Positions 1-64,000 of a stretch of 64,000 nt of DNA are shown in pieces. The position numbers were made by a program, and so were the translations under genes. The notes under the pieces are model-generated. The model saw nothing but the letters and a program-made list of their open reading frames with translations, did not search any database and was not told the DNA's origin. The DNA is from an uncultured beta proteobacterium (GTDB taxonomy: Bacteria > Pseudomonadota > Gammaproteobacteria > Burkholderiales > SG8-41). The stretch is from the NCBI GenBank assembly GCA_963808765.1, contig CAWEHH010000037.1, forward strand, positions 86,999 through 150,998. Reading direction: 5' to 3'. Within the stretch, counting starts at the first letter, position 1. Every line of letters begins with the position of its first letter.

Positions 1-242
1 GATCTTGGACGAGGTCCTGGCGGCAGACTCCACTCCGACTGCTTCGATCCTACTCTCAGGAAGCGAAGCTGACGTGTGTGGGAATGTGGCGCAAATTTCG
101 ACCGTGAGCTTCATGCAATTCGTCGCCGACATTCTCGCCGGCGCGACCGCGGCTCCTATGTAGTCGAAGCGTGGTGAAGGGCGGGCGCTGCGGTGTCGCA
201 TCAATGCCCATGAGTCATTGACGGCACCGCGCGCGCTCGCTC

Positions 243-602
243 CTATTTGTCGCCCGTTACGACATAGGCCCACAGCGCTTCGATCTCATCGCGCTTGAGC
301 ACGTCGCCCCACGGCGGCATGTTCCGGATGCCGTTCGCGACCGAGTCGAGGAAGCGTGCAGGCTGATCGCGCGGAAAGGTTCGGAGGTCGCTCGCCCACG
401 GCGGGCCCTCCATGCGCACGCCGTGACACGATTCGCAGTTCGTGGAGTAGAGGGCAGCGCCGCGCTTCACCTGATCCGGCGGGAACGAATTCGTGTTCTG
501 CCCGAGCACCGCCGTGCTGCCGATGACCAGCGACAGCCCGACGGACGCGAGCAGCGGTCGCGTGAAGTTTCGGGCATCCGCCCCCTCGGCGCTACGACGC
601 AC
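243..602 (-). CDS. Small periplasmic class I c-type cytochrome, likely electron acceptor of the adjacent PQQ dehydrogenase
   Basis: Signal peptide-like N-terminus, CESCH heme motif, distal Met in MPPW; GTG start directly after the corrected stop of the upstream dehydrogenase. Confidence 0.85.
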   Translation of the reverse strand: MRRSAEGADARNFTRPLLASVGLSLVIGSTAVLGQNTNSFPPDQVKRGAALYSTNCESCHGVRMEGPPWASDLRTFPRDQPARFLDSVANGIRNMPPWGDVLKRDEIEALWAYVVTGDK

Positions 603-605
603 GCC

Positions 606-2277
606 CTATTGCACCGCGAACGTCCACACCGCACTGCCCGTAGGCACACTGCTCGCCGATGATGCGCCGGATCACGCTGCCACCCATTCCCGAAGCGACG
701 GTCACGTACTGCTTGCCCTTGTGCGTATACGTAATCGCAGGCGCATTGATGCTCGAACCGGTCTTGAATTGCCAGAGCACCTCGCCCGTGTCCTCGTCGA
801 GCGCCATGAACTCTCCCGTCGGACGCCCCGTGAATAGCAATCCGCCCCCGGTCCCGAGCACGCTCGCCGAATTCGGGATGTCCGTGATGGGGACCTTCCA
901 TTTGAATTCGCCGGTGAGCGGGTTCATCGCCGCATGGTAGCCCACGACGTCGTCGGATTTGATCGGCACATTCCTGCCGGCGACCGCCGTATTGGGCTCG
1001 CCGAGTTGCTTGAAGGCGTATGGGACGTATTTCTGGATGCGGGGCAGATCCCACGAGTTGAAGTAAACGAGCCCGGTGCGCGGATTGAACGAGAACAACG
1101 TCGCGTTGGTGCCGCGCTGCGGATAGAACGAGACTTCTTCGCCGGCCTTCAGCCGTGAATAAACGTCGGTGAGCACCGGACGTCCTGTCTTCAGATCGAC
1201 GTGTGTGGCCCAGGTGACGCGTGTCATCGGGTGCGCGGCGATCAACTGGCCGTTCGTCCGGTCGATCACGTAGAAGAAGCCGTTCTTGTTGCCGTTCATG
1301 ATGACTTTGCGCATCTGACCGTTCACGCGGATGTCCGCCACGACATTCTCGTTGCTGCCATCGGCGTCATACACGTCGTTCGGCGTGAACTGGTAGTGCC
1401 AGACGATCTGGCCGGTCTTCGGACGTATCGCGAGCACGCAATTCGTGTACAGAGCGTCACCCTCGCCTCGGTATTTCGAGTCGTATGGACCGGCGTTGCC
1501 GACACCCCAATAGACGAGGTCGAGCTCCGGATCGTACGAGCCCGGCTGCCATGTGGAGCCGCCTCCGGTTTTCCATGCATCGGGAAGGGCGTCGGGAGTT
1601 TTCGGCCAGGTTTCGTGGCCCTTTTCACCCGGTGCGGGAATCGTGTGGGTACGCCACAGCTCCTTGCCGGTTTCCGGATCCCATCCAACGAGGAAGCCGC
1701 GTGTGGCATGCTCGCCGCCGGTCGTGCCGGTGATCAGCACGCCGTTGGCAAGCAACGGCGCGTTGACACCCTTATAGCCTTCCTTGAAATCGGCGAACTT
1801 CGATTTCCAGATCTGCTTGCCGGTCTTCATGTCGAGCGCGAGCACGTGCGCATCGAGCGTCGTGCGATAGAGCTTGCCGTTCAGGAGCACCGGCGCGCCG
1901 CGCATGATCGCGCCCGCATTCGAAATGCGCAGCACCGCGCGATCGTAATCGACGGGCGTGCGCCAGAGCTGCCGACCGGTCGCAACATCGAGAGCCAGCG
2001 TCTGACTGCCGTTGACGATGTACATGACTCCGTTGTAGATCGCCGGATGCGAGAGCTCTCCCGAGTCGTTCATCGTGTTGGTGCTCCACAGCGGCACCAG
2101 GCGTTTGACATTGCCCTTGTTGATCTGCTGGAGCGGGCTGTACATCGGAATGCCGTAGCCCAGGCCGAACGTGAGCACGTTCTCCGTGTTCTTGCCGTCG
2201 TTCAGAAACTCTTGGTACGTCTGTGCGGACGCGACACCACAGAATGCGCATAACGCTGCGGCTGCGGTCTTGTTCAT
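606..2277 (-). CDS. PQQ-dependent alcohol dehydrogenase family quinoprotein (probable frameshift near 650; corrected C-terminus VPTGSAVWTFAVQ*)
   Basis: Signal peptide; repeated AxDxxTGxxxW propeller motifs; GGEHATRG, GNAGPY and YDADGSNE active-site motifs; the alternative frame restores a typical C-terminus ending at TAG 606-608. Confidence 0.9.
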
Positions 2278-2381
2278 GGCCCCTCCCTGAATTCGGCTGA
2301 CGCTCACCCGGTTGCGGGCGCTCGCGACGAGTGTATGCCTGCGATATGAGGGGGTGCAAGATCGGACCCACGCGTGCCTCG

Positions 2382-2705
2382 CTACTGGGTTCCACTGTGC
2401 CTGGCGACATAGCGCGCGAGCGACTGCACGTCTTTGTCACTCAAGGTCGTGTAGGCAGGCATCAGGCCGGTGCCGGCGCGGATCGCCTTCTCGACGCGCT
2501 GCGCGTCAGGCCTCAACTCGTCCAGCGACGGACCGATCTCTGCGTTCGCACCGGCGTGTTTGAGCGCATGACAAATCGCGCAGGGCGGCACCGCACCCTT
2601 CGTGAAAAGCCGGCGGCCCTCTGCGTCATCATCGCCATCAGCCGGATAGGCTGCAAAGGAGGCCACGCCTGCGATAAAGGCCAGCAGCAGACGAGGTCGT
2701 CTCAT
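2382..2705 (-). CDS. sorU: SorU-like c-type cytochrome, partner of sulfite dehydrogenase
   Basis: CAICH heme motif, GPSLDELRPD...MPAY; starts 11 bp after the molybdoenzyme gene. Confidence 0.75.
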   Translation of the reverse strand: MRRPRLLLAFIAGVASFAAYPADGDDDAEGRRLFTKGAVPPCAICHALKHAGANAEIGPSLDELRPDAQRVEKAIRAGTGLMPAYTTLSDKDVQSLARYVARHSGTQ

Positions 2706-2716
2706 CCCCGGTCGCT

Positions 2717-3946
2717 TCAGACCACTGTCACCTGAAACGCGTGATCTCGCCAACTGCTGTTGATATAGCCCGCGGTATTCTCGAGGCGGTTCTCGATCTG
2801 CGCATTGCCTTTCGTATCCGTCGCGCGGCTCGCCAGCGTATACGTGCCGGGCGCGAGCTTCACCGCCAGCACGAACGGGCGCCATGCGTAGGGGCCGAGA
2901 TCCGCGCCGATGAAGCGCGCCTCGCGCCACGTGCTGCCGCCGTCCGTCGAGACATCGACGCGGCGCACGCTCACCGATCCGCCGAACGCGACGCCCTTGA
3001 TCTGCAGTTGACCCGCACGCACGGGTCCGGCCTCAGGCGCAGGCGAATTGATCCAGGATTTGGCGCTCATCTCCCACACGGAAGGCTGGCTCGGATCCCC
3101 GCGTTCGCCGGGGGGCGAGATGCGATAGCCGGTCTTCTGTATCGTGGCTTCGGTCTCGGACGCAGTGAACGCGAGGTGCTTCACGTACTTCACGCTGTTC
3201 ACGCCCGTGTAGCCGGGAACGATGATACGCAGCGGGCCGCCATGGGCGAGCGGCACGGGCGCGCCATTCATCTCCCACGCGAGCAAGGCATCCTTCATCG
3301 CAGAAAGCGGCACCGAGCGCTCGACGACGACGCGCAGCGGATCGATGCCGTCGGGAAGCCGTTCGCCGCCCGTGCTCGTCATGAAGCGCATGCCCTCGGC
3401 AACGCCGCCCATCGCTTCGACGACCGCCCGCACGGGAACGCCACTCCACTCGACGCAACCGGCGGCACCGACACTCCAGGGCGTCCCACTCGGTTTGCCG
3501 GGAAAGTAGCCCCGACCGTTGCCGGAGCACTGAAGAACCATCGCGAGCGTCTCGGCGCCCAGCGTCTTCAATTCCGCGAGCGTCAGCGTGCGTGCGTTGC
3601 GCACGCCGCTCACGGCAAGCTCCCATGCGTCGCGGTTCTCCACGAACGAGGCAGGCGGCGCCGGCAGGTTATTGCGGATGTAGAGCCGATCGGCCGGTGT
3701 GATCACCGCGGAGCCGAAGGCGGACCGCTTCGTCTCGATCGTCGTCGAGCTGTGCACGATCAGACTCGGCGCATCTTTCCAGCTCACGTAGGCAGGTAAA
3801 GGCTTGGCTGCAGGTGCATTCGGCGTGGCTGCGGGCGCCTCCTGCGCGCCGAACGCGCGCGATGCGAGACCGAGCGTGCCTGCCGCGGCGACGCCCGCGC
3901 CGGTGGCGAGCAGACGCCGGCGATGAAGGTCCAGACTCTCGCTCAT
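2717..3946 (-). CDS. sorT: Tat-exported sulfite oxidase-family molybdoenzyme (SorT-like sulfite dehydrogenase)
   Basis: RRRLL Tat signal; LQCSGNGR Mo-ligating Cys; HGGPLR, PGYTGVNSVKY; C-terminal dimerisation domain. Confidence 0.8.
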   Translation of the reverse strand: MSESLDLHRRRLLATGAGVAAAGTLGLASRAFGAQEAPAATPNAPAAKPLPAYVSWKDAPSLIVHSSTTIETKRSAFGSAVITPADRLYIRNNLPAPPASFVENRDAWELAVSGVRNARTLTLAELKTLGAETLAMVLQCSGNGRGYFPGKPSGTPWSVGAAGCVEWSGVPVRAVVEAMGGVAEGMRFMTSTGGERLPDGIDPLRVVVERSVPLSAMKDALLAWEMNGAPVPLAHGGPLRIIVPGYTGVNSVKYVKHLAFTASETEATIQKTGYRISPPGERGDPSQPSVWEMSAKSWINSPAPEAGPVRAGQLQIKGVAFGGSVSVRRVDVSTDGGSTWREARFIGADLGPYAWRPFVLAVKLAPGTYTLASRATDTKGNAQIENRLENTAGYINSSWRDHAFQVTVV

Positions 3947-4088
3947 GATCTCCTCCTCGTTCTATTGGAATTCTGCGGCGACCGGAGCCATATCGCACGA
4001 TCACGCCCGGCTGCGCAGCGATCGAATCTGATTTTACATCCGGGATCGGTAAGCGATAGGTGCGCGAGATGAGCCGGCGCACGGGCGC

Positions 4089-5053
4089 TCAATCGACTTT
4101 CGCGCCGGACTCCCTGACGATCTTCGACCACTTGGCGAGATCGGCCTTCATTACCACAGCGAACTCCCCGGGCCCCGCCCGCACTTCGCCGCCGCCTGCG
4201 GCCATGTGCTCACGCACGTCAGGCATTTGCAGGATCTTCTCGATCTCGCTGCTCAGACGCGTGATGATCGGCTCGGGCGTGTTCGCCGGCGCGAGAATGC
4301 CGAACCAGGTCGTCGCTTCGAATCCTTTGTAGGTCTCGGCAATGGTCGGCGTATCCGCCACCGAGGGCGCGCGCTTGCTCGACGTGACGGCGATCGCGCG
4401 CAACGCACCCGCTTTGACCTGCGGCAGCGCCGTTTCCAGCGACCCCAGAAACATCGTGATGCGTCCTCCGATCAAGTCCGGTAATCCCTGCGCGGCGCCC
4501 TTGTACGGGATGTGTATGAACTTCACACCCGCCGCTCGTTGCAGCAACTCGGCCGTGAGGTGCGCAACCGTTCCGTTGCCGGCGGTGCCGTAGGTCACCG
4601 ATTCGGGCTTTGCCTTCGCCGCGGCGATCACATCGCCCAGCGTTTTGTGCGGCCCCTTCGCCGGCACGACCAGAGCCACCGGGAAGGCGGCGACAAGTGA
4701 AATCGGCGCGAGGTCCTTGATCGGATCGTAGGAGAGCTTCTTGTAGAGAGTCGGATTGATCGCGAGATTGCTCGTCTGCCCCATCACGAGCGTATAACCG
4801 TCGGGCGGCGCCTTCGCCGCGACCTCCACGCCGATGTTGCCCCCGCGCCCGGTCGGTTGTCCACGATCACGTTCCACTTCGAAGCCTCCGTCATCTTGTT
4901 CGCGACGAGGCGCGCCAGGATGTCCGTGCCGCCGCCGGAGGGGAATGGCACGATCAGGCGGATCGGCTTCGCCGGATACGATGGCTGCGCGAACGCGCCG
5001 CAGGCGACGACCGACAGTGCCAGCGCCGACAGAACAGCTCCTGAACGTTTCAT
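4089..5053 (-). CDS. Bug/TctC tripartite tricarboxylate transporter substrate-binding protein (frameshift near 4850)
   Basis: [20 protein letters not shown]-terminus in ORF 4784..5053 continues as PDGYTL...HIPYKG...ESGAKVD in the 4089 frame. Confidence 0.9.
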
Positions 5054-5174
5054 GAGGCCTCCTTGAAAAGCGCGGACATCCGAGGTGCTCCGGACTTGAT
5101 CTCGCGTAACGTCGTTGCCGTATTATGACGCGCCGGCCGATAATTCCTTCCGATATTTTTGCGTGGAACGAGCC

Positions 5175-6242
5175 ATGGCGATCACTCGCAAGAAAGTCGT
5201 GCGATTCGACCTGACGCAGGATCCCTCCTTTGAAGAGCGACTGGCGCGTGAGGGCGATATCGACCTCACGGTCGCAGCAAGAAGAGGGCCGGAGGAAGAT
5301 GCGTGGCGCGCATTGGGCGAAGCGCACGTGTATCAGGTCACCTCGGCGAAGGACGAGCTGCCGCGGCAATACTTCGTGACGGCCGATCTTCTCGGGCGTT
5401 GTCCGAACCTCTTGTGCGCTTCCTCGAACGGAGCGGGCTACGATACCGTGGACGTTTCCGCGTGCACGGCCGCCGGTGTGCTGGTCGTGAATCAGACCGG
5501 CGGCAACGCCCGTTCGGTCGCCGAACACGCGCTGGGGCTCATGCTCGGGGTATCCCATCGCATCCTCGAATGCGACCGCCGGATGCGGCGGGAGATCGGC
5601 TTCCCGCGCGAAGATCTCATGGGGCATGAGCTGTGCGGACGTGTGCTCGGGATCATCGGAATCGGCAACATCGGAACGCTGGTGACCGCGTTCGCCCGCG
5701 CGATCGGCATGTCCGTTCTCGCGACCGACCCTTATCTCACGGAAGAGGAGATCGCCCGTCGCGGCGCCACGTCGGTGAGTCTCGACGAGCTCCTCTCGCG
5801 TTCGGATTTCGTTTCCGTGCACTGCCCTCGCGACAAGACGACGATGCGCATGATGGATGCGCGCGCCTTCGCCCGGATGAAACCCGGCGCGGTGTTCATC
5901 ACCACCGCGCGCGGCGGGATACACGACGAGGCCGCGTTGTTCGATGCCCTCGAGTCCGGCCATCTGCGCGGCGCAGGCCTCGACGTCTGGGACCGGGAGC
6001 CGCCGCCGCTCGAACATCCGGTTCTAAGGCGCGAAAACGTGATCGTCACCTACCACACCGCGGGCGTTACGCACGAAGCGCGACGCAACATGGCCGTCTT
6101 CGCGGCCGAGCAGATCGTGGGCCTGCTCAAAGGCGGGCGTCCGCCGCGGCTCGTCAATCCTGAGGCGTGGCCCACCTATGCGCGCCGGTTCGAAGCAATC
6201 CTCGGCACTCCGGTGCAGGTGAGTACGATCGATCCGGATTGA
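5175..6242 (+). CDS. D-isomer-specific 2-hydroxyacid dehydrogenase (SerA-like)
   Basis: GAGYDTVD, NARSVAEH, GIIGIGNIG NAD-binding motif, TARGG, DVWDREP, TYHTAG. Confidence 0.9.
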   Translation: MAITRKKVVRFDLTQDPSFEERLAREGDIDLTVAARRGPEEDAWRALGEAHVYQVTSAKDELPRQYFVTADLLGRCPNLLCASSNGAGYDTVDVSACTAAGVLVVNQTGGNARSVAEHALGLMLGVSHRILECDRRMRREIGFPREDLMGHELCGRVLGIIGIGNIGTLVTAFARAIGMSVLATDPYLTEEEIARRGATSVSLDELLSRSDFVSVHCPRDKTTMRMMDARAFARMKPGAVFITTARGGIHDEAALFDALESGHLRGAGLDVWDREPPPLEHPVLRRENVIVTYHTAGVTHEARRNMAVFAAEQIVGLLKGGRPPRLVNPEAWPTYARRFEAILGTPVQVSTIDPD

Positions 6243-6382
6243 GCTTTGCAAAACCAACTGACGCGCTCAATCCCTCGCGAGGGGAGATTGATGACTCACA
6301 ACCCGCAGCTACACGCCCGTTTTCGTATTCGTGGATGGGAGCGGCAGGAAAGTTCTCGAGACGGCCGGCTTCCGCAACGTCC

Positions 6383-6704
6383 GACGGGCTATCTGATGGC
6401 TTTCGGCGCGATGGTGGCCCTTGCGCGCCGCACGGAAGAAGGCGGAAGCTGGCTCGTGCGTATCTCGCTCGCGCAGGTGGGCCGCTGGCTCGTCGAGCGC
6501 GGCCAGGTGCCGGAGGCCCAGCTCAAGAACGTGGAGAAGGAATTCACGCCCGAGGAGCTCGAACGCTGGACGATGGTCAGCAAGACCCCGGTCCGCCGGC
6601 TGCGGCACCTCGCTCCAGTCGTTACAGCTCTCCGAGACGCCGCCGCATTGGGACAAACCCACCGTGCCGCTCGGCCACCACAAAGCGGAGTGGCCGGCCT
6701 CTAG
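6383..6704 (+). pseudogene. 3' fragment of a CoA-transferase family III-like gene
   Basis: TGYLMAFGAMVALARRTEEGGSWLVRISLAQ and LSETPPHWDKPTVPLG resemble family III C-termini; N-terminal part absent. Confidence 0.65.
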
Positions 6705-6717
6705 AACAGAACCACTT

Positions 6718-6825
6718 GGCTCCTCGCGATGACATTCTCTGTGTCATCGCGAGCAAGGCTCTGACGTTGCGAACGCAAGCGTGAGCTACGAAGCACGGCG
6801 TTGCGAGCGTCGCGTGGCAATCGCT
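6718..6825. repeat. Degenerate REP/RPE-like palindromic element
   Basis: CTCGCGATGAC-attctctgt-GTCATCGCGAG inverted repeat followed by TTGCGAGCGTCGCGTGGCAATC. Confidence 0.5.
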
Positions 6826-7173
6826 ACGGCGCCCTTGCAGGCGACGCAGACAAAATATTTCGACTGCTTCAGGTTTATGCTTTGGCCTCGTATGCGTCTT
6901 CGGAATAGCAGCTAGCGTAACTCTGGCGCTTCACGCAGCCGTCGGACCCCTACAATCATCGAGGATCGTAGTCGATGCATGAGTGGATCGATTCAGCATC
7001 GTCGATCAGCCGCCGTGTCAACGTGCTTTAGCGTACAGACGGGTTCTTGGGACGGACGGTATCCTTTCGATGCACGGGTTACGTCAACATAGTCAAAGCG
7101 GTAAAGCGCAGCGAAGAACTCATGCAAGGCGCCTCCCGCAGTAACGCAAAGCTATCGTGACAGGAGGCTCTTC

Positions 7174-7623
7174 GTGGAGATGAATGGACAGCAAACCATC
7201 GCGCTGTCTCAGCGTGAAACCTGGCAAGCGTTGAATGATCCGGAAGTCCTGAAGGCATGCATCCCGGGCTGCGAGGCTTTCGATAAGGTCAGCGACACGC
7301 AGTACCATTTGACGATGCGGGCGCGAATCGGTCCTGTGAGCGCGCGCTTCAAAGGCCTGATGACGCTCGCTGACGTCGACCCTCCACGCGGCTATACCAT
7401 CGGTTTCGAAGGACAAGGCGGCATTGCGGGGTTCGCCAAGGGTCACGCCGAAGTCGCGCTGGCTCCTGAAGGTGAAGCCACGCAGCTCAGCTATTCGGCC
7501 AAAGCGATGATCGGCGGCAAGCTCGCACAGCTCGGCGCGCGCTTGATCGACGGCGTCTCGCGCAAGCTCGCAAATGACTTTTTCACGGCATTTAACACGC
7601 ACGTGTCCAATCGCAGCGCTTAG
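7174..7623 (+). CDS. coxG: CoxG/SRPBCC family protein (CO dehydrogenase subunit G-like)
   Basis: WQALNDPEVLKACIPGC and GGKLAQLGARLIDG motifs. Confidence 0.9.
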   Translation: MEMNGQQTIALSQRETWQALNDPEVLKACIPGCEAFDKVSDTQYHLTMRARIGPVSARFKGLMTLADVDPPRGYTIGFEGQGGIAGFAKGHAEVALAPEGEATQLSYSAKAMIGGKLAQLGARLIDGVSRKLANDFFTAFNTHVSNRSA

Positions 7624-7671
7624 GAACCGTCGGGCTATGTCGATCAGATTACCAGCACGAGGAGAGACGGT

Positions 7672-9312
7672 ATGCCTTCCGTAGTCGAGGTTCTTGTCGA
7701 AGCGTTCGAGAAAGCCGGCACACAGTTCATCACGGGTATACCGGGTGAGGAATCGCTCGAGCTGATGGAGGCCGCGCGAGCGCGCGGGATGCGCTTCATT
7801 CTTAACAAACAGGAACCCGCGGCGGGGATGATGGCTGCGACCTGGGGCGAGATTACCGGTTCCCCCGGTATCTGCCAGGTCACGCGCGCGCCCGGCGCGG
7901 CCAACCTCGCACTCGGAGTCACGCATGCGTGGATGGATCGCTGTCCGCTGATCGCGATCACCGACCAGCTCGCCGCACCAACATATGCGGTGGGTCTGCG
8001 CCAGCGTTTGGATCAGATGGCGCTGTTTCGCCCGATCACGAAGTGGAATACGTCGATCAATGCGCAGGCGGTGCACCAGCAGGTGCGCCGCGCAATACGC
8101 ACGGCAACCAGCGATGCGCCGGGCCCGGTGCATCTCGATCTACCCGCCGATGAACGCAACAAGGAAGCGGGAACCGATTCCGCCGCCAGCGCGCCGGTGG
8201 TCCCTGATTTTGTCCAGGTGGTTCCCGACCGGAGCGCGATGAAGACACCGCTCGCCATGCTGCAGGCCGCGCGCCGTCCGATATTGCTGGCTGGGTTAGG
8301 CGTGTTGTGGAGCAGGGCGAGCACCGAGTTGGTAAAGCTTGCAGAGCGGCTGGGAGCACCTGTGCTGACTACGCCGAAGACCAAGGGCGCGATACCCGAA
8401 GATCATCCATTGAGCGCGGGCTGCGTTTTCAATGGGATGCTGGAACGCAAGCTGGTGAGTCAGGCCGACCTGATCGTGACCATCGGATTCGAGACCGTGG
8501 AACTGCAACCCATACCATGGCCCTATTCCACGCCAGTGCTCGCGTTGTCCGGCGTAAAAGACATTGAAGGGCCGATTGCAGCGACCACCGAGGTGGTCGG
8601 CGATTTGAAAAGCATCCTCGAAGGGCTGAGCGAGTGGGCATCGGAAGGCAGTAACTGGGGCGAGCGTGCCGGGCGCGCGTTCCGCCAGGACGTTGCCACC
8701 GCATTGGACCTGGCAGGCACTGGGCTGGGACCGCATCAGGTGCTGCAAGTCGCGCGCAGCGTGCTTCCGCGCAATACCATCGCCACCTGCGATGTAGGCG
8801 CGAGCCGTCTGTTCACTGTGCCGAAATGGCCGGTCTATGCGCCGCGCGAGTACTTGACTTCGAACGCGGTCGCCTCCATGGGTTTCTCGGTGGCCGCAGC
8901 AATGGCGGCGCGTCTGGCGCGGCCGCAGCAGCCGGTCGTGGCCTTTACAGGCGACGGCAGCTTCATGCTCTCGCCCGGCGAACTCCATACGAGCGTGCGT
9001 GAAAATCTGCCCATCATCGTAGTCGTGCTCGATAACGGGGGACTGGGCGTCATGCGTGTGAAGCAGGACTTGAAGGGCATAGCACGCACCGGCACCCTGC
9101 TGGGTGGTATTGACTGGGAGCATCTGGCCCAGGCGTTCGGTGCCGATAGCACGACTGTAGACACGGAGAATTCGCTTGGCGATGCGCTCGGCGTCGCGCT
9201 CGAATCGGGGCGCACCACACTGATCGCCGTCCGCATGGATTCATCCCGCTATGTTGATCAGTACAGGGCGATGCGCGGTATTGCGCCGCAGAGCAATGCG
9301 TCCATTTCCTGA
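7672..9312 (+). CDS. Thiamine-diphosphate-dependent enzyme (acetolactate synthase-like family), copy 1
   Basis: GIPGEE, catalytic Glu in KQEPAA, PGPVHLDLP, GDGSF...VVLDN ThDP motif. Confidence 0.9.
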   Translation: MPSVVEVLVEAFEKAGTQFITGIPGEESLELMEAARARGMRFILNKQEPAAGMMAATWGEITGSPGICQVTRAPGAANLALGVTHAWMDRCPLIAITDQLAAPTYAVGLRQRLDQMALFRPITKWNTSINAQAVHQQVRRAIRTATSDAPGPVHLDLPADERNKEAGTDSAASAPVVPDFVQVVPDRSAMKTPLAMLQAARRPILLAGLGVLWSRASTELVKLAERLGAPVLTTPKTKGAIPEDHPLSAGCVFNGMLERKLVSQADLIVTIGFETVELQPIPWPYSTPVLALSGVKDIEGPIAATTEVVGDLKSILEGLSEWASEGSNWGERAGRAFRQDVATALDLAGTGLGPHQVLQVARSVLPRNTIATCDVGASRLFTVPKWPVYAPREYLTSNAVASMGFSVAAAMAARLARPQQPVVAFTGDGSFMLSPGELHTSVRENLPIIVVVLDNGGLGVMRVKQDLKGIARTGTLLGGIDWEHLAQAFGADSTTVDTENSLGDALGVALESGRTTLIAVRMDSSRYVDQYRAMRGIAPQSNASIS

Positions 9313-9325
9313 GAGGAACGCCTGC

Positions 9326-10285
9326 ATGAAACTGCGATCCGTCATCGCTCTGCTCTGCACCGGCTTGCTGGTTACCGCAGTGGCTGCACAACCCTACCCC
9401 AACAAGCCAGTGAGGATTGTCACTACGGGAGCCGGCGGCGGAACCGATCTGGTTGCGCGATTGATTACACCGGGGCTCACTGCCGGGCTGGGCCAGCAGG
9501 TCATTGTGGACAACCGTGGCGGCAGCGTCGTGATTCCTGCCGGTGTGGTGGCGCAGGCGCCCCCTCAGGGCTATACCCTTCTTTTCTTTGCCAACCCTCT
9601 GTGGCTGGTGCCGTTCCTGCAGGACAATGTCCCTTACGATCCAGTCAAGACCTTCACACCGATCATACTTACACACCGGTCACCCAATATCCTGGTCGTG
9701 AATCCGTCGCTGGCCGCCAAATCAGTGAAGGAATTGATTTCACTGGCCAAAGCAAAACCGGGGGAGCTCAACTACGCGAGCGGAGGGATGGGGTCATCCA
9801 ATCATCTTGCCGCGGAATTACTCAATGCGATGGCTGGCGTGCGCATCACGCGTGTGCTGTACAAAGCTGCCGCACCAGCTTTAACGGACGTGATCGGCGC
9901 TCAGGTGCAACTCATGTTCGCCACTGCCGGGTCGGCAATGCCATATGTGAAATCGGGCAAATTGCGAGCTCTCGCAGTTACGAGTGCCGAGCCGTCCGCG
10001 CTGACTCCCGGTCTGCCTACGGTGGCGGCGGCGGGATTGCCCGGTTATGAGTCCGTCGCGATATACGGAATCTTTGCCCCTGCCGGAACGCCTGCGACGA
10101 TCATCGGCCGATTGAATCGGGAGATCGCAGAGGTTCTCAACAAGGCGGAAGTCAAGGATCGCCTGTTTGCGTCCGGTGTGGAAGTCGTTGCCAGCTCACC
10201 GGAGCAGCTGGGTGCGGCGGTGAAGGCCGACATGGCGCGGATGGGCAAGGTGATCAAAGATGCTGGCATACGCACCGATCAATGA
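9326..10285 (+). CDS. Bug/TctC substrate-binding protein
   Basis: YPNKPVRIV, GGGTD, PGELNYAS, GKLRALAVTS. Confidence 0.92.
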   Translation: MKLRSVIALLCTGLLVTAVAAQPYPNKPVRIVTTGAGGGTDLVARLITPGLTAGLGQQVIVDNRGGSVVIPAGVVAQAPPQGYTLLFFANPLWLVPFLQDNVPYDPVKTFTPIILTHRSPNILVVNPSLAAKSVKELISLAKAKPGELNYASGGMGSSNHLAAELLNAMAGVRITRVLYKAAAPALTDVIGAQVQLMFATAGSAMPYVKSGKLRALAVTSAEPSALTPGLPTVAAAGLPGYESVAIYGIFAPAGTPATIIGRLNREIAEVLNKAEVKDRLFASGVEVVASSPEQLGAAVKADMARMGKVIKDAGIRTDQ

Positions 10286-10329
10286 ATCGATTGGGGGCTG
10301 TGGCATCGTCTCCCGCAACGTCAACTCGG

Positions 10330-10803
10330 ATGTTCAACTGCCTTGCGCGCGGGGTGGGCGGTCCGGATGTCTTGTATTCGGCGATCAAGAGTGAGACGTG
10401 GTTCCGCTGCGGCGAGACCGTGCGCTACGAGCTCACCGGAAAGCTGTCGAAAGCCGTGACGACCAAGGATGCATTCCTGCAGATCGCGGGCAGGCACGGC
10501 GCGCACGTGACGATGAACGTGGAATACGGCGGCCCGGGCATCGCGAGCCTCTCGATCAATGCGCGCAAGACCCTGACCACGATGTCCGCGGAGCTTTCGG
10601 CGGAGTTCGCGACTTTCGAGCCAGACGACCTGCTGGTCGACTGGGTGCATGCGCGAAGCTCGCGCGAATTCGAGCCGGTCTATCCGGACAAGGACGCGAC
10701 GTATCTCGCGGTGCGTGAAGTGGACTTGAGCGTGCTGGAGCCGCTCGATGGAATATCAGCTAGTCCACCCGCGCGTCCGACCCTGCTGATCCCGTCCCTA
10801 TAA
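10330..10803 (+). pseudogene. Internal fragment of an aconitase-family (LeuC/HacA-like) large subunit
   Basis: ETWFRCGETVRYELTGKL...KD...EYGGPGIASLS...EVDLSVLEP matches the LeuC/HacA middle region; N-terminus and Fe-S Cys region missing. Confidence 0.65.
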
Positions 10804-10867
10804 TGGTCCGATCGATGCGCCGTGCCGGTCCAGGCGCAGCATAACAACGACGAGAAGGATTGCAACG

Positions 10868-11830
10868 ATGAACCCCCTTATTCGCATCGCCATGCTTCTC
10901 ACGTTCGCCGCGGGCGCGCCGCCGACTCACGCTGACAACTATCCGTCGAAAGCGGTGCGCTTCATCGTGGCCTTTCCCGCCGGCGGCAACGCGGACCTCA
11001 TGGGGCGACTCGCGGCCCAAAAGCTCAGCGAAGGCCTGGGACGGCCTTTCGTGGTCGACAACCGCGGTGGGGCGGGCGGCATGATCGCGGAAGAGATCAC
11101 CGCGCGTGCGGTGCCCGACGGATACACGCTGCTGATGGTTTCGCTCGCGCACACCGTCACGCCCGCCATGAACAAGAAGCTCTCCTACGATCCGGCCCGC
11201 GATCTCATCCCGGTGTCGCTGCTGGTCTCGGTACCCAACGTCCTGATCGTCAACAAGTCCGTGAGCGCGCAGTCGGTGCCCGAGCTGATCAAGCTCGCGA
11301 AAGCCAAACCGGGCGAGCTCAACTACGCGTCGTCGAACGGCACCACGCTGCACCTCGCCGGGGAACTGTTCAAGAGCATGACCGGCACCGATATCGTGAA
11401 CGTCAACTACAAGAGCGGGGGGCTCGCCGGACCCGATCTCGAGGCGGGCCGCGTGCAGATGTCATTCTCGGTCATGACCACCGCGATCAGCATGCTGAAG
11501 AACGGCCGCGTGCGCGCGCTCGCCGTCACGAGCGCGAAGCGCTCCCCCGCGCTCCCGGACCTCCCCGCGATCGCGGAGTTCGTGCCGGGCTATGAGATCA
11601 CGGGTTGGCAGGGCGTGCTCGCCCCTGCTGGTACATCGCGCGCGATCGTCGCGAAAGTGAGCGCCGAGCTCGCCCGCGCCATGCGCAGCCCCGATGTGCG
11701 GGCGAAGCTCGTCGCGATGGGCGCCGATCCGATCGGCAGCACGCCCGAGGAATTCGCCGCCTTCCGCAAGACGGAGTTCGCGAGAATGAACACGCTGGTC
11801 GCCAAAGCCGGCATCAGATCCGAAATGTGA
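10868..11830 (+). CDS. Bug/TctC substrate-binding protein
   Basis: YPSKAVRFIVAFPAGGNAD, PDGYTLL, RALAVTS. Confidence 0.92.
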   Translation: MNPLIRIAMLLTFAAGAPPTHADNYPSKAVRFIVAFPAGGNADLMGRLAAQKLSEGLGRPFVVDNRGGAGGMIAEEITARAVPDGYTLLMVSLAHTVTPAMNKKLSYDPARDLIPVSLLVSVPNVLIVNKSVSAQSVPELIKLAKAKPGELNYASSNGTTLHLAGELFKSMTGTDIVNVNYKSGGLAGPDLEAGRVQMSFSVMTTAISMLKNGRVRALAVTSAKRSPALPDLPAIAEFVPGYEITGWQGVLAPAGTSRAIVAKVSAELARAMRSPDVRAKLVAMGADPIGSTPEEFAAFRKTEFARMNTLVAKAGIRSEM

Positions 11831-11840
11831 GAGGCATCCG

Positions 11841-13191
11841 ATGAGCACGTCAGCCGAGACGCTCGCCCGATTCGCAGCCGAGCTTAAGTTCGAGGACATC
11901 CCGCAGCCCGTCGTGCAGCGCGCGAAGGACTGCATCACCGACACGCTCGGCGTATGCACCTTCGGCTCGGCGCTGCCATGGAGCCGGATGGTCGCCGCGT
12001 ATGCGGGACGTTACGGCGGCGGCGGGCCGTGCAGCGTGCTCGGCTTTCCCGAGCTGCGCATGCATGCGCCCTATGCAGCGCTGACCAACGGCGTGCTCGC
12101 CCACGCGTTTGAGCAGGACAGCCTGCGCGATCCCGGCGTCGGCGCGCACCCGGGCGCGGCGATCGCACCGGCAATTCTCGCGATTTGTGAAGAGCGCGGC
12201 ATCGACGGCAAGACCGCCATCGCCGCGTTCGTCGCCGGCGTCGAGATCATGTTCCGCATCGGGCTCGCGTCCCATCACACGCCCGAGAAGATCGGATTTC
12301 ACGGGCCGGGACTGACGGGCCCCTATGCCGCCGCCGCGGCTGTGGGCCGCCTCCTGGGATTCGACGCGCAGCGCATGTGCAACGCGCTCGGCATCGCGGG
12401 CTCGCTCTCTTCGGGATTGCTCGCTTTCACGAAGTCGAAGCAGGGCGCGATGGTGAAGCGCCTGCACCTCGGACGCGCCTCGGAATCCGGTGTGCTGGCT
12501 GCGAGCCTGGCGGAAGAAGGCTACGAGGGCCCGGAGACCGTGCTCGACGGCAAGTTCGGCTACCTTCAGGCCTATTGCAAGCCCGACGGCGTCGAGCCCG
12601 AGCTGCTCACGAAGGGCCTGGGGGAGACGTGGGAGACGCTGCGCATCTGCATGAAGCGCTATGCGTGCCACATCACCAGCCATACGCCGGTCCAGGCGCT
12701 GCGCGCGCTCATGGCCGAGCACCGGTTCACCGGCGAGGATGCGCTCGGCGTTACGGTGGAAGGTAGCGAGAAGCTCGCTACCCATCACAACATTCCCGAG
12801 CCCGGCGATGTGATGCAGGCGCAGTACAGCCTTCCCTTCTGCATCGCGCTTGCGCTCCACCGCGATCCCGACGATCCGAAGTCCTTCACCGAAGGCGCGC
12901 TCGAGGACGTCCGGATACGTGAGTCCGCTCGCACGATCAAGGTGCGTCCGCTGCAGACGCCGGGCAAGACCGGGCGCAGCACGCGCGTCATCGTCGAGCT
13001 GAAGGACGGCCGCACGCTCGAGCGCGAGGAGCACACGTTCAAAGGCATGCCGGCCGATCCGCTCGACCGCGCGGCGCTCCAGCGCAAGTTCATGCGGCTC
13101 ACCTCCGGCATGGGTGAAGCACGCAGCGCGCAGCTCTTCGAACGGCTTGCGAGCATGGAAACGCTGCAGACCTTTTACAATCTCCCAGTGA
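11841..13191 (+). CDS. MmgE/PrpD family protein, copy 1 (apparent read-through into copy 2 probably caused by an indel near 13172)
   Basis: NGVLAHAFEQD, HPG, GFHGPG, KRLHLG, KRYACH, QYSLPF; removing one T from CCTTTT gives TGA at 13189-13191. Confidence 0.85.
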
Positions 13192-13199
13192 GATCACCC

Positions 13200-14599
13200 A
13201 TGAATATCACCACCGATCAGAAAGCCCTTCAGACCGAAAGCCCGACCGCGCAGATCGCGGCCATCGTCGCCCGCTTCACGTCCTCCTCGCTCGACGAGCA
13301 GTCGATCGCCGCAGCCAAGCTCCTGATCGCCGACGGCATCGCGGTGGCGGTGGCGGGCAGCGACGAAGATGCGCCGAAGATCGTCGCAGCACATGTGAAA
13401 GACATGGGCTGCCGCGAAGAAGCTTCCGTGTGGAGCTTCGGCTACAAGACTTCACCCGCCCAGGCGGCGTATGCCAACGCGGTGTCGATGCACGTGCTCG
13501 ACTTCGAGCCGATGTCGAGCCCGCCTACGCACGCGGTCTCGCCCACGCTGCCGGTCGCGTTCGCGCTCGGCGAAATGTTGAAAGCTACGGGGCGCGAGAT
13601 CGTAACCGCGTGCGCGAAAGGCTTCGAGATGCAGGGGCGCGTGCTGTTCGCGTCGAGCCACGAGCGCGGGCTCGCTTCCTTTCCACACACCCGGGCGTCG
13701 TCGGCGTGATGGGCTCGGCGGTCGCGGCCTCGCACCTGCTCGGCCTGGAGCCGAAGCAGATCCAGCACGCGCTCGGCATCGCCGCCTCGCGCTGCGCGGG
13801 GCTTTCGGCCAATACCGGCTCGATGGTGAAGTGCACGCACTGCGGCAACGTAGCTGCCGCGGGACTGGAAGCCGGTTTGCTCGCCAAGGGGGGCTTCATC
13901 GCGAATCCGGGCATCTTCGAAGCGAAAGCCGGTTACGTCGAGACGTTCTTCCCGACGCACTTCGATTACGACGTCCTATTCCAGTTCGGGCGGCCGTTCC
14001 GCTTCGTCGATCCCGGCATGGCGATAAAGTTCTACCCTCGAAGTACCCTACGCATTTCGGGATCGCCGCGGCGACGGCGCTGCGCAAGCGCGTGTCCAAC
14101 GCGGGCGACATCGCACACGGTACACATCGACATCCCGGAGATCACCGACGCGGACAGGCCCAAGCCGCGCTCGGGGCTCGAAGGCAAGTTCAGCTTCCAG
14201 TACACCGTGGCCGCGGCGCTGCTCGACGGGCGAGTAGGCATCGACACCTTCACCGACGATCGCCGATTCCGCGCCGACATGACGGCGCTGCTCGACAAGA
14301 TCGAGCTCACGCGCGATCCGTCGCGCTCGCGCGACACGCGCAACATGCGTGTCGAAGTGACGCTCACGATGCGCGACGGCACGACGCACAAGGAAGTGTG
14401 TGCGAGGCCGCCCGGCTCGTGGGGCGCGCCGATCGACCCGGAAAGCCATCGTGCGAAGGTGCGCAGTTGCCTCGGCGTGAGGCTGTCGGAGGCGGACGCC
14501 GCTTCCGCGCTCGACCTGCTGGGCAGGCTCGAGCAGCTCGGCCCTCAGGACGTGCAGCGTCTGATGGCGCTGCTGCGCGGGCCGGCGCAGGCGAAATGA
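13200..14599 (+). CDS. MmgE/PrpD family protein, copy 2 (several frameshifts)
   Basis: HVLDFEP..THAVS, HPGVVG, KCTHCGN, KFYP/SKYPTH, GKFSFQY motifs spread over frames. Confidence 0.85.
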
Positions 14600-14630
14600 T
14601 CATCAAATACCGCGACTACAAGGAACCGAT

Positions 14631-15701
14631 ATGACCAAAAACCGTGAAATGACGATGCTGATCGTGGGTGACGTTTTCGTGCTCCGCGACGATCCGCCCA
14701 GCGTGTTCAAGCACGTGAAAGACCTGATGCGATCGGCCGATTTCATGCTCGGCAACCTCGAAGGGTCGGTCTGCGACACGGGCAAGGCGGTCGACAAGCT
14801 GGGCGCCGAGGCCTGGAAAGCGGACTCGCGCCAGCTATCGGCGATCGAGACGGCGGGCTTCCACGCGATGAACGTCGCCAACAATCACATGATGGATTTC
14901 GGCACCGACGCGATGCTTGCGACGATCGAGAACATGGAGCGCATCGGCGTGAAGCACACCGGGGGTGGACGCAACTTCGCGGAAGCTCACGCACCCGCCA
15001 TCGTCGAGCGCGACGGCTGCAAGGTCGCGATGCTCGGCTACACGTGCGTCTTCATGGACAAGTGGGCGGCCGGTCCCAATAACGCGGGGCTCGCGGTGGT
15101 CGGCGCGCGCACGTCGTACGAGCCGCCGAAGCGCGTGTTCGAGACGCCGGGGTCGCCGCCTATCATCCACACCTTCGCCATCGCCGAGCACAAGGCGCAG
15201 CTTGCGAAAGACATCGCCGCCGCGCGCGAGCAGGCCGACATCGTCATCTGCACGTTCCACTGGGGGGTCTCGTCGGGCTTCAGGCACCTGACCGAATACC
15301 AGGTCGAACTCGGACGCTTTTCGATCGATTCGGGCGCGGACCTCGTCTTCGGCCATCATCCGCACCTCTTGCAGGGTATCGAAGTGCACAACGGCCGCGC
15401 GATCTTCTATTCGCTGGGCAACTTCACGTTCGCCCGACACCACCCACACAAGGGGCACGAGTACAAGACCGGCATGGTCCGCTGCCGCATCCGTGACAGG
15501 AAGATCTGCGCGGTCGATTTCCTGCCCGCGCGGGGCGACAAGAACGTCGAGCCGCGCTTGCTCGACGTCGAGGAAGGGCGCGACATCGTCGAGCTCATCA
15601 AGGCGCGCTCGGCCGATTTCGGCACGGAATTCGTCGAGGCCGGAGACTGCCTGCAGGTCGTTCCCGACTCGGCACGGATCGAGACGTCCAAGGCCGCGTA
15701 G
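14631..15701 (+). CDS. CapA/PGA_cap-family metallophosphoesterase-fold protein, copy 1 (no signal peptide)
   Basis: GDV, NLEG, ANNHMMD, HWG, GHHPH, YSLGNF motifs. Confidence 0.9.
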   Translation: MTKNREMTMLIVGDVFVLRDDPPSVFKHVKDLMRSADFMLGNLEGSVCDTGKAVDKLGAEAWKADSRQLSAIETAGFHAMNVANNHMMDFGTDAMLATIENMERIGVKHTGGGRNFAEAHAPAIVERDGCKVAMLGYTCVFMDKWAAGPNNAGLAVVGARTSYEPPKRVFETPGSPPIIHTFAIAEHKAQLAKDIAAAREQADIVICTFHWGVSSGFRHLTEYQVELGRFSIDSGADLVFGHHPHLLQGIEVHNGRAIFYSLGNFTFARHHPHKGHEYKTGMVRCRIRDRKICAVDFLPARGDKNVEPRLLDVEEGRDIVELIKARSADFGTEFVEAGDCLQVVPDSARIETSKAA

Positions 15702-15808
15702 AGCGGGCGTCAAAAAGCTCATCGCTTGCCGTCGCATCCGCACAGAGGGCGATATAACTCGAGAACCTACCCCGGTTTTGTTCCTTTCATAGACAAAGAA
15801 GAAATCCA

Positions 15809-18100
15809 ATGAGTAACGAAACCCATCATCATCACGACGGCCAACGCGTAGAAGACTTTCGCCTCATAACAGGCGCGGGCAGGTATGCCTCGGACTGGAA
15901 TGCGCCCGGCCAGCTATACGGCCATTTCGTGCGCGCCGACAGGGCGCATGCGGACATCGTCTCGGTGGATACGCAGAATGCGCTCGCCTTTGCCGGCGTG
16001 AAGCACGTGTTCACCGGTGAAGACGCCGTGCGCGCCGGGTACATCAAGGCACCGCATCTCCTGACTTTGCCCGGCCGCAACGGCATGAAGGCGAGGTCGC
16101 CGCTGCGGCCGGTGCTCGCTCATGGGAAGGTCCGTTTCGTCGGCGAAGCCGTCGCACTGGTCGTGGCCGACAGCGCCGCTGCCGCGCAGGACGCCGCCGA
16201 GCTCGTGGAAGTCGAGTATCGCGACCTGCAGAGTGTCACCGATCCGGAAGGCGCACTGGCCGCCGGCGCGCCGCAACTGTGCGACGACGCGCCCGGCAAT
16301 CTCGCTTTCGAGTCCGAGGTCGGCGATGAAAAGGCGGTGGAGGCGGCTTTTGCCACCGCGGCGCACATCACCCGGGCGAAAGTGGTGTCGACGCGCGTGT
16401 CGCCGAGTCCCATGGAGCCGCGCGCGTGCCTCGTCGCGTATGATCCTGCGACAGAGTCGTATCGGCTCAACTGCCCCATGCAGGGCGTCACCACTCTGCG
16501 CGGGCAGCTTTCGTCCTACACGAAAGTGCCGCAGGAAAAGCTCGTATCCGACGCGCGCGACATCGGCGGCGGGTTCGGCCAGCGCTCGAGCGCCTATCCG
16601 GAATACGCAGCGCTCATGATCGCTGCGAAAACGCTCGGAGCGCCGTGAAGTGGATTTCCACGCGCATGGAAGGTTTCCTGACCGACACGCACGGCCGCAA
16701 CACGATCGCGGACGGCCAGCTCGCGCTCGACAAGGATGGAAAGTTCCTGGCGATGCGCATCGACTGGATCAACGACATGGGGGCGTACCTTTCGCCGGGC
16801 GCGTTCGGGCACATTCGCAACACGACCCTTTGCATGACCGGCGTCTACCGCATCCCGGCGCTGTACGCGACCTATCGCGTTCCGTTGACGAATACCACGC
16901 CCCTCGGCGCCTATCGCGGCGCCGGACGGCCGGATATCGCGTATGCCGTCGAACGCCTCGTGAACCAGGCTGCAGCAGAAATCGGCGTGGACCCGGCGGA
17001 GCTGCGCCGGCGCAACTTCATTCCGCCGTCGGTTTTCCCGTACACGTCGCCGACCGGCGGCAGCTACGAGATCGCCGATATGCCGGGCATGCTCGAGAAG
17101 GCGCTCGCGCTGGCCGACTGGACGGGTTTCGCTAACGCGACGTGCGAAATCGAAGGCAGCCGGAAAGCTTCGCGGCATCGGCATATCGACCGTCATCGAG
17201 AATACCGGCGCCGGTAACGCCCCGAAAGACGAGATCGAGATCCAGCTCGACGCGAGCGGCACGGTCACCGTGTTCACGGTCGCCAAGGCGCAGGGACACG
17301 GCCATGAGACGACGTTCGGGCAGATCATCGCGAATGCGCTGCACATTCCGCTCAAGCAGGTGAAGATCGTGCAATGCGTGCCCGGCACCAAGCTCCAGGG
17401 AAACGGTACCGGCGGTTCCCGCAGCACCGTCGGCGCCGGCAGCGTGTGCCATCTCGCGGCACAGAAGCTCGTCGAAGAGGGCAAGGCGCTGGCGGCGCTC
17501 GAGCTTCATCTCGAGCCGTCCCGGATCGTCTACGCGAAAGGCGAGTTCAGGTCCGATGCATCGGATCGCATCGTGAAGCTCGCCGACCTGGCGAAAGAGA
17601 AAACGTTGAGCTTCATGGCGGAAGGCAAATTCGGGTCGACGTATCCAAACGGATGTCACATCGCCGAAGTCGAGGTCGATCCCGAGACCGGCACCGCGAA
17701 GGTCATGTCGTATTGCGCAGTCGACGACATCGGCGTCGTCATCAACCATACCGTCGTCGAAGGGCAACTGCATGGCGGCGTGATACAGGGCGCGGGTCAG
17801 GTCTTCGGCGAGCAGGTGGTTTACGATCCGGCGACGGGACAATCGCTGACGGCGAGCTTCCAGGACTACTATATGCCGCGCGCGGGTCTGATCCCCGAGA
17901 TTCGCGGGGAAGAACATCCCACGGAGAGCAAGGTGAGTCCGCTCGGCGTCAAGGGCATGGGCGAATCCGGCTGCACGGCTTCGATTCCCGTCCTGGTTGC
18001 CGCGGTGATCGACGCCGTGCGCCCGCTGGGAATCCAGCACCTCGACATGCCGCTCACGCCGGCGAGCCTATGGCGGGCGATCAGCGATGCCGCGAGGTGA
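15809..18100 (+). CDS. Xanthine dehydrogenase-family molybdopterin large subunit (form II CoxL-like), split by two frameshifts
   Basis: RVEDFRLITGAG, GGGFG, AYRGAGR, QGHGHET, GQLHGG, KGMGESG across ORFs 15809..16648, 16645..17217 and 17270..18100. Confidence 0.88.
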
Positions 18101-18244
18101 CGCCGGCGCGGGCGCACTACACTAACAACCCCGGGCTTGCGAAGGTGAGTGGGCCCGTCAGGGGGAACGAGATTCATGTGGCGGCCGCGAGCTCGGTCGC
18201 CGCGAGTAGAACGGGCAAGGTGCTCGCGCTTGCAGCTCGAGCTT

Positions 18245-19150
18245 TCAGTCGCGGGCGGGAAGTGCGCCGAGATACTGCTGGATGAGCTTGATCGATTCGC
18301 GCGCGACGCGAGACAACGGGCGCTGAGCGGCGATCGCGATGTTCAGCGCGCGCGTGAGCCGCGGCTGCACGATCTCGTTGAGCTGCAGCTTGTCGGAAAC
18401 ATTGTGCATCGTCAGCGAAAACGCGGGCAGGATCGCGTAGCCGTGGCCCTGCTGCACGAGGTCGACGATGAACTGTGCGCCTTCGACCTGCAACACGATG
18501 TTGAGCGAAACCTTGAGGCGCGCCGCCTGCGCTTCCACGAGATTGCGGATCGCATGCGGCACGCTCGGCAGAATCAGCGGAAGGGAGGACACGTCCTTGA
18601 AATGCACCGCGGCTCCGGGCGGCGCGGGCGCGCGGCGAACGCGTGAAACCAGGTACAGCTCGTGGGCCGCAAGCGGGATGATCTCGATGGCCGGCCGGAT
18701 CGCCGGGCCGTGCACGATCCCGATGTCGACGCGTCCGCTGAGGACCCACTCCTGGATCGCGCGGCTCTTGCCTTCGATGATCTCGAGGGAAGCTTTGGGA
18801 AAGCGCGACCGGAAAGCGCTGACGAAGTCTCGCGTGAGCACCTCCTTGGTCACCGGTGCCGCCGCGATCGCGACGCTCCCGACCACCTCTTCGCGGTTCG
18901 ATTCCAGCGCCTGCTGCGCTTCTTCGACCTGTTCGAGAATTTTTCTGGCGTGGCTCAGCAGCAGATGGCCGGCTTGCGTCAACGCGATGCCGCGGCCGTG
19001 CCGGGTGAAGAGCGACTGCTTCAATTGCACCTCGAGGCGGCGCACCTGCTTGCTGAGCGCGGGCTGGTTGACGGCGAGCTTGAGCGAAGCCCGGGTATAG
19101 CTGCCCGCATCCGCCACGCCGACAAAGTAGCGAAGCTGCTCAAGGTCCAT
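18245..19150 (-). CDS. LysR-family transcriptional regulator (Nac-like)
   Basis: MDLEQLRYFV...QPALSKQVRRLE...LFTRHGRG HTH plus substrate-binding domain. Confidence 0.92.
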   Translation of the reverse strand: MDLEQLRYFVGVADAGSYTRASLKLAVNQPALSKQVRRLEVQLKQSLFTRHGRGIALTQAGHLLLSHARKILEQVEEAQQALESNREEVVGSVAIAAAPVTKEVLTRDFVSAFRSRFPKASLEIIEGKSRAIQEWVLSGRVDIGIVHGPAIRPAIEIIPLAAHELYLVSRVRRAPAPPGAAVHFKDVSSLPLILPSVPHAIRNLVEAQAARLKVSLNIVLQVEGAQFIVDLVQQGHGYAILPAFSLTMHNVSDKLQLNEIVQPRLTRALNIAIAAQRPLSRVARESIKLIQQYLGALPARD

Positions 19151-19162
19151 TGGCTGACGAGA

Positions 19163-19177
19163 ATTCCAGCATGGAAT
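19163..19177. promoter_or_regulatory. Candidate LysR operator (T-N11-A dyad)
   Basis: ATTCC-AGCAT-GGAAT palindrome 12 bp upstream of the LysR start in a divergent region. Confidence 0.55.
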
Positions 19178-19295
19178 ACCAGCTAGTCTAGCAAAGCGGC
19201 TCCAAGGCGTTCGCAGAAAACTAGAATCGCTGGAACGTACCCGAAGTGAGCACGACCGCCCGCGGAATTCCAAGATCAGCGCGGCCGGAACCACA

Positions 19296-19578
19296 ATGCG
19301 AGTCAGGAGAAACCCTTGCATCTGTTCGCTACCGGTGTTCTTTTTCTGATAGGGCTGGCGCTCCAGCGTTCGCCCAGGATTCTCCGAGCGGGCGGATGAT
19401 CCGCATCCTGACTTCGCAGGCGGGTAGCGGCAGCGACGTGATCGCGCGCATCGTGTCGGACGAGCTGCCCGGAACGCCCTTCGGTCAACGCGCAATCTGC
19501 GAGCTTGCCGCCACGGTCAAGTCCGAGATGGCGCGATGGGGCAGACTCATCAAGGAAAAGGGCATTCGCGAAGAGTAA
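19296..19578 (+). pseudogene. Internally deleted Bug/TctC remnant
   Basis: N-terminal IRILTSQAGSGSDVIAR joined directly to C-terminal VKSEMARWGRLIKEKGIREE. Confidence 0.7.
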
Positions 19579-19604
19579 GCAAATTAATCAGAAGGGAGTC
19601 TCAC

Positions 19605-20660
19605 ATGTCCAAGGACCAGACCATGCTCATCGTCGGCGACGTGTTCGTCCGCCGCGACGACCCTCGCAGCGTGTTTCAGCACGTGAAGGACCTCATGCGC
19701 TCCGCCGATTTCATGCTGGGCAACCTGGAAGGCTCGGTGGCCGACAGCGGCGCGCCGCGCAAGAAGAGCGGCGCGTCGGCGTGGAAAGCGGATTCGAAGC
19801 AAATGACGGCGATCGAGACCGCCGGCTTTCACGTGATGACCGTCGCCAACAATCACATGATGGATTACGGCCACGAGGCGATGCTCGAGACGCTTGCCAA
19901 CCTCGACCGCATCGGCGTGAAGCACACGGGCGGCGGCAACACCTTCCCCGAAGCGCATGCGCCCGCGATCGTCGAGCGCGACGGCACAACCGTCGCGCTG
20001 CTCGGCTATACCTGCCTTTTCATGGAAGACTGGGAAGCCGGCCCCAACTCGCCGGGACTCGCCGTCATCAAGGCGCAGACCGCATACCAGTCGCCAACAC
20101 GGTACTTCGAAGCGCCCGGCTCGCCTCCCATCATCAAGAGCTGGGTCGTGCCCGAATACAAGGAGCAGCTTGCGACCGACATCGCGGCGGCGCGCAAGCA
20201 GGCGGATATCGTTATCGCCACGTTCCACTGGGGCATCTCGGCAGGCTTCCAGAAGCTCACCGAGTACCAGGTCGAGCTCGGCCGTCACGCGATCGACTGC
20301 GGCGCCGATTTGGTGTTCGGCCATCACCCGCACCTCATGCAGGGAATCGAAGTGCGTGACGGGCGGCCGATCTTCTATTCCCTGGGCAACTTCACCTTCG
20401 CGCGGCAGGACCGCTCCAAGGGCCACGAGTTCGAGACGATGTTCATCCGCTGCCGCATCCGCGACCGAAAGATCCATGCGGTCGAGTTCGTGCCGTCATG
20501 CTGCGACGAGCAACTGAATCCGCACGTGCTCGACCTCAAGGAAGGCCGCCGCGCGATCGAGATCGTACAGGAGCGCTCGAAGCAGTTCGGCACCCAGTTC
20601 ATCGCCGCCGGCGATGCGATGCGCGTCGTCGTGAAGGCGGCGCAGCGCGAAGCAGCGTGA
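19605..20660 (+). CDS. CapA/PGA_cap-family protein, copy 2 (no signal peptide)
   Basis: Same motifs as 14631..15701 and clearly paralogous; GAAGGGAG RBS. Confidence 0.9.
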   Translation: MSKDQTMLIVGDVFVRRDDPRSVFQHVKDLMRSADFMLGNLEGSVADSGAPRKKSGASAWKADSKQMTAIETAGFHVMTVANNHMMDYGHEAMLETLANLDRIGVKHTGGGNTFPEAHAPAIVERDGTTVALLGYTCLFMEDWEAGPNSPGLAVIKAQTAYQSPTRYFEAPGSPPIIKSWVVPEYKEQLATDIAAARKQADIVIATFHWGISAGFQKLTEYQVELGRHAIDCGADLVFGHHPHLMQGIEVRDGRPIFYSLGNFTFARQDRSKGHEFETMFIRCRIRDRKIHAVEFVPSCCDEQLNPHVLDLKEGRRAIEIVQERSKQFGTQFIAAGDAMRVVVKAAQREAA

Positions 20661-21663
20661 GGTCAACTGTGCGTGACGACCAACCGTTACCCTGGCGAAG
20701 CAGACCAGGATCCATTTTAACGTTGCTCGCGATGATCGCAGCAACTGGCGCCTCCATGGCCCAGCAATACCCCACGAAACCAGTCCGCATGATCGTCCCC
20801 GCGGGTCCCGGCGGGGGCGTGGACACGGTGGCGCGCGCGGTGGGGCAGCCGCTCGGCGTTGCGCTCGGGCAGCCCGTCGTGATGGAGAACCGGCCCGGCG
20901 CGGGGACGATGCTCGCCTCCGAGCTGCTTGCGAAGGCGCCGCCTGACGGTCATACGCTGCTCATGGCCACCAACAGTCACGCGATCAACGCGGGCATTCA
21001 CAAGGCGCTGCGCTACGACGCCATCAACGACTTCGGCCTCGTGACGCTGGTCGCGACGGTTCCGTATTGGCTGGTCGTGCATCCGAGCGTCCCGGCGAAA
21101 TCGGTGAAGGAGCTGATCGCGCTCGCGAAGCGCAGGCCCGGCGAGCTGCATTTCGCCTCGGCGGGCAGCGGCTCGGGAACGCACCTCGCTTTCGAGCTCT
21201 TCAAGTCGATGGCGCAGATCGACGTGGTCCACGTCCCCTACAAGGGCGGCTCGGCCGCGCTGATCGATCTCCTCGGCGGGCACGTGCAGCTCATGATGAG
21301 CAACACGATCAACTCGCGGCCGCACGTGATGAGCAGGCAAGCTCAACGCACTGGCGATCTCGACGGCAAAGCGCAGTCCGATGTATCCGAACGTGCCGAC
21401 CGTCGCTGAAGCCGGTCTGCCTGGCTATCAGTCCGACGTCTGGTACGGCGTCATGGTCCCGGCGAAGACACCGGCGGAGATCGTGGGCCGTCTCAATCGC
21501 GAGATCCTGCACGATCATCGGAACGGGCGAGGCGAAGGCCAGGCTCGCATCGGAAGGCGCGGAAGTGCTCGGCGGCACGCCCGCGGAGTTCGGCACGGTG
21601 CTCCGCAACGACATCAGGAAATGGGCGAAGCTGGCGGCGGGGCTGAAGCTACAGATGGATTGA
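20657..21663 (+). CDS. Bug/TctC substrate-binding protein (frameshifts near 21340 and 21510)
   Basis: YPTKPVRMIVP, HVPYKG, PNVPTVAEAG, WAKLAAG in successive frames. Confidence 0.85.
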
Positions 21664-21693
21664 GACGACAGCAAACACATAAGGTAATCACAC

Positions 21694-22500
21694 ATGAGCA
21701 GACTCTTCGACCGACTCGCCGCCGACGAAATCGCGCTCGGCGTATGGCTGAAAGGCGGACCCAGCTGGGTGTCGACGATCGCCCTCGCGGGTTTCGATTT
21801 CGTGCGGCCCGACATGATGTTCTCCGCGATGGACTGGCGCGAGCTCGATCACATCCATCGCACGGCACAAAGCGTAGGCCTCACGACATGGCTCCGCCTG
21901 CCTTCGAATCCCTGGCTCGGCGGGACCGAGTCGCTGCAGGTGACGGTGGACGTGCAGCGCGCCTTCAGTTTCGGCATCGAGATCGTCGGCGCGTCGATCG
22001 CGTCGGCCGCGCAGACACGGGCGTGCATCGAAGTTTCGCGCGACTGGCATCGTTCCGGTACGGGCGAGTACCCCAGCTCGAACGAAACGTTCGTCGCGAT
22101 GAACAAGAAGCAGGAAGCCGTCGCGGTGTTCGTTCCGCACATCGAATGTGAGACCGCAGTGCGCGAGATTGACGAGATCCTCGCGATCGAAGGCGTGCGC
22201 ATCGTGATGCTCGCGATGACCGACCTCAGCAAGGCGCTGGGTTATCCATTCCAGTACGAGCACGCGGAAGTATGGAAAGCGCTCGATTCGATCGTGAAGA
22301 AGGCGGACCAGCGCGGCATCGCCATCGCGGCGAACATGGGTTACGACTACACGACCCACGAGCGCATGGCGCAGCGCGTGCAGCGGATGCGGGAGCACGG
22401 CGTGCGGATCTGCCTCATGCAGGGCGCGGACAACATGCTGCAGAACTTCGCGAAGCCGCTGCTCACCGACATCCGCGCCGCTACTGGCGCCACGCGCTAG
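21694..22500 (+). CDS. HpcH/HpaI aldolase-family protein (divergent)
   Basis: ALAGFDFV, WLRLP, HIE..AVREIDEIL, MTDLS motifs. Confidence 0.75.
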   Translation: MSRLFDRLAADEIALGVWLKGGPSWVSTIALAGFDFVRPDMMFSAMDWRELDHIHRTAQSVGLTTWLRLPSNPWLGGTESLQVTVDVQRAFSFGIEIVGASIASAAQTRACIEVSRDWHRSGTGEYPSSNETFVAMNKKQEAVAVFVPHIECETAVREIDEILAIEGVRIVMLAMTDLSKALGYPFQYEHAEVWKALDSIVKKADQRGIAIAANMGYDYTTHERMAQRVQRMREHGVRICLMQGADNMLQNFAKPLLTDIRAATGATR

Positions 22501-22620
22501 GGGGCGGCGCTCGCCTTCGGACTCGGGCCTCGCCGCCCACGAACAGAAGGAAACCATGGTTTCCCTCCGTAACCTCCTTTCCTTTGTTGCGCGTCGGATG
22601 CGAATCCGACACGCTGCTAG
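22497..22620 (+). repeat. 124-bp CTAG-bounded repeat, copy A (left of IS701)
   Basis: Identical to 24077..24200; contains a GC hairpin, the GGAAACCATGGTTTCC palindrome, the anti-SD tract and a GTCGGATGCGAATCCGAC palindrome. Confidence 0.95.
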
Positions 22621-24076
22621 TTGTACTGTGTCACGGTTAATGCCATCATGCCGGGATCTTCATTAGCGGGGGTGAAGATTCATGGCAGATCTTGCAGAGT
22701 TTGATCGTTATATGGCGCATTTGTGTGAAGGACTGGGCTACTCGACTCGTCATCAGAGTTTGCTCGAGTATTGCAGCGGACGGATGTTGCCGATCCAGCG
22801 TAAGAGCGTGGAGCCGCTCGCGGCGCATGCTGATCCGCTGAACGTTCCTGCGAAACATCAGGCGCTGCATCACTTCGTGGCGAATGCGCGCTGGTCGGAT
22901 CGGGGACTGCTGGAGCGCATTCGACAATACGTCGAGCCGCACTTGGGTCTGGAGCACGGCGTCTATTGGATCATTGACGACACTGCGCATCCGAAGTGTG
23001 GCCGGCATTCGGTGGGCGTCGCACGGCAATACTGCGGCAGGCTCGGCAAGCAGGACAACTGTCAGGTGGCGGTGAGCTTGTCGTTGGCCACGGCCGAAGC
23101 CAGTGTGCCCGTGGATTACCAGCTGTATCTGCCGCAAGATTGGGCGAGCGATGTGAAGCGCAGGCGCGAAGCGAAAGTACCGGAGACGGTGCGCTTTGCG
23201 ACCAAGGCGCAGATCGCGCTGCAGCAGATCCGGGCAGCCCAGGAACGCGGGGTTGCGCCGGGTATCGTGCTGGCCGACGCGGGATACGGCAGAGACACGG
23301 CATTTCGCGAAGCTGTGGATGAGCTGGGGCTTACCTATGCAGTGGGAGTGAGCTCGGACATCACGGTATGGGCGCCGGGTAGCACTCCGATGCCGACGAC
23401 ATCGGCTCCAGGCCGAGGCCGGCCACCGACACGCCTGCGCCGCGGGCCGGGCCATGAGCCGCTGAGCGTGAAGCAACTCGCCTTGGCGCTGAAGCGCTCG
23501 GCGTGGAAGCGAGTCGCTTGGCGTGAAGGTACGAATAAAGTGCTCTCTTCGCGCTTTGCACGGGTGCGGGTGCGCGCGGCGCATCGCGATTACCTGCGAA
23601 CGAGCCTGCGTGAAGAGCAGTGGCTGCTCATCGAATGGCCACTCAAAGAAGCCGAGCCCACGAAGTATTGGCTGTCGAATCTGCCGGTCGATATAAGCAT
23701 CAGCCATCTGGTCAACACCGCGAAGATGCGCTGGCGCATCGAACAGGACTACCACGAGCTTAAATCCGAATTCGGCTTGTCTCATTACGAGGGCCGCGGC
23801 TGGACTGGCTTTCACCATCACGCAACGGTGTGCATCGCCGCCTACGGCTTTCTACTCGCACAGCGACTGCAGAATGCTTCCAAAAAAAACTCCAATCGAC
23901 CAACGGCGCTTGCCCTACCCGAAGATTACAGACCTCGCGGCAGCCGGCCGAGCGCAGCGCCATGTGCCGGACTCGATACCCACACTGCGCCATCTCGTGA
24001 GCACCGAGATCGCGCGTCGACTTCAACGATGCCCGTGCTGCGGAGCGGTCGCTCGGCGAGCGTGACACAGTACAGA
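22621..24076 (+). mobile_element. IS701-family insertion sequence
   Basis: Terminal IRs TGTACTGTGTCACG / CGTGACACAGTACA flanked by CTAG; contains the DDE transposase. Confidence 0.9.
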
Positions 24077-24080
24077 CTAG
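22682..24080 (+). CDS. IS701-family DDE transposase (stop probably supplied by the flanking CTAG)
   Basis: RKSVEP, IIDDT, SVGVARQYCGRLGKQDNCQ, DAGYG, RWRIEQDY...LSHYEGRGW. Confidence 0.9.
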
Positions 24081-24200
24081 GGGGCGGCGCTCGCCTTCGG
24101 ACTCGGGCCTCGCCGCCCACGAACAGAAGGAAACCATGGTTTCCCTCCGTAACCTCCTTTCCTTTGTTGCGCGTCGGATGCGAATCCGACACGCTGCTAG
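24077..24200 (+). repeat. 124-bp CTAG-bounded repeat, copy B (right of IS701)
   Basis: Exact direct repeat of 22497..22620. Confidence 0.95.
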
Positions 24201-24728
24201 GGAGCGCTGCTGGTGCTGCCGGTGCGCAACGTGAAGGGTCTGATCGTGCCTGCGCACGCGAAGCCCGGCGCGGGGAATCGGTGGGCTTACTTGGAGAGAA
24301 CATGCCGATAGCGCGTTTCATCGTGGGGATGCTCTCAGCCGGAATGGCAGCGGGGGGCGCGGGACTGGCATCGGGCCAGGACTATCCGAACAAGCCGATA
24401 CGCATCTTTGCCTCCACCGCCGGGGGAGGAACCGATTTCGCGGCGCGCGTGCTGGCGCGGGGGCTTGCGCCCGGTCTTGGCCAGCCGGTAGTCGTGGAGA
24501 ATCGCCCGGCGTTCATCTCGATCGAGACCGTGTCGAAGGCGCCGCCCGACGGCTACACGCTGCTGGTGATCGGTGTGCCGCTTTGGCTCGCGCCGTACAT
24601 GCAGGACAACGTTCCGTGGGATCCGGTTAGAGATTTTCAGCCGGTTACGACCCTGACCCGGCAGCCCACGTTCCTGGTCGTGCATTCAGCACTGCCGGTC
24701 AGGTCAGTGAAAGAGTTGATTGACCTAG

Positions 24729-26292
24729 GAGTCTGCGCGGCAGACAGCCGCGCGACGAGTTGAATGGTTGATACTGCGGCGCGAGCGAGCATTTTTTTGG
24801 CGATCGTGCGTGTGGTGCCTTGGCGCAGGGGATCTCGAACGGTGCTTGCGGCATGACGGGCGTGATCAACGGGCGTTTTCTCTCGGATGTTGCGATCAGC
24901 CCGGCATCATGCCGGCCATTCTGCGCAGGTTCAGCGCAGTGCACACGAGCCGCCACTCGGCTTTGACCTTGGCCAATCCGCGCAGGCTGAACTGACGGAA
25001 GCCCAGCACGTTCTTCACCCAGCCGTTGGGCGGCTCGGAGAGCCACTTGCGGCGGCGGTAAGCTGCTCGCGCCTCATCAGTTTGCAGCTTGGCGGCTATC
25101 TGGGCGGTGTGCGGGTATTTCGCGCTATCGAGCGCGAGCTGCTGTTTACCTTCCTGCCCCAAGGCCACGATCAACTCCACGGCAGTCTCTGCAAGGTGTT
25201 CGAACTCCGCTTCCGAGCGAAACCCGGCATCGGCGAGCAGTTGTGTGGGAAGATCGCCGGTGCTGTCCTTGACCGCCTCCAGCATAGGCGCCAAGCACCC
25301 GCTATCAGCAGCGTTGTTGGTCAGCTCGGCCGCAACGATGATGTGTGCCTGATCATCCACGGCGGCAAAGGCGTTATAGCTATAGTCGAAGCCGCCGCCC
25401 GCACGCTTCATCACCCGGCTGTCGCTATCGGTGAAACTCTCCTGCGCGTCGGGCTTAGGGGTGCCGAACTCGCGTTTGTAGCGCGGCCCCTTCGTGAGCG
25501 TGCCATCAGGCCCGCGACCCCGACGCTCATCATCGGGCGTTCGCCCACGCGCCGCATCGGCCTCGCGGCTACGCTGCTCCAGACGCTCTTTGGCGGCACG
25601 GATTACCGCGAGCCGGTTCTCGCGGCGCGCGATCTCGGCCGGCACATCGAGCTCCGGTTCGTTCTTTTCGGTTTCATCCACCGCACGCACACGTGCCAAC
25701 AGAGCGTCGATCTGCGCCGTGAGCTCCGTTTCGGCCTTTTGCATGCGCTCGTAGCTCATCGCCTTGTGCCGCGAGGCGTTGGCCTTGATCTTGGTGCCGT
25801 CCACCGCGATGGTGCCCAGCTTCACCAGCCCGCATTCGCGCGCGAGCTTCACGACCTGCACAAACAATCCGGACAGCTCTTCCAGGTGCAGTGCCCGAAA
25901 GTCGCAGATCGTCCGATGCGCCGGGTAGTTGCCTGCCGCCAGCACTCGAAACGCCACATCCTCGTGCAGCTTGCGCGCCAGCTTGCGCGAGGAGAACACT
26001 CCTGTCGCGTAGCCATACACCAACACCTTGACCATCATCGCCGGATGATACGGCTGGTTGCGCGCTCCGCCCTGGGCGTAGCGCGCGTGAAACGCGCTCA
26101 GCTCCAGGCTGTCGATCGTGTCGCTGATGAAGTAGGCCAGATGCCCCTCCGGCAACCACTCTTGCAGCGCCGCCGGCAGCAGCATCTGCTGCCCCGGCGC
26201 ATACGGAAGATAGCTTGTCGTCATCCCAAATCAACGTACCATGCGGTTTAATCGATGACAGCACACCTCAAAGTCTTCTGCCGCGCAGACTC
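24729..26292 (-). mobile_element. IS1182-family insertion sequence with 16-bp IRs and a CTAG target duplication
   Basis: GAGTCTGCGCGGCAGA / TCTGCCGCGCAGACTC; CTAG at 24725-24728 and 26293-26296. Confidence 0.93.
24896..26224 (-). CDS. IS1182-family transposase
   Basis: YHPAMMVKVLVYGY, SSRKL, DGTKIKANAS, TDSDSR, ADAGF, RQFSLRG. Confidence 0.93.
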   Translation of the reverse strand: MTTSYLPYAPGQQMLLPAALQEWLPEGHLAYFISDTIDSLELSAFHARYAQGGARNQPYHPAMMVKVLVYGYATGVFSSRKLARKLHEDVAFRVLAAGNYPAHRTICDFRALHLEELSGLFVQVVKLARECGLVKLGTIAVDGTKIKANASRHKAMSYERMQKAETELTAQIDALLARVRAVDETEKNEPELDVPAEIARRENRLAVIRAAKERLEQRSREADAARGRTPDDERRGRGPDGTLTKGPRYKREFGTPKPDAQESFTDSDSRVMKRAGGGFDYSYNAFAAVDDQAHIIVAAELTNNAADSGCLAPMLEAVKDSTGDLPTQLLADAGFRSEAEFEHLAETAVELIVALGQEGKQQLALDSAKYPHTAQIAAKLQTDEARAAYRRRKWLSEPPNGWVKNVLGFRQFSLRGLAKVKAEWRLVCTALNLRRMAGMMPG

Positions 26293-26846
26293 CTAGCCAA
26301 GGCGAGGCCGGGCGAGCTCAATTACGGCTCCGGTGGAACGGGCACGTCGTCGCATCTCTCTGCGGAATTATTCAAGTCCATGGCTCGCGTCAACATGACA
26401 CGCGTCAATTACAAAGGCGCGACGCAGGCGGTCAGTGATTTGCTGGGGGGCAGTTGCAGGTGATGTTCGCCAATCCGAGCTCGGCGGCCGCGCACGTCAA
26501 AGCCGGCAGACTCAAGGCTTTGGCAGTGAGTGGTGCGCAACCATCCGCGCTGGATCCCAGCCTGCCTCCCCTCGCACGCACTCTGCCCGGTTATGAATTC
26601 GTCGAGATACTGGGTTTGCTGGCTCCGGCGAAAACGCCTGCTGCGATCATCGGTCGGTGGAACCAGGCAGTTGCGCGGTTGCTGGACAATGCGGAGCTGA
26701 AAGAGAAGTTTTTCAGTAGCGGATCCGAACTCGTCACGAGCTCGCCGGAACAGTTTGCGGGCGCGATGAAGTCCGACATGACGAAGCTCGGCAGGATCAT
26801 AAAGGAAGCACGCCTGAGCGGCGACTGAGAAGACAAAAGGACGTCC

Positions 26847-28475
26847 ATGCCCAATGCCGTCGAGGTTCTAGCTGAAGCGTTTCAGAACGCCGGCACGCAC
26901 TTTATCGCCGGAATTCCCGGGGAACAGGCGACGCTCGACCTGATAGAGGCCGCGCGCAAGCGCGGAATGCGCTTCATCCTCGGCAAGGCGAGACCGCGGG
27001 CGCGCTGCTCGCTTCGACCTGGGGCGAGATCACCGGTTCGCCCGGCGTGTGCCTGTCGACGCGCGGTCCCGGTGCGGCGAGCATGGTGAATGGCGTGGCG
27101 CATGCGTGGATCGATCGCTGTCCGCTCATCGCGATCACGGATCAATACCCGGCGCCCGCCTACCTGACCGGCTCCCACATGCGCCTGGATCAGGTCGGGC
27201 TCTACGCGTCCGTATGCGAAATGGAGCACAGCCATCGACGCCCGCACGGTGCGGCAGCAGGTGCGCCGCGCCATTCGCATCGCGACCGCGCATGCGCCCG
27301 GCCCGGTGCACCTCGCTGTGCCCTCCAGCGAGAAAGCGCTGGCCGCCGGCGATTACGCGAACGACGTTCCGCTGGTTCCTGATCCAGCGGTGATCGCTGC
27401 CGACAGGAGCGCACTGGAGGCACCCCTACAGATGCTGAAGGCGGCTCGGCGACCTGTCCTGCTGGTCGGGCTCGGTGTGCTGTGGAGCAACGCCTGCGCC
27501 GAGCTCGTGTCACTGGCCGAGCGGCTGGGAGCCCCCGTGCTCACCACCGCGAAGTGCAAGGGCGTTATCTCCGAGGATCATCCGCTGAGCGGCGGTTGCC
27601 TGCGAGGCGGCGCATTGGAGCGCAAGCTCGTGGCCGAGGCGGACCTTATCGTGACGATCGGCCTCGATCCGGTCGAGTTGCACGCGGACCGATGGCCGTA
27701 CACGGCGCCGGTGTTGGCGCTGTCAACTGTGCCCGGCCTTGACGGAGAAATACCGGCCACCGCCGAAGTGGTGGGCGATCTCAAGAGCATCCTCGACGGG
27801 CTCGGCAAGTGGGGGCCCGAAGGAACGAACTGGGGCGAGCGCGCTGCTCGCGCGTTCCGCGAAGGCATCGCTGCGCAACTCGATACGCCGAGCCGCGGGC
27901 TCTCGCCGCAGCGCCTGTTCGACGTCGCGCGCAGCGTGCTTCCCCGCGATACGATTGCGACGGTCGATGCCGGGGCCAGCCATTCGATAGGCGCCCAGAA
28001 ATGGCTGTCGTACGGTCCGAAGGAGTTCCTCGCCTCCAATGGTCTCGCCACCATGGGATTCGCGGTACCCGCGGCCATCGCCGCGCGCATTGCTCACCCC
28101 GAGCGGCCGGTTGTGGCCTTCGTCGGCGACGGGGGATTCCTGGTGGCGCCGGCCGAGCTGCAGACGTCGGTGCGCGAGAACCTGCCGATCGTCGTCGTCG
28201 TTCTCGACGACGGCGAGCTCGGTGCGATGCGGGTCAGACAGGACTTGAGGGGGCTGCAGCGCTATGGCACGCAAATCGGCGGCATCGACTGGGAGCATCT
28301 CGCCAGGGGTTTTGGCGCGGACGGTACCGTCGTCGACACCGAGAAGGCGCTCGGGGACGCGCTAACCGGCGCGATGCGCACCCGACGCACTACGCTCATC
28401 GCGGCACGCATGGACACGTCGGGCTATGTCGATCAGTTCAGGGCGATGTGGGGCAAAGACCGCGACGCTTCCTGA
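26847..28475 (+). CDS. ThDP-dependent enzyme, copy 2 (frameshifts near 26990 and 27210)
   Basis: Clear paralog of 7672..9312; GDGGF...VVLDD motif. Confidence 0.85.
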
Positions 28476-28631
28476 CCTGACTTGCCGGGCGTGACGTCTT
28501 CGGACCGAGTTGAGTCGTCAGCGGCGCGGGCGAGCGCAAGGACTACCAGTGACAACAGGACGCGCTAGAAGCGGGAAGCCCGATGACGCGAAGACCGCAG
28601 AGGCAGCGCGAAGTAGAGGCAACTGTGATGC

Positions 28632-28801
28632 GCAAATACTCGCGGCAATCGAAGCGATCGCGGCCCATTGTGAATCGTCTTCGGCCGCGTTCTCGAATAC
28701 CAGGCGGACCGCGCGTTCCCGGACTTCCGGGGAAAACCTCTTCGACGTATTGTTCATGACTCCTCAAGAATTGGAGTCTCCGGGAATCCCGGGGCGGTTC
28801 A
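28632..28801 (-). mobile_element. Truncated IS3-family left end with orfA start
   Basis: TGAACCGCCCCGGG terminus; MNNTSKRFSPEVRERAVRLV...SQWAAIASIA, then truncated. Confidence 0.8.
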
Positions 28802-28940
28802 AAGCGCGAAGCCGATCCGTGTTACAGAATCCACGCGCCGCGGCTTGACCCGTCGCTCGATGTAATGGGCGAGCTGCTTTCGGAGGAGTAAGTAAGCTAA
28901 CGTGCCGCACCGCCCGTGCCTTCGCAGCCTCGCGAGCGCG

Positions 28941-29072
28941 AGCGAGCCAAAGGAAAGGAGTTTACGGAGGAAAACCCCTTCAGCTGCGAGCTGAAGCGAG
29001 CCGAAGGAAAGGAGGTTACGGAGGAAAACCTGGGTTTTCCTCTGTTCATATTGATGGGTGGCGCGCCACCCC
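28941..29072 (-). repeat. Dispersed anti-SD repeat, copy C (core present twice in tandem), just 3' of tRNA-His
   Basis: Minus strand GAACAGAGGAAAACCCAGGTTTTCCTCCGTAACCTCCTTTCCTT, then a second TTTTCCTCCGTAAACTCCTTTCCTT. Confidence 0.85.
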
Positions 29073-29092
29073 GCCGAACACGGTGAGGCAAG

Positions 29093-29169
29093 TGGGGTGG
29101 CTGACGGGACTCGAACCCGCGACAACCGGAATCACAATCCGGGACTCTACCAGCTGAGCTACAGCCACC
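29093..29169 (-). tRNA. tRNA-His (GTG)
   Basis: GGTGGCTGTAGCTCAGCTGGTAGAG...GATTGTGATTC...GGTTCGAGTCCC...CCA, with encoded G-1. Confidence 0.97.
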
Positions 29170-29200
29170 GTCGGGAGAAACGGAACGCCTGTGGGAGGTG

Positions 29201-29277
29201 TGGCGCGCCCGGCGGGACTCGAACCCACAACCCCCGGCTTAGAAGGCCGGTGCTCTATCCGATTGAGCTACGGGCAC
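29201..29277 (-). tRNA. tRNA-Arg (TCT)
   Basis: GTGCCCGTAGCTCAATCGGATAGAG...CCTTCTAAGCC...GGTTCGAGTCCC...CCA. Confidence 0.97.
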
Positions 29278-29346
29278 TCGGCTCGCGTTTGCGCGGTAGT
29301 TCTTCCGCATCCGACAGGATACGGAGGACCTCGAAAAGGCCGCGTA

Positions 29347-29376
29347 ATGATACCCTTCGCGCCTCCGCGGGGTCAA
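29347..29376 (-). promoter_or_regulatory. Candidate sigma70 promoter of the tRNA pair
   Basis: TTGACC-18 bp-TATCAT followed by a GC-rich discriminator. Confidence 0.55.
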
Positions 29377-29422
29377 TTGAAACCGCAAGCGTGATAAACC
29401 AGTGACCAATGTCTTAGATTCC

Positions 29423-29451
29423 TTGCCGCCCCTGTGCATTTCTGATATTAA
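29423..29451 (+). promoter_or_regulatory. Candidate sigma70 promoter of dksA
   Basis: TTGCCG-17 bp-TATTAA. Confidence 0.45.
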
Positions 29452-29483
29452 ACCGCTTTTTCTACGGGACGCTCCGGAAGGCC

Positions 29484-29909
29484 ATGCCCTCAGAAATACT
29501 GCATAAAGCGATTCCTCCGTACAAGCCGAAGGGCAAGGAGGAATACATGAGTGCGAGGCAGCTCGCCTACTTCCGCAAGATGCTGGAAGAGATGAAGCGC
29601 GACCTCTCGCAGGACATCGACCGCACCGTCCATACGATGCAGGACGAGGCGACGATCTTCGCCGATCCCAACGACCGCGCGAGCCAGGAATCCGACATGT
29701 CGCTCGAGCTCCGGAACCGCGACCGCGAGAGGAAGCTCATCAAGAAGATCGACGAGACGATCGGGCGCATCGATTCGGGCGAGTATGGCTACTGCGATTC
29801 CTGCGGCGTGGAGATCGGCTTGAAACGACTGGAAGCCCGGCCGACGGCGACGCTCTGCATCGACTGCAAGACGCTCGACGAATTGAGAGAACGGCAGGTC
29901 GCGAAGTAG
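29484..29909 (+). CDS. dksA: RNA polymerase-binding transcription factor DksA
   Basis: DPNDRASQE coiled-coil tip; CDSC...CIDC zinc finger. Confidence 0.97.
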   Translation: MPSEILHKAIPPYKPKGKEEYMSARQLAYFRKMLEEMKRDLSQDIDRTVHTMQDEATIFADPNDRASQESDMSLELRNRDRERKLIKKIDETIGRIDSGEYGYCDSCGVEIGLKRLEARPTATLCIDCKTLDELRERQVAK

Positions 29910-29935
29910 CCGGCCCGTTCAACCCTCCCGGAAGC

Positions 29936-29968
29936 AAAAAGGGGCAGCCGCGGCTGCCCCTTCTCTTT
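29936..29968. terminator. Likely bidirectional intrinsic terminator between convergent dksA and pnp
   Basis: AAAAA-GGGGCAGCCG CGGCTGCCCC-TTCTCTTT. Confidence 0.75.
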
Positions 29969-30019
29969 GGTGCGCCCCGCAGGGCGCACTGACTCTCTGC
30001 GAGCGGCGAGCGGAACCCG

Positions 30020-32170
30020 CTACTGCACCGTTTGCGCTTCGGTCTGCTGCTGTGGCTGTTGAGGCTGAGGCTCCCGCTGCTGTGCTTCCTGCGCCGCAGC
30101 CTTCATGGACAGACGCAGGCGGCCTTTCTCGTCCGCTTCGAGTACCTTCACGCGCACCTGCTGGCCTTCCTTCAGATGGTCGGAGACGGCGTTCACGCGC
30201 TCGTTCGCGATCTGCGAGATGTGGAGCAGTCCGTCACGGCCCGGCAACACGCTGACGATCGCACCGAAATCGAGGAGCTTGAGCACCGTGCCGTCGTAGA
30301 TCTTGCCGACTTCCACGTCCGCGGTGAGTTCTTCGATCCGCTTTCTGGCCGCTTCGCCGCCTTCGGACGAAACGCATGCGATCGTGACCGTGCCGTCGTC
30401 CTGGATGTCGATCGTCGTCCCGGTTTCTTCCGTAATGGCGCGGATCACCGCCCCGCCCTTGCCGATCACGTCGCGGATCTTGTCCGGCTTGATCTTCATC
30501 GTGATCATGCGCGGCGCGTAAGCGGAGAGCTCCGAGCGCGGGCTGTCGATCGCCTCTTTCATTTTCCCGAGAATGAGCATGCGCCCTTCGCGCGCCTGTA
30601 GCAGCGCGGCGTGCATGATCTCTTTCGTGATGCCCTGGATCTTGATGTCCATCTGAAGCGCGGTGACGCCGCGGTCGGTGCCGGCAACCTTGAAGTCCAT
30701 GTCGCCGAGATGGTCCTCGTCGCCGAGGATGTCCGTGAGCACCGCAAAGCGGTTGCCTTCCTTGATGAGACCCATCGCGATGCCCGCGACGTGCGCCTTC
30801 ATCGGCACGCCCGCATCCATGAGCGCGAGACATCCGCCGCACACCGAGGCCATCGAGCTCGAGCCGTTCGACTCGGTGATTTCCGAGACGACGCGCAGCG
30901 AATACGCGAACTCTTCGGCGCTCGGCAGCACGGCCAGCAGCGCGCGCTTGGCAAGACGGCCATGGCCGATCTCGCGGCGTTTTGGAGACCCGACGCGGCC
31001 CGTCTCGCCCGTGGCATACGGCGGCATGTTGTAATGCATCATGAAGCGCTCGCGGTATTCGCCCTGGAGCGCATCGATGATCTGCTCGTCGCGCGAGGTA
31101 CCGAGCGTCGCGGTGACCAGCGCCTGCGTCTCACCGCGCGTGAAGAGCGCCGTCCCATGCGCGCGCGGAAGCACGCCCGTGCGGATGCTGATCGGACGCA
31201 CCGTGCGCGTGTCGCGGCCGTCGATGCGCGGCTCGCCGTCGAGGATCTGATTGCGCACGATCTTCGCTTCGATGTTGCTGAACTCGTTCGCGACCACCTG
31301 AGCATGGTCGGACGTGGAACCCTCGGGCACGAGCTCCTGGGTCACGCGCTGCGCGATCTCGTCGATGCGCACGCGGCGATCCTGCTTGCGGTGAATCTGA
31401 TACGCCTGCCGCAGATCGTTTTCTGCGGCCTGTGTGAGTCGATCGATGAGGCCCTGATCCTTCTGCGGGGGCGCCCAGTCCCATACCGGCTTGCCAGCCT
31501 CTTCGACCAGCTCGTGAATGGCGTTGATCACCGCCTGCATCTGCTCGTGACCGTAGACGACGGCGCCGAGCATCACGTCTTCGGGCAGCTCGTGGGCCTC
31601 GGACTCCACCATGAGCACCGCCTGCTGCGTGCCCGCGACGACCAGATTGAGCTGCGAGCTTTCGAGCTCCGTCGCCGTGGGATTGAGAGAATACTGTCCA
31701 TCGGCAAAACCCACTCTCGCCGCGCCGATCGGCCCGTTGAAGGGAATGCCGGAGATCGCGAGCGCCGCCGACGCCCCGATCATCGCCGGAACGTCGGAGT
31801 CGACTTCGCTGTTCGACGACATCACCGTCGCGACAATCTGCACTTCGTTGAAAAAGCCGTCCGGAAAGAGCGGCCGGATGGGCCGGTCGATGAGCCGGCA
31901 AGTGAGGATCTCCTTTTCCGAAGGACGGCCTTCGCGCTTGAAGAATCCACCGGGAATCTTCCCGGCGGCGTAGGTGCGTTCCTGGTAATCGACCGTGAGC
32001 GGGAACCAGTCCTGGCCGGGCTTTGCGCTGCGCGCGCCGACGACCGTGACCAGAACGACGGTATCTTCCAGATTGACGAGCACCGCACCGCTTGCCTGTC
32101 GCGCGATCTCGCCCGTCTCGAGCGTCAGTCGCTGACTGCCCCAAGTGAGTGTCTTGGTTATATGTTTCAT
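30020..32170 (-). CDS. pnp: Polyribonucleotide nucleotidyltransferase
   Basis: [29 protein letters not shown] and S1 domains. Confidence 0.98.
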
Positions 32171-32310
32171 GTTGTCCTTTGTCTGCAAATAAAAAAGACC
32201 GCGAAAAAGCGGTCTTCAGCGCAATGTGAGTTTCAATTGCTGGCGAGGCGAGCAGCGCGGCATGCGCCGCGCTCGAGATGCAGGCCCCAGAGTGCCATGC
32301 CCGGCACGCG

Positions 32311-32580
32311 CTACTTGCGCAGCCCGAGCCGCTCGATGAGTATCTTGTACTTATCCGCGTTCGTGCGCTTGAGGTAATCGAGGAGCTTGCGCCGCCGGCT
32401 CACCATGCGCAGCAAACCGCGACGTGAATGATGATCCTTGACGTGGGTCTTGAAGTGCTCCGTCAGATCACTGATGCGCGCGGTGAGTAGCGCGACCTGC
32501 ACTTCCGGAGAACCCGTGTCGCCCTGGCCGCGCTGGTAGTCCTGCATGAGTTGGGCTTTTTGCGTCTGGTTGACGGCCAT
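32311..32580 (-). CDS. rpsO: 30S ribosomal protein S15
   Basis: [13 protein letters not shown]...DHHSRRGLL...LGLRK; 89 aa. Confidence 0.98.
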
Positions 32581-32635
32581 CGAACTTAGCTCCCACTGAA
32601 AATCCGCGTATTCTACTCTGCTAAAACCCGTTTTC

Positions 32636-33571
32636 TCAACCAATTCGCGGCCTTGCGGCGACCAGACGCCGGGGCGCGATGCGGCCGGTCGAAGCGGCCT
32701 CGCCCACGCCGAGAAATGCTGCGCCCGGACCGTAGATGCGCACGAGCCCGTCCGGCACCGGCGTTGGAGATTGGATCGCCTGCCCCTGTTCAACCCGACG
32801 TGCCTCCTCGTCGCTTAACGCGACACGGGGAAGATCCGAAACGAGCGTGTCCACGGGCCGCAGACAGTCTGCCCGGCGCGCCTCGGGCAGCGTTTCGAGC
32901 GCCTCGAGGCCAATGGCCTCATCGACCTCGAACGGTCCGACTCGCGTCCGGCGCAACGAAGAGAGACAGGCGCCGCAGCCGAGCGCAGTTCCGATGTCCT
33001 CCGCCAGGGTGCGCACATAGGTGCCCTTGCTGCAGGCGACATGGACGACGAGCGCGTCGGCTTCCGCGCTCAGGAGATCGAGCGCGTGGATCTTCACCCG
33101 GCGCGCTTCCCGCGGCACGGTGATGCCCGCGCGGGCATAGGCGTAGAGCGGTTTGCCATCCCGCTTCAAGGCGCTGAACATGGGCGGCACCTGCTCGATC
33201 TCGCCCCGGAAGCGGGCGAGGACATCATCGAGCCGCGCAAGATCAGGCGCGACCGGCGAACGCGCGATCACCTCGCCCTCGAGATCACCCGTGGTCGTCA
33301 TGAGCCCGAGCCGAATGCCGGCGAGATAGGATTTGTCGGCGTCGAGCAGGGACCGCGCGAACTTGGAGGCCTCCCCGAACGCGAGCGGCAGCAGCCCCGT
33401 GGCAGCCGGATCGAGGGTGCCGGTGTGTCCCGCCTTCGCCGCGCCGAGCAGCGCCTTTGCGCGCGCGACTGCCCGCTGCGACGTGATGCCGGCGGGCTTG
33501 TCGAGGAATAGCACCCCGTCTAGTTGGTGAGCGGGGGCCGCAGAGCGGCGGGGTCCCCGCTCACGAAGCAT
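32636..33571 (-). CDS. truB: tRNA pseudouridine(55) synthase (start uncertain)
   Basis: [28 protein letters not shown]. Confidence 0.96.
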
Positions 33572-33648
33572 TCCGGCGCCCATTAGAATTTCCATCAATA
33601 AGTACGAGGCTCAGGACAGAACAGGCCCTTCGCCGCGCAGCGGTCAAT

Positions 33649-34020
33649 CTACTCTTCCCGTTGCTTCTGGCTGGCCACTGCTTCATCGATCAAATGCGAG
33701 AGCCGCACGCCGCGTTCGACGGACGTGTCGTAGCGGAAGTCGAGCTGCGGTACGACGCGAAGCCTCATGCGGTGGCCGAGCTGCGTGCGAAGGAAACCGG
33801 CGGCGCTTCTCAAGCCCGCGCTCGCATCATCGATCTTGCGCTCGTCGCCAAGCAGCGTGAAGAAGACCTTCGCGTGCGACTGGTCCGGGCTCACCTCGAC
33901 GCCGGTGATCGTCACCAGCTCCGGCACGCGGGGATCTTTCAGCTCGAGCCGCAGCAGATCTGCAAGCTCGCGCTGGATCTGCTCGGCGATGCGGCGGGCG
34001 CGAGTGAAGTCCTTGGGCAT
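33649..34020 (-). CDS. rbfA: Ribosome-binding factor A
   Basis: KDPR, AAGFLR, PQLDFRYD; position after infB. Confidence 0.96.
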   Translation of the reverse strand: MPKDFTRARRIAEQIQRELADLLRLELKDPRVPELVTITGVEVSPDQSHAKVFFTLLGDERKIDDASAGLRSAAGFLRTQLGHRMRLRVVPQLDFRYDTSVERGVRLSHLIDEAVASQKQREE

Positions 34021-34090
34021 GTGCGGAAGGAGTGAGGCGCAAGGCGGCGGCGGATTTACAGTCTACGCCTCCCGCCTCTTGCCTCCCGCC

Positions 34091-36679
34091 TCACAAGGTT
34101 CTCGCGACTTCCACCACCTCGTACACCTCGAGCTGATCGCCGACCTTGATGTCGTTGTAGCCCTTCAGCGAAAGTCCGCACTCGAAGCCCGATTTCACTT
34201 CGCGCACGTCGTCCTTGAAGCGCTTGAGCGAATCGAGCTCGCCCTCGTGGATGACGACGTTGTCGCGCAGCAGGCGGATTTTCGCGCTGCGGCGCACGAG
34301 GCCATCGACCACGTAGCAGCCGGCGACCGTACCGATCTTCGAGATCTTGAACACCTGGCGGATCTCCACCACGCCGAGCGTGTTCTCCTTGCGTTCCGGC
34401 GCAAGCATACCGGTCAACGCTGCCTTGATCTCGTCGACGGCTTCATAAATGATGTTGTAGTAGCGGATCTGAACGCTCGCCGATTCGGCGAGCTTGCGCG
34501 CTGCGGCGTCCGCCCGCGTGTTGAAACCGATCACCACGGCCTTCGACGCGATCGCGAGATTGATATCCGACTCGGTGATGCCGCCCACGGCCGCGTGCAC
34601 GACGTTGACCTTCACCTCGTCGGTCGAAAGCTTCGCGAGCGCATGCGTGAGTCCCTCGTATGAACCCTGCACGTCGGCCTTGATGATGAGCGACAGCGTC
34701 TTCTTCCCTTCGCCCATCTGGTCGAACATGTTTTCGAGGTTCGTCGCTTGCTGCTTCGCGAGCTTCACGTCACGGAACTTGCCCTGACGGAAGAGCGCGA
34801 TCTCGCGCGCCTTGCGCTCGTCGCCCAGTGCGATTACTTCCGAGCCGGCCACGGGAACGTCCGAAAGGCCAAGCACTTCAACCGGCAGCGAAGGACCCGC
34901 CGTGTCGATGGTATGTCCCGTCTCGTCGAGCAGCGCACGCACGCGGCCGAACACCGCGCCCGCGAGCAGCACGTCGCCGCGCTTGAGCGTTCCCGACTGC
35001 ACCAGCACCGTCGCTACAGGACCGCGGCCCTTGTCGAGCCGGGACTCGATCACGATGCCCTTCGCGAACGCCTCTTTCGGCGCTTTCAGCTCGAGCACCT
35101 CGGCCTGAAGCAGCAGGCGTTCGAGCAGATTATCGATGCCCTGGCCGGTCTTCGCCGAAACCTGCACGAACATCGTGTCGCCGCCCCATTCCTCGGGAAC
35201 GACCTCGTTCGACGCGAGCTCCTGCATGACGCGCTCGGGATTCGCTTCCGGCTTGTCGATCTTGTTGAGCGCGACCACGACCGGCACCTTGCCCGCCTTC
35301 GCGTGCGCGATCGCTTCCATCGTCTGCGGCATGACGCCATCGTCCGCCGCAACGACGAGAATCACGATGTCGGTGACTTTCGCGCCGCGTGCACGCATGG
35401 CCGTGAAGGCTTCGTGGCCCGGCGTATCGAGGAACGTGATCGTGCCGCGCGGCGTCTCGACGTGATAGGCGCCGATGTGCTGCGTGATCCCGCCCGCCTC
35501 CCCGCTTGCCACACGCGTGCGGCGGATGTAATCGAGGAGCGAAGTCTTGCCGTGATCGACGTGCCCCATCACGGTAACGACCGGCGCGCGCGGATCGAGT
35601 TTGAGCTCCGCATGCGCGGCTTCGCGTTCTTCCGCGAGATAGGCATCGGGGTCGTCCAGCTTCGCGCGCACCGCCTTGTGCCCCATCTCCTCGACGACAA
35701 TCATCGCGGTTTCCTGATCGATCACCTGGTTGATGGTCGCCATCGTGCCGAGCTTCATCATCGCCTTGATGACTTCGGCCGCCTTCACGCTCATCTTGTG
35801 CGCGAGATCGGCCACCGTGATCGTCTCGGGCACCACGATATCGCGCACCATGGGTTCGGGTGCCGCGAAGCCCGCCTGCATCTCGCCGTCATCACGATGT
35901 CCGTGCCGGCCCGCCTTGCGTTCGCGCCATCCCAGGCCACCGCTCGAATCCCCGCGCGTCTTGATCGTGCGCCGCTTGACGGCTTCGTCGCGCCACACGA
36001 CCTGCTTCGCGGGCTTCGGTTTCGCGGTCTTCTTGTCTGTCTTCTCGCCGGGCTTCGCACTCGGCTTGTGCAGCGTGCCTGCGACCGGCGGCTGCGCGGC
36101 CTGACCGGCTTCGGCTTGCACCGGGGGCGCCGCGGGCGCCTCGGCCTTCACCTGCGCCTGTTCCTCGACTTTCGCTTCGACTTTGGCCGCCTCCTCGGCG
36201 GCGGCGACCTGCGCGTCCGCGAGCTCCTTTTTGCGCCGTTCCTGGTCCGCCTTGCGCTCGATCTCTTCGGCCTGACGCGTCGCGAGCTCCGCCTGCTGGC
36301 GCGCTTCGGCCTCGCGCAGCGCGATCTGTGCATCGTCGAGCACCACCTTCGGCGCCTCGACGGGCTCCTGTTCGACGGTGTCGCGCTTCACCAGCACGCG
36401 CTTCTTGCGTACCTCGACCTGAATCGTGCGCGACTTGCCCGTTCCGTCCGATTTCTTGATCTCGGTGGTCTGCCGGCGCGTGAGCGTGATCTTCTGCTTG
36501 GCTTCCCTCGCTCCGTGGGATTTCTGCAGATACTCGAGGAGCTGGGTCTTGTCTTTTTCAGTGAGCGCCGTCTCGACAGTGAGCGCACGCGTGATGCCCG
36601 CCGCCTGCAACTGCTCGATCAGCAGCGTCGGCGGAAGGTTGAGCTCCTTAGCGAATTGGGTAACGTTGATTTGCGCCAT
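34091..36679 (-). CDS. infB: Translation initiation factor IF-2
   Basis: [24 protein letters not shown]. Confidence 0.98.
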
Positions 36680-36802
36680 CAGTGTCATTCAGTCTGCCGA
36701 TATCCCGGATATCTCTATCTAGCGCCGCGAGGCGCCTTGAGCGGAGGTTTAGCGTCGTGGAAGCGGCGGCAAGCCGGCGCTTCCCGACGCGTCGGTAGCC
36801 CT

Positions 36803-38287
36803 TTATGCATTGTCCTCCGCAAACCACGGTGCGCGCGCCGCCATGATCAGCGCGCGTGCCCGTTCGCTGTCGAGGCCGGTCGCTTCGATCAGATCGTCGG
36901 TTGCGTAATCCGCGAGCTCCTCCTGGGTGCTCACGCCCTTCGAAGCGAGCAGGCGCGCGGTGTCGTTATCCATACCCTCGACCTTCATCAGGTCTTCGAT
37001 GTCGTGCTCGACTTTCTCCTCGCTCACGATGGCTTGCGTGAGCAGCGCGTTGCGCGCGCGGCTGCGCAGCTCGTTGACCGTCGCCTCGTCGAAAGCTTCG
37101 ATCTCGAGCATCTCGTTCAGTGGCACGTAGGCGACTTCTTCCAGCGTGGAGAAGCCCTCCTGCACGAGGATGTCCGCCACCTCCTCGTCCACGTCCAGCT
37201 TGCCCATCAAGAGCGCTTTGACGCGCGAGGACTCTTCCTCGGTCTTTTTTTCCGACTCCTCGAGCGTCATGATGTTCAGTTCCCAGCCCGTCAGCTCGCT
37301 CGCGAGCCGCACGTTCTGGCCGCTGCGCCCGATCGCCTGCGCGAGGTTCTCCTCTTCCACGACGATGTCCATGCTGTGCTTCTCTTCGTCGACGGTGATG
37401 CGGCTCACTTCGGCCGGCGCGAGCGCATTGATCACGAACTGCGCTGGATCGGGATTCCACAGCACGATGTCCACGCGCTCGCCGGCGAGCTCGGAGGTCA
37501 CCGCCTGCACGCGCGAGCCGCGCATGCCGACGCACGTGCCGATCGGGTCGATGCGCGCATCCTTCGAATGCACGGCGATCTTCGCGCGCGAGCCCGGGTC
37601 GCGGGCCGCGGCCTTGATTTCGAGCAGACCGTCTTCGAGCTCGGGGACTTCCAGCTCGAAGAGCTTCACCAGGAATTCGGGTGCGGTGCGCGACAGGATG
37701 AGTTGAGGGCCGCGCGCGGCACGATCGATCTTCCAGATATAGGCGCGCACCCGGTCGGATATGCGCAGGTTCTCCTTCGGGATCATCTGATCGCGCGGCA
37801 GCATCGCTTCGAGTCGGCCGGACTCGATCAACGCGTTGCCTCGTTCCATGCGCTTGATGACGCCGGTGACGAGGCTCTCCTTGCGGGCGAGAAAGTCGTT
37901 CAGGATCTGCTCGCGCTCGGCGTCACGGATCTTCTGGAGGATCACCTGCTTTGCGGTCTGCGCTCCGATGCGGCCGACTTCCAGTTCGCCCATCGGCTCT
38001 TCGATGAATTCGCCCATCTTCGAATCGGGTTTTTCTTCGATCGCCTCGCGCAGCATGTATTGGCGGGAAGGCACTTCGAACTCTTCTTCGGGAACGATCT
38101 GCCAGCGCCGGAAGAACGAGAAATCGCCAGTCGCGCGATCGACCGATGCGCGCACGTCGATGTCTTCCTGATACCGTTTCTTGGTGGCCGACGCGAGCGC
38201 GAGCTCGAGCGCGCCGAAAACGGTTTCTTTCTCGACGTTCTTCTCGCGCGCCAGCGCGTCCACGAGTAACAATATTTCACGGCTCAT
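36803..38287 (-). CDS. nusA: Transcription termination factor NusA
   Basis: [30 protein letters not shown]. Confidence 0.98.
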
Positions 38288-38308
38288 TCGAACTCCTTAC
38301 GGCACGCT

Positions 38309-38761
38309 TCAGATCGCGGGGACCAGCCGCGCCTTGTCCAGATTCGCGAGATCGAGCGTCACGATCCTGCCATCCACGTCGAGCTCGATCTTTCCGGCAC
38401 GCGTGTCGCGCAACACCCCCATGAAATTCCTTTGTCCTTCGAACGGCACGCGCAGCTTCACGCGCGCTGTGTGGCCGGCGAAGCGAACGAAATCCTGCTC
38501 TTTCCTCAGCAACCGATCGAGTCCCGGCGACGACACTTCGAGCCGGCCGTAATCGATGCTCTCGACTGCGAGCACGCGGCTCAGATGATTGCTGACCCGG
38601 GCGCAGTCTTCGACGTCGATGCCCTGCGGCTTATCGATGAACACGCGGAGCAGAGGCCCTTTTCCGGAACGCTCGAAATCCACGAGCTCGTAGCCGAGGC
38701 CCTGGAGCGTCGATTCCAGCAATTTCGGAAGATCTGCCGTCAATTCCTGCACCACAAACAA
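38309..38761 (-). CDS. rimP: Ribosome maturation factor RimP (start uncertain)
   Basis: [19 protein letters not shown]. Confidence 0.95.
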
Positions 38762-38790
38762 AAAATGGGCGAACCGCCCATCGTTTTTCT
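38757..38790 (-). promoter_or_regulatory. rimP leader hairpin with U-tract (attenuator-like)
   Basis: Minus strand ATGGGCG-GTT-CGCCCAT-TTTTTG immediately before rimP. Confidence 0.55.
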
Positions 38791-38839
38791 ACAGAGCCTT
38801 GAAGTGTAACAGGAATCTTCACTCCGGTGAAGATTCCCC

Positions 38840-38952
38840 GGCCGCGGCACCTGCCGCGGCAAGAGTCCTTGCGGGCGACAAGCGCCCGCAGCCGCGGCTC
38901 GGTAAACGAACAGAGGGCAACCCATGGTTTCCCTCCGTAACCTCCCTTCCTT
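38840..38952 (+). repeat. Dispersed anti-SD repeat, copy D (upstream of lexA)
   Basis: CTGCCGCGGCAAGA...GCCGCGGCT...ACGAACAGAGGGCAACCCATGGTTTCCCTCCGTAACCTCCCTTCCTT. Confidence 0.88.
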
Positions 38953-39045
38953 AACACCTTCTCTTCTCCTCACGCCTCTCGCTCTCACCTCCCACCTCGC
39001 ACCTATCCTCTCCGGCATTTCACGTTTCACATTTCCTGCTTTATG

Positions 39046-39061
39046 CTGTATATAATTACAG
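39046..39061 (+). promoter_or_regulatory. SOS box (LexA operator) overlapping a -10 element
   Basis: CTGTATATAATTACAG = CTGT-N8-ACAG, containing TATAAT; 17 bp before the lexA ATG. Confidence 0.92.
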
Positions 39062-39078
39062 CCACAGGAGGCTTCCCC

Positions 39079-39681
39079 ATGGACGAACTGACCCCGCGCC
39101 AGGCCGAGATACTGAAACTCATCGAGCGCTACACCGAACGCTCGGGCTACCCCCCAACCCGCAGCGAAATCTGCGAAGCGATGGGGTTCAAGTCGCCCAA
39201 CGCAGCCGAGGAGCATTTGCGGGCGCTCGCGCGCAAAGGCGCCATTGAAATGATTCCCGGCGCATCGCGGGGAATACGACTGAAACAGGAGCCCGGGGTT
39301 CCCGTGATCGGTCGCGTCGCGGCCGGTTCGCCGATCCTTGCCGCCGAGCACATCGAGGCCCGCTATCAGCTCGACCCGGCGCTTTTTTCGCCCAGCGCCG
39401 ATTACCTGCTGAAAGTGCGCGGGGCGAGCATGCAGGACGCGGGCATTCTCGACGGCGACCTCCTCGCGGTGCATCGCACGACCGAATGCCGCTCCGGTCA
39501 GATCGTCGTCGCGCGCCTTCAGGACGAAGTCACGGTGAAACGCATCCGCAAGCACCGCGACAAAGTCGAGTTGATTCCGGAAAACCCGGCGTTTTCGACG
39601 CGGATCGTCGATCTGAAGCGCGAGCCGCTCACGATCGAGGGCCTCGCCGTCGGCGTCATTCGCAACGGACCCATCTTATGA
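39079..39681 (+). CDS. lexA: SOS repressor LexA
   Basis: [22 protein letters not shown] cleavage site, GASM Ser and TVKR Lys. Confidence 0.97.
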
Positions 39682-40433
39682 ACGCCCCTCTCCCCGCGCA
39701 TGCGCTCGACGCGCAACGCCTGCGTGCGACCGCACCCGGTCAGGCTCATCCCGCCGTCGCACGCGCGCTCGATGCGGTGCTCAACCACCCTGCCGTATGG
39801 CGCGGCAGCGAATGCGCGCGCGTCGCGCCCGGCGTTTCAACGGGTTTTGCCGAGCTCGACGTCGAGCTCCCGGGTGGCGGCTGGCCTGCCGGCGCGATCA
39901 CCGAAATCTATGCGGAACGCACCGGAGTGGGTGAAGTCCAGCTCACCATGCCAGCCGTCGCGCGCCTCACGCAGACCGGGCGCTGGGTCACCGTCGTCGC
40001 CCCGTTGCACGTCCCCTACGCGCCGGCACTCGCTGCGAACGGCGTGCGCCTCGACCGGCTTCTGCTCATCGCAAACCAGAACGACGACGACAACAGATGG
40101 GCCTGCGAGCAGGCGCTCCGCGCGTCCTGCTGCGGCGCCGTGCTGCTGTGGCAGGACCATATGAACGAACGCGCCTTGCGCCGGCTGCAACTCGCGGCCG
40201 AAAGCGCCGGTACCACGTTGTTTCTATTCCGCTCGGCGCGCGTCGCGCCGGCTTCACCTGCGGCACTGAGGCTGCACGTCTCGCGGGCCGACAATCGCAC
40301 GATCGTGCGGATATTGAAGCGCCGCGGCGGTGGGCTTCCCGCGCCGATCGCGCTCGATATGCACGGGCGGTTCGCGCGGCGCAGCCTCCCTGCCCGCCCG
40401 CGCGAGCGGCGATTCGCGGCGCTTTCTCAATAA
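39678..40433 (+). CDS. imuA: Translesion synthesis accessory protein ImuA
   Basis: [33 protein letters not shown]; overlaps the lexA stop. Confidence 0.92.
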
Positions 40434-40454
40434 ACGCGTTTTCCCGGATGCGCC

Positions 40455-41897
40455 ATGTTGTGGCTGGCAATCTGCCTGCCGTTGCTGCCTCTGGAGGTCT
40501 ACTCGCGTGGAGCGCCGTCCCCCGGCCCCCTGGCCGTCACAACGACGACCGGCAGCCGATCGGAGGTCATCGCCTGTAACGATGCCGCGTTGCAGCGCGG
40601 CGTGAAGCCGGGCATGCCGGTGGCCGCCGCGATGGCGCTCGCTTCCGACCTCATGACGGTGCCGCGCGATCCAACGGCGGAACGCAGCGCGCTCGAAGGC
40701 ATCGCAACCTGGTCGAATCAGTTCACGCCGGCGGTGACGATCGCAGGGCCGGCCGAAGTGCTCCTCGAGATCGAAGGCTCGATCGCGCTGTACAGCGGGT
40801 TGAAGCGCCTGTGGAACAGCGTTGCCCAAAGTTTGAGCGCCCTGGGCTATGCAGGAACGCTCGCCTGCGCGCCGACCCCGCTTGCCGCGCAGTGGTTCGC
40901 GCGCGCAGGCCTCTGCGTGCGCTTGCGGCACTCGGATGCGTTGCGCACGAGCCTTCCGGATCTGCCCGTGGGCGTAATGGACCTCGCGCCCGAAGCGCTC
41001 GACGTTCTGATGAACATCGGCGCAACCACCATCGGCGATTGCCTGAAGCTGCCGCGCGACGGCCTCGCACGCCGTTGCGGACCCGACTTGTGCGAGAAGC
41101 TCGACCGCGCGTTCGGCCGGCGGCCCGATCCGCGGCCGTTCTTCACGCCGCCAGCGGTGTTCAGAGCGGCGCAGCCTCTTCCCGCGCCCGCGCAGCAGGC
41201 TGACATGCTGCTGTTCGGTGCACGGCGCATGCTCGTCGAGCTGTGCGGCTATCTCGCTGCGACGCTGCGCGGTGTGCAGCGCCTGACGTTCTCCTTCGCT
41301 CACCACAAGCGCGAACCGACGCGCGTCACCCTCACGCTCGTTCAGGCTTCGCGCGATCCGGACCATCTCACGAGCGTGCTGCGCGAGCGCCTCGATCGTA
41401 CGGCGCTGCCTGCACCGGTAACCGACATCCTGCTCGAAAGCGAGCTCGTGCTTCCATTGGATGCTTCGAGTCATTCGTTTCTGCCGGACAACGCGAGACA
41501 CGAGGAAGCGGCGGCGCATCTGATCGAACGGCTGCGCGCGCGGCTCGGCGACGAAGCCGTCGTGGGACTGACGCGTGCCGCCGATCACCGGCCCGAGCGC
41601 GCCTGGCGTGCGTGTGAGCCGGGTGGCCGTGACGCGGCGGCGCTCTTGTCGCTAGCGCACCGGCCATTGTGGCTTCTCGCGAAACCGCGGCCTCTCATCG
41701 AAAGCGGCGAAGTGCCGTGCTACGACGGAAAGCTCTCCCTTCTTGCCGGGCCCGAACGGATCGAGTCGGGCTGGTGGGACGGGCACGATGTCATGCGCGA
41801 CTATTTCGTCGCATCGAACTGCGCCGATGCGCTTCTTTGGATCTATCGCGAGCGCTCCGCAAACGGCCGATGGTTTCTGCATGGGTTTTTTGCGTGA
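40455..41897 (+). CDS. imuB: Y-family polymerase-like ImuB
   Basis: RLRARLG, DHRPERA, RPLWLL, GPERIESGWWD, RDYF, WFLHGFFA. Confidence 0.93.
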   Translation: MLWLAICLPLLPLEVYSRGAPSPGPLAVTTTTGSRSEVIACNDAALQRGVKPGMPVAAAMALASDLMTVPRDPTAERSALEGIATWSNQFTPAVTIAGPAEVLLEIEGSIALYSGLKRLWNSVAQSLSALGYAGTLACAPTPLAAQWFARAGLCVRLRHSDALRTSLPDLPVGVMDLAPEALDVLMNIGATTIGDCLKLPRDGLARRCGPDLCEKLDRAFGRRPDPRPFFTPPAVFRAAQPLPAPAQQADMLLFGARRMLVELCGYLAATLRGVQRLTFSFAHHKREPTRVTLTLVQASRDPDHLTSVLRERLDRTALPAPVTDILLESELVLPLDASSHSFLPDNARHEEAAAHLIERLRARLGDEAVVGLTRAADHRPERAWRACEPGGRDAAALLSLAHRPLWLLAKPRPLIESGEVPCYDGKLSLLAGPERIESGWWDGHDVMRDYFVASNCADALLWIYRERSANGRWFLHGFFA

Positions 41898-41956
41898 CGA
41901 GATGCCATGGGAGGTGGACTGATCTGATTCCCCGAACGCAATGATCACAGTGAGAC

Positions 41957-42044
41957 GTCATCCCGGGCGTAGCGCAAGCACACAGAGCCGGGATCCAGAG
42001 CACAACTGAACAGCGCCTGGATTGCGGCTTCGCGCCGCAATGAC
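41957..42044. repeat. REP-like inverted doublet
   Basis: CGTCATCCCGG...CCGGGATCCAG...CTGGATTGCGG...CCGCAATGACG. Confidence 0.7.
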
Positions 42045-42148
42045 GATTTCGAGATCGCCGACATCTGCGTTTCTCGTTTCACGCTCTTCACTCTTCCCGC
42101 TTTTGAACGTTTCATCCTTCACTCTCTTCACTCCTTCATTTCTTCACC

Positions 42149-45100
42149 GTGGTTCCTTCTTACGCCGAGCTTCACTGCCTCACGAACTTCAGTTTTCTCA
42201 GGGGCGCATCGCACCCGGAGGAGCTGGTCGAACGCGCACACGAGCTCGGCTACTCAGCGCTCGCGATCACGGACGAATGCTCGGTCGCAGGTGTCGTGCG
42301 GGCGCATATCGCGGCGAAGTCGTGCGGACTCAAGCTCATCGTCGGCACCGAAGTGAAAATCGAGAGCGGACCCAAGCTCGTGCTGCTCGCGACCGATCGG
42401 GCCGGCTATGGACGCATGTGCGCGTTGATCACGAAAGCACGCATGCGCACACCCAAGGGCACTTATCGCCTCGATACACTCGATCTCGACGACGGACTCG
42501 ACGGTTGTCTTGTCCTCTTCGTTCCGGCCGGCACCGCAGACGATCTCGAGCACGCGCGCCTCGTCGCGATCCGTTTTCCGCAGCGCGCATGGATTGCCGC
42601 CGAGCTTCTGTTGGGCGCGAACGATGCCGCGCACATGGAAAAGCTCCACGCGCTCTCGCTCGCAACGGGGCTTCCGCTCGTTGCGGCCGGCGACGTGCAC
42701 ATGCACCTGCGCTCGCGGCGGGCGCTCCAGGACGTGCTCACCGCGATCCGCCTCGGCGTGTCCGTGCGTGCGGCGGGCGACGCGCTTCATCCGAACGCCG
42801 AGCGCCATCTGCGCTCGCGCCTGCGCCTTGTCGCGCTGTATGACGAAGCGCTGCTGCGCGAGACCGTACGGATCGCCGAGCGCTGTCGTTTCGATCTCAC
42901 ATCGCTGCGCTACGAATACCCCGCCGAGCTCGTGCCGGAGGGCGAAACACCCGCGAGCCATCTGCGCAAGTTGACCGAAGCGGGACTCGCGCGCCGCTTT
43001 CCCGAAGGCGCTCCAGCCTCGATCCGCGAGCTGGTCGAACACGAGCTCGCGTTGATCGCCGACCTCGAGTACGAGCATTTCTTTCTGACCGTTCACGACC
43101 TCGTCGCGCAAGCGCGCCGCGAGAACATCCTGTGCCAGGGCCGCGGCTCGGCGGCGAATTCGGCCGTGTGCTTCTGCCTCGGCATCACCGAGATCGATCC
43201 GGCGCGTATGCACGGGCTGTTCGAGCGCTTCATCTCGCGCGAGCGCAACGAGCCGCCGGACATCGACGTCGATTTCGAGCACCAGCGTCGCGAGGAGGTC
43301 GTGCAGTACGTCTACCGGAAGTATGGACGCGCCCGGGCAGCCCTCGCAGCCACCGTCGTCTGCTACCGCCCGCGCAGCGCGGTGCGCGACGTCGGCAAGG
43401 CGCTCGGACTCGAGCTCGCGCAGGTCGACCGTCTCGCGAAATCGCTCGCGTGGTGGGACAGCCGGTTCGCGGTCCCGGAACGCCTGCGCGAAGGCGGCTT
43501 CGATCCGGAAAGTCCCGTGATGCGCCAGTTGATCGGGCTCGTCGCGACACTCGTCGGCTTTCCGCGCCATCTGTCGCAGCACGTGGGCGGTTTCGTGATC
43601 TCGCGGGGCCCGCTCGCCGCGCTTGTTCCCATCGAGAACGCCGCGATGCCCGAGCGCAGCGTGATCCAGTGGGACAAGGACGACCTCGATGCGCTTCGTC
43701 TGCTGAAAGTCGACGTGCTCGCGCTCGGCATGCTCTCGGTCATCCGGCGCGCGCTCGAGCTGATCCATCCCGGCAAGCGGGCGATCGACACGATGCCGGC
43801 GATCCTCGAGCGGCCCGATGATGACAAGGTCTTCGAAATGATCCGCAAGGCCGACACGATCGGCGTCTTCCAGATCGAATCGCGGGCGCAGATGTCGATG
43901 CTGCCGCGCCTCAAACCGCGCGAGTTCTACGACCTCGTGATCGAGATCGCGATCGTGCGTCCCGGTCCGATCCAGGGCGGCATGGTGCATCCGTATCTGC
44001 GGCGCAAGCAGGGTCTCGAGCCGGTGAGCTACCCATCGGAAGCGGTGAGGAAAGTGCTCGAGCGCACGCTCGGCGTTCCGATCTTCCAGGAGCAGGTGAT
44101 GCAGCTCGCGATGGTCGCCGCGGGTTTCTCCGCTGGAGAGGCTGACGAGCTGCGCCGCGCCATGGCCGCGTGGCGGCGCAAAGGCGGCCTCGAGCCGTTC
44201 GAAGCACGGCTGCGCGAAGGCATGCTCGCGAAGGGCTACGACGCGGCGTTCGCCGAGCGCATCTTTCATCAGATCTGCGGTTTCGGCGAGTACGGCTTTC
44301 CCGAGTCGCATTCGGCGAGCTTCGCGCTGCTCGCCTACGTCTCGGCGTGGATCAAGTATCACGAGCCGGCCGCCTTCCTCGCGGCGCTGCTCAACAGCCA
44401 GCCGATGGGCTTTTATTCGCCTTCCGTGCTCGTGCAGGACGCGCGACACCACGGTGTGGAGGTGCGGCCCGTCGACGTCACCGTGAGTAACTGGGACTGC
44501 ACGCTCGAAGCGTGCAGCGAAGGCGCGTCAGCCGTGCGACTCGGTTTACGCATGGTGAGAGGGCCTTACCGAAAAAGGCGCGCTGCGGATCGTGCAGGCC
44601 CGCGAAACGCAACCGTTCACCGACGTTTCGGATCTCGCGCGCCGCGCTTCGCTCAATCGCCGCGATCTCGCGAATCTCGCGTCGGCTGGGGCGCTTCGGA
44701 CGCTCGCGGGTCATCGGCGCAACGCGCACTGGCTCGTCGCCGGCACGGCCCGCGATGAAACCCTGCTCGCCGACGCACCCGTTCAGGAGGCGCTGCCGCT
44801 CTTCGCAGCGCCCGACGAGGCCGAAGACATCATCGCCGATTACCGCAGCCTCGGACTCACGCTCGGACGCCACCCGCTCGCGCTGCTGCGCAAGCGGCTA
44901 CAGCGCATGCGGCTCTCGAGCGCGGAGGAATTGAAGGCGATGCCGGATGGAAAGCCTGCGCGCACGGCCGGGATCGTTACGTGCCGCCAGCGCCCGGGCA
45001 CCGCCGAAGGCGTCATCTTCGTGACGCTCGAAGACGAGACCGGCTACACGAACGTGATCGTCTGGAACGATCTCGTCGAGCGCCAGCGGAAGGAGCTGCT

Positions 45101-45233
45101 CGGCGCGCGGCTCCTCGGCGTCGAAGGCTACATGCAGAAGGAGAGCGGCGTGATCCACCTCATCGCGCGGCGTCTCGTCGATCACAGCCGCCTGCTCGGG
45201 CGGCTCGTCACCGCGTCACGGGATTTTCATTGA
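42149..45233 (+). CDS. dnaE2: Error-prone DNA polymerase DnaE2/ImuC (frameshift near 44562)
   Basis: [39 protein letters not shown]-terminal SRDFH. Confidence 0.95.
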
Positions 45234-45358
45234 GGGGGCGGCGCTCTGCCGCGGCAAGATTCCTCCGGGCGCAAGCGCCCGAGCCGCGGCTGGGTGGACG
45301 AACAGAGGGCACCCGACCGCTCCGCTCCCATGGTTTCCCTCCGTTACCTCCTTTCCTT
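45233..45358 (+). repeat. Dispersed anti-SD repeat, copy E (starts at the dnaE2 stop)
   Basis: AGGGGGCGGCGCTCTGCCGCGGCAAGA...ACGAACAGAGGG...CCATGGTTTCCCTCCGTTACCTCCTTTCCTT. Confidence 0.88.
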
Positions 45359-45406
45359 CCCCCCCAAAGTTCTGAACTAGGGCTCGTACCGATCGGACGA
45401 GAGTTG

Positions 45407-45647
45407 CTAACGAGCGCCCGAAAGTACGTTCGCGGCGACAGCCCTGTCCAGGCGCGCCGCCACGTTCTGTCCTGGCCCTCGGACCATTGATGTGAATACT
45501 AACGTGCGCTCGAAGGCTGCGTTCGCGGGGACAGCCTGTCCCAGGCGCGCCGCTGCGTTCTGTCCTGACCCTCGGACAATTGATGTGAATACTAACGTGC
45601 GCTCGAAGGCTACGTTCGCGGCGACAGCCTGTCCCAGGCGCGCCGCT
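45407..45647 (+). repeat. Tandem repeat, ~93-bp unit, ~2.6 copies
   Basis: Units start CTAAC at 45407, 45499 and 45592. Confidence 0.92.
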
Positions 45648-45673
45648 CACCGAAATGGGGTGGTTCTGACTAA

Positions 45674-46207
45674 CTACTCGTCCGGGATGTTCTCGCCGGG
45701 AAAGAGCTCGTCGGTGAACCCGAAGTCGCGCATGTCGCGGATGCGCATCGGGTAGAGGATGCCCATGAGGTGATCGACCTCGTGCTGCACGACACGCGCA
45801 TGGAAGTCCTTCACCGTGCGATCGATCGGCACGCCTTGCTGATCGAAGCCGCGGTAGCGCAGGTGCTTGTAGCGCGGCACGAGCCCGCGCATGCCGGGCA
45901 CGGAGAGGCAGCCCTCCCAGCCCTCCTCCATCTCTTCGCCGAGCGGTGTGAGCGCGGGATTCAGCAGGACCGTCTGCGGCACGGGCTCGGCGTCGGGATA
46001 GCGCGGATTGGATTCGAGCCCGAAGATCACGACCTGAAGATCGACCCCGATCTGCGGCGCCGCGAGCCCTGCTCCATTCAGCGCGCGCATCGTGTCGTGC
46101 ATGTCGGAAATCAGCGCGTGCAGCTCCGGCGTATCGAACGCTTCAACGCGGCGCGAGACACGCAGGAGCCGCGGGTCGCCCATGCGCAATACCGGTCTAA
46201 CGGCCAT
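45674..46207 (-). CDS. def: Peptide deformylase
   Basis: [21 protein letters not shown]. Confidence 0.96.
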
Positions 46208-46943
46208 CGAGCGTCACCAGATGATCCACGATGTTGTACACCCGCACGAGTGCATTGCGCGAGACCGTGTTGATGTCCGAGAGCCGGATGCCGGTGGCGC
46301 TGTCGCCGCGCCCCGCGGCATGATTCACCACGAAGGCCAACGCGGCATAGCAGAGCCCCAACTCGCGTGCGAGCGCCGCTTCCGGCATTCCGGTCATGCC
46401 CACCATGTCGGCGCCGTCGCGCTCGAGGCGGTTGATTTCGGCCGCCGTCTCGAGTCTCGGACCTTGTGTCGTCGCGTACGTTCCGCCTTCCACGATCGGC
46501 TCGCCCGCCTCGCGCGCGGCCTCGAGCAATCGCCGGCGCAGCGGCTCGCAATAAGGATGCGTGAAATCGATATGCACGACGCTGCGATCCATCCCCGTGA
46601 AGTAGGTGAACTCGCGGCCATGCGTGTAGTCGAGGATCTGATCGGGGACCGCGAGCGTGCCGGGCGTCAGATCGGCGTGGATGCCGCCCACGGAAGCAAC
46701 CGATACGACGTAACTCACCTTCTGCTGCGCGATCGCCCAGATGTTCGCCCGGTAGTTCACGCGATGCGGCGGTATCGTATGTCCGTAGCCATGCCGCGCG
46801 AGAAAGGCGACCGGCTGCCCGCGTATCGTGCCGAGCGTGAGCGCCCCCGACGGATCGCCGTAAGGCGTGCGCACGATTTCGCGCCGGCCGATCTCCAGAT
46901 TGGGCAACTGGGAGAGGCCGGTGCCGCCGATGATGGCTAACAT
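46197..46943 (-). CDS. mtnP: S-methyl-5'-thioinosine/thioadenosine phosphorylase
   Basis: [33 protein letters not shown]. Confidence 0.88.
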
Positions 46944-47530
46944 GCCTCGCTCAAGGCATACACCGCCGGCAGATTCCGCCACCAGCCGTAGACGTCCATC
47001 CCGAAGCCGAAGACGTACCGGTTCGGTACCGTGATGCCGACGAAATCGGCGCGCACCGGCTTCGGCTTGCCGGTGTCCTTCTCCGCGAAGACCGCGCTGA
47101 CGAACCGCTTCGCGCCCGCCTCGAGAAGCTTCTCCCGTATCGCGGCGAGCGTGTGGCCCTGGTCCAGGATGTCGTCGAGAACGAGCACGACGCGCCCCGC
47201 GACTTCGGTGCCCGGACTGACTCTCCACGTGATCTCTCCGCCCACCGTCGCGGGACCGTAGCGCGTCACGTCGAGATAATCGAAATGCAGGGGGAAATGC
47301 AATTGCGGCAGGAGCTGTCCGGCGAAAAGTACGCTGCCGCGCATGACGGCGAGCACGAGCGGATCGACCTTGCCGAGTGCGGCCGTCACCTCCCGTGCGA
47401 TGCGCGCCACCTCCGCGACGGCGCATTGCGCGGAACAGACTTCGTCTGCCGTTCGCAGGATCTGCATCGCCTGTTCGGGCGTCGGACGCAACGCGTGCGG
47501 ATCGGCGGAACTCGGCGGCAGAGGCGTCAC
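46937..47530 (-). CDS. hpt: Hypoxanthine-guanine phosphoribosyltransferase (start uncertain)
   Basis: VLVLDDILDQGHT PRPP motif, YVFGFGMD, WRNLP. Confidence 0.9.
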   Translation of the reverse strand: MTPLPPSSADPHALRPTPEQAMQILRTADEVCSAQCAVAEVARIAREVTAALGKVDPLVLAVMRGSVLFAGQLLPQLHFPLHFDYLDVTRYGPATVGGEITWRVSPGTEVAGRVVLVLDDILDQGHTLAAIREKLLEAGAKRFVSAVFAEKDTGKPKPVRADFVGITVPNRYVFGFGMDVYGWWRNLPAVYALSEAC

Positions 47531-47547
47531 ACCCGGCTCTGAGGCGC

Positions 47548-48429
47548 TTACTCGAACACCGTGCAGCCCATCGACTTCAGATAGCCGCGGAACTCCGCGC
47601 CGATCTCGGGATGCTTCACCGCGAAAGCGAGATTCGCCTTGAGATAATCGAGCTTGCTGCCGCAATCGTAGCGCACGCCTTCGAATTCGTAAGCGAACAC
47701 GTCTTCGTCGCCCATGAGCGATGCGATGGCGTCCGTCAACTGGATCTCGCCGCCCGCCCCCGGCGTCTGGTTCAGGAGATGATGGAAGATGCGCGGAGTC
47801 AGGATATAGCGGCCGACGACACCGAGCGTCGAGGGCGCCTTGTCCGGTTCGGGTTTCTCCACGATGCCGCCCATCCGGTGCAATGACTTCGACTGGTCGT
47901 CGATGCGCACGATGCCGTAGCGCCGCGTCTCTTCGCGCGTCACGTTCTGCACAGCCACGATGGAGCGGCCGCAGCGGCCGTAAATGGCGGACATCTGCGC
48001 GAGAACCGGCGTCTTCGCGTCGATCAGGTCGTCCGCGAGCACGACCGCAAAGGGATGTTCGCCGACCACGGGCAGCGCGCACAACACCGCGTGGCCGAGC
48101 CCGAGCGCCTGCGGCTGGCGCACGTAGACGCATGAGACGTTCTTCGGGATGATATCCTGCACCGTCCCCAGAAGATCGCTCCTGCCGCGCTGGCTCAACT
48201 CCGCCTCGAGCTCCGCCGCCTTGTCGAAGTGGTCTTCGATGCCGCGCTTGCCGCGACCGGTGATGAAGATCATCTCCGTCATGCCCGCGTTCACCGCCTC
48301 CTCCACCGCGTACTGAATGAGCGGCTTGTCGACGACCGGCATCATCTCTTTCGCACTTGCTTTGGTCGCGGGCAGAAAGCGGGTGCCCATGCCGGCGACG
48401 GGGAAAACGGCTTTCGTTACTTTGTTCAT
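47548..48429 (-). CDS. galU: UTP-glucose-1-phosphate uridylyltransferase
   Basis: PVAGMGTRFLPATKA, GLGHAV, VEKP, GEIQLTDA. Confidence 0.97.
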   Translation of the reverse strand: MNKVTKAVFPVAGMGTRFLPATKASAKEMMPVVDKPLIQYAVEEAVNAGMTEMIFITGRGKRGIEDHFDKAAELEAELSQRGRSDLLGTVQDIIPKNVSCVYVRQPQALGLGHAVLCALPVVGEHPFAVVLADDLIDAKTPVLAQMSAIYGRCGRSIVAVQNVTREETRRYGIVRIDDQSKSLHRMGGIVEKPEPDKAPSTLGVVGRYILTPRIFHHLLNQTPGAGGEIQLTDAIASLMGDEDVFAYEFEGVRYDCGSKLDYLKANLAFAVKHPEIGAEFRGYLKSMGCTVFE

Positions 48430-48442
48430 GAGGACCTGACGG

Positions 48443-51645
<3,203 letters not shown>

Positions 51646-51659
51646 GCGAGCGCTGCCCC

Positions 51660-54600
51660 CTACGCGGCTGCCTCTTCCGTGAGCTTCATCGCTTCCTCGA
51701 TGTCGACCGCGACGACGCGCGAGACCCCCGGCTCCTGCATGGTGATGCCGAGAAGCTGGTTCGCGATCTCCATCGTGATCTTGTTGTGACTGATGAAGAG
51801 GAACTGCGAGTGTTCGGACATCCTGCGCACGAGATCGCAGAAGCGCCCGGTGTTGTGATCGTCGAGCGGCGCGTCGACCTCGTCGAGCAGGCAGAACGGC
51901 GCGGGGTTCAACTGAAACATCGAGAACACGAGCGAGAGCGCGGTGAGCGCCTTTTCACCGCCGGAGAGCAGATGGATGCTCGTGTTCTTCTTGCCCGGCG
52001 GCTGCGCGATCACCTGAACGCCGCTGTCGAGGATTTCCTCTCCGGTCAGCACGAGCTTCGCGGTTCCTCCACCGAAGAGCGCCGGAAACATCTTCCCGAA
52101 ATGCGCGTTGACTTCGTCGAACGTCGTCTGCAGCCGCTCGCGCGTCTCGCGATCGATGCGGCGGATCGCATCCTCGAGCGTCGTCATCGCCTCGCGCAGA
52201 TCCTGCGACTGCGCGTCGAGATAACTCTTGCGCTCCTGCGCGGCCTGCAGTTCCTCCAGGGCAGCGAGGTTCACCGCCCCGAGCACCCGGATCTCTTCAT
52301 TCAGACGCGCGATCTCCGCCTGCATGGCGCCCGAGCGCGTGCCCTTCGCGAGCATCGCCTGCAACGCGACTTCGTCCGCGCCGGATTCGGTGAGCTGCTG
52401 CGCGAACTGCTCTTCGGTGAGCCGCGCCTCCTGCTCTTTCAGGCGCACTTCGCCCACGCGCTCGCGCAACGGGCCGAGTTGCTGCTCGACCGAGAAGCGT
52501 TCCTGCTCGACGTCCTTCAATTGCGTCTCGGTCGCAGCCAGTGCGTCGCGCGCGGCGGCAAGCGCCTGTTCACGTTGGCCGCGCAAGCCCAGCGCTTCCT
52601 GAAGCTGCGCCTGCCACGGCGCTTCGTCGCATTGGGCGAGCGCTTCTTCTTCCGCCGTCAGCGTCGCGGCGAGCGCTGCACGCTGCTCGGTGAGCGTGCG
52701 GATGCTCTCCTCGACGTCGCGAACTTTCTCTTCGGCGCTGCGCGCCTGATACACGGCCTCCTGATGCGCATGGCGCGCCTGGTCGAGCGCTTCGCGCTGC
52801 TTGCGCAGCACGGCGTCGGCGCGGCCGTAGAGCTCGGTTGCCGCGTCGAGCTCCGCGCGCGTGTTTGCGGCTTCGCGCTCGAGCCGCTCGCGGTTCGCGT
52901 CCGCGGCCGCCCGATGCCCGGACTCGATCCTCTTCTGCTCCTCGATCTCGACCAACCCGGACGCGATCTGCCCGGCCCGCTGCTTCACCCTTTGCGCCTG
53001 CTCCGAGAACCGCAGCGCCTCCATCTGGAGCGCATGATGCCGCTGCTGCGCATCGGCAACGGTCTGGCGCAGTGCCGTGAGCGCGGTTCTGTGCGACTCG
53101 ATCGCGCGCTCCGCGTCCGTCACATGCGCCTGCTCGGCGGCGAGCGCCTCACGCTTGAGCGCGGCGTGCTTTTCCAGCGACTCGATCTCACGCTGGCGCG
53201 ACAGCACGCCATGCAGCTCGGAATCCGGTGCATGCAGGCTGACACTGTGCCGCGTGTAGAGATGGCCCTCGCGTGTGACGAGCATCGCCCCGGCAGGCAA
53301 CCTCCCGCGCAACGCGAGCCCCGACCTCGCGTCCGACACCACGAATACCTGATGCAGCCAGTCCTGCAGCACGGGCTGCAGCCGCGTGTCGCGACACGTG
53401 ACCAGGCGCTGCAGCGGTTCCATGCCTTCCGGCGGGAACGCGCCCGGCACCGGCGCCGGCGTGCTCATCTCGATGAGCGTCAGCTTGCCGGGCGGCGCAT
53501 CCACGGACCATTCGCCGGCGCGATCGACGTCTTCGAGGACCAGCGCGTTCAGCCGTTCACGCAGAACGGATTCGAGCGCGTCTTCCCATCCGGGTTCGAT
53601 CGAGATTCCCTGCCACAGACGCGAAGCCGACCCGAGTTCTCGCGCCGCGAGCCAGTCCTTCAACTCCGCCCCGCGCGCGATGCGTTCCTGAAGCTGCGTC
53701 AGAGCGCCGATACGCGCCGTGAGCTCCGTCACCTGCTGGTTGACCGTGTCGCAGCGTTCAAGCTGTTCGCGGAGGTTTTGCTCGAGCTGCGGCAGGGCAG
53801 CTTCGTCGCGCGCCAGGTTCTCGCGCGCCTCGCCCAACGTCTGGTCCAGCGTGCGTGCGTCGGTTTCCACGCGCTCGAGCGCCGCTTCGTCCGGCACGGC
53901 GAGGCCGGCCTCTTCTTCGCGCAGCCGCTCTTCCCGCTGGCCGAGCTGCTCCAGCACCCGTGCCGCATGGCCGAGCTTCGTCTGCTCCACCTGCAACGCC
54001 TGCTCGGCTTGCGCCAGCGCATGTTGCAGTTCGTGCCGCCGGTTGTTGCTCGCACGGAACGCCTCTTCGACGACCGGCAGCTTGTCGCTCTCCTGCGCAA
54101 GGGCGGTTTCCGTGACGACGAGCGCTTCGCGCGCAGTGCCCATCTCGGCGCGCCAGCGCTCGAGGTTGCCTTCAGCCGCGCGCAACTGGCCTTCCGTATT
54201 CGAAGCCTGCGTCTGCAGGTTCGCGATCTGGTGCTCGATGCGTTCGCGGTTCTCCCGCACGTGCGCGATCTGCTGCTCGATCCGCGCGACTTCGGCATTG
54301 GATTCGTAAAGCGCGCCCTGCGCGGCATGCATGGCGTCGCCTGAACGATAGTGCGCCTCGCGCAAAGCCTCCAGGCGCTTCTCGGCTTCCCGCAGCTTCG
54401 CCGTTTCGGATTCGAGCTCCACGGTGATGCGCTCGATCTCCCGCGCGTGCCGGTTGCGGGCCGAGGTGGCCTCGTTGCGCTTCGTGAGCCACAAAAGGCC
54501 CTGCGTCGTGTTCAATTCGCGCTGAAGCTCGTGGTAACGGCTCGCGATCTCGGCCTGGCTCTGCAGGTGCTCGAGCTGCTGTTCCAGCTCCTGCCGGATG

Positions 54601-55188
54601 TCGTCCACGCGCTGGAGGTTCTCACGCGTGTCCTTCAACCTCAGCTCGGTCTCGCGCCGCCGCTCGCGGTACTTGGACACGCCCGCGGCCTCTTCGAGAA
54701 ATATTCGCAGCTCCTCCGGCTTCGCCTCGATCACGCGGGAGATCATTCCCTGCTCGATGATCGCGTAGGCGCGCGCACCGAGTCCCGTACCGAGGAAGAT
54801 GTCGGCGATGTCGCGGCGCCGGACGTGGATGTTGTTGATGTAGTACGACGAGTCGCCGTCGCGCTGGAGCACGCGGCGGATCGAGATCTCGGCGTACTCG
54901 CGACCATTGTCCCGCGGCTCTTCCGAGGCTGTTGTCGAAGACGAGCTCGACGCTCGCGCGGTTCACCGGTTTGCGCTGACCGGAGCCGTTGAAGAGCACG
55001 TCCTGCATGGTTTCCCCCCGCAGGTGCTTCGCGGAGGTTTCACCGAGCACCCAGCGCACGGCGTCGATGACGTTCGACTTGCCGCAGCCGTTCGGCCCTA
55101 CGATGCCGACGAGCTGGCCAGGTGTGGGAATACGTGTGGGATCGACGAAAGACTTGAAGCCGGCGAGGTTGATCTGCGTGAGGCGCAC
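51660..55188 (-). CDS. smc: Chromosome segregation protein SMC (frameshift near 54900)
   Basis: [14 protein letters not shown], coiled coils, [15 protein letters not shown]. Confidence 0.96.
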
Positions 55189-55282
55189 TCTGATCCGCTG
55201 CCCTTTATAATTGCTTCGACTGGGTCAGCGCGCCATTTTAATCCGATTTCCCCGCCTGCATAGCCGCTTTCGCCAGAACCCG

Positions 55283-55699
55283 ATGCCGAGCAAGCCTTCG
55301 AGAGCGTTCGAAACTTTTCCGAATCCGACGCCGCGCCGCGACTACCGGATCCACATGGAGATTCCGGAGTTCACGTGCCTGTGTCCGAAGACGGGCCAGC
55401 CCGATTTCGCAACGCTCGTTCTCGATTACGTGCCGGACAAGCTGTGCGTGGAGTTGAAGAGTCTGAAGCTCTACATATGGTCGTATCGCAACGAAGGCGC
55501 GTTTCATGAAGCGGTGACGAACCGGATCCTCGACGATCTCGTCGCGGCATTGAGCCCGCGCTTCATGCGGCTCACCGCGCGGTTCTACGTGCGCGGCGGC
55601 ATTTTCACGACCGTCGTGGCCGAGCATGCGAAGTCCGGCTGGAAATCGGCGTCCTTGCCGGATCTGGAGGACGTGCCCGCAAGCCGCAGCACCCGCTAG
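55283..55699 (+). CDS. queF: preQ0 reductase QueF (short type I)
   Basis: [31 protein letters not shown]. Confidence 0.95.
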
Positions 55700-55728
55700 T
55701 GTTGCGTGTCGGAAGTGCATTCCACAAA

Positions 55729-55847
55729 CGTCATCCCGGCGCGAGGCCGGGATCCAGGCAAAAAGCGTTGCCCCCATCCTACCTTCCCCCGAGGCGGGGG
55801 AAGGCGGATACCGGATCACGCGCGCGAGCGCGCTGTCCGGAATGACG
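55729..55847. repeat. REP-like inverted doublet with internal hairpin
   Basis: CGTCATCCCGGCGCGAGGCCGGGATCCAG...CCTTCCCCCGAGGCGGGGGAAGG...CCGGAATGACG; related to 41957..42044. Confidence 0.7.
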
Positions 55848-55969
55848 ACTGCTGTAATGCCGCGAACTTGCGAAGCATGACACCGCGAGTGCACGGGCAA
55901 ATGCTTCTATAATCTGCCTTTTCGGCTCGCGGAGGTGCGTGAGCTAACCGAAGAGCGAGCGCCGTCCCC

Positions 55970-57163
55970 TTGAATCCCCGTCTCGAGCGGCTGCAAACGT
56001 ACCCTTTCCAGAAGCTCAGCGGGCTTCTCGAAGGTGCCAAACCGGCGGCCGGGCTGAACCTGATCAACCTCTACATCGGGGAGCCCAAGCACCCGACGCC
56101 GGCGTTCATCAAGGAAGCGCTGATTGCGAATCTCGATGGGCTCGCCGTCTATCCACCGACGCTCGGTGGCGATGCGCTGCGCAATGCGATCGCCGATTGG
56201 ATCAGGAAACGTTACGGCATCAAGGCGATCGACCCGAACCGGCAGGTGATCCCCGTCACCGGCACACGCGAAGCGCTGTTCGCGATCGCGCAAGCCGTGG
56301 TGGACAACACGAAGCCCGATCCGATCGTCGTATGTCCCAACCCGTTCTATCAGATCTACGAAGGGGCCGCGATTCTCGCCGGTGCGCACGCCGTGTATCT
56401 GAACAGCCTGCCCTCGCGCAACTACGCCTTCGACTGGGAGGAGCTTTCCGCGGACGAGTGGCGGCGCACGCAGTTGATCTACGTGTGCTCGCCGGCAAAT
56501 CCCACCGGCCACCTGATGCCGCTCTCGGACTGGAAGGCGCTCTTCGCCCTCTCGGACAAGTACGGCTTCATCATCGCGTCCGACGAGTGCTACTCCGAGA
56601 TTCATTTCGACGAAGCGCATCCGCCGCTGGGCGCGCTCGAAGCCGCGCAGCAGCTCGGCCGGGAAGGTTTCCCTCGCCTGATCGTGTTCTCGAGCCTGTC
56701 GAAGCGTTCCAGCGTGCCGGGCATGCGCTCGGGATTCGTCGCGGGCGACGCGAACGTCATCCAGAAGTACTACCTGTACCGCACGTATCACGGCTGCGTC
56801 ATGAGCCCGCCGGTGCAGGCGGCCAGCATCGCGGCATGGAAAGACGAAGCGCACGTGGTCGAGAACCGGCGCCTCTATCGGGAAAAGTTCGATACCGCGC
56901 TGCGCGTTCTCCGCCCGCACGTCGAAGTGGAAACGCCGGACGCCGCGTTCTACCTGTGGGTGCACACGCCCATCCCCGATCCCGAATTCACGCGCCGGCT
57001 CTACGAGACGCAGGCCGTCTCGGTCCTGCCGGGCAGCTATCTTGCGCGCGAGTCCCGGGGCGTCAATCCGGGCACCGATCGGGTCCGCATCGCACTCGTG
57101 AGCTCGACCGAGGAATGCGCGGAGTCCGCGCGGCGCATCCGGGATTTCTTTCTCGGGCTTTGA
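55970..57163 (+). CDS. dapC: Succinyldiaminopimelate transaminase
   Basis: [36 protein letters not shown]. Confidence 0.93.
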
Positions 57164-57285
57164 TCATGTGGAACGCGAGCGGCCACTGCCGCGCGGCGCA
57201 ATGCGACGCAGGCATCCGGCGGGAAACGACGGGCCGCGCTTCGGCGCGGTCCTCAGGAGCGGATAACGAGGTACGAGGTAACGAG

Positions 57286-58110
57286 ATGACGGACGAGCTG
57301 CGCAAGACCATCGATGCCGCGTGGGAGAATCGCGCGTCGCTTTCGCCCGAGACGGCGGGGACCGAACTGCGCGAAGCGGTGCTCGAGACGATCGAGCTCC
57401 TCGACGGGGGCAAGCTCCGCGTGGCCGAAAAGATCGGTGGCGAATGGGTCACGCACCAATGGGCGAAGAAGGCCGTGCTGCTCTCGTTCCGCCTCGAAGA
57501 CAACGAAGTGATCGAGGACGGCTATACCCACTATTACGACAAGGTGCCCTCGAAATTCGCGGGCTATGACCGCGCGACGTTCCAGGAATGCGGCTTTCGG
57601 GTCGTTCCGCCCGCGGCGGTGCGCTATGGCGCCTACATCGCGAAGAACGTCGTGCTCATGCCCTCGTTCGTGAACATCGGCGGCTACGTCGATGAAGGCA
57701 CGATGGTGGACACCTGGGCGACCGTCGGCTCGTGCGCGCAGATCGGGCGCAACGTGCATCTGTCGGGCGGCGTGGGCATCGGCGGGGTGCTGGAGCCGCT
57801 CCAGGCGAATCCGACCATCATCGAAGACAACTGTTTCGTCGGCGCGCGCTCCGAGATCGTGGAAGGGGTGATCGTCGAGGAAGGTTGCGTGATCTCCATG
57901 GGTGTCTTCATCGGCGCGAGCACGAAGATCTACCGGCGCGATACGGGTGAGGTGCTCTACGGACGGGTGCCGGCCGGTTCCGTGGTGGTGCCGGGCTCAC
58001 TGCCTTCTGCCGATGGGCGCTACAGCCTCTATTGCGCGGTCATCGTGAAGCAGGTGGACGCTCAGACGCGGGCGAAGACCAGCATCAACGAGCTGCTGCG
58101 CAGCGATTGA
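57286..58110 (+). CDS. dapD: Tetrahydrodipicolinate N-succinyltransferase
   Basis: [40 protein letters not shown]. Confidence 0.97.
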
Positions 58111-58120
58111 TGAGCGGGCC

Positions 58121-58189
58121 TTGCTAACCGTGCGGCGCTCATCCCCTCCCCGAGCGCTCCGCTTCCCCGAGGCCCCTCCGACCCCTTCC
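58121..58189 (+). repeat. Degenerate relative of the dispersed anti-SD repeat (copy F)
   Basis: GCGGCGCTC...CCCGAGCGCTCCGCTTCCCC...CCCTCCGACCCCTTCC aligns with copy E (CCCGACCGCTCCGCTCCCA...CCCTCCGTTACCTCC). Confidence 0.5.
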
Positions 58190-58257
58190 GCGCGAATCTT
58201 GGGACAATAGCGGCGTTTTTCGCCAAGCCGCGCGCGAAGCACACCCGGGACATCCCC

Positions 58258-59443
58258 ATGTTCGTGAAAACACTCTTCAAGCTGATGGCCGACGCGGAGG
58301 CATCCGATCTCTTTTTCACGGCAGGCGCGCCCGTCCAGATCAAGATCCGGGGCGAGCTCGTGGCCGTCGACCAGAAAGTCCTCGACGCGTCCATGCTCAA
58401 GCGCATCGCCTACGAGGCCATGACCGAAGAGCAGATCGCGACCTTCGAACGCGATCTCGAGATCAACTTCTCGCTCGTCGAGAAGGGCATCGGCAGCTTC
58501 CGCGTGAACGTCTTCAAGCAGCGCGGCGCCTGCGCGCTGGTCATTCGCCACATCAAGGTCGCGATTCCGACGGTCGAAGAGCTTCGCCTGCCGCTCATGC
58601 TGAAAGACCTCGCGCTGGAAAAGCGCGGGTTGATCCTGGTGGTCGGCGCCACCGGTTCGGGCAAGTCGAGCACGCTCGCCGCGATGATCAATCACCGCAA
58701 CCAGGCCACCTCCGGACACATCCTCACGATCGAAGATCCGATCGAGTTCATGTACAAGCACGCGAGGAGCATCGTCAACCAGCGCGAAGTGGGCATCGAC
58801 ACGCTCTCGTACCGCAACGCGCTCGTGAGTGCGATGCGCGAAGCGCCCGACGTCATCCTGATCGGCGAGTGCCGCGACCGCGAGACGTTCCAGGCGGCGC
58901 TCCAGTACGCGCAGACGGGCCACCTCTGCCTTTCGACACTGCATTCGAGCAACAGCTACTACGCGCTTACGCGCGTGATCAATCTGTTTCCGCACGAAGC
59001 GCGCGACTCGCTGCTCATGGATCTGTCGGTGAGCCTGAAAGCGGTCATTTCGCAGCGTCTCCTGCACGACGTGGGCGGCGATATCGTGCCGGCAGTCGAG
59101 TTGATGCTGAACACGAGCCACATCCAGGATCTCATCCGCAAGGGCGAGATCGACCAGATCAAGGACGCGATGGAACAAAGCCTCGCCCCGGGCTCGCAGA
59201 CCTTCGAGCAGGCGCTCTTCAAGCTCTACAGCGACGGACGCATCTCGCTCGACGAGGCGATGACCAACGCGGATTCGCCCACCAACCTGCACTGGCTCAT
59301 CAACAACGCGTCGAAGTCCGGGATGGCCATGTCCACACCGGCTGCGAAACCCGCGGCCGCGCCCACACCCGTGCCGGCCGCCGCCTCGACGTGCCCAGGA
59401 CGATCTTTCGAGCATCAAACTCAATCTGGACGCGCTCAGGTAG
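58258..59443 (+). CDS. pilU: PilT/PilU-family type IV pilus ATPase (frameshift near 59392; corrected end ...DLSSIKLNLDALR*)
   Basis: ASDLF, GATGSGKSSTLA, TIEDPIE, QREVG, TGHL, QTFEQAL. Confidence 0.9.
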
Positions 59444-59464
59444 GGGCGGCAGCGGAAGATCGCG

Positions 59465-60511
59465 GTGAGGCCCCACCGCGGCGGCGAGACTCTGACCGAT
59501 CCGAGACTGCGGGCGGTCTTGCGCGATGCCGTGCGCCGGTTCGAAGCCGCGCACCTCTCTTACGGCCACGGAACGACCAACGCGCGCGACGAAGCGGCGT
59601 GGCTCGTTCTGCACGCATTGAGCCTGCCGCTCGATGCGCTCGCGCCGCATCTCGATCGACCGATCGCCGCGAACGAAAGGCAGCGGATCGAAGCGCTCGT
59701 CGCGGCGCGCATCCGGACGCGCAAGCCGGCCGCCTATCTCACGGGAGAGGCGTGGCTGGGAGAGCATCGCTTCAGGATCGACGAGCGTGCGCTCGTCCCA
59801 CGCTCTTACATCGCCGAGCTTCTGCGCGACGATCTGCGTCCCGTGGATCCCGCCGGGCCGGCCCGTGCGCCGTGCCCTCGATCTATGCGCGGGCTGCGGC
59901 TGTCTCGCGATCCTGACAGCGCTGTCCTTCCCGAACGCGCACGTCGACGCCGCCGACATCTCCGCGGGCGCGCTCGAACTGGCCCGCCTCAATATCGTCG
60001 GACTATGGCCTGGCGCGCCGGGTGAGGCCCATCGTGTCGGACCTTTTTTCCGCGCTCGGCCGCCGTCGCTACGAATTGATCGTGTCGAACCCGCCTTACG
60101 TGCGTGATGCCGTGATGGAAAGGCTGCCTGCGGAATACCGGCGTGAGCCGCGCATCGCGCTTGTCGGAGGCGTCGACGGTCTCGACCTCGTGAGGCGCAT
60201 CGTCCAGGAAGCGCCGCGCCATCTGGGCGCGGGCGGGCTGCTCGTCGTCGAAGTCGGGACACAACCGCCGGCGCGTCGAGCGCGCGTTCCCGCGTCTTCC
60301 GCTCGTGTGGCCCGAGACGAGCGGCGGCGACGACTGCGTCTTTCTGATTACGCGAGAGGCGCTTCTCGGGGACTCGCCGGCTGCGCGTCGTCAAGCCAGG
60401 CGAGCAGCCGTTTCACCTCGGCCGCGGGCAGCGAAGTCACCTGCCCGCGCTTCAGGCGCGGCGGCAGCGCGACCACGCCGAAACGCACGCGGATCAGCCG
60501 GCTCACCGTGA
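59465..60511 (+). CDS. prmB: Ribosomal protein L3 glutamine methyltransferase (multiple frameshifts; 3' end uncertain)
   Basis: YGHGTTNARDEA, PAAYL, VPRSYIAEL, LDLCAGCG, SNPPYV, LVVEVG in successive frames. Confidence 0.88.
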
Positions 60512-61268
60512 GTCCCAGCGCTTCGAACATGCGGCGCACGACGCGATTGCGGCCTTCCCGCAGCACGATGCGATACCAGTGGTTGGACCCCTCGCCGCCC
60601 TCGTCGGAAACCGCGTCGCACTTCGCCAGACCGTCGGAGAGCTCGATACCGTTCTTCAGCCGCTCGAGCTGGCTCGCGTTGAGCTGCCCGATGATGCGCA
60701 CCGCGTATTCGCGCTCGACGGCGAATCGCGGATGCATCATGCGATTCGCGAGCTCGCCCGACGTCGTGAAGATGAGCAGGCCCGACGTGTTGTAATCGAG
60801 ACGCCCCACCGCGAGCCACTTGGCGCCTCGCAGTTGCGGCAACTGGTCGAAGACACTCGCGCGCCCTTCCGGGTCTTCGTGCGACACGATCTCGCCTTCG
60901 GGCTTGTGATAGACGAGCACGCGCGGCAGTCGATGCGTTGCCGGCCAGCGCACGCTCTTCCTGCCGATGCGGATCGAGTCGCTCGGGTTGACACGCGTGC
61001 CGATCGTCGCGACCGTGCCGTTCACCGTCACCTTGCCTTCGCGGATCCACTCTTCCATGAGCCGGCGCGAGCCGAGCCCCGCCTGGGCGAGCACTTTGTG
61101 CAGCTTCTGCGAGGGCGCATCGACCAGCGGGCGGTGCGCGGCGGTGCGCGCATAGCCGCGGGAGGTCGCGGGGCGGCTTCTCGAACCTGCCGCGAGCTTG
61201 CGCGTGGGCGGACGCAGCGGGCTGCGCGTGCGGTTGCGGCTGCGGCTGGCCTGTCTGTGCTGCGCCAT
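60348..61268 (-). CDS. rluB: 23S rRNA pseudouridine synthase (RluB/RsuA family)
   Basis: KLHKVLAQAGLGSRR S4 domain, GRLDYNTSGL, EGRNRVVRR. Confidence 0.85.
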   Translation of the reverse strand: MAQHRQASRSRNRTRSPLRPPTRKLAAGSRSRPATSRGYARTAAHRPLVDAPSQKLHKVLAQAGLGSRRLMEEWIREGKVTVNGTVATIGTRVNPSDSIRIGRKSVRWPATHRLPRVLVYHKPEGEIVSHEDPEGRASVFDQLPQLRGAKWLAVGRLDYNTSGLLIFTTSGELANRMMHPRFAVEREYAVRIIGQLNASQLERLKNGIELSDGLAKCDAVSDEGGEGSNHWYRIVLREGRNRVVRRMFEALGLTVSRLIRVRFGVVALPPRLKRGQVTSLPAAEVKRLLAWLDDAQPASPREAPLA

Positions 61269-61289
61269 CGGCGTCGACCTTAAGAGTCC

Positions 61290-61886
61290 CTAAGCCTCGC
61301 GCCGTTCGAAAACGGCCTGCGCGAGTGTACCGCTGTCGACGTGCTCGAGCTCGCCGCCGACCGGCAGGCCGCGCGCGATACGACTGACTTTCAATCCTCG
61401 CGCGCGCAAGAGCTCCCCGACGTAATGCGCCGTCGCTTCGCCTTCGACGGTGAAGTTCGTGGCAAGGATCGCTTCACGCACGACGCCGTCCGTCGCCCGC
61501 CGCACGAGCCGGTCCAGATGGATTTCGCGCGGACCGATGCCGTCGAGCGGTGAGAGCGCGCCCATCAGCACGAAATACAAGCCTTCGTAGCACTGCGCCT
61601 GCTCCATCATCAGTAGATCCGCGGGTGTCTCCACGACGCAGAGCAGGCCCGGGTCGCGCCGCTGCGAGCGGCACAGCACGCATACGGGGTCTTCGGTGAA
61701 GCTGTTGCAGCGCTCGCAATGCCGCATGCGCTCCAGTGCGAGCGCGAGCGCGGCGGCAAGACGCTGCGCGCCCGGCTTGTCGCGCTGGAGCAGATGGTAG
61801 GCCATGCGCTGCGCCGACTTCGGACCCACGCCCGGCAGACAGCGCAAGGCGGCGATCAGCTCCTCGAGCGTGGCAGGGGTTTTCAT
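61290..61886 (-). CDS. recR: Recombination mediator RecR
   Basis: [12 protein letters not shown]4 zinc finger, EGEATA. Confidence 0.97.
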
Positions 61887-62008
61887 CGAGGGATGAGGGA
61901 TGACGGATGAGAGTGATGAATGAAAGCGCCTGAACAACAGACGAATCGCGGCAACAAGCACTGTCCGCCCGTCATTCACCGGCACGGGCCTTCCAACATG
62001 CCATTCTC

Positions 62009-62332
62009 CTAGAACGGAAGCTTGAAGCCCGGCGGAAGCGGCATCCCCGCCGTGACACCCGCCATCTTCTCCTGCACCGTGCTCTCGACCCGCCGCACGG
62101 CGTCGTTCACGGCGGCTGCGATCAGGTCTTCGAGCATGTCCTTGTCGTCCTTGAGCAGGCTTTCGTCGATGGAGACGCGCTTCACGTCATGGCGGCAGGT
62201 CATGACCACCTTGACCATGCCCGCGCCGGATTGTCCCTCCACTTCCATGGAAGCGAGCTGCTCCTGCGCCTTCTTCATGTTTTCCTGCATCTGCTGCGCC
62301 TGCTTCATGAGCCCGGCAAGCTGGTTCTTCAT
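62009..62332 (-). CDS. ybaB: YbaB/EbfC nucleoid-associated protein
   Basis: [27 protein letters not shown]; between dnaX and recR. Confidence 0.95.
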
Positions 62333-62343
62333 ATCGTTCCCTA

Positions 62344-64000
62344 TCACTGTAGAGGTTTGATGGAGCCTTCGTTCACGCGCGCGTCGAAGTTTTCGACCAG
62401 ATCCCGCACGAAAGGATCCTGCTCGATTTCCGCGATCGCTTTCGCCTGCTGCCGCTCGCGTTCGCGCTCCGCAAGAGCGGATGGAGAGCTGCCGTTCGCT
62501 TCACCCACGCGGATGGAAATCCTGACCGTCGCGCCAAACTGTTTTGTCAACGCGGCCTTGAGCCGTTCTTCGTAGCCCTTCTCGAGCAGTCGCTCATGGG
62601 CCTTAGGCAAGCGCAGCTCGATACGTTGCGCATCGAGGTGCGAGAGCTCGCAACGCTCGGCCAGCATGCGCGCCATTCCCGTCACGCCAAGTTTCTCGAC
62701 GGTCGCTGCCCATGTATTCGGGTCGAGATCCGCGGGGACCATCGGGACATCGGCCAGCGCCCGCGTCGCGGCTGTCGGAGCGGGTGGCGCAGCAGCCGAA
62801 GCGGTGGCGCGGCAGCCGGAGCGGGTGGCGCGACAGCCGGAGCGGGTGGCATGGCCGCCGGGGCGCTCACCGCGGCCGCCGAAGAACGCGGCGCGGCGTC
62901 CTGAACGGGAAGGCTCGAGCGCGGCGTGTGCCCGCGTTCGCGTGTCCCCTGCGCCGCGGGTTCGACAGGCGTTTCGCTCGCCGGCGCGAAGGCGAGCATT
63001 CTGATGAGCGCCATCGTGAAGCCCGCGTATTCGTCCGGCGCGAAACCGATCTCGCTGCGCGCCTGCACCGCGATCTGATAGTAGAGCTGCAACTCCTCGG
63101 CGCTGAAGAGCGCAGCGAGCTCGCGCAGCGCGGCGACGTCGGGATCTTCCTCGGACACGGCCTGCGGCACGATCTGCAGCAGCGCGATCCTGTGCAGCAG
63201 CGTTCCCAGATCCTGCAGCGCCATTTCGAAAGAGAGCGAGCGCTCGGCCATCCGGTCCGCTTCGGCGATCGCCTGTGCGCCGTCCGAGCGGCTGAGCGCG
63301 CGCAGGATCGCGTGCAGATAGGTCTGATCGACCGCGCCCAGCATGGCGCGTGTGGGCTCGAGCTCGACTTTGCCGGCGCCATACGCGATCGCCTGGTCCA
63401 GCAACGACAGCGCGTCGCGGAGACTCCCCTGCGCAGCGCGTGCTATCGCCGCGACCGCGGGCGGCTCGAACGCGACCGCTTCGGCCTCCAGCACCTTCGC
63501 GAGCTGTTGCTGGATCTGTGCGGCCGGAATCTGCTTCAGGTTGAACTGGAGGCACCGGGACAGCACGGTGACCGGAATCTTCTGCGGCTCGGTCGTCGCG
63601 AGGACGAACTTCACGTGCTCCGGCGGCTCTTCGAGCGTCTTCAGCATCGCGTTGAACGCATTGCGCGAGAGCATGTGCACTTCATCGATGATGTAGACCT
63701 TGTAACGGGCGGCGGTCGGCGCATACAGCGCGTTTTCAAGGAGCTCCCGCATGTTGTCGACCTGCGTGTTGGAGGCCGCATCGAGCTCGATCAGATCGAC
63801 GAAACGTCCCGCATCGATCTCGGTGCACGCCGGACACGTGCCGCACGGCGCGTCGGTCACGCCGGTTTCGCAGTTCAGCGCCTTCGCGATGATGCGGGCG
63901 AGCGTCGTCTTGCCGACGCCGCGCGTGCCCGTGAAGAGATACGCATGGTGCAGACGCCCCTCGCGCAGCGCGTTCGACAGCGCGCGCACGACATGCTCCT
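62344..64000 (-). CDS. dnaX: DNA polymerase III subunit gamma/tau (5' end outside the window; frameshift in the Pro/Ala repeat near 62800)
   Basis: [31 protein letters not shown]-like [14 protein letters not shown]; C-terminal [13 protein letters not shown]. Confidence 0.96.

Follow-up and report, generated by a model that had tools for sequence, protein, structure and literature searches.

Copies of the repeat in the window

The window, a 64-kb stretch of DNA, contains several copies of a dispersed repeat whose layout is seen directly and agrees with the preliminary description: a 5' GC hairpin is followed by ACGAACAGAGG, a second hairpin and a pyrimidine tail. The tail corresponds to the 20-mer CTCCGTAACCTCCTTTCCTT, for which six matches with up to three mismatches are observed in the window (plus strand 22565, 24145, 38933 and 45339; minus strand 28950 and 29004), none being expected by chance (100 shuffles). 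The second hairpin and the tail form a module, M2, which occurs with other modules in the following features.

22497..22620, plus strand: full mosaic unit A-M2-M3, ending in CTAG (fold z = -3.1)
22501-22539, plus strand: palindrome A of the first unit, overlapping the TAG stop (22498-22500) of the HpcH aldolase gene (nhmmer A, 32.1 bits)
22541-22584, plus strand: M2 hairpin and CU tail of the first unit (nhmmer M2, 53.2 bits)
22591-22612, plus strand: hairpin M3 of the first unit
22621..24076, plus strand: IS element (DDE_5, IS701-like), outside the repeat, sitting in CTAG between two identical mosaic units
24077..24200, plus strand: second mosaic unit, 124/124 identical to 22497-22620
28950..28977, minus strand: second M2, 5'-truncated, 3' arm and tail only (profile positions 18-45)
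29004..29092, minus strand: local GC hairpin adjoining the 3' end of tRNA-His, and a complete M2 (29004-29047) behind it
29093-29168, minus strand: tRNA-His, 45 nt from the complete M2 downstream
38849..38952, plus strand: module C double hairpin (38849-38902) and M2 (38908-38952), in the divergent rimP/lexA intergenic region
45230..45358, plus strand: unit behind the dnaE2 stop, with TGA (45230-45232), the 5' part of A, C (45244-45293) and M2 (45300-45358)
45425..45673, plus strand: B-family tandem units with a 93-nt period, a different, larger repeat family adjoining the M2 unit
58121..58189, plus strand: reported 'degenerate copy', unsupported (no M2, C or M3 match)

Copies had been reported at 22501, 24081, 28941-29072, 38840, 45233 and 58121, and the first five of these are borne out by the CTCCGTAACCTCCTTTCCTT matches. 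At 58121-58189, no M2 is detected even with nhmmer --max at E<=100, and A and B appear only at E-values of 0.9 and 0.09, over 9-13 positions. The doubled core described on the minus strand is real, its second M2 being truncated at the 5' end. The copies had also been said to start at stop codons or at a tRNA 3' end, which is correct for the HpcH aldolase TAG, dnaE2 and tRNA-His, but not for the copy at 38840, located in the divergent rimP/lexA promoter region.

The presence of the element varies at orthologous sites between species, which indicates mobility. The rimP/lexA copy is a lineage-specific insertion: only G000 and G003, its closest relative, have it, and seven alignable species do not. 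At the dnaE2 site, where the M2 hairpin has a 15-nt insertion, M2 is found only in G000 and G002 among 12 species, and M2 follows tRNA-His in 7 of the 12 genus species examined. Among the sister species, no empty site was found that is near enough in sequence to fix the insertion boundaries; the flanking genes are only 74-86% identical and the intergenic DNA cannot be aligned. Part of the region is present in 20 public sequencing runs, none of which contains half of its words. These runs correspond to soil metagenome contigs and one metatranscriptome, the only RNA run, also as contigs and with a share of 0.08 of the words; in four of the runs, none of the short mixed-organism contigs listed as matching 28000-46000 spans a repeat copy.

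The M2 hairpin and its pyrimidine tail

In the constant core, M2 (about 45 nt), an imperfect 13-bp hairpin precedes a C/U-rich tract that is unpaired. The hairpin variant GGAAAACC/GGTTTTCC, previously described as compensatory, is indeed so, since 72 of 114 distinct copies have G-C at pair 10-24 and 38 have A-T. Within the genome, 54 double-change cells are observed, versus 18 +/- 3 in shuffles. At the tRNA-His site, 5 of the 13 pairs show compensatory changes across species, a number that none of 500 shuffles reaches. Judging from these substitutions, the M2 hairpin is maintained by compensatory change. Uncompensated mismatches are also common: the pairs 11-23 and 12-22 are C.U in 21-24 of the roughly 113 distinct copies. 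In the set selected with the exact 20-mer, two pairs are unpaired in 21/90 and 17/90 copies, and almost no covariation is observed. A near-fixed A.C mismatch in the dispersed copies is equivalent to a G.U wobble on the opposite strand, and for 142 of 166 distinct dispersed copies the hairpin of that strand is the more stable one. This predicted stability is no argument for the CU-tail strand being the one that folds.

The match of the tail with the 16S rRNA anti-Shine-Dalgarno (SD) sequence, proposed in the preliminary description, is only partly upheld. The tail shares 10 nt, ACCTCCTTTC, with the 16S rRNA 3' end of two sister species; the assembly itself has no 16S rRNA gene. However, CCTCC is not conserved across species: it is kept in 3 of 9 copies downstream of tRNA-His, the other six exhibiting CCTCT or CCTCG, and many groEL-linked copies exhibit CCCCCTTCC in its place. 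The tail is the best conserved part within the genome (93-99% per column), a value inflated by ascertainment, as the copies were selected for a complete tail. The CU tract is unpaired in folds of the 38840 copy, whereas one fold pairs it with the 5' arm of its own hairpin. Two other identities were discarded by eye: the core-site consensus of an integron attC does not fit, and a small coding ORF is contradicted by the unconserved loop ATG and by loop indels that break the frames.

Mosaic units and their placement in the genome

This 5.49-Mb assembly contains 175 complete M2 copies at 149 loci, 11 of these loci being inside called genes. Scans with the model, which give lower bounds, count at least 137 copies in G000, 121 in G001, 113 in G012 and 86 in G011. 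The 20-mer is abundant in 11 of 12 sister species (59 copies in G002, 99 in G009, none in G008), and in none of 12 other genera of the family or 16 other families. M2 is not free-standing: it is one module of head-to-tail, REP/BIME-like mosaic units (A2, A23, A2A, (A2)n3 and similar), in which all stranded modules are co-oriented. The only opposite-strand entries are due to the palindromic M2 matching both strands, and no inverted pairs (HH or TT dimers, REPINs) were found among the unit architectures. The ends of full units show no inverted repeat by eye; many units have TA or TAG at both ends, which is indistinguishable from the palindrome's own TAG...CTA. The genome contains 226 profile matches of module A and 235 of the B family. 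M3 was rejected as an abundant independent REP, since most matches of the regular expression GTGTCGG...CCGACAC (224 of 312 'alone' loci) are located within genes and are due to chance.

Module A is closely associated with stop codons. It lies within 5 nt of a co-oriented stop in 38 of 57 A-alone loci and in 41 of 59 A..M2 loci, and the abutting stops are TAG in 44 of 55 cases (7 TGA, 4 TAA), while TAG accounts for 1057 of 4405 stops genome-wide (24%). Of the 119 anchored copies of A, 44 have TA before the G run and 26 have GTA; M2 has no such tag. The loci favour convergent (43) and co-directional (81) intergenic regions and avoid divergent ones (12), and convergent regions are enriched (42/136 M2 loci versus 505/3256 intergenic regions). 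In sense loci, M2 starts at a median of about 60 nt behind the stop; in antisense loci, the tail is separated from the stop of the gene facing it by a median of about 52 nt. Two M2 loci are behind tRNA genes. The assertion that the pyrimidine strand is always in the transcript fails genome-wide, the 81 co-directional loci being divided into 56 sense and 25 antisense. The bias of about 2:1 is real, but it disappears in copies without an A-type 5' end: sense and antisense loci are in the ratio 29:15 with an upstream A, 9:1 with a long A..B, 9:2 with C and 8:8 for the others, the last being small numbers. The orientation bias thus travels with the GTAG-type 5' palindrome A, not with the CU tail, and both this bias and the starts at stop codons are observed because the palindrome carries TAG, not because of the CU tract. 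The strand of M2 is not linked to the sign of the local GC skew (71 versus 78, i.e. 36+35 versus 40+38), for which a 45-contig draft is a rough proxy.

According to the passages of Di Nocera et al. (2013, PMC3733652) that deal with GTAG REPs, GTAG is kept in more than 90% of the members of these families, the flanking ORF often takes its TAG stop from the GTAG end, and a head-to-tail arrangement is rare or absent. As far as these passages go, the overlap of module A with TAG stops, where the TAG is the stop of the upstream gene, is already a published trait of GTAG-type REPs. Like those REPs and BIMEs (PMC3733652, same passages), the repeat comprises short GC-rich palindromes in high copy number, extragenic, mostly in co-directional or convergent regions, and clustered in mosaics. 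Both A and M2 are short imperfect palindromes, extragenic and present in more than 100 copies, as is usual for REPs. In contrast to the GTAG REPs of these passages (PMC3733652), the units here are head-to-tail and GTAG pairs with the 3' CTAC instead of being unpaired. Moreover, no RAYT is flanked by the units, and M2 lacks a GTAG or CGTC tag and exhibits a pyrimidine tail that is long, conserved and single-stranded.

No mobilising enzyme was found for the repeat, neither as a linked RAYT, nor as TnpB, nor through a matching IS end. This genome encodes two RAYT-like and three IS200-like Y1 proteins, but the linked RAYT/TnpA gene that the preliminary description had suggested looking for was not found: 19 Y1_Tnp loci are present in 9 of the 13 genus genomes (incomplete assemblies), and the 1.5 kb on either side of them contain no A match and one M2 match. 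The repeat that flanks the C16 RAYT is a different one. In the incomplete assemblies of G002 and G009, no Y1_Tnp match accompanies the 59 and 99 copies, while G008 has a RAYT-like gene and no copies. A TnpB/omega-RNA system was rejected, as the assembly contains no TnpB. The IS at 22621-24076 was also rejected as mobiliser, since it simply inserts into CTAG and has inverted repeats that do not resemble the ends of the repeat. It is present in 15 full copies, and the 14 with a fully seen left flank all carry (C)TAG or TAAG/TTAG there. PATEs, which derive from IS200/IS605 elements, have no terminal inverted repeats, hairpins near both ends and a strand-specific placement 3' of a short fixed sequence. 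The full unit resembles them by its hairpins near both ends (A and M3) and its placement 3' of TAG, and the resident IS200 copies are also located 3' of CTAG. It differs from PATEs in that the IS200 ends are unlike A or M2, TnpB is absent and no correlation with the GC-skew sign is observed.

The groEL-linked homologue and the nature of the repeat

An M2-like element is present about 100 nt behind groEL in related bacteria of the same family, which is a new result, and M2 is homologous to the middle part of this conserved groEL 3'UTR element of related genera. It is found on the same strand, about 100 nt downstream, at 13 of 29 groEL loci of the family, and the single matches in five genomes of four other genera are all behind a GGM-tailed gene. 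The element comprises a hairpin P1 that pairs the stop codon, then P2 (equivalent to M2), the C/U tract and an intrinsic terminator. Its structure has 29 pairs, with 96.9% of the cells paired, and 9 pairs and 25 cells are compensatory; none of 500 shuffles reaches nine compensatory pairs, and slid controls give 2-5. As in a 3'UTR-type element, a conserved structure is located on the sense strand between the stop codon and an intrinsic terminator. In public genomes, 22 of 52 non-amplified pattern matches follow a GGM-repeat gene, and 18 of these 22 are then followed by a terminator. The assembly, which is 62% complete, lacks groEL, and the presumed ancestral copy is therefore missing from it. 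RNAalifold also predicts pairs between the CU tract and the GGM-codon repeats of groEL.

In Rfam, only the two tRNAs of the window reach the gathering threshold. For 20 repeat loci, one window copy, five long units and 14 groEL 3' regions, no relevant family emerges at E<=1-5, so no family matches the repeat or these regions. The literature search, which had subscription journals and supplements outside its scope, gave no description of the repeat, nor, for Betaproteobacteria, of an element in the groEL 3'UTR. The undescribed structured 3'UTR RNA that had been proposed is strengthened by the groEL homologue, its strong covariation and the lack of an Rfam match. The specifics of an SD mimic are weakened by the variable CCTCC, by an orientation bias of only about 2:1 that follows palindrome A and by the better folding of the opposite strand in the dispersed copies. 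Two known systems are comparable. In the sections of PMC5688073 on the RF02278 sRNAs of Burkholderia (ncS03, ncS05, ncS27 and ncS62), these are betaproteobacterial 'toxic' double hairpins with CU-rich anti-RBS tracts. The resemblance extends to the small size, the hairpins, the unpaired CU-rich tracts complementary to the RBS and the several dispersed homologues per genome, whereas Burkholderia has 3-5 copies with their own promoters (PMC5688073, same sections) and the repeat has more than 100 copies embedded in 3' regions. The RF02278 model gives no match even at E<=1, and the conserved copy here is a groEL 3'UTR, not a free-standing gene. The icaR 3'UTR of Staphylococcus aureus contains a C/U-rich anti-SD-like motif in an mRNA 3'UTR (PMC3868564), but it is a single, gene-specific Firmicute element, neither a hairpin-plus-tail module nor a repeat. 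By analogy, pairing of the 3'UTR with the SD of its own mRNA could apply to the groEL copy.

Based on these results, we consider it probable that a conserved 3'UTR RNA module has been amplified as a genus-wide, REP-like dispersed repeat, in mosaics with the GTAG-type palindrome A. By parsimony, the dispersed copies would descend from the groEL copy. The module would have been amplified in this genus to well over 100 copies per genome; M2 is embedded among other repeat modules, the most important being palindrome A, whose TAG forms or overlaps the stop of the upstream gene. The groEL element may function at the RNA level, as an sRNA derived from the 3'UTR or in cis; in a putative cis role, its CU tract would pair with a purine-rich sequence such as the SD. 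The dispersed copies, if transcribed, would act like REPs, as 3' structures, and the repeat may have spread via a putative trans-acting enzyme and local tandem duplication.

The repeat could also be selfish REP/REPIN-type DNA, mobilised in trans by a RAYT or IS200-like HUH transposase acting on single-stranded hairpins, the groEL copy being an old insertion and the anti-SD likeness a coincidence. We regard this as rather unlikely. The GTAG-like head and GC palindrome of module A, with TAG as stop (as published, in the passages of PMC3733652 cited above), are what such DNA would exhibit, and module A does look like a GTAG-tagged REP. The preference for convergent and co-directional over divergent regions (43 and 81 versus 12), the Y1 proteins encoded, the IS200 copies 3' of CTAG and the opposite-strand wobble, which fits single-strand folding untied to mRNA, point in the same direction. 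However, linkage is missing (no A and one M2 near the 19 Y1_Tnp loci, a different repeat beside the C16 RAYT), Y1_Tnp presence and copy number do not correspond in the incomplete assemblies of G002, G009 and G008, orientation is independent of the GC-skew sign, and head-to-tail units are rare for REPs in those passages (PMC3733652). Furthermore, a cross-genus groEL copy with its own covariation and pairing of the stop-codon region is hard to explain at the DNA level.

If M2 were only a transcription terminator or mRNA 3'-end stabiliser, the hairpin would be selected and the tail would have no sequence-specific role. The location at gene 3' ends, at the short median distances given above, the enrichment in convergent regions and the compensatory changes of the hairpin would be accounted for. 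Nevertheless, this is unlikely: there is no U tract after the hairpins, the tail starting AACCTCC, and an intrinsic-terminator scan reported none of them. A canonical terminator is kept at 2 of 149 dispersed copies, the same scan finding one at only 12 of 600 random genes. At groEL, the element is upstream of a separate canonical terminator, and the tail is the best conserved part within the genome, albeit with the inflation due to the choice of copies. It seems even more doubtful that every copy is a functional anti-SD RNA module, selected in the sense strand of 3'UTRs and pairing with SDs in cis or trans. Of the 81 co-directional loci, 25 are antisense, the bias of 56:25 that would argue for such a module is lost without module A (8:8, small numbers), and the two loci behind tRNA genes have no translation to regulate. 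The 10-nt identity with the 16S 3' end and the unpaired tract in the folds of the 38840 copy are offset by the replacement of CCTCC in six of nine tRNA-His copies and, by CCCCCTTCC, in many groEL copies, and by the fold in which the tract pairs with the 5' arm of its own hairpin. The groEL homologue, laid out like a 3'UTR-derived sRNA (hairpin, CU tract, terminator), is consistent with such a function, as are the analogues in the cited parts of PMC5688073 (RF02278) and PMC3868564 (icaR).

The amplified 3'UTR module that we favour could be given a bolder form, which is quite improbable: an uncatalogued groEL 3'UTR element would have become a bacterial 'SINE-like' repeat in at least two lineages, serving as a portable, translation-sensing 3'UTR switch. 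The stop-codon-pairing hairpin, the M2 hairpin and the CU tract would be installed behind 100 or more unrelated genes. As the first hairpin has to be melted by any ribosome that terminates there, the module would expose or hide the SD-complementary tract. Many genes would then have their expression coupled to the traffic of ribosomes or to an RNA partner that they share.

The starts at stop codons and the transcription-oriented placement have a mundane cause, namely a GTAG-type palindrome carrying TAG. For annotation, the units account for many spurious long ORFs, TAG-terminated gene ends and IS-attracting CTAG sites in this lineage. If the groEL element is a functional RNA, it would constitute a new 3'UTR motif, belonging to a core heat-shock operon and widely conserved in Rhodocyclales-/Burkholderiales-type bacteria. 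Its massive amplification in certain lineages would then be a natural experiment in which a regulatory RNA module became a dispersed repeat, or in which a repeat was domesticated.

The repeat in the window and its modules

The preliminary description had reported a dispersed repeat at six sites of the window, and the described layout was seen at five of them when the sequence was read. The sixth claimed copy, at 58121, matched none of the module profiles that we built, even with all filters off, and was not counted. The 20-mer CTCCGTAACCTCCTTTCCTT, the best conserved stretch of the core module M2 (a hairpin of about 13 bp followed by a pyrimidine-rich tail), exhibits six matches in the window at three mismatches or fewer, with 0 expected from 100 dinucleotide shuffles. 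The neighbouring genes, as named earlier, were upheld by Pfam (HpcH-type aldolase, TctC receptor, RimP, LexA, DnaE2, peptide deformylase and DapD), and ARAGORN verified a tRNA-His and a tRNA-Arg.

Repeat units and adjoining features in the window
22501: repeat copy; 22497-22620 is identical to 24077-24200 over the full 124 nt
22621-24076: insertion sequence (IS) of 1,456 bp between the identical units, with a DDE_5 (IS701-like) transposase and inverted repeats TGTACTGTGTCACG
24081: repeat copy
28941-29072, minus strand: doubled repeat copy
33512-33558, minus strand: B family
38840: repeat copy
38952-39040: unusually long pyrimidine-rich run (AACACCTTCTCTTCTCCTCACGCCTCTCGCTCTCACCTCCCACCTCGCACC...) 3' of the 38840 copy, up to lexA
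42107-44758 and 44559-45233: the two frames of dnaE2
45233: repeat copy
45425-45673: B family, 93-nt tandem

The contig 34 paralogue C34_156688 continues with the same pyrimidine-rich run as the 38840 copy. The frame switch of dnaE2 lies at 44559-44758, and the alignment with orthologues extends to 45232; the gene is a frameshifted pseudogene, or else the assembly is in error here.

The source assembly (G000) is a 5.49-Mb draft of 45 contigs with 64.4% GC, rated 62% complete, and the window lies on contig 37. Genome-wide, the 20-mer occurs 181 times at four mismatches or fewer, including 54 exact occurrences. A profile of 45 positions, comprising GAACAGAGG, the hairpin and the 20-mer, gave 203 non-overlapping M2 matches. 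The tail is complete in 175 of these, which collapse into 149 loci when tandem arrays are merged (133 singles, 9 doubles, 4 triples and 3 quadruples). M2 is just one module of a mosaic repeat.

Modules found with M2 in the source assembly
A: GC palindrome (G)TAGGGGGCGGCG...CGCCGCCCTAC; 226 matches, 79 alone
C: double hairpin starting with the 5' part of A; 22 matches
B family: unit of about 115 nt, often in tandem; 235 matches
M3: 3' hairpin GTGTCGGA...TCCGACAC, 3' of many units

The usual architectures are A-M2, A-M2-M3, (A-M2)n-M3, C-M2 and a long form of about 240 nt, A...B-M2 tail-M3. The B-family unit, GTTCTGC..GGCCTCGTACA..GATGGAAATACT..CGTTCGCGGGGACCCCGCTGCTCCGCAGCCCCCGCTCACC..GGTGGTTCTAA, is only slightly biased in orientation (65:47) and matches no Rfam family. 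M3 was rejected as an independent repeat family, since its regular expression alone falls mostly in coding sequence (224/312 loci).

Conservation, orientation and anti-SD likeness of M2

At two mismatches or fewer, the 20-mer is present in 11 of 12 sister species, in 7 to 145 copies. The sister species G008 lacks it, as do the 12 further genera in the family and the 16 further families in the order that were searched; this tally includes G019, an unpublished genome that enters no other count. Both insertions and losses of M2 have occurred. Downstream of dnaE2, M2 is found only in G000 and G002 among 12 species, with different flanking hairpins, and in the rimP/lexA spacer it is confined to G000 and G003, the species closest to it, being absent from seven species in which the spacer is otherwise alignable. 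Some other copies have been retained: downstream of tRNA-His, M2 is present in 7 of the 12 species examined, and the contig of an eighth ends there.

The M2 hairpin is kept by compensatory change. Among the nine tRNA-His copies, 5 of the 13 hairpin pairs exhibit such change, in 11 cells as against 3.6 +/- 1.4 after shuffling; 0 of 500 shuffles reach this value, and slid controls give 0-1 pairs. Within G000, 54 double-change cells are observed, compared with 18 +/- 3 in shuffles. Most of them correspond to a single G-C/A-T switch dividing two subfamilies, and C.U mismatches without compensation are frequent.

With regard to orientation, genes were called with a purpose-written dicodon-based caller (5,487 calls, 77% coverage, imperfect), to which the ARAGORN tRNAs were added; the contexts are nearly unchanged without the tRNAs.

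Context of the 149 M2 loci
Both neighbours co-directional, M2 sense: 56
Both neighbours co-directional, M2 antisense: 25
Convergent neighbours: 43
Divergent neighbours: 12
Within called genes: 11
Contig edge: 2

The pyrimidine strand had been said always to lie in the transcript. Genome-wide, the bias is only about 2:1 in favour of sense (56:25, binomial p = 0.0008; 28:14 by a GC-phase method that uses no gene caller), and the strand of M2 is independent of whether the local GC skew is positive or negative. The bias varies with the upstream module, from 9:1 for the long A..B form and 9:2 for C to 29:15 for A and 8:8 for anything else. The first base lies no more than 5 nt from a co-oriented stop codon at 38 of 57 loci with A alone and at 41 of 59 with A..M2. 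The abutting stops (n=55) comprise 44 TAG, 7 TGA and 4 TAA; TAG accounts for 1057 of all 4405 stops in the genome. At the junction, ...NTA is followed by GGGGGCGGCG, and the resulting TAG is base-paired to a CTA that is conserved in the 3' arm of the palindrome. This GTAG-type palindrome explains the stop-codon overlap and most of the orientation bias. For GTAG-type REPs, PMC3733652 reports that the terminal GTAG often provides the TAG stop codon of the adjoining ORF and that the elements are found mostly between unidirectional and convergent ORFs.

The likeness of the tail to the anti-Shine-Dalgarno (SD) sequence stands in part. Ten nucleotides of the tail, ACCTCCTTTC, also occur at the 16S rRNA 3' end (GGATCACCTCCTTTCTAG) in two sister species, the source assembly containing no 16S gene, but the CCTCC core is not maintained from one species to the next: in the tRNA-His tails only A.CTC is invariant, and CCTCC is kept in three of the nine copies. 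This lack of conservation argues against a general role of the dispersed copies as SD mimics, as do the antisense orientation of one third of the co-directional loci and the location of two loci 3' of tRNA genes. Furthermore, the opposite strand folds better: the near-fixed A.C mismatch of dispersed M2 becomes a wobble pair on that strand only, and the opposite-strand hairpin is the more stable one in 142 of 166 distinct copies.

A conserved homologue of M2 in the groEL 3'UTR

A covariance model of M2 was run over 41 genomes of the family. It gave more than 85 matches in each of four members of the genus (the most scored being at least 137), three weak matches in G008, and one weak match each (E 1e-4 to 3e-7) in 11 of the 36 other-genus genomes. 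All five of the other-genus matches inspected are located just 3' of a gene ending in ...GGMGGMGGM-stop, the GroEL tail. With this model, 13 of 29 groEL loci, the unpublished genome being excluded, carry the element about 100 nt downstream on the same strand. By genus, these are 3/4 loci in g1 (the genus of the window), 3/3 in g13, 4/4 in g10, 2/4 in g11 and 1/1 in g9, with 0/4 in each of g3, g4 and g5 and 0/1 in g12. One g4 genome exhibits the element at a second GroEL-like locus. The G000 assembly itself contains no groESL.

The layout is constant, comprising a first hairpin (P1), a short linker, a second hairpin (P2), a C/U-rich tract and a canonical intrinsic terminator; some genomes exhibit a tandem pair of elements. 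The 5' arm of P1 consists of the final groEL codons and TAA, P2 is the M2 hairpin, and the tract (for example ACCUCCCCUCC and GCCCCCUUCCUU) is unpaired. The groEL 3'UTR contains a conserved M2 homologue with strong structural covariation. In 11 groEL 3' sequences from five genera outside that of the window, 96.9% of the 318 cells of the three-hairpin structure are paired, compared with 90.9% in shuffles, and compensatory change affects 9 of 29 pairs and 25 cells, compared with 5.6 and 8.8. None of 500 shuffles reaches 9 pairs or 25 cells, and slid controls give 2-5 pairs. The compensatory pairs include the penultimate codon of groEL with the 3' arm of P1. A search of Rfam with the groEL 3' regions returned no family at threshold.

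In an alignment of the other-genus groEL loci (A3, columns 12-26 with 116-127), the C/U-rich tract is paired by RNAalifold, chiefly in G-C and G-U pairs, to the G-rich codons of the GGM repeat, and these codons could be an alternative partner of the tract to the SD. Just behind the groEL terminator of one locus of the sister species G012 (L196, 3344-3625) lies a group II intron (RF02001, 139 bits; RF01998, 58 bits).

In public genomes, a pattern for one hairpin variant yielded 114 loci. Scattered over MAGs labelled Sulfuritalea, Rhodocyclaceae, Rhodocyclales, Burkholderiales and Betaproteobacteria are 52 copies, 22 of which follow a GGM-repeat gene, with a terminator next in 18 of these 22. 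A single MAG, labelled Alphaproteobacteria, contains 65 copies and is a second amplified lineage. There, the flank upstream of the element codes on the element's own strand 47 times and on the other strand 9 times, because convergent spacers are preferred (23 such spacers) and not because of an orientation bias (5 sense vs 5 antisense in co-directional spacers).

Mobile elements and origin of the repeat

Movement by an HUH/RAYT-type nuclease had also been proposed, but the defining evidence, linkage to a gene with the Y1 transposase domain, was not obtained. None of modules A, M2, B and C lies within 1.5 kb of the five Y1 genes of G000 (three IS200-like and two RAYT-like), and 19 Y1 loci in 9 of 13 genus genomes exhibit no A match and one M2 match. 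The incomplete MAGs G002 and G009 contain 59 and 99 copies of the 20-mer without a Y1 match, and G008, also an incomplete MAG, has a RAYT-like gene and no copy. No TnpB was found in the G000 assembly. On contig 16 (about 323,450-324,290; L099), a RAYT-like gene is flanked by another repeat, AATGGGACAGACCCATTT, with at least nine genome copies; this second REP/RAYT pair looks classical and is not related to the M2 repeat.

Full-length copies of the DDE_5 IS number 15 genome-wide, and every flank inspected is CTAG or a close variant, the tetranucleotide being present on both sides. This IS was drawn to the CTAG at the unit junction; as mobiliser of the repeat it was rejected, its ends being unrelated to the repeat. 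Two IS200-like elements of about 670 nt (L095 and L096, on contigs 45 and 41) each lie directly 3' of CTAG, with a left-end hairpin CCCCGGCTCTGCCGGGG and a right end finishing in ATGGTTAC. These ends are unlike those of the repeat.

The repeat is a real, genus-wide mosaic, in which module A and the mosaic arrangement are nothing unusual for REP/BIME elements. As far as literature searches and Rfam 15 go, the M2 module itself is new, and so is its connection with a structured element, conserved in the groEL 3'UTR, that bears an anti-SD-like tract. As the groEL copy is found in six genera, whereas amplification is seen only in one genus and one unrelated MAG, the groEL copy is probably ancestral to dispersed M2. 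Its position on the sense strand between stop codon and terminator, and the covariation of P1 with the coding sequence, suggest that it acts as RNA. The A-M2-M3 unit strikingly mirrors the groEL layout, with a stop-codon hairpin, P2, a CU tract and a last hairpin; the likeness may come from convergence, a common function or a common origin. That the unit is a portable, translation-sensing 3'UTR switch seems quite unlikely to us. The dispersed units would be REP-like passengers which, where transcribed, may give the transcript a structured 3' region along with a pyrimidine tract.
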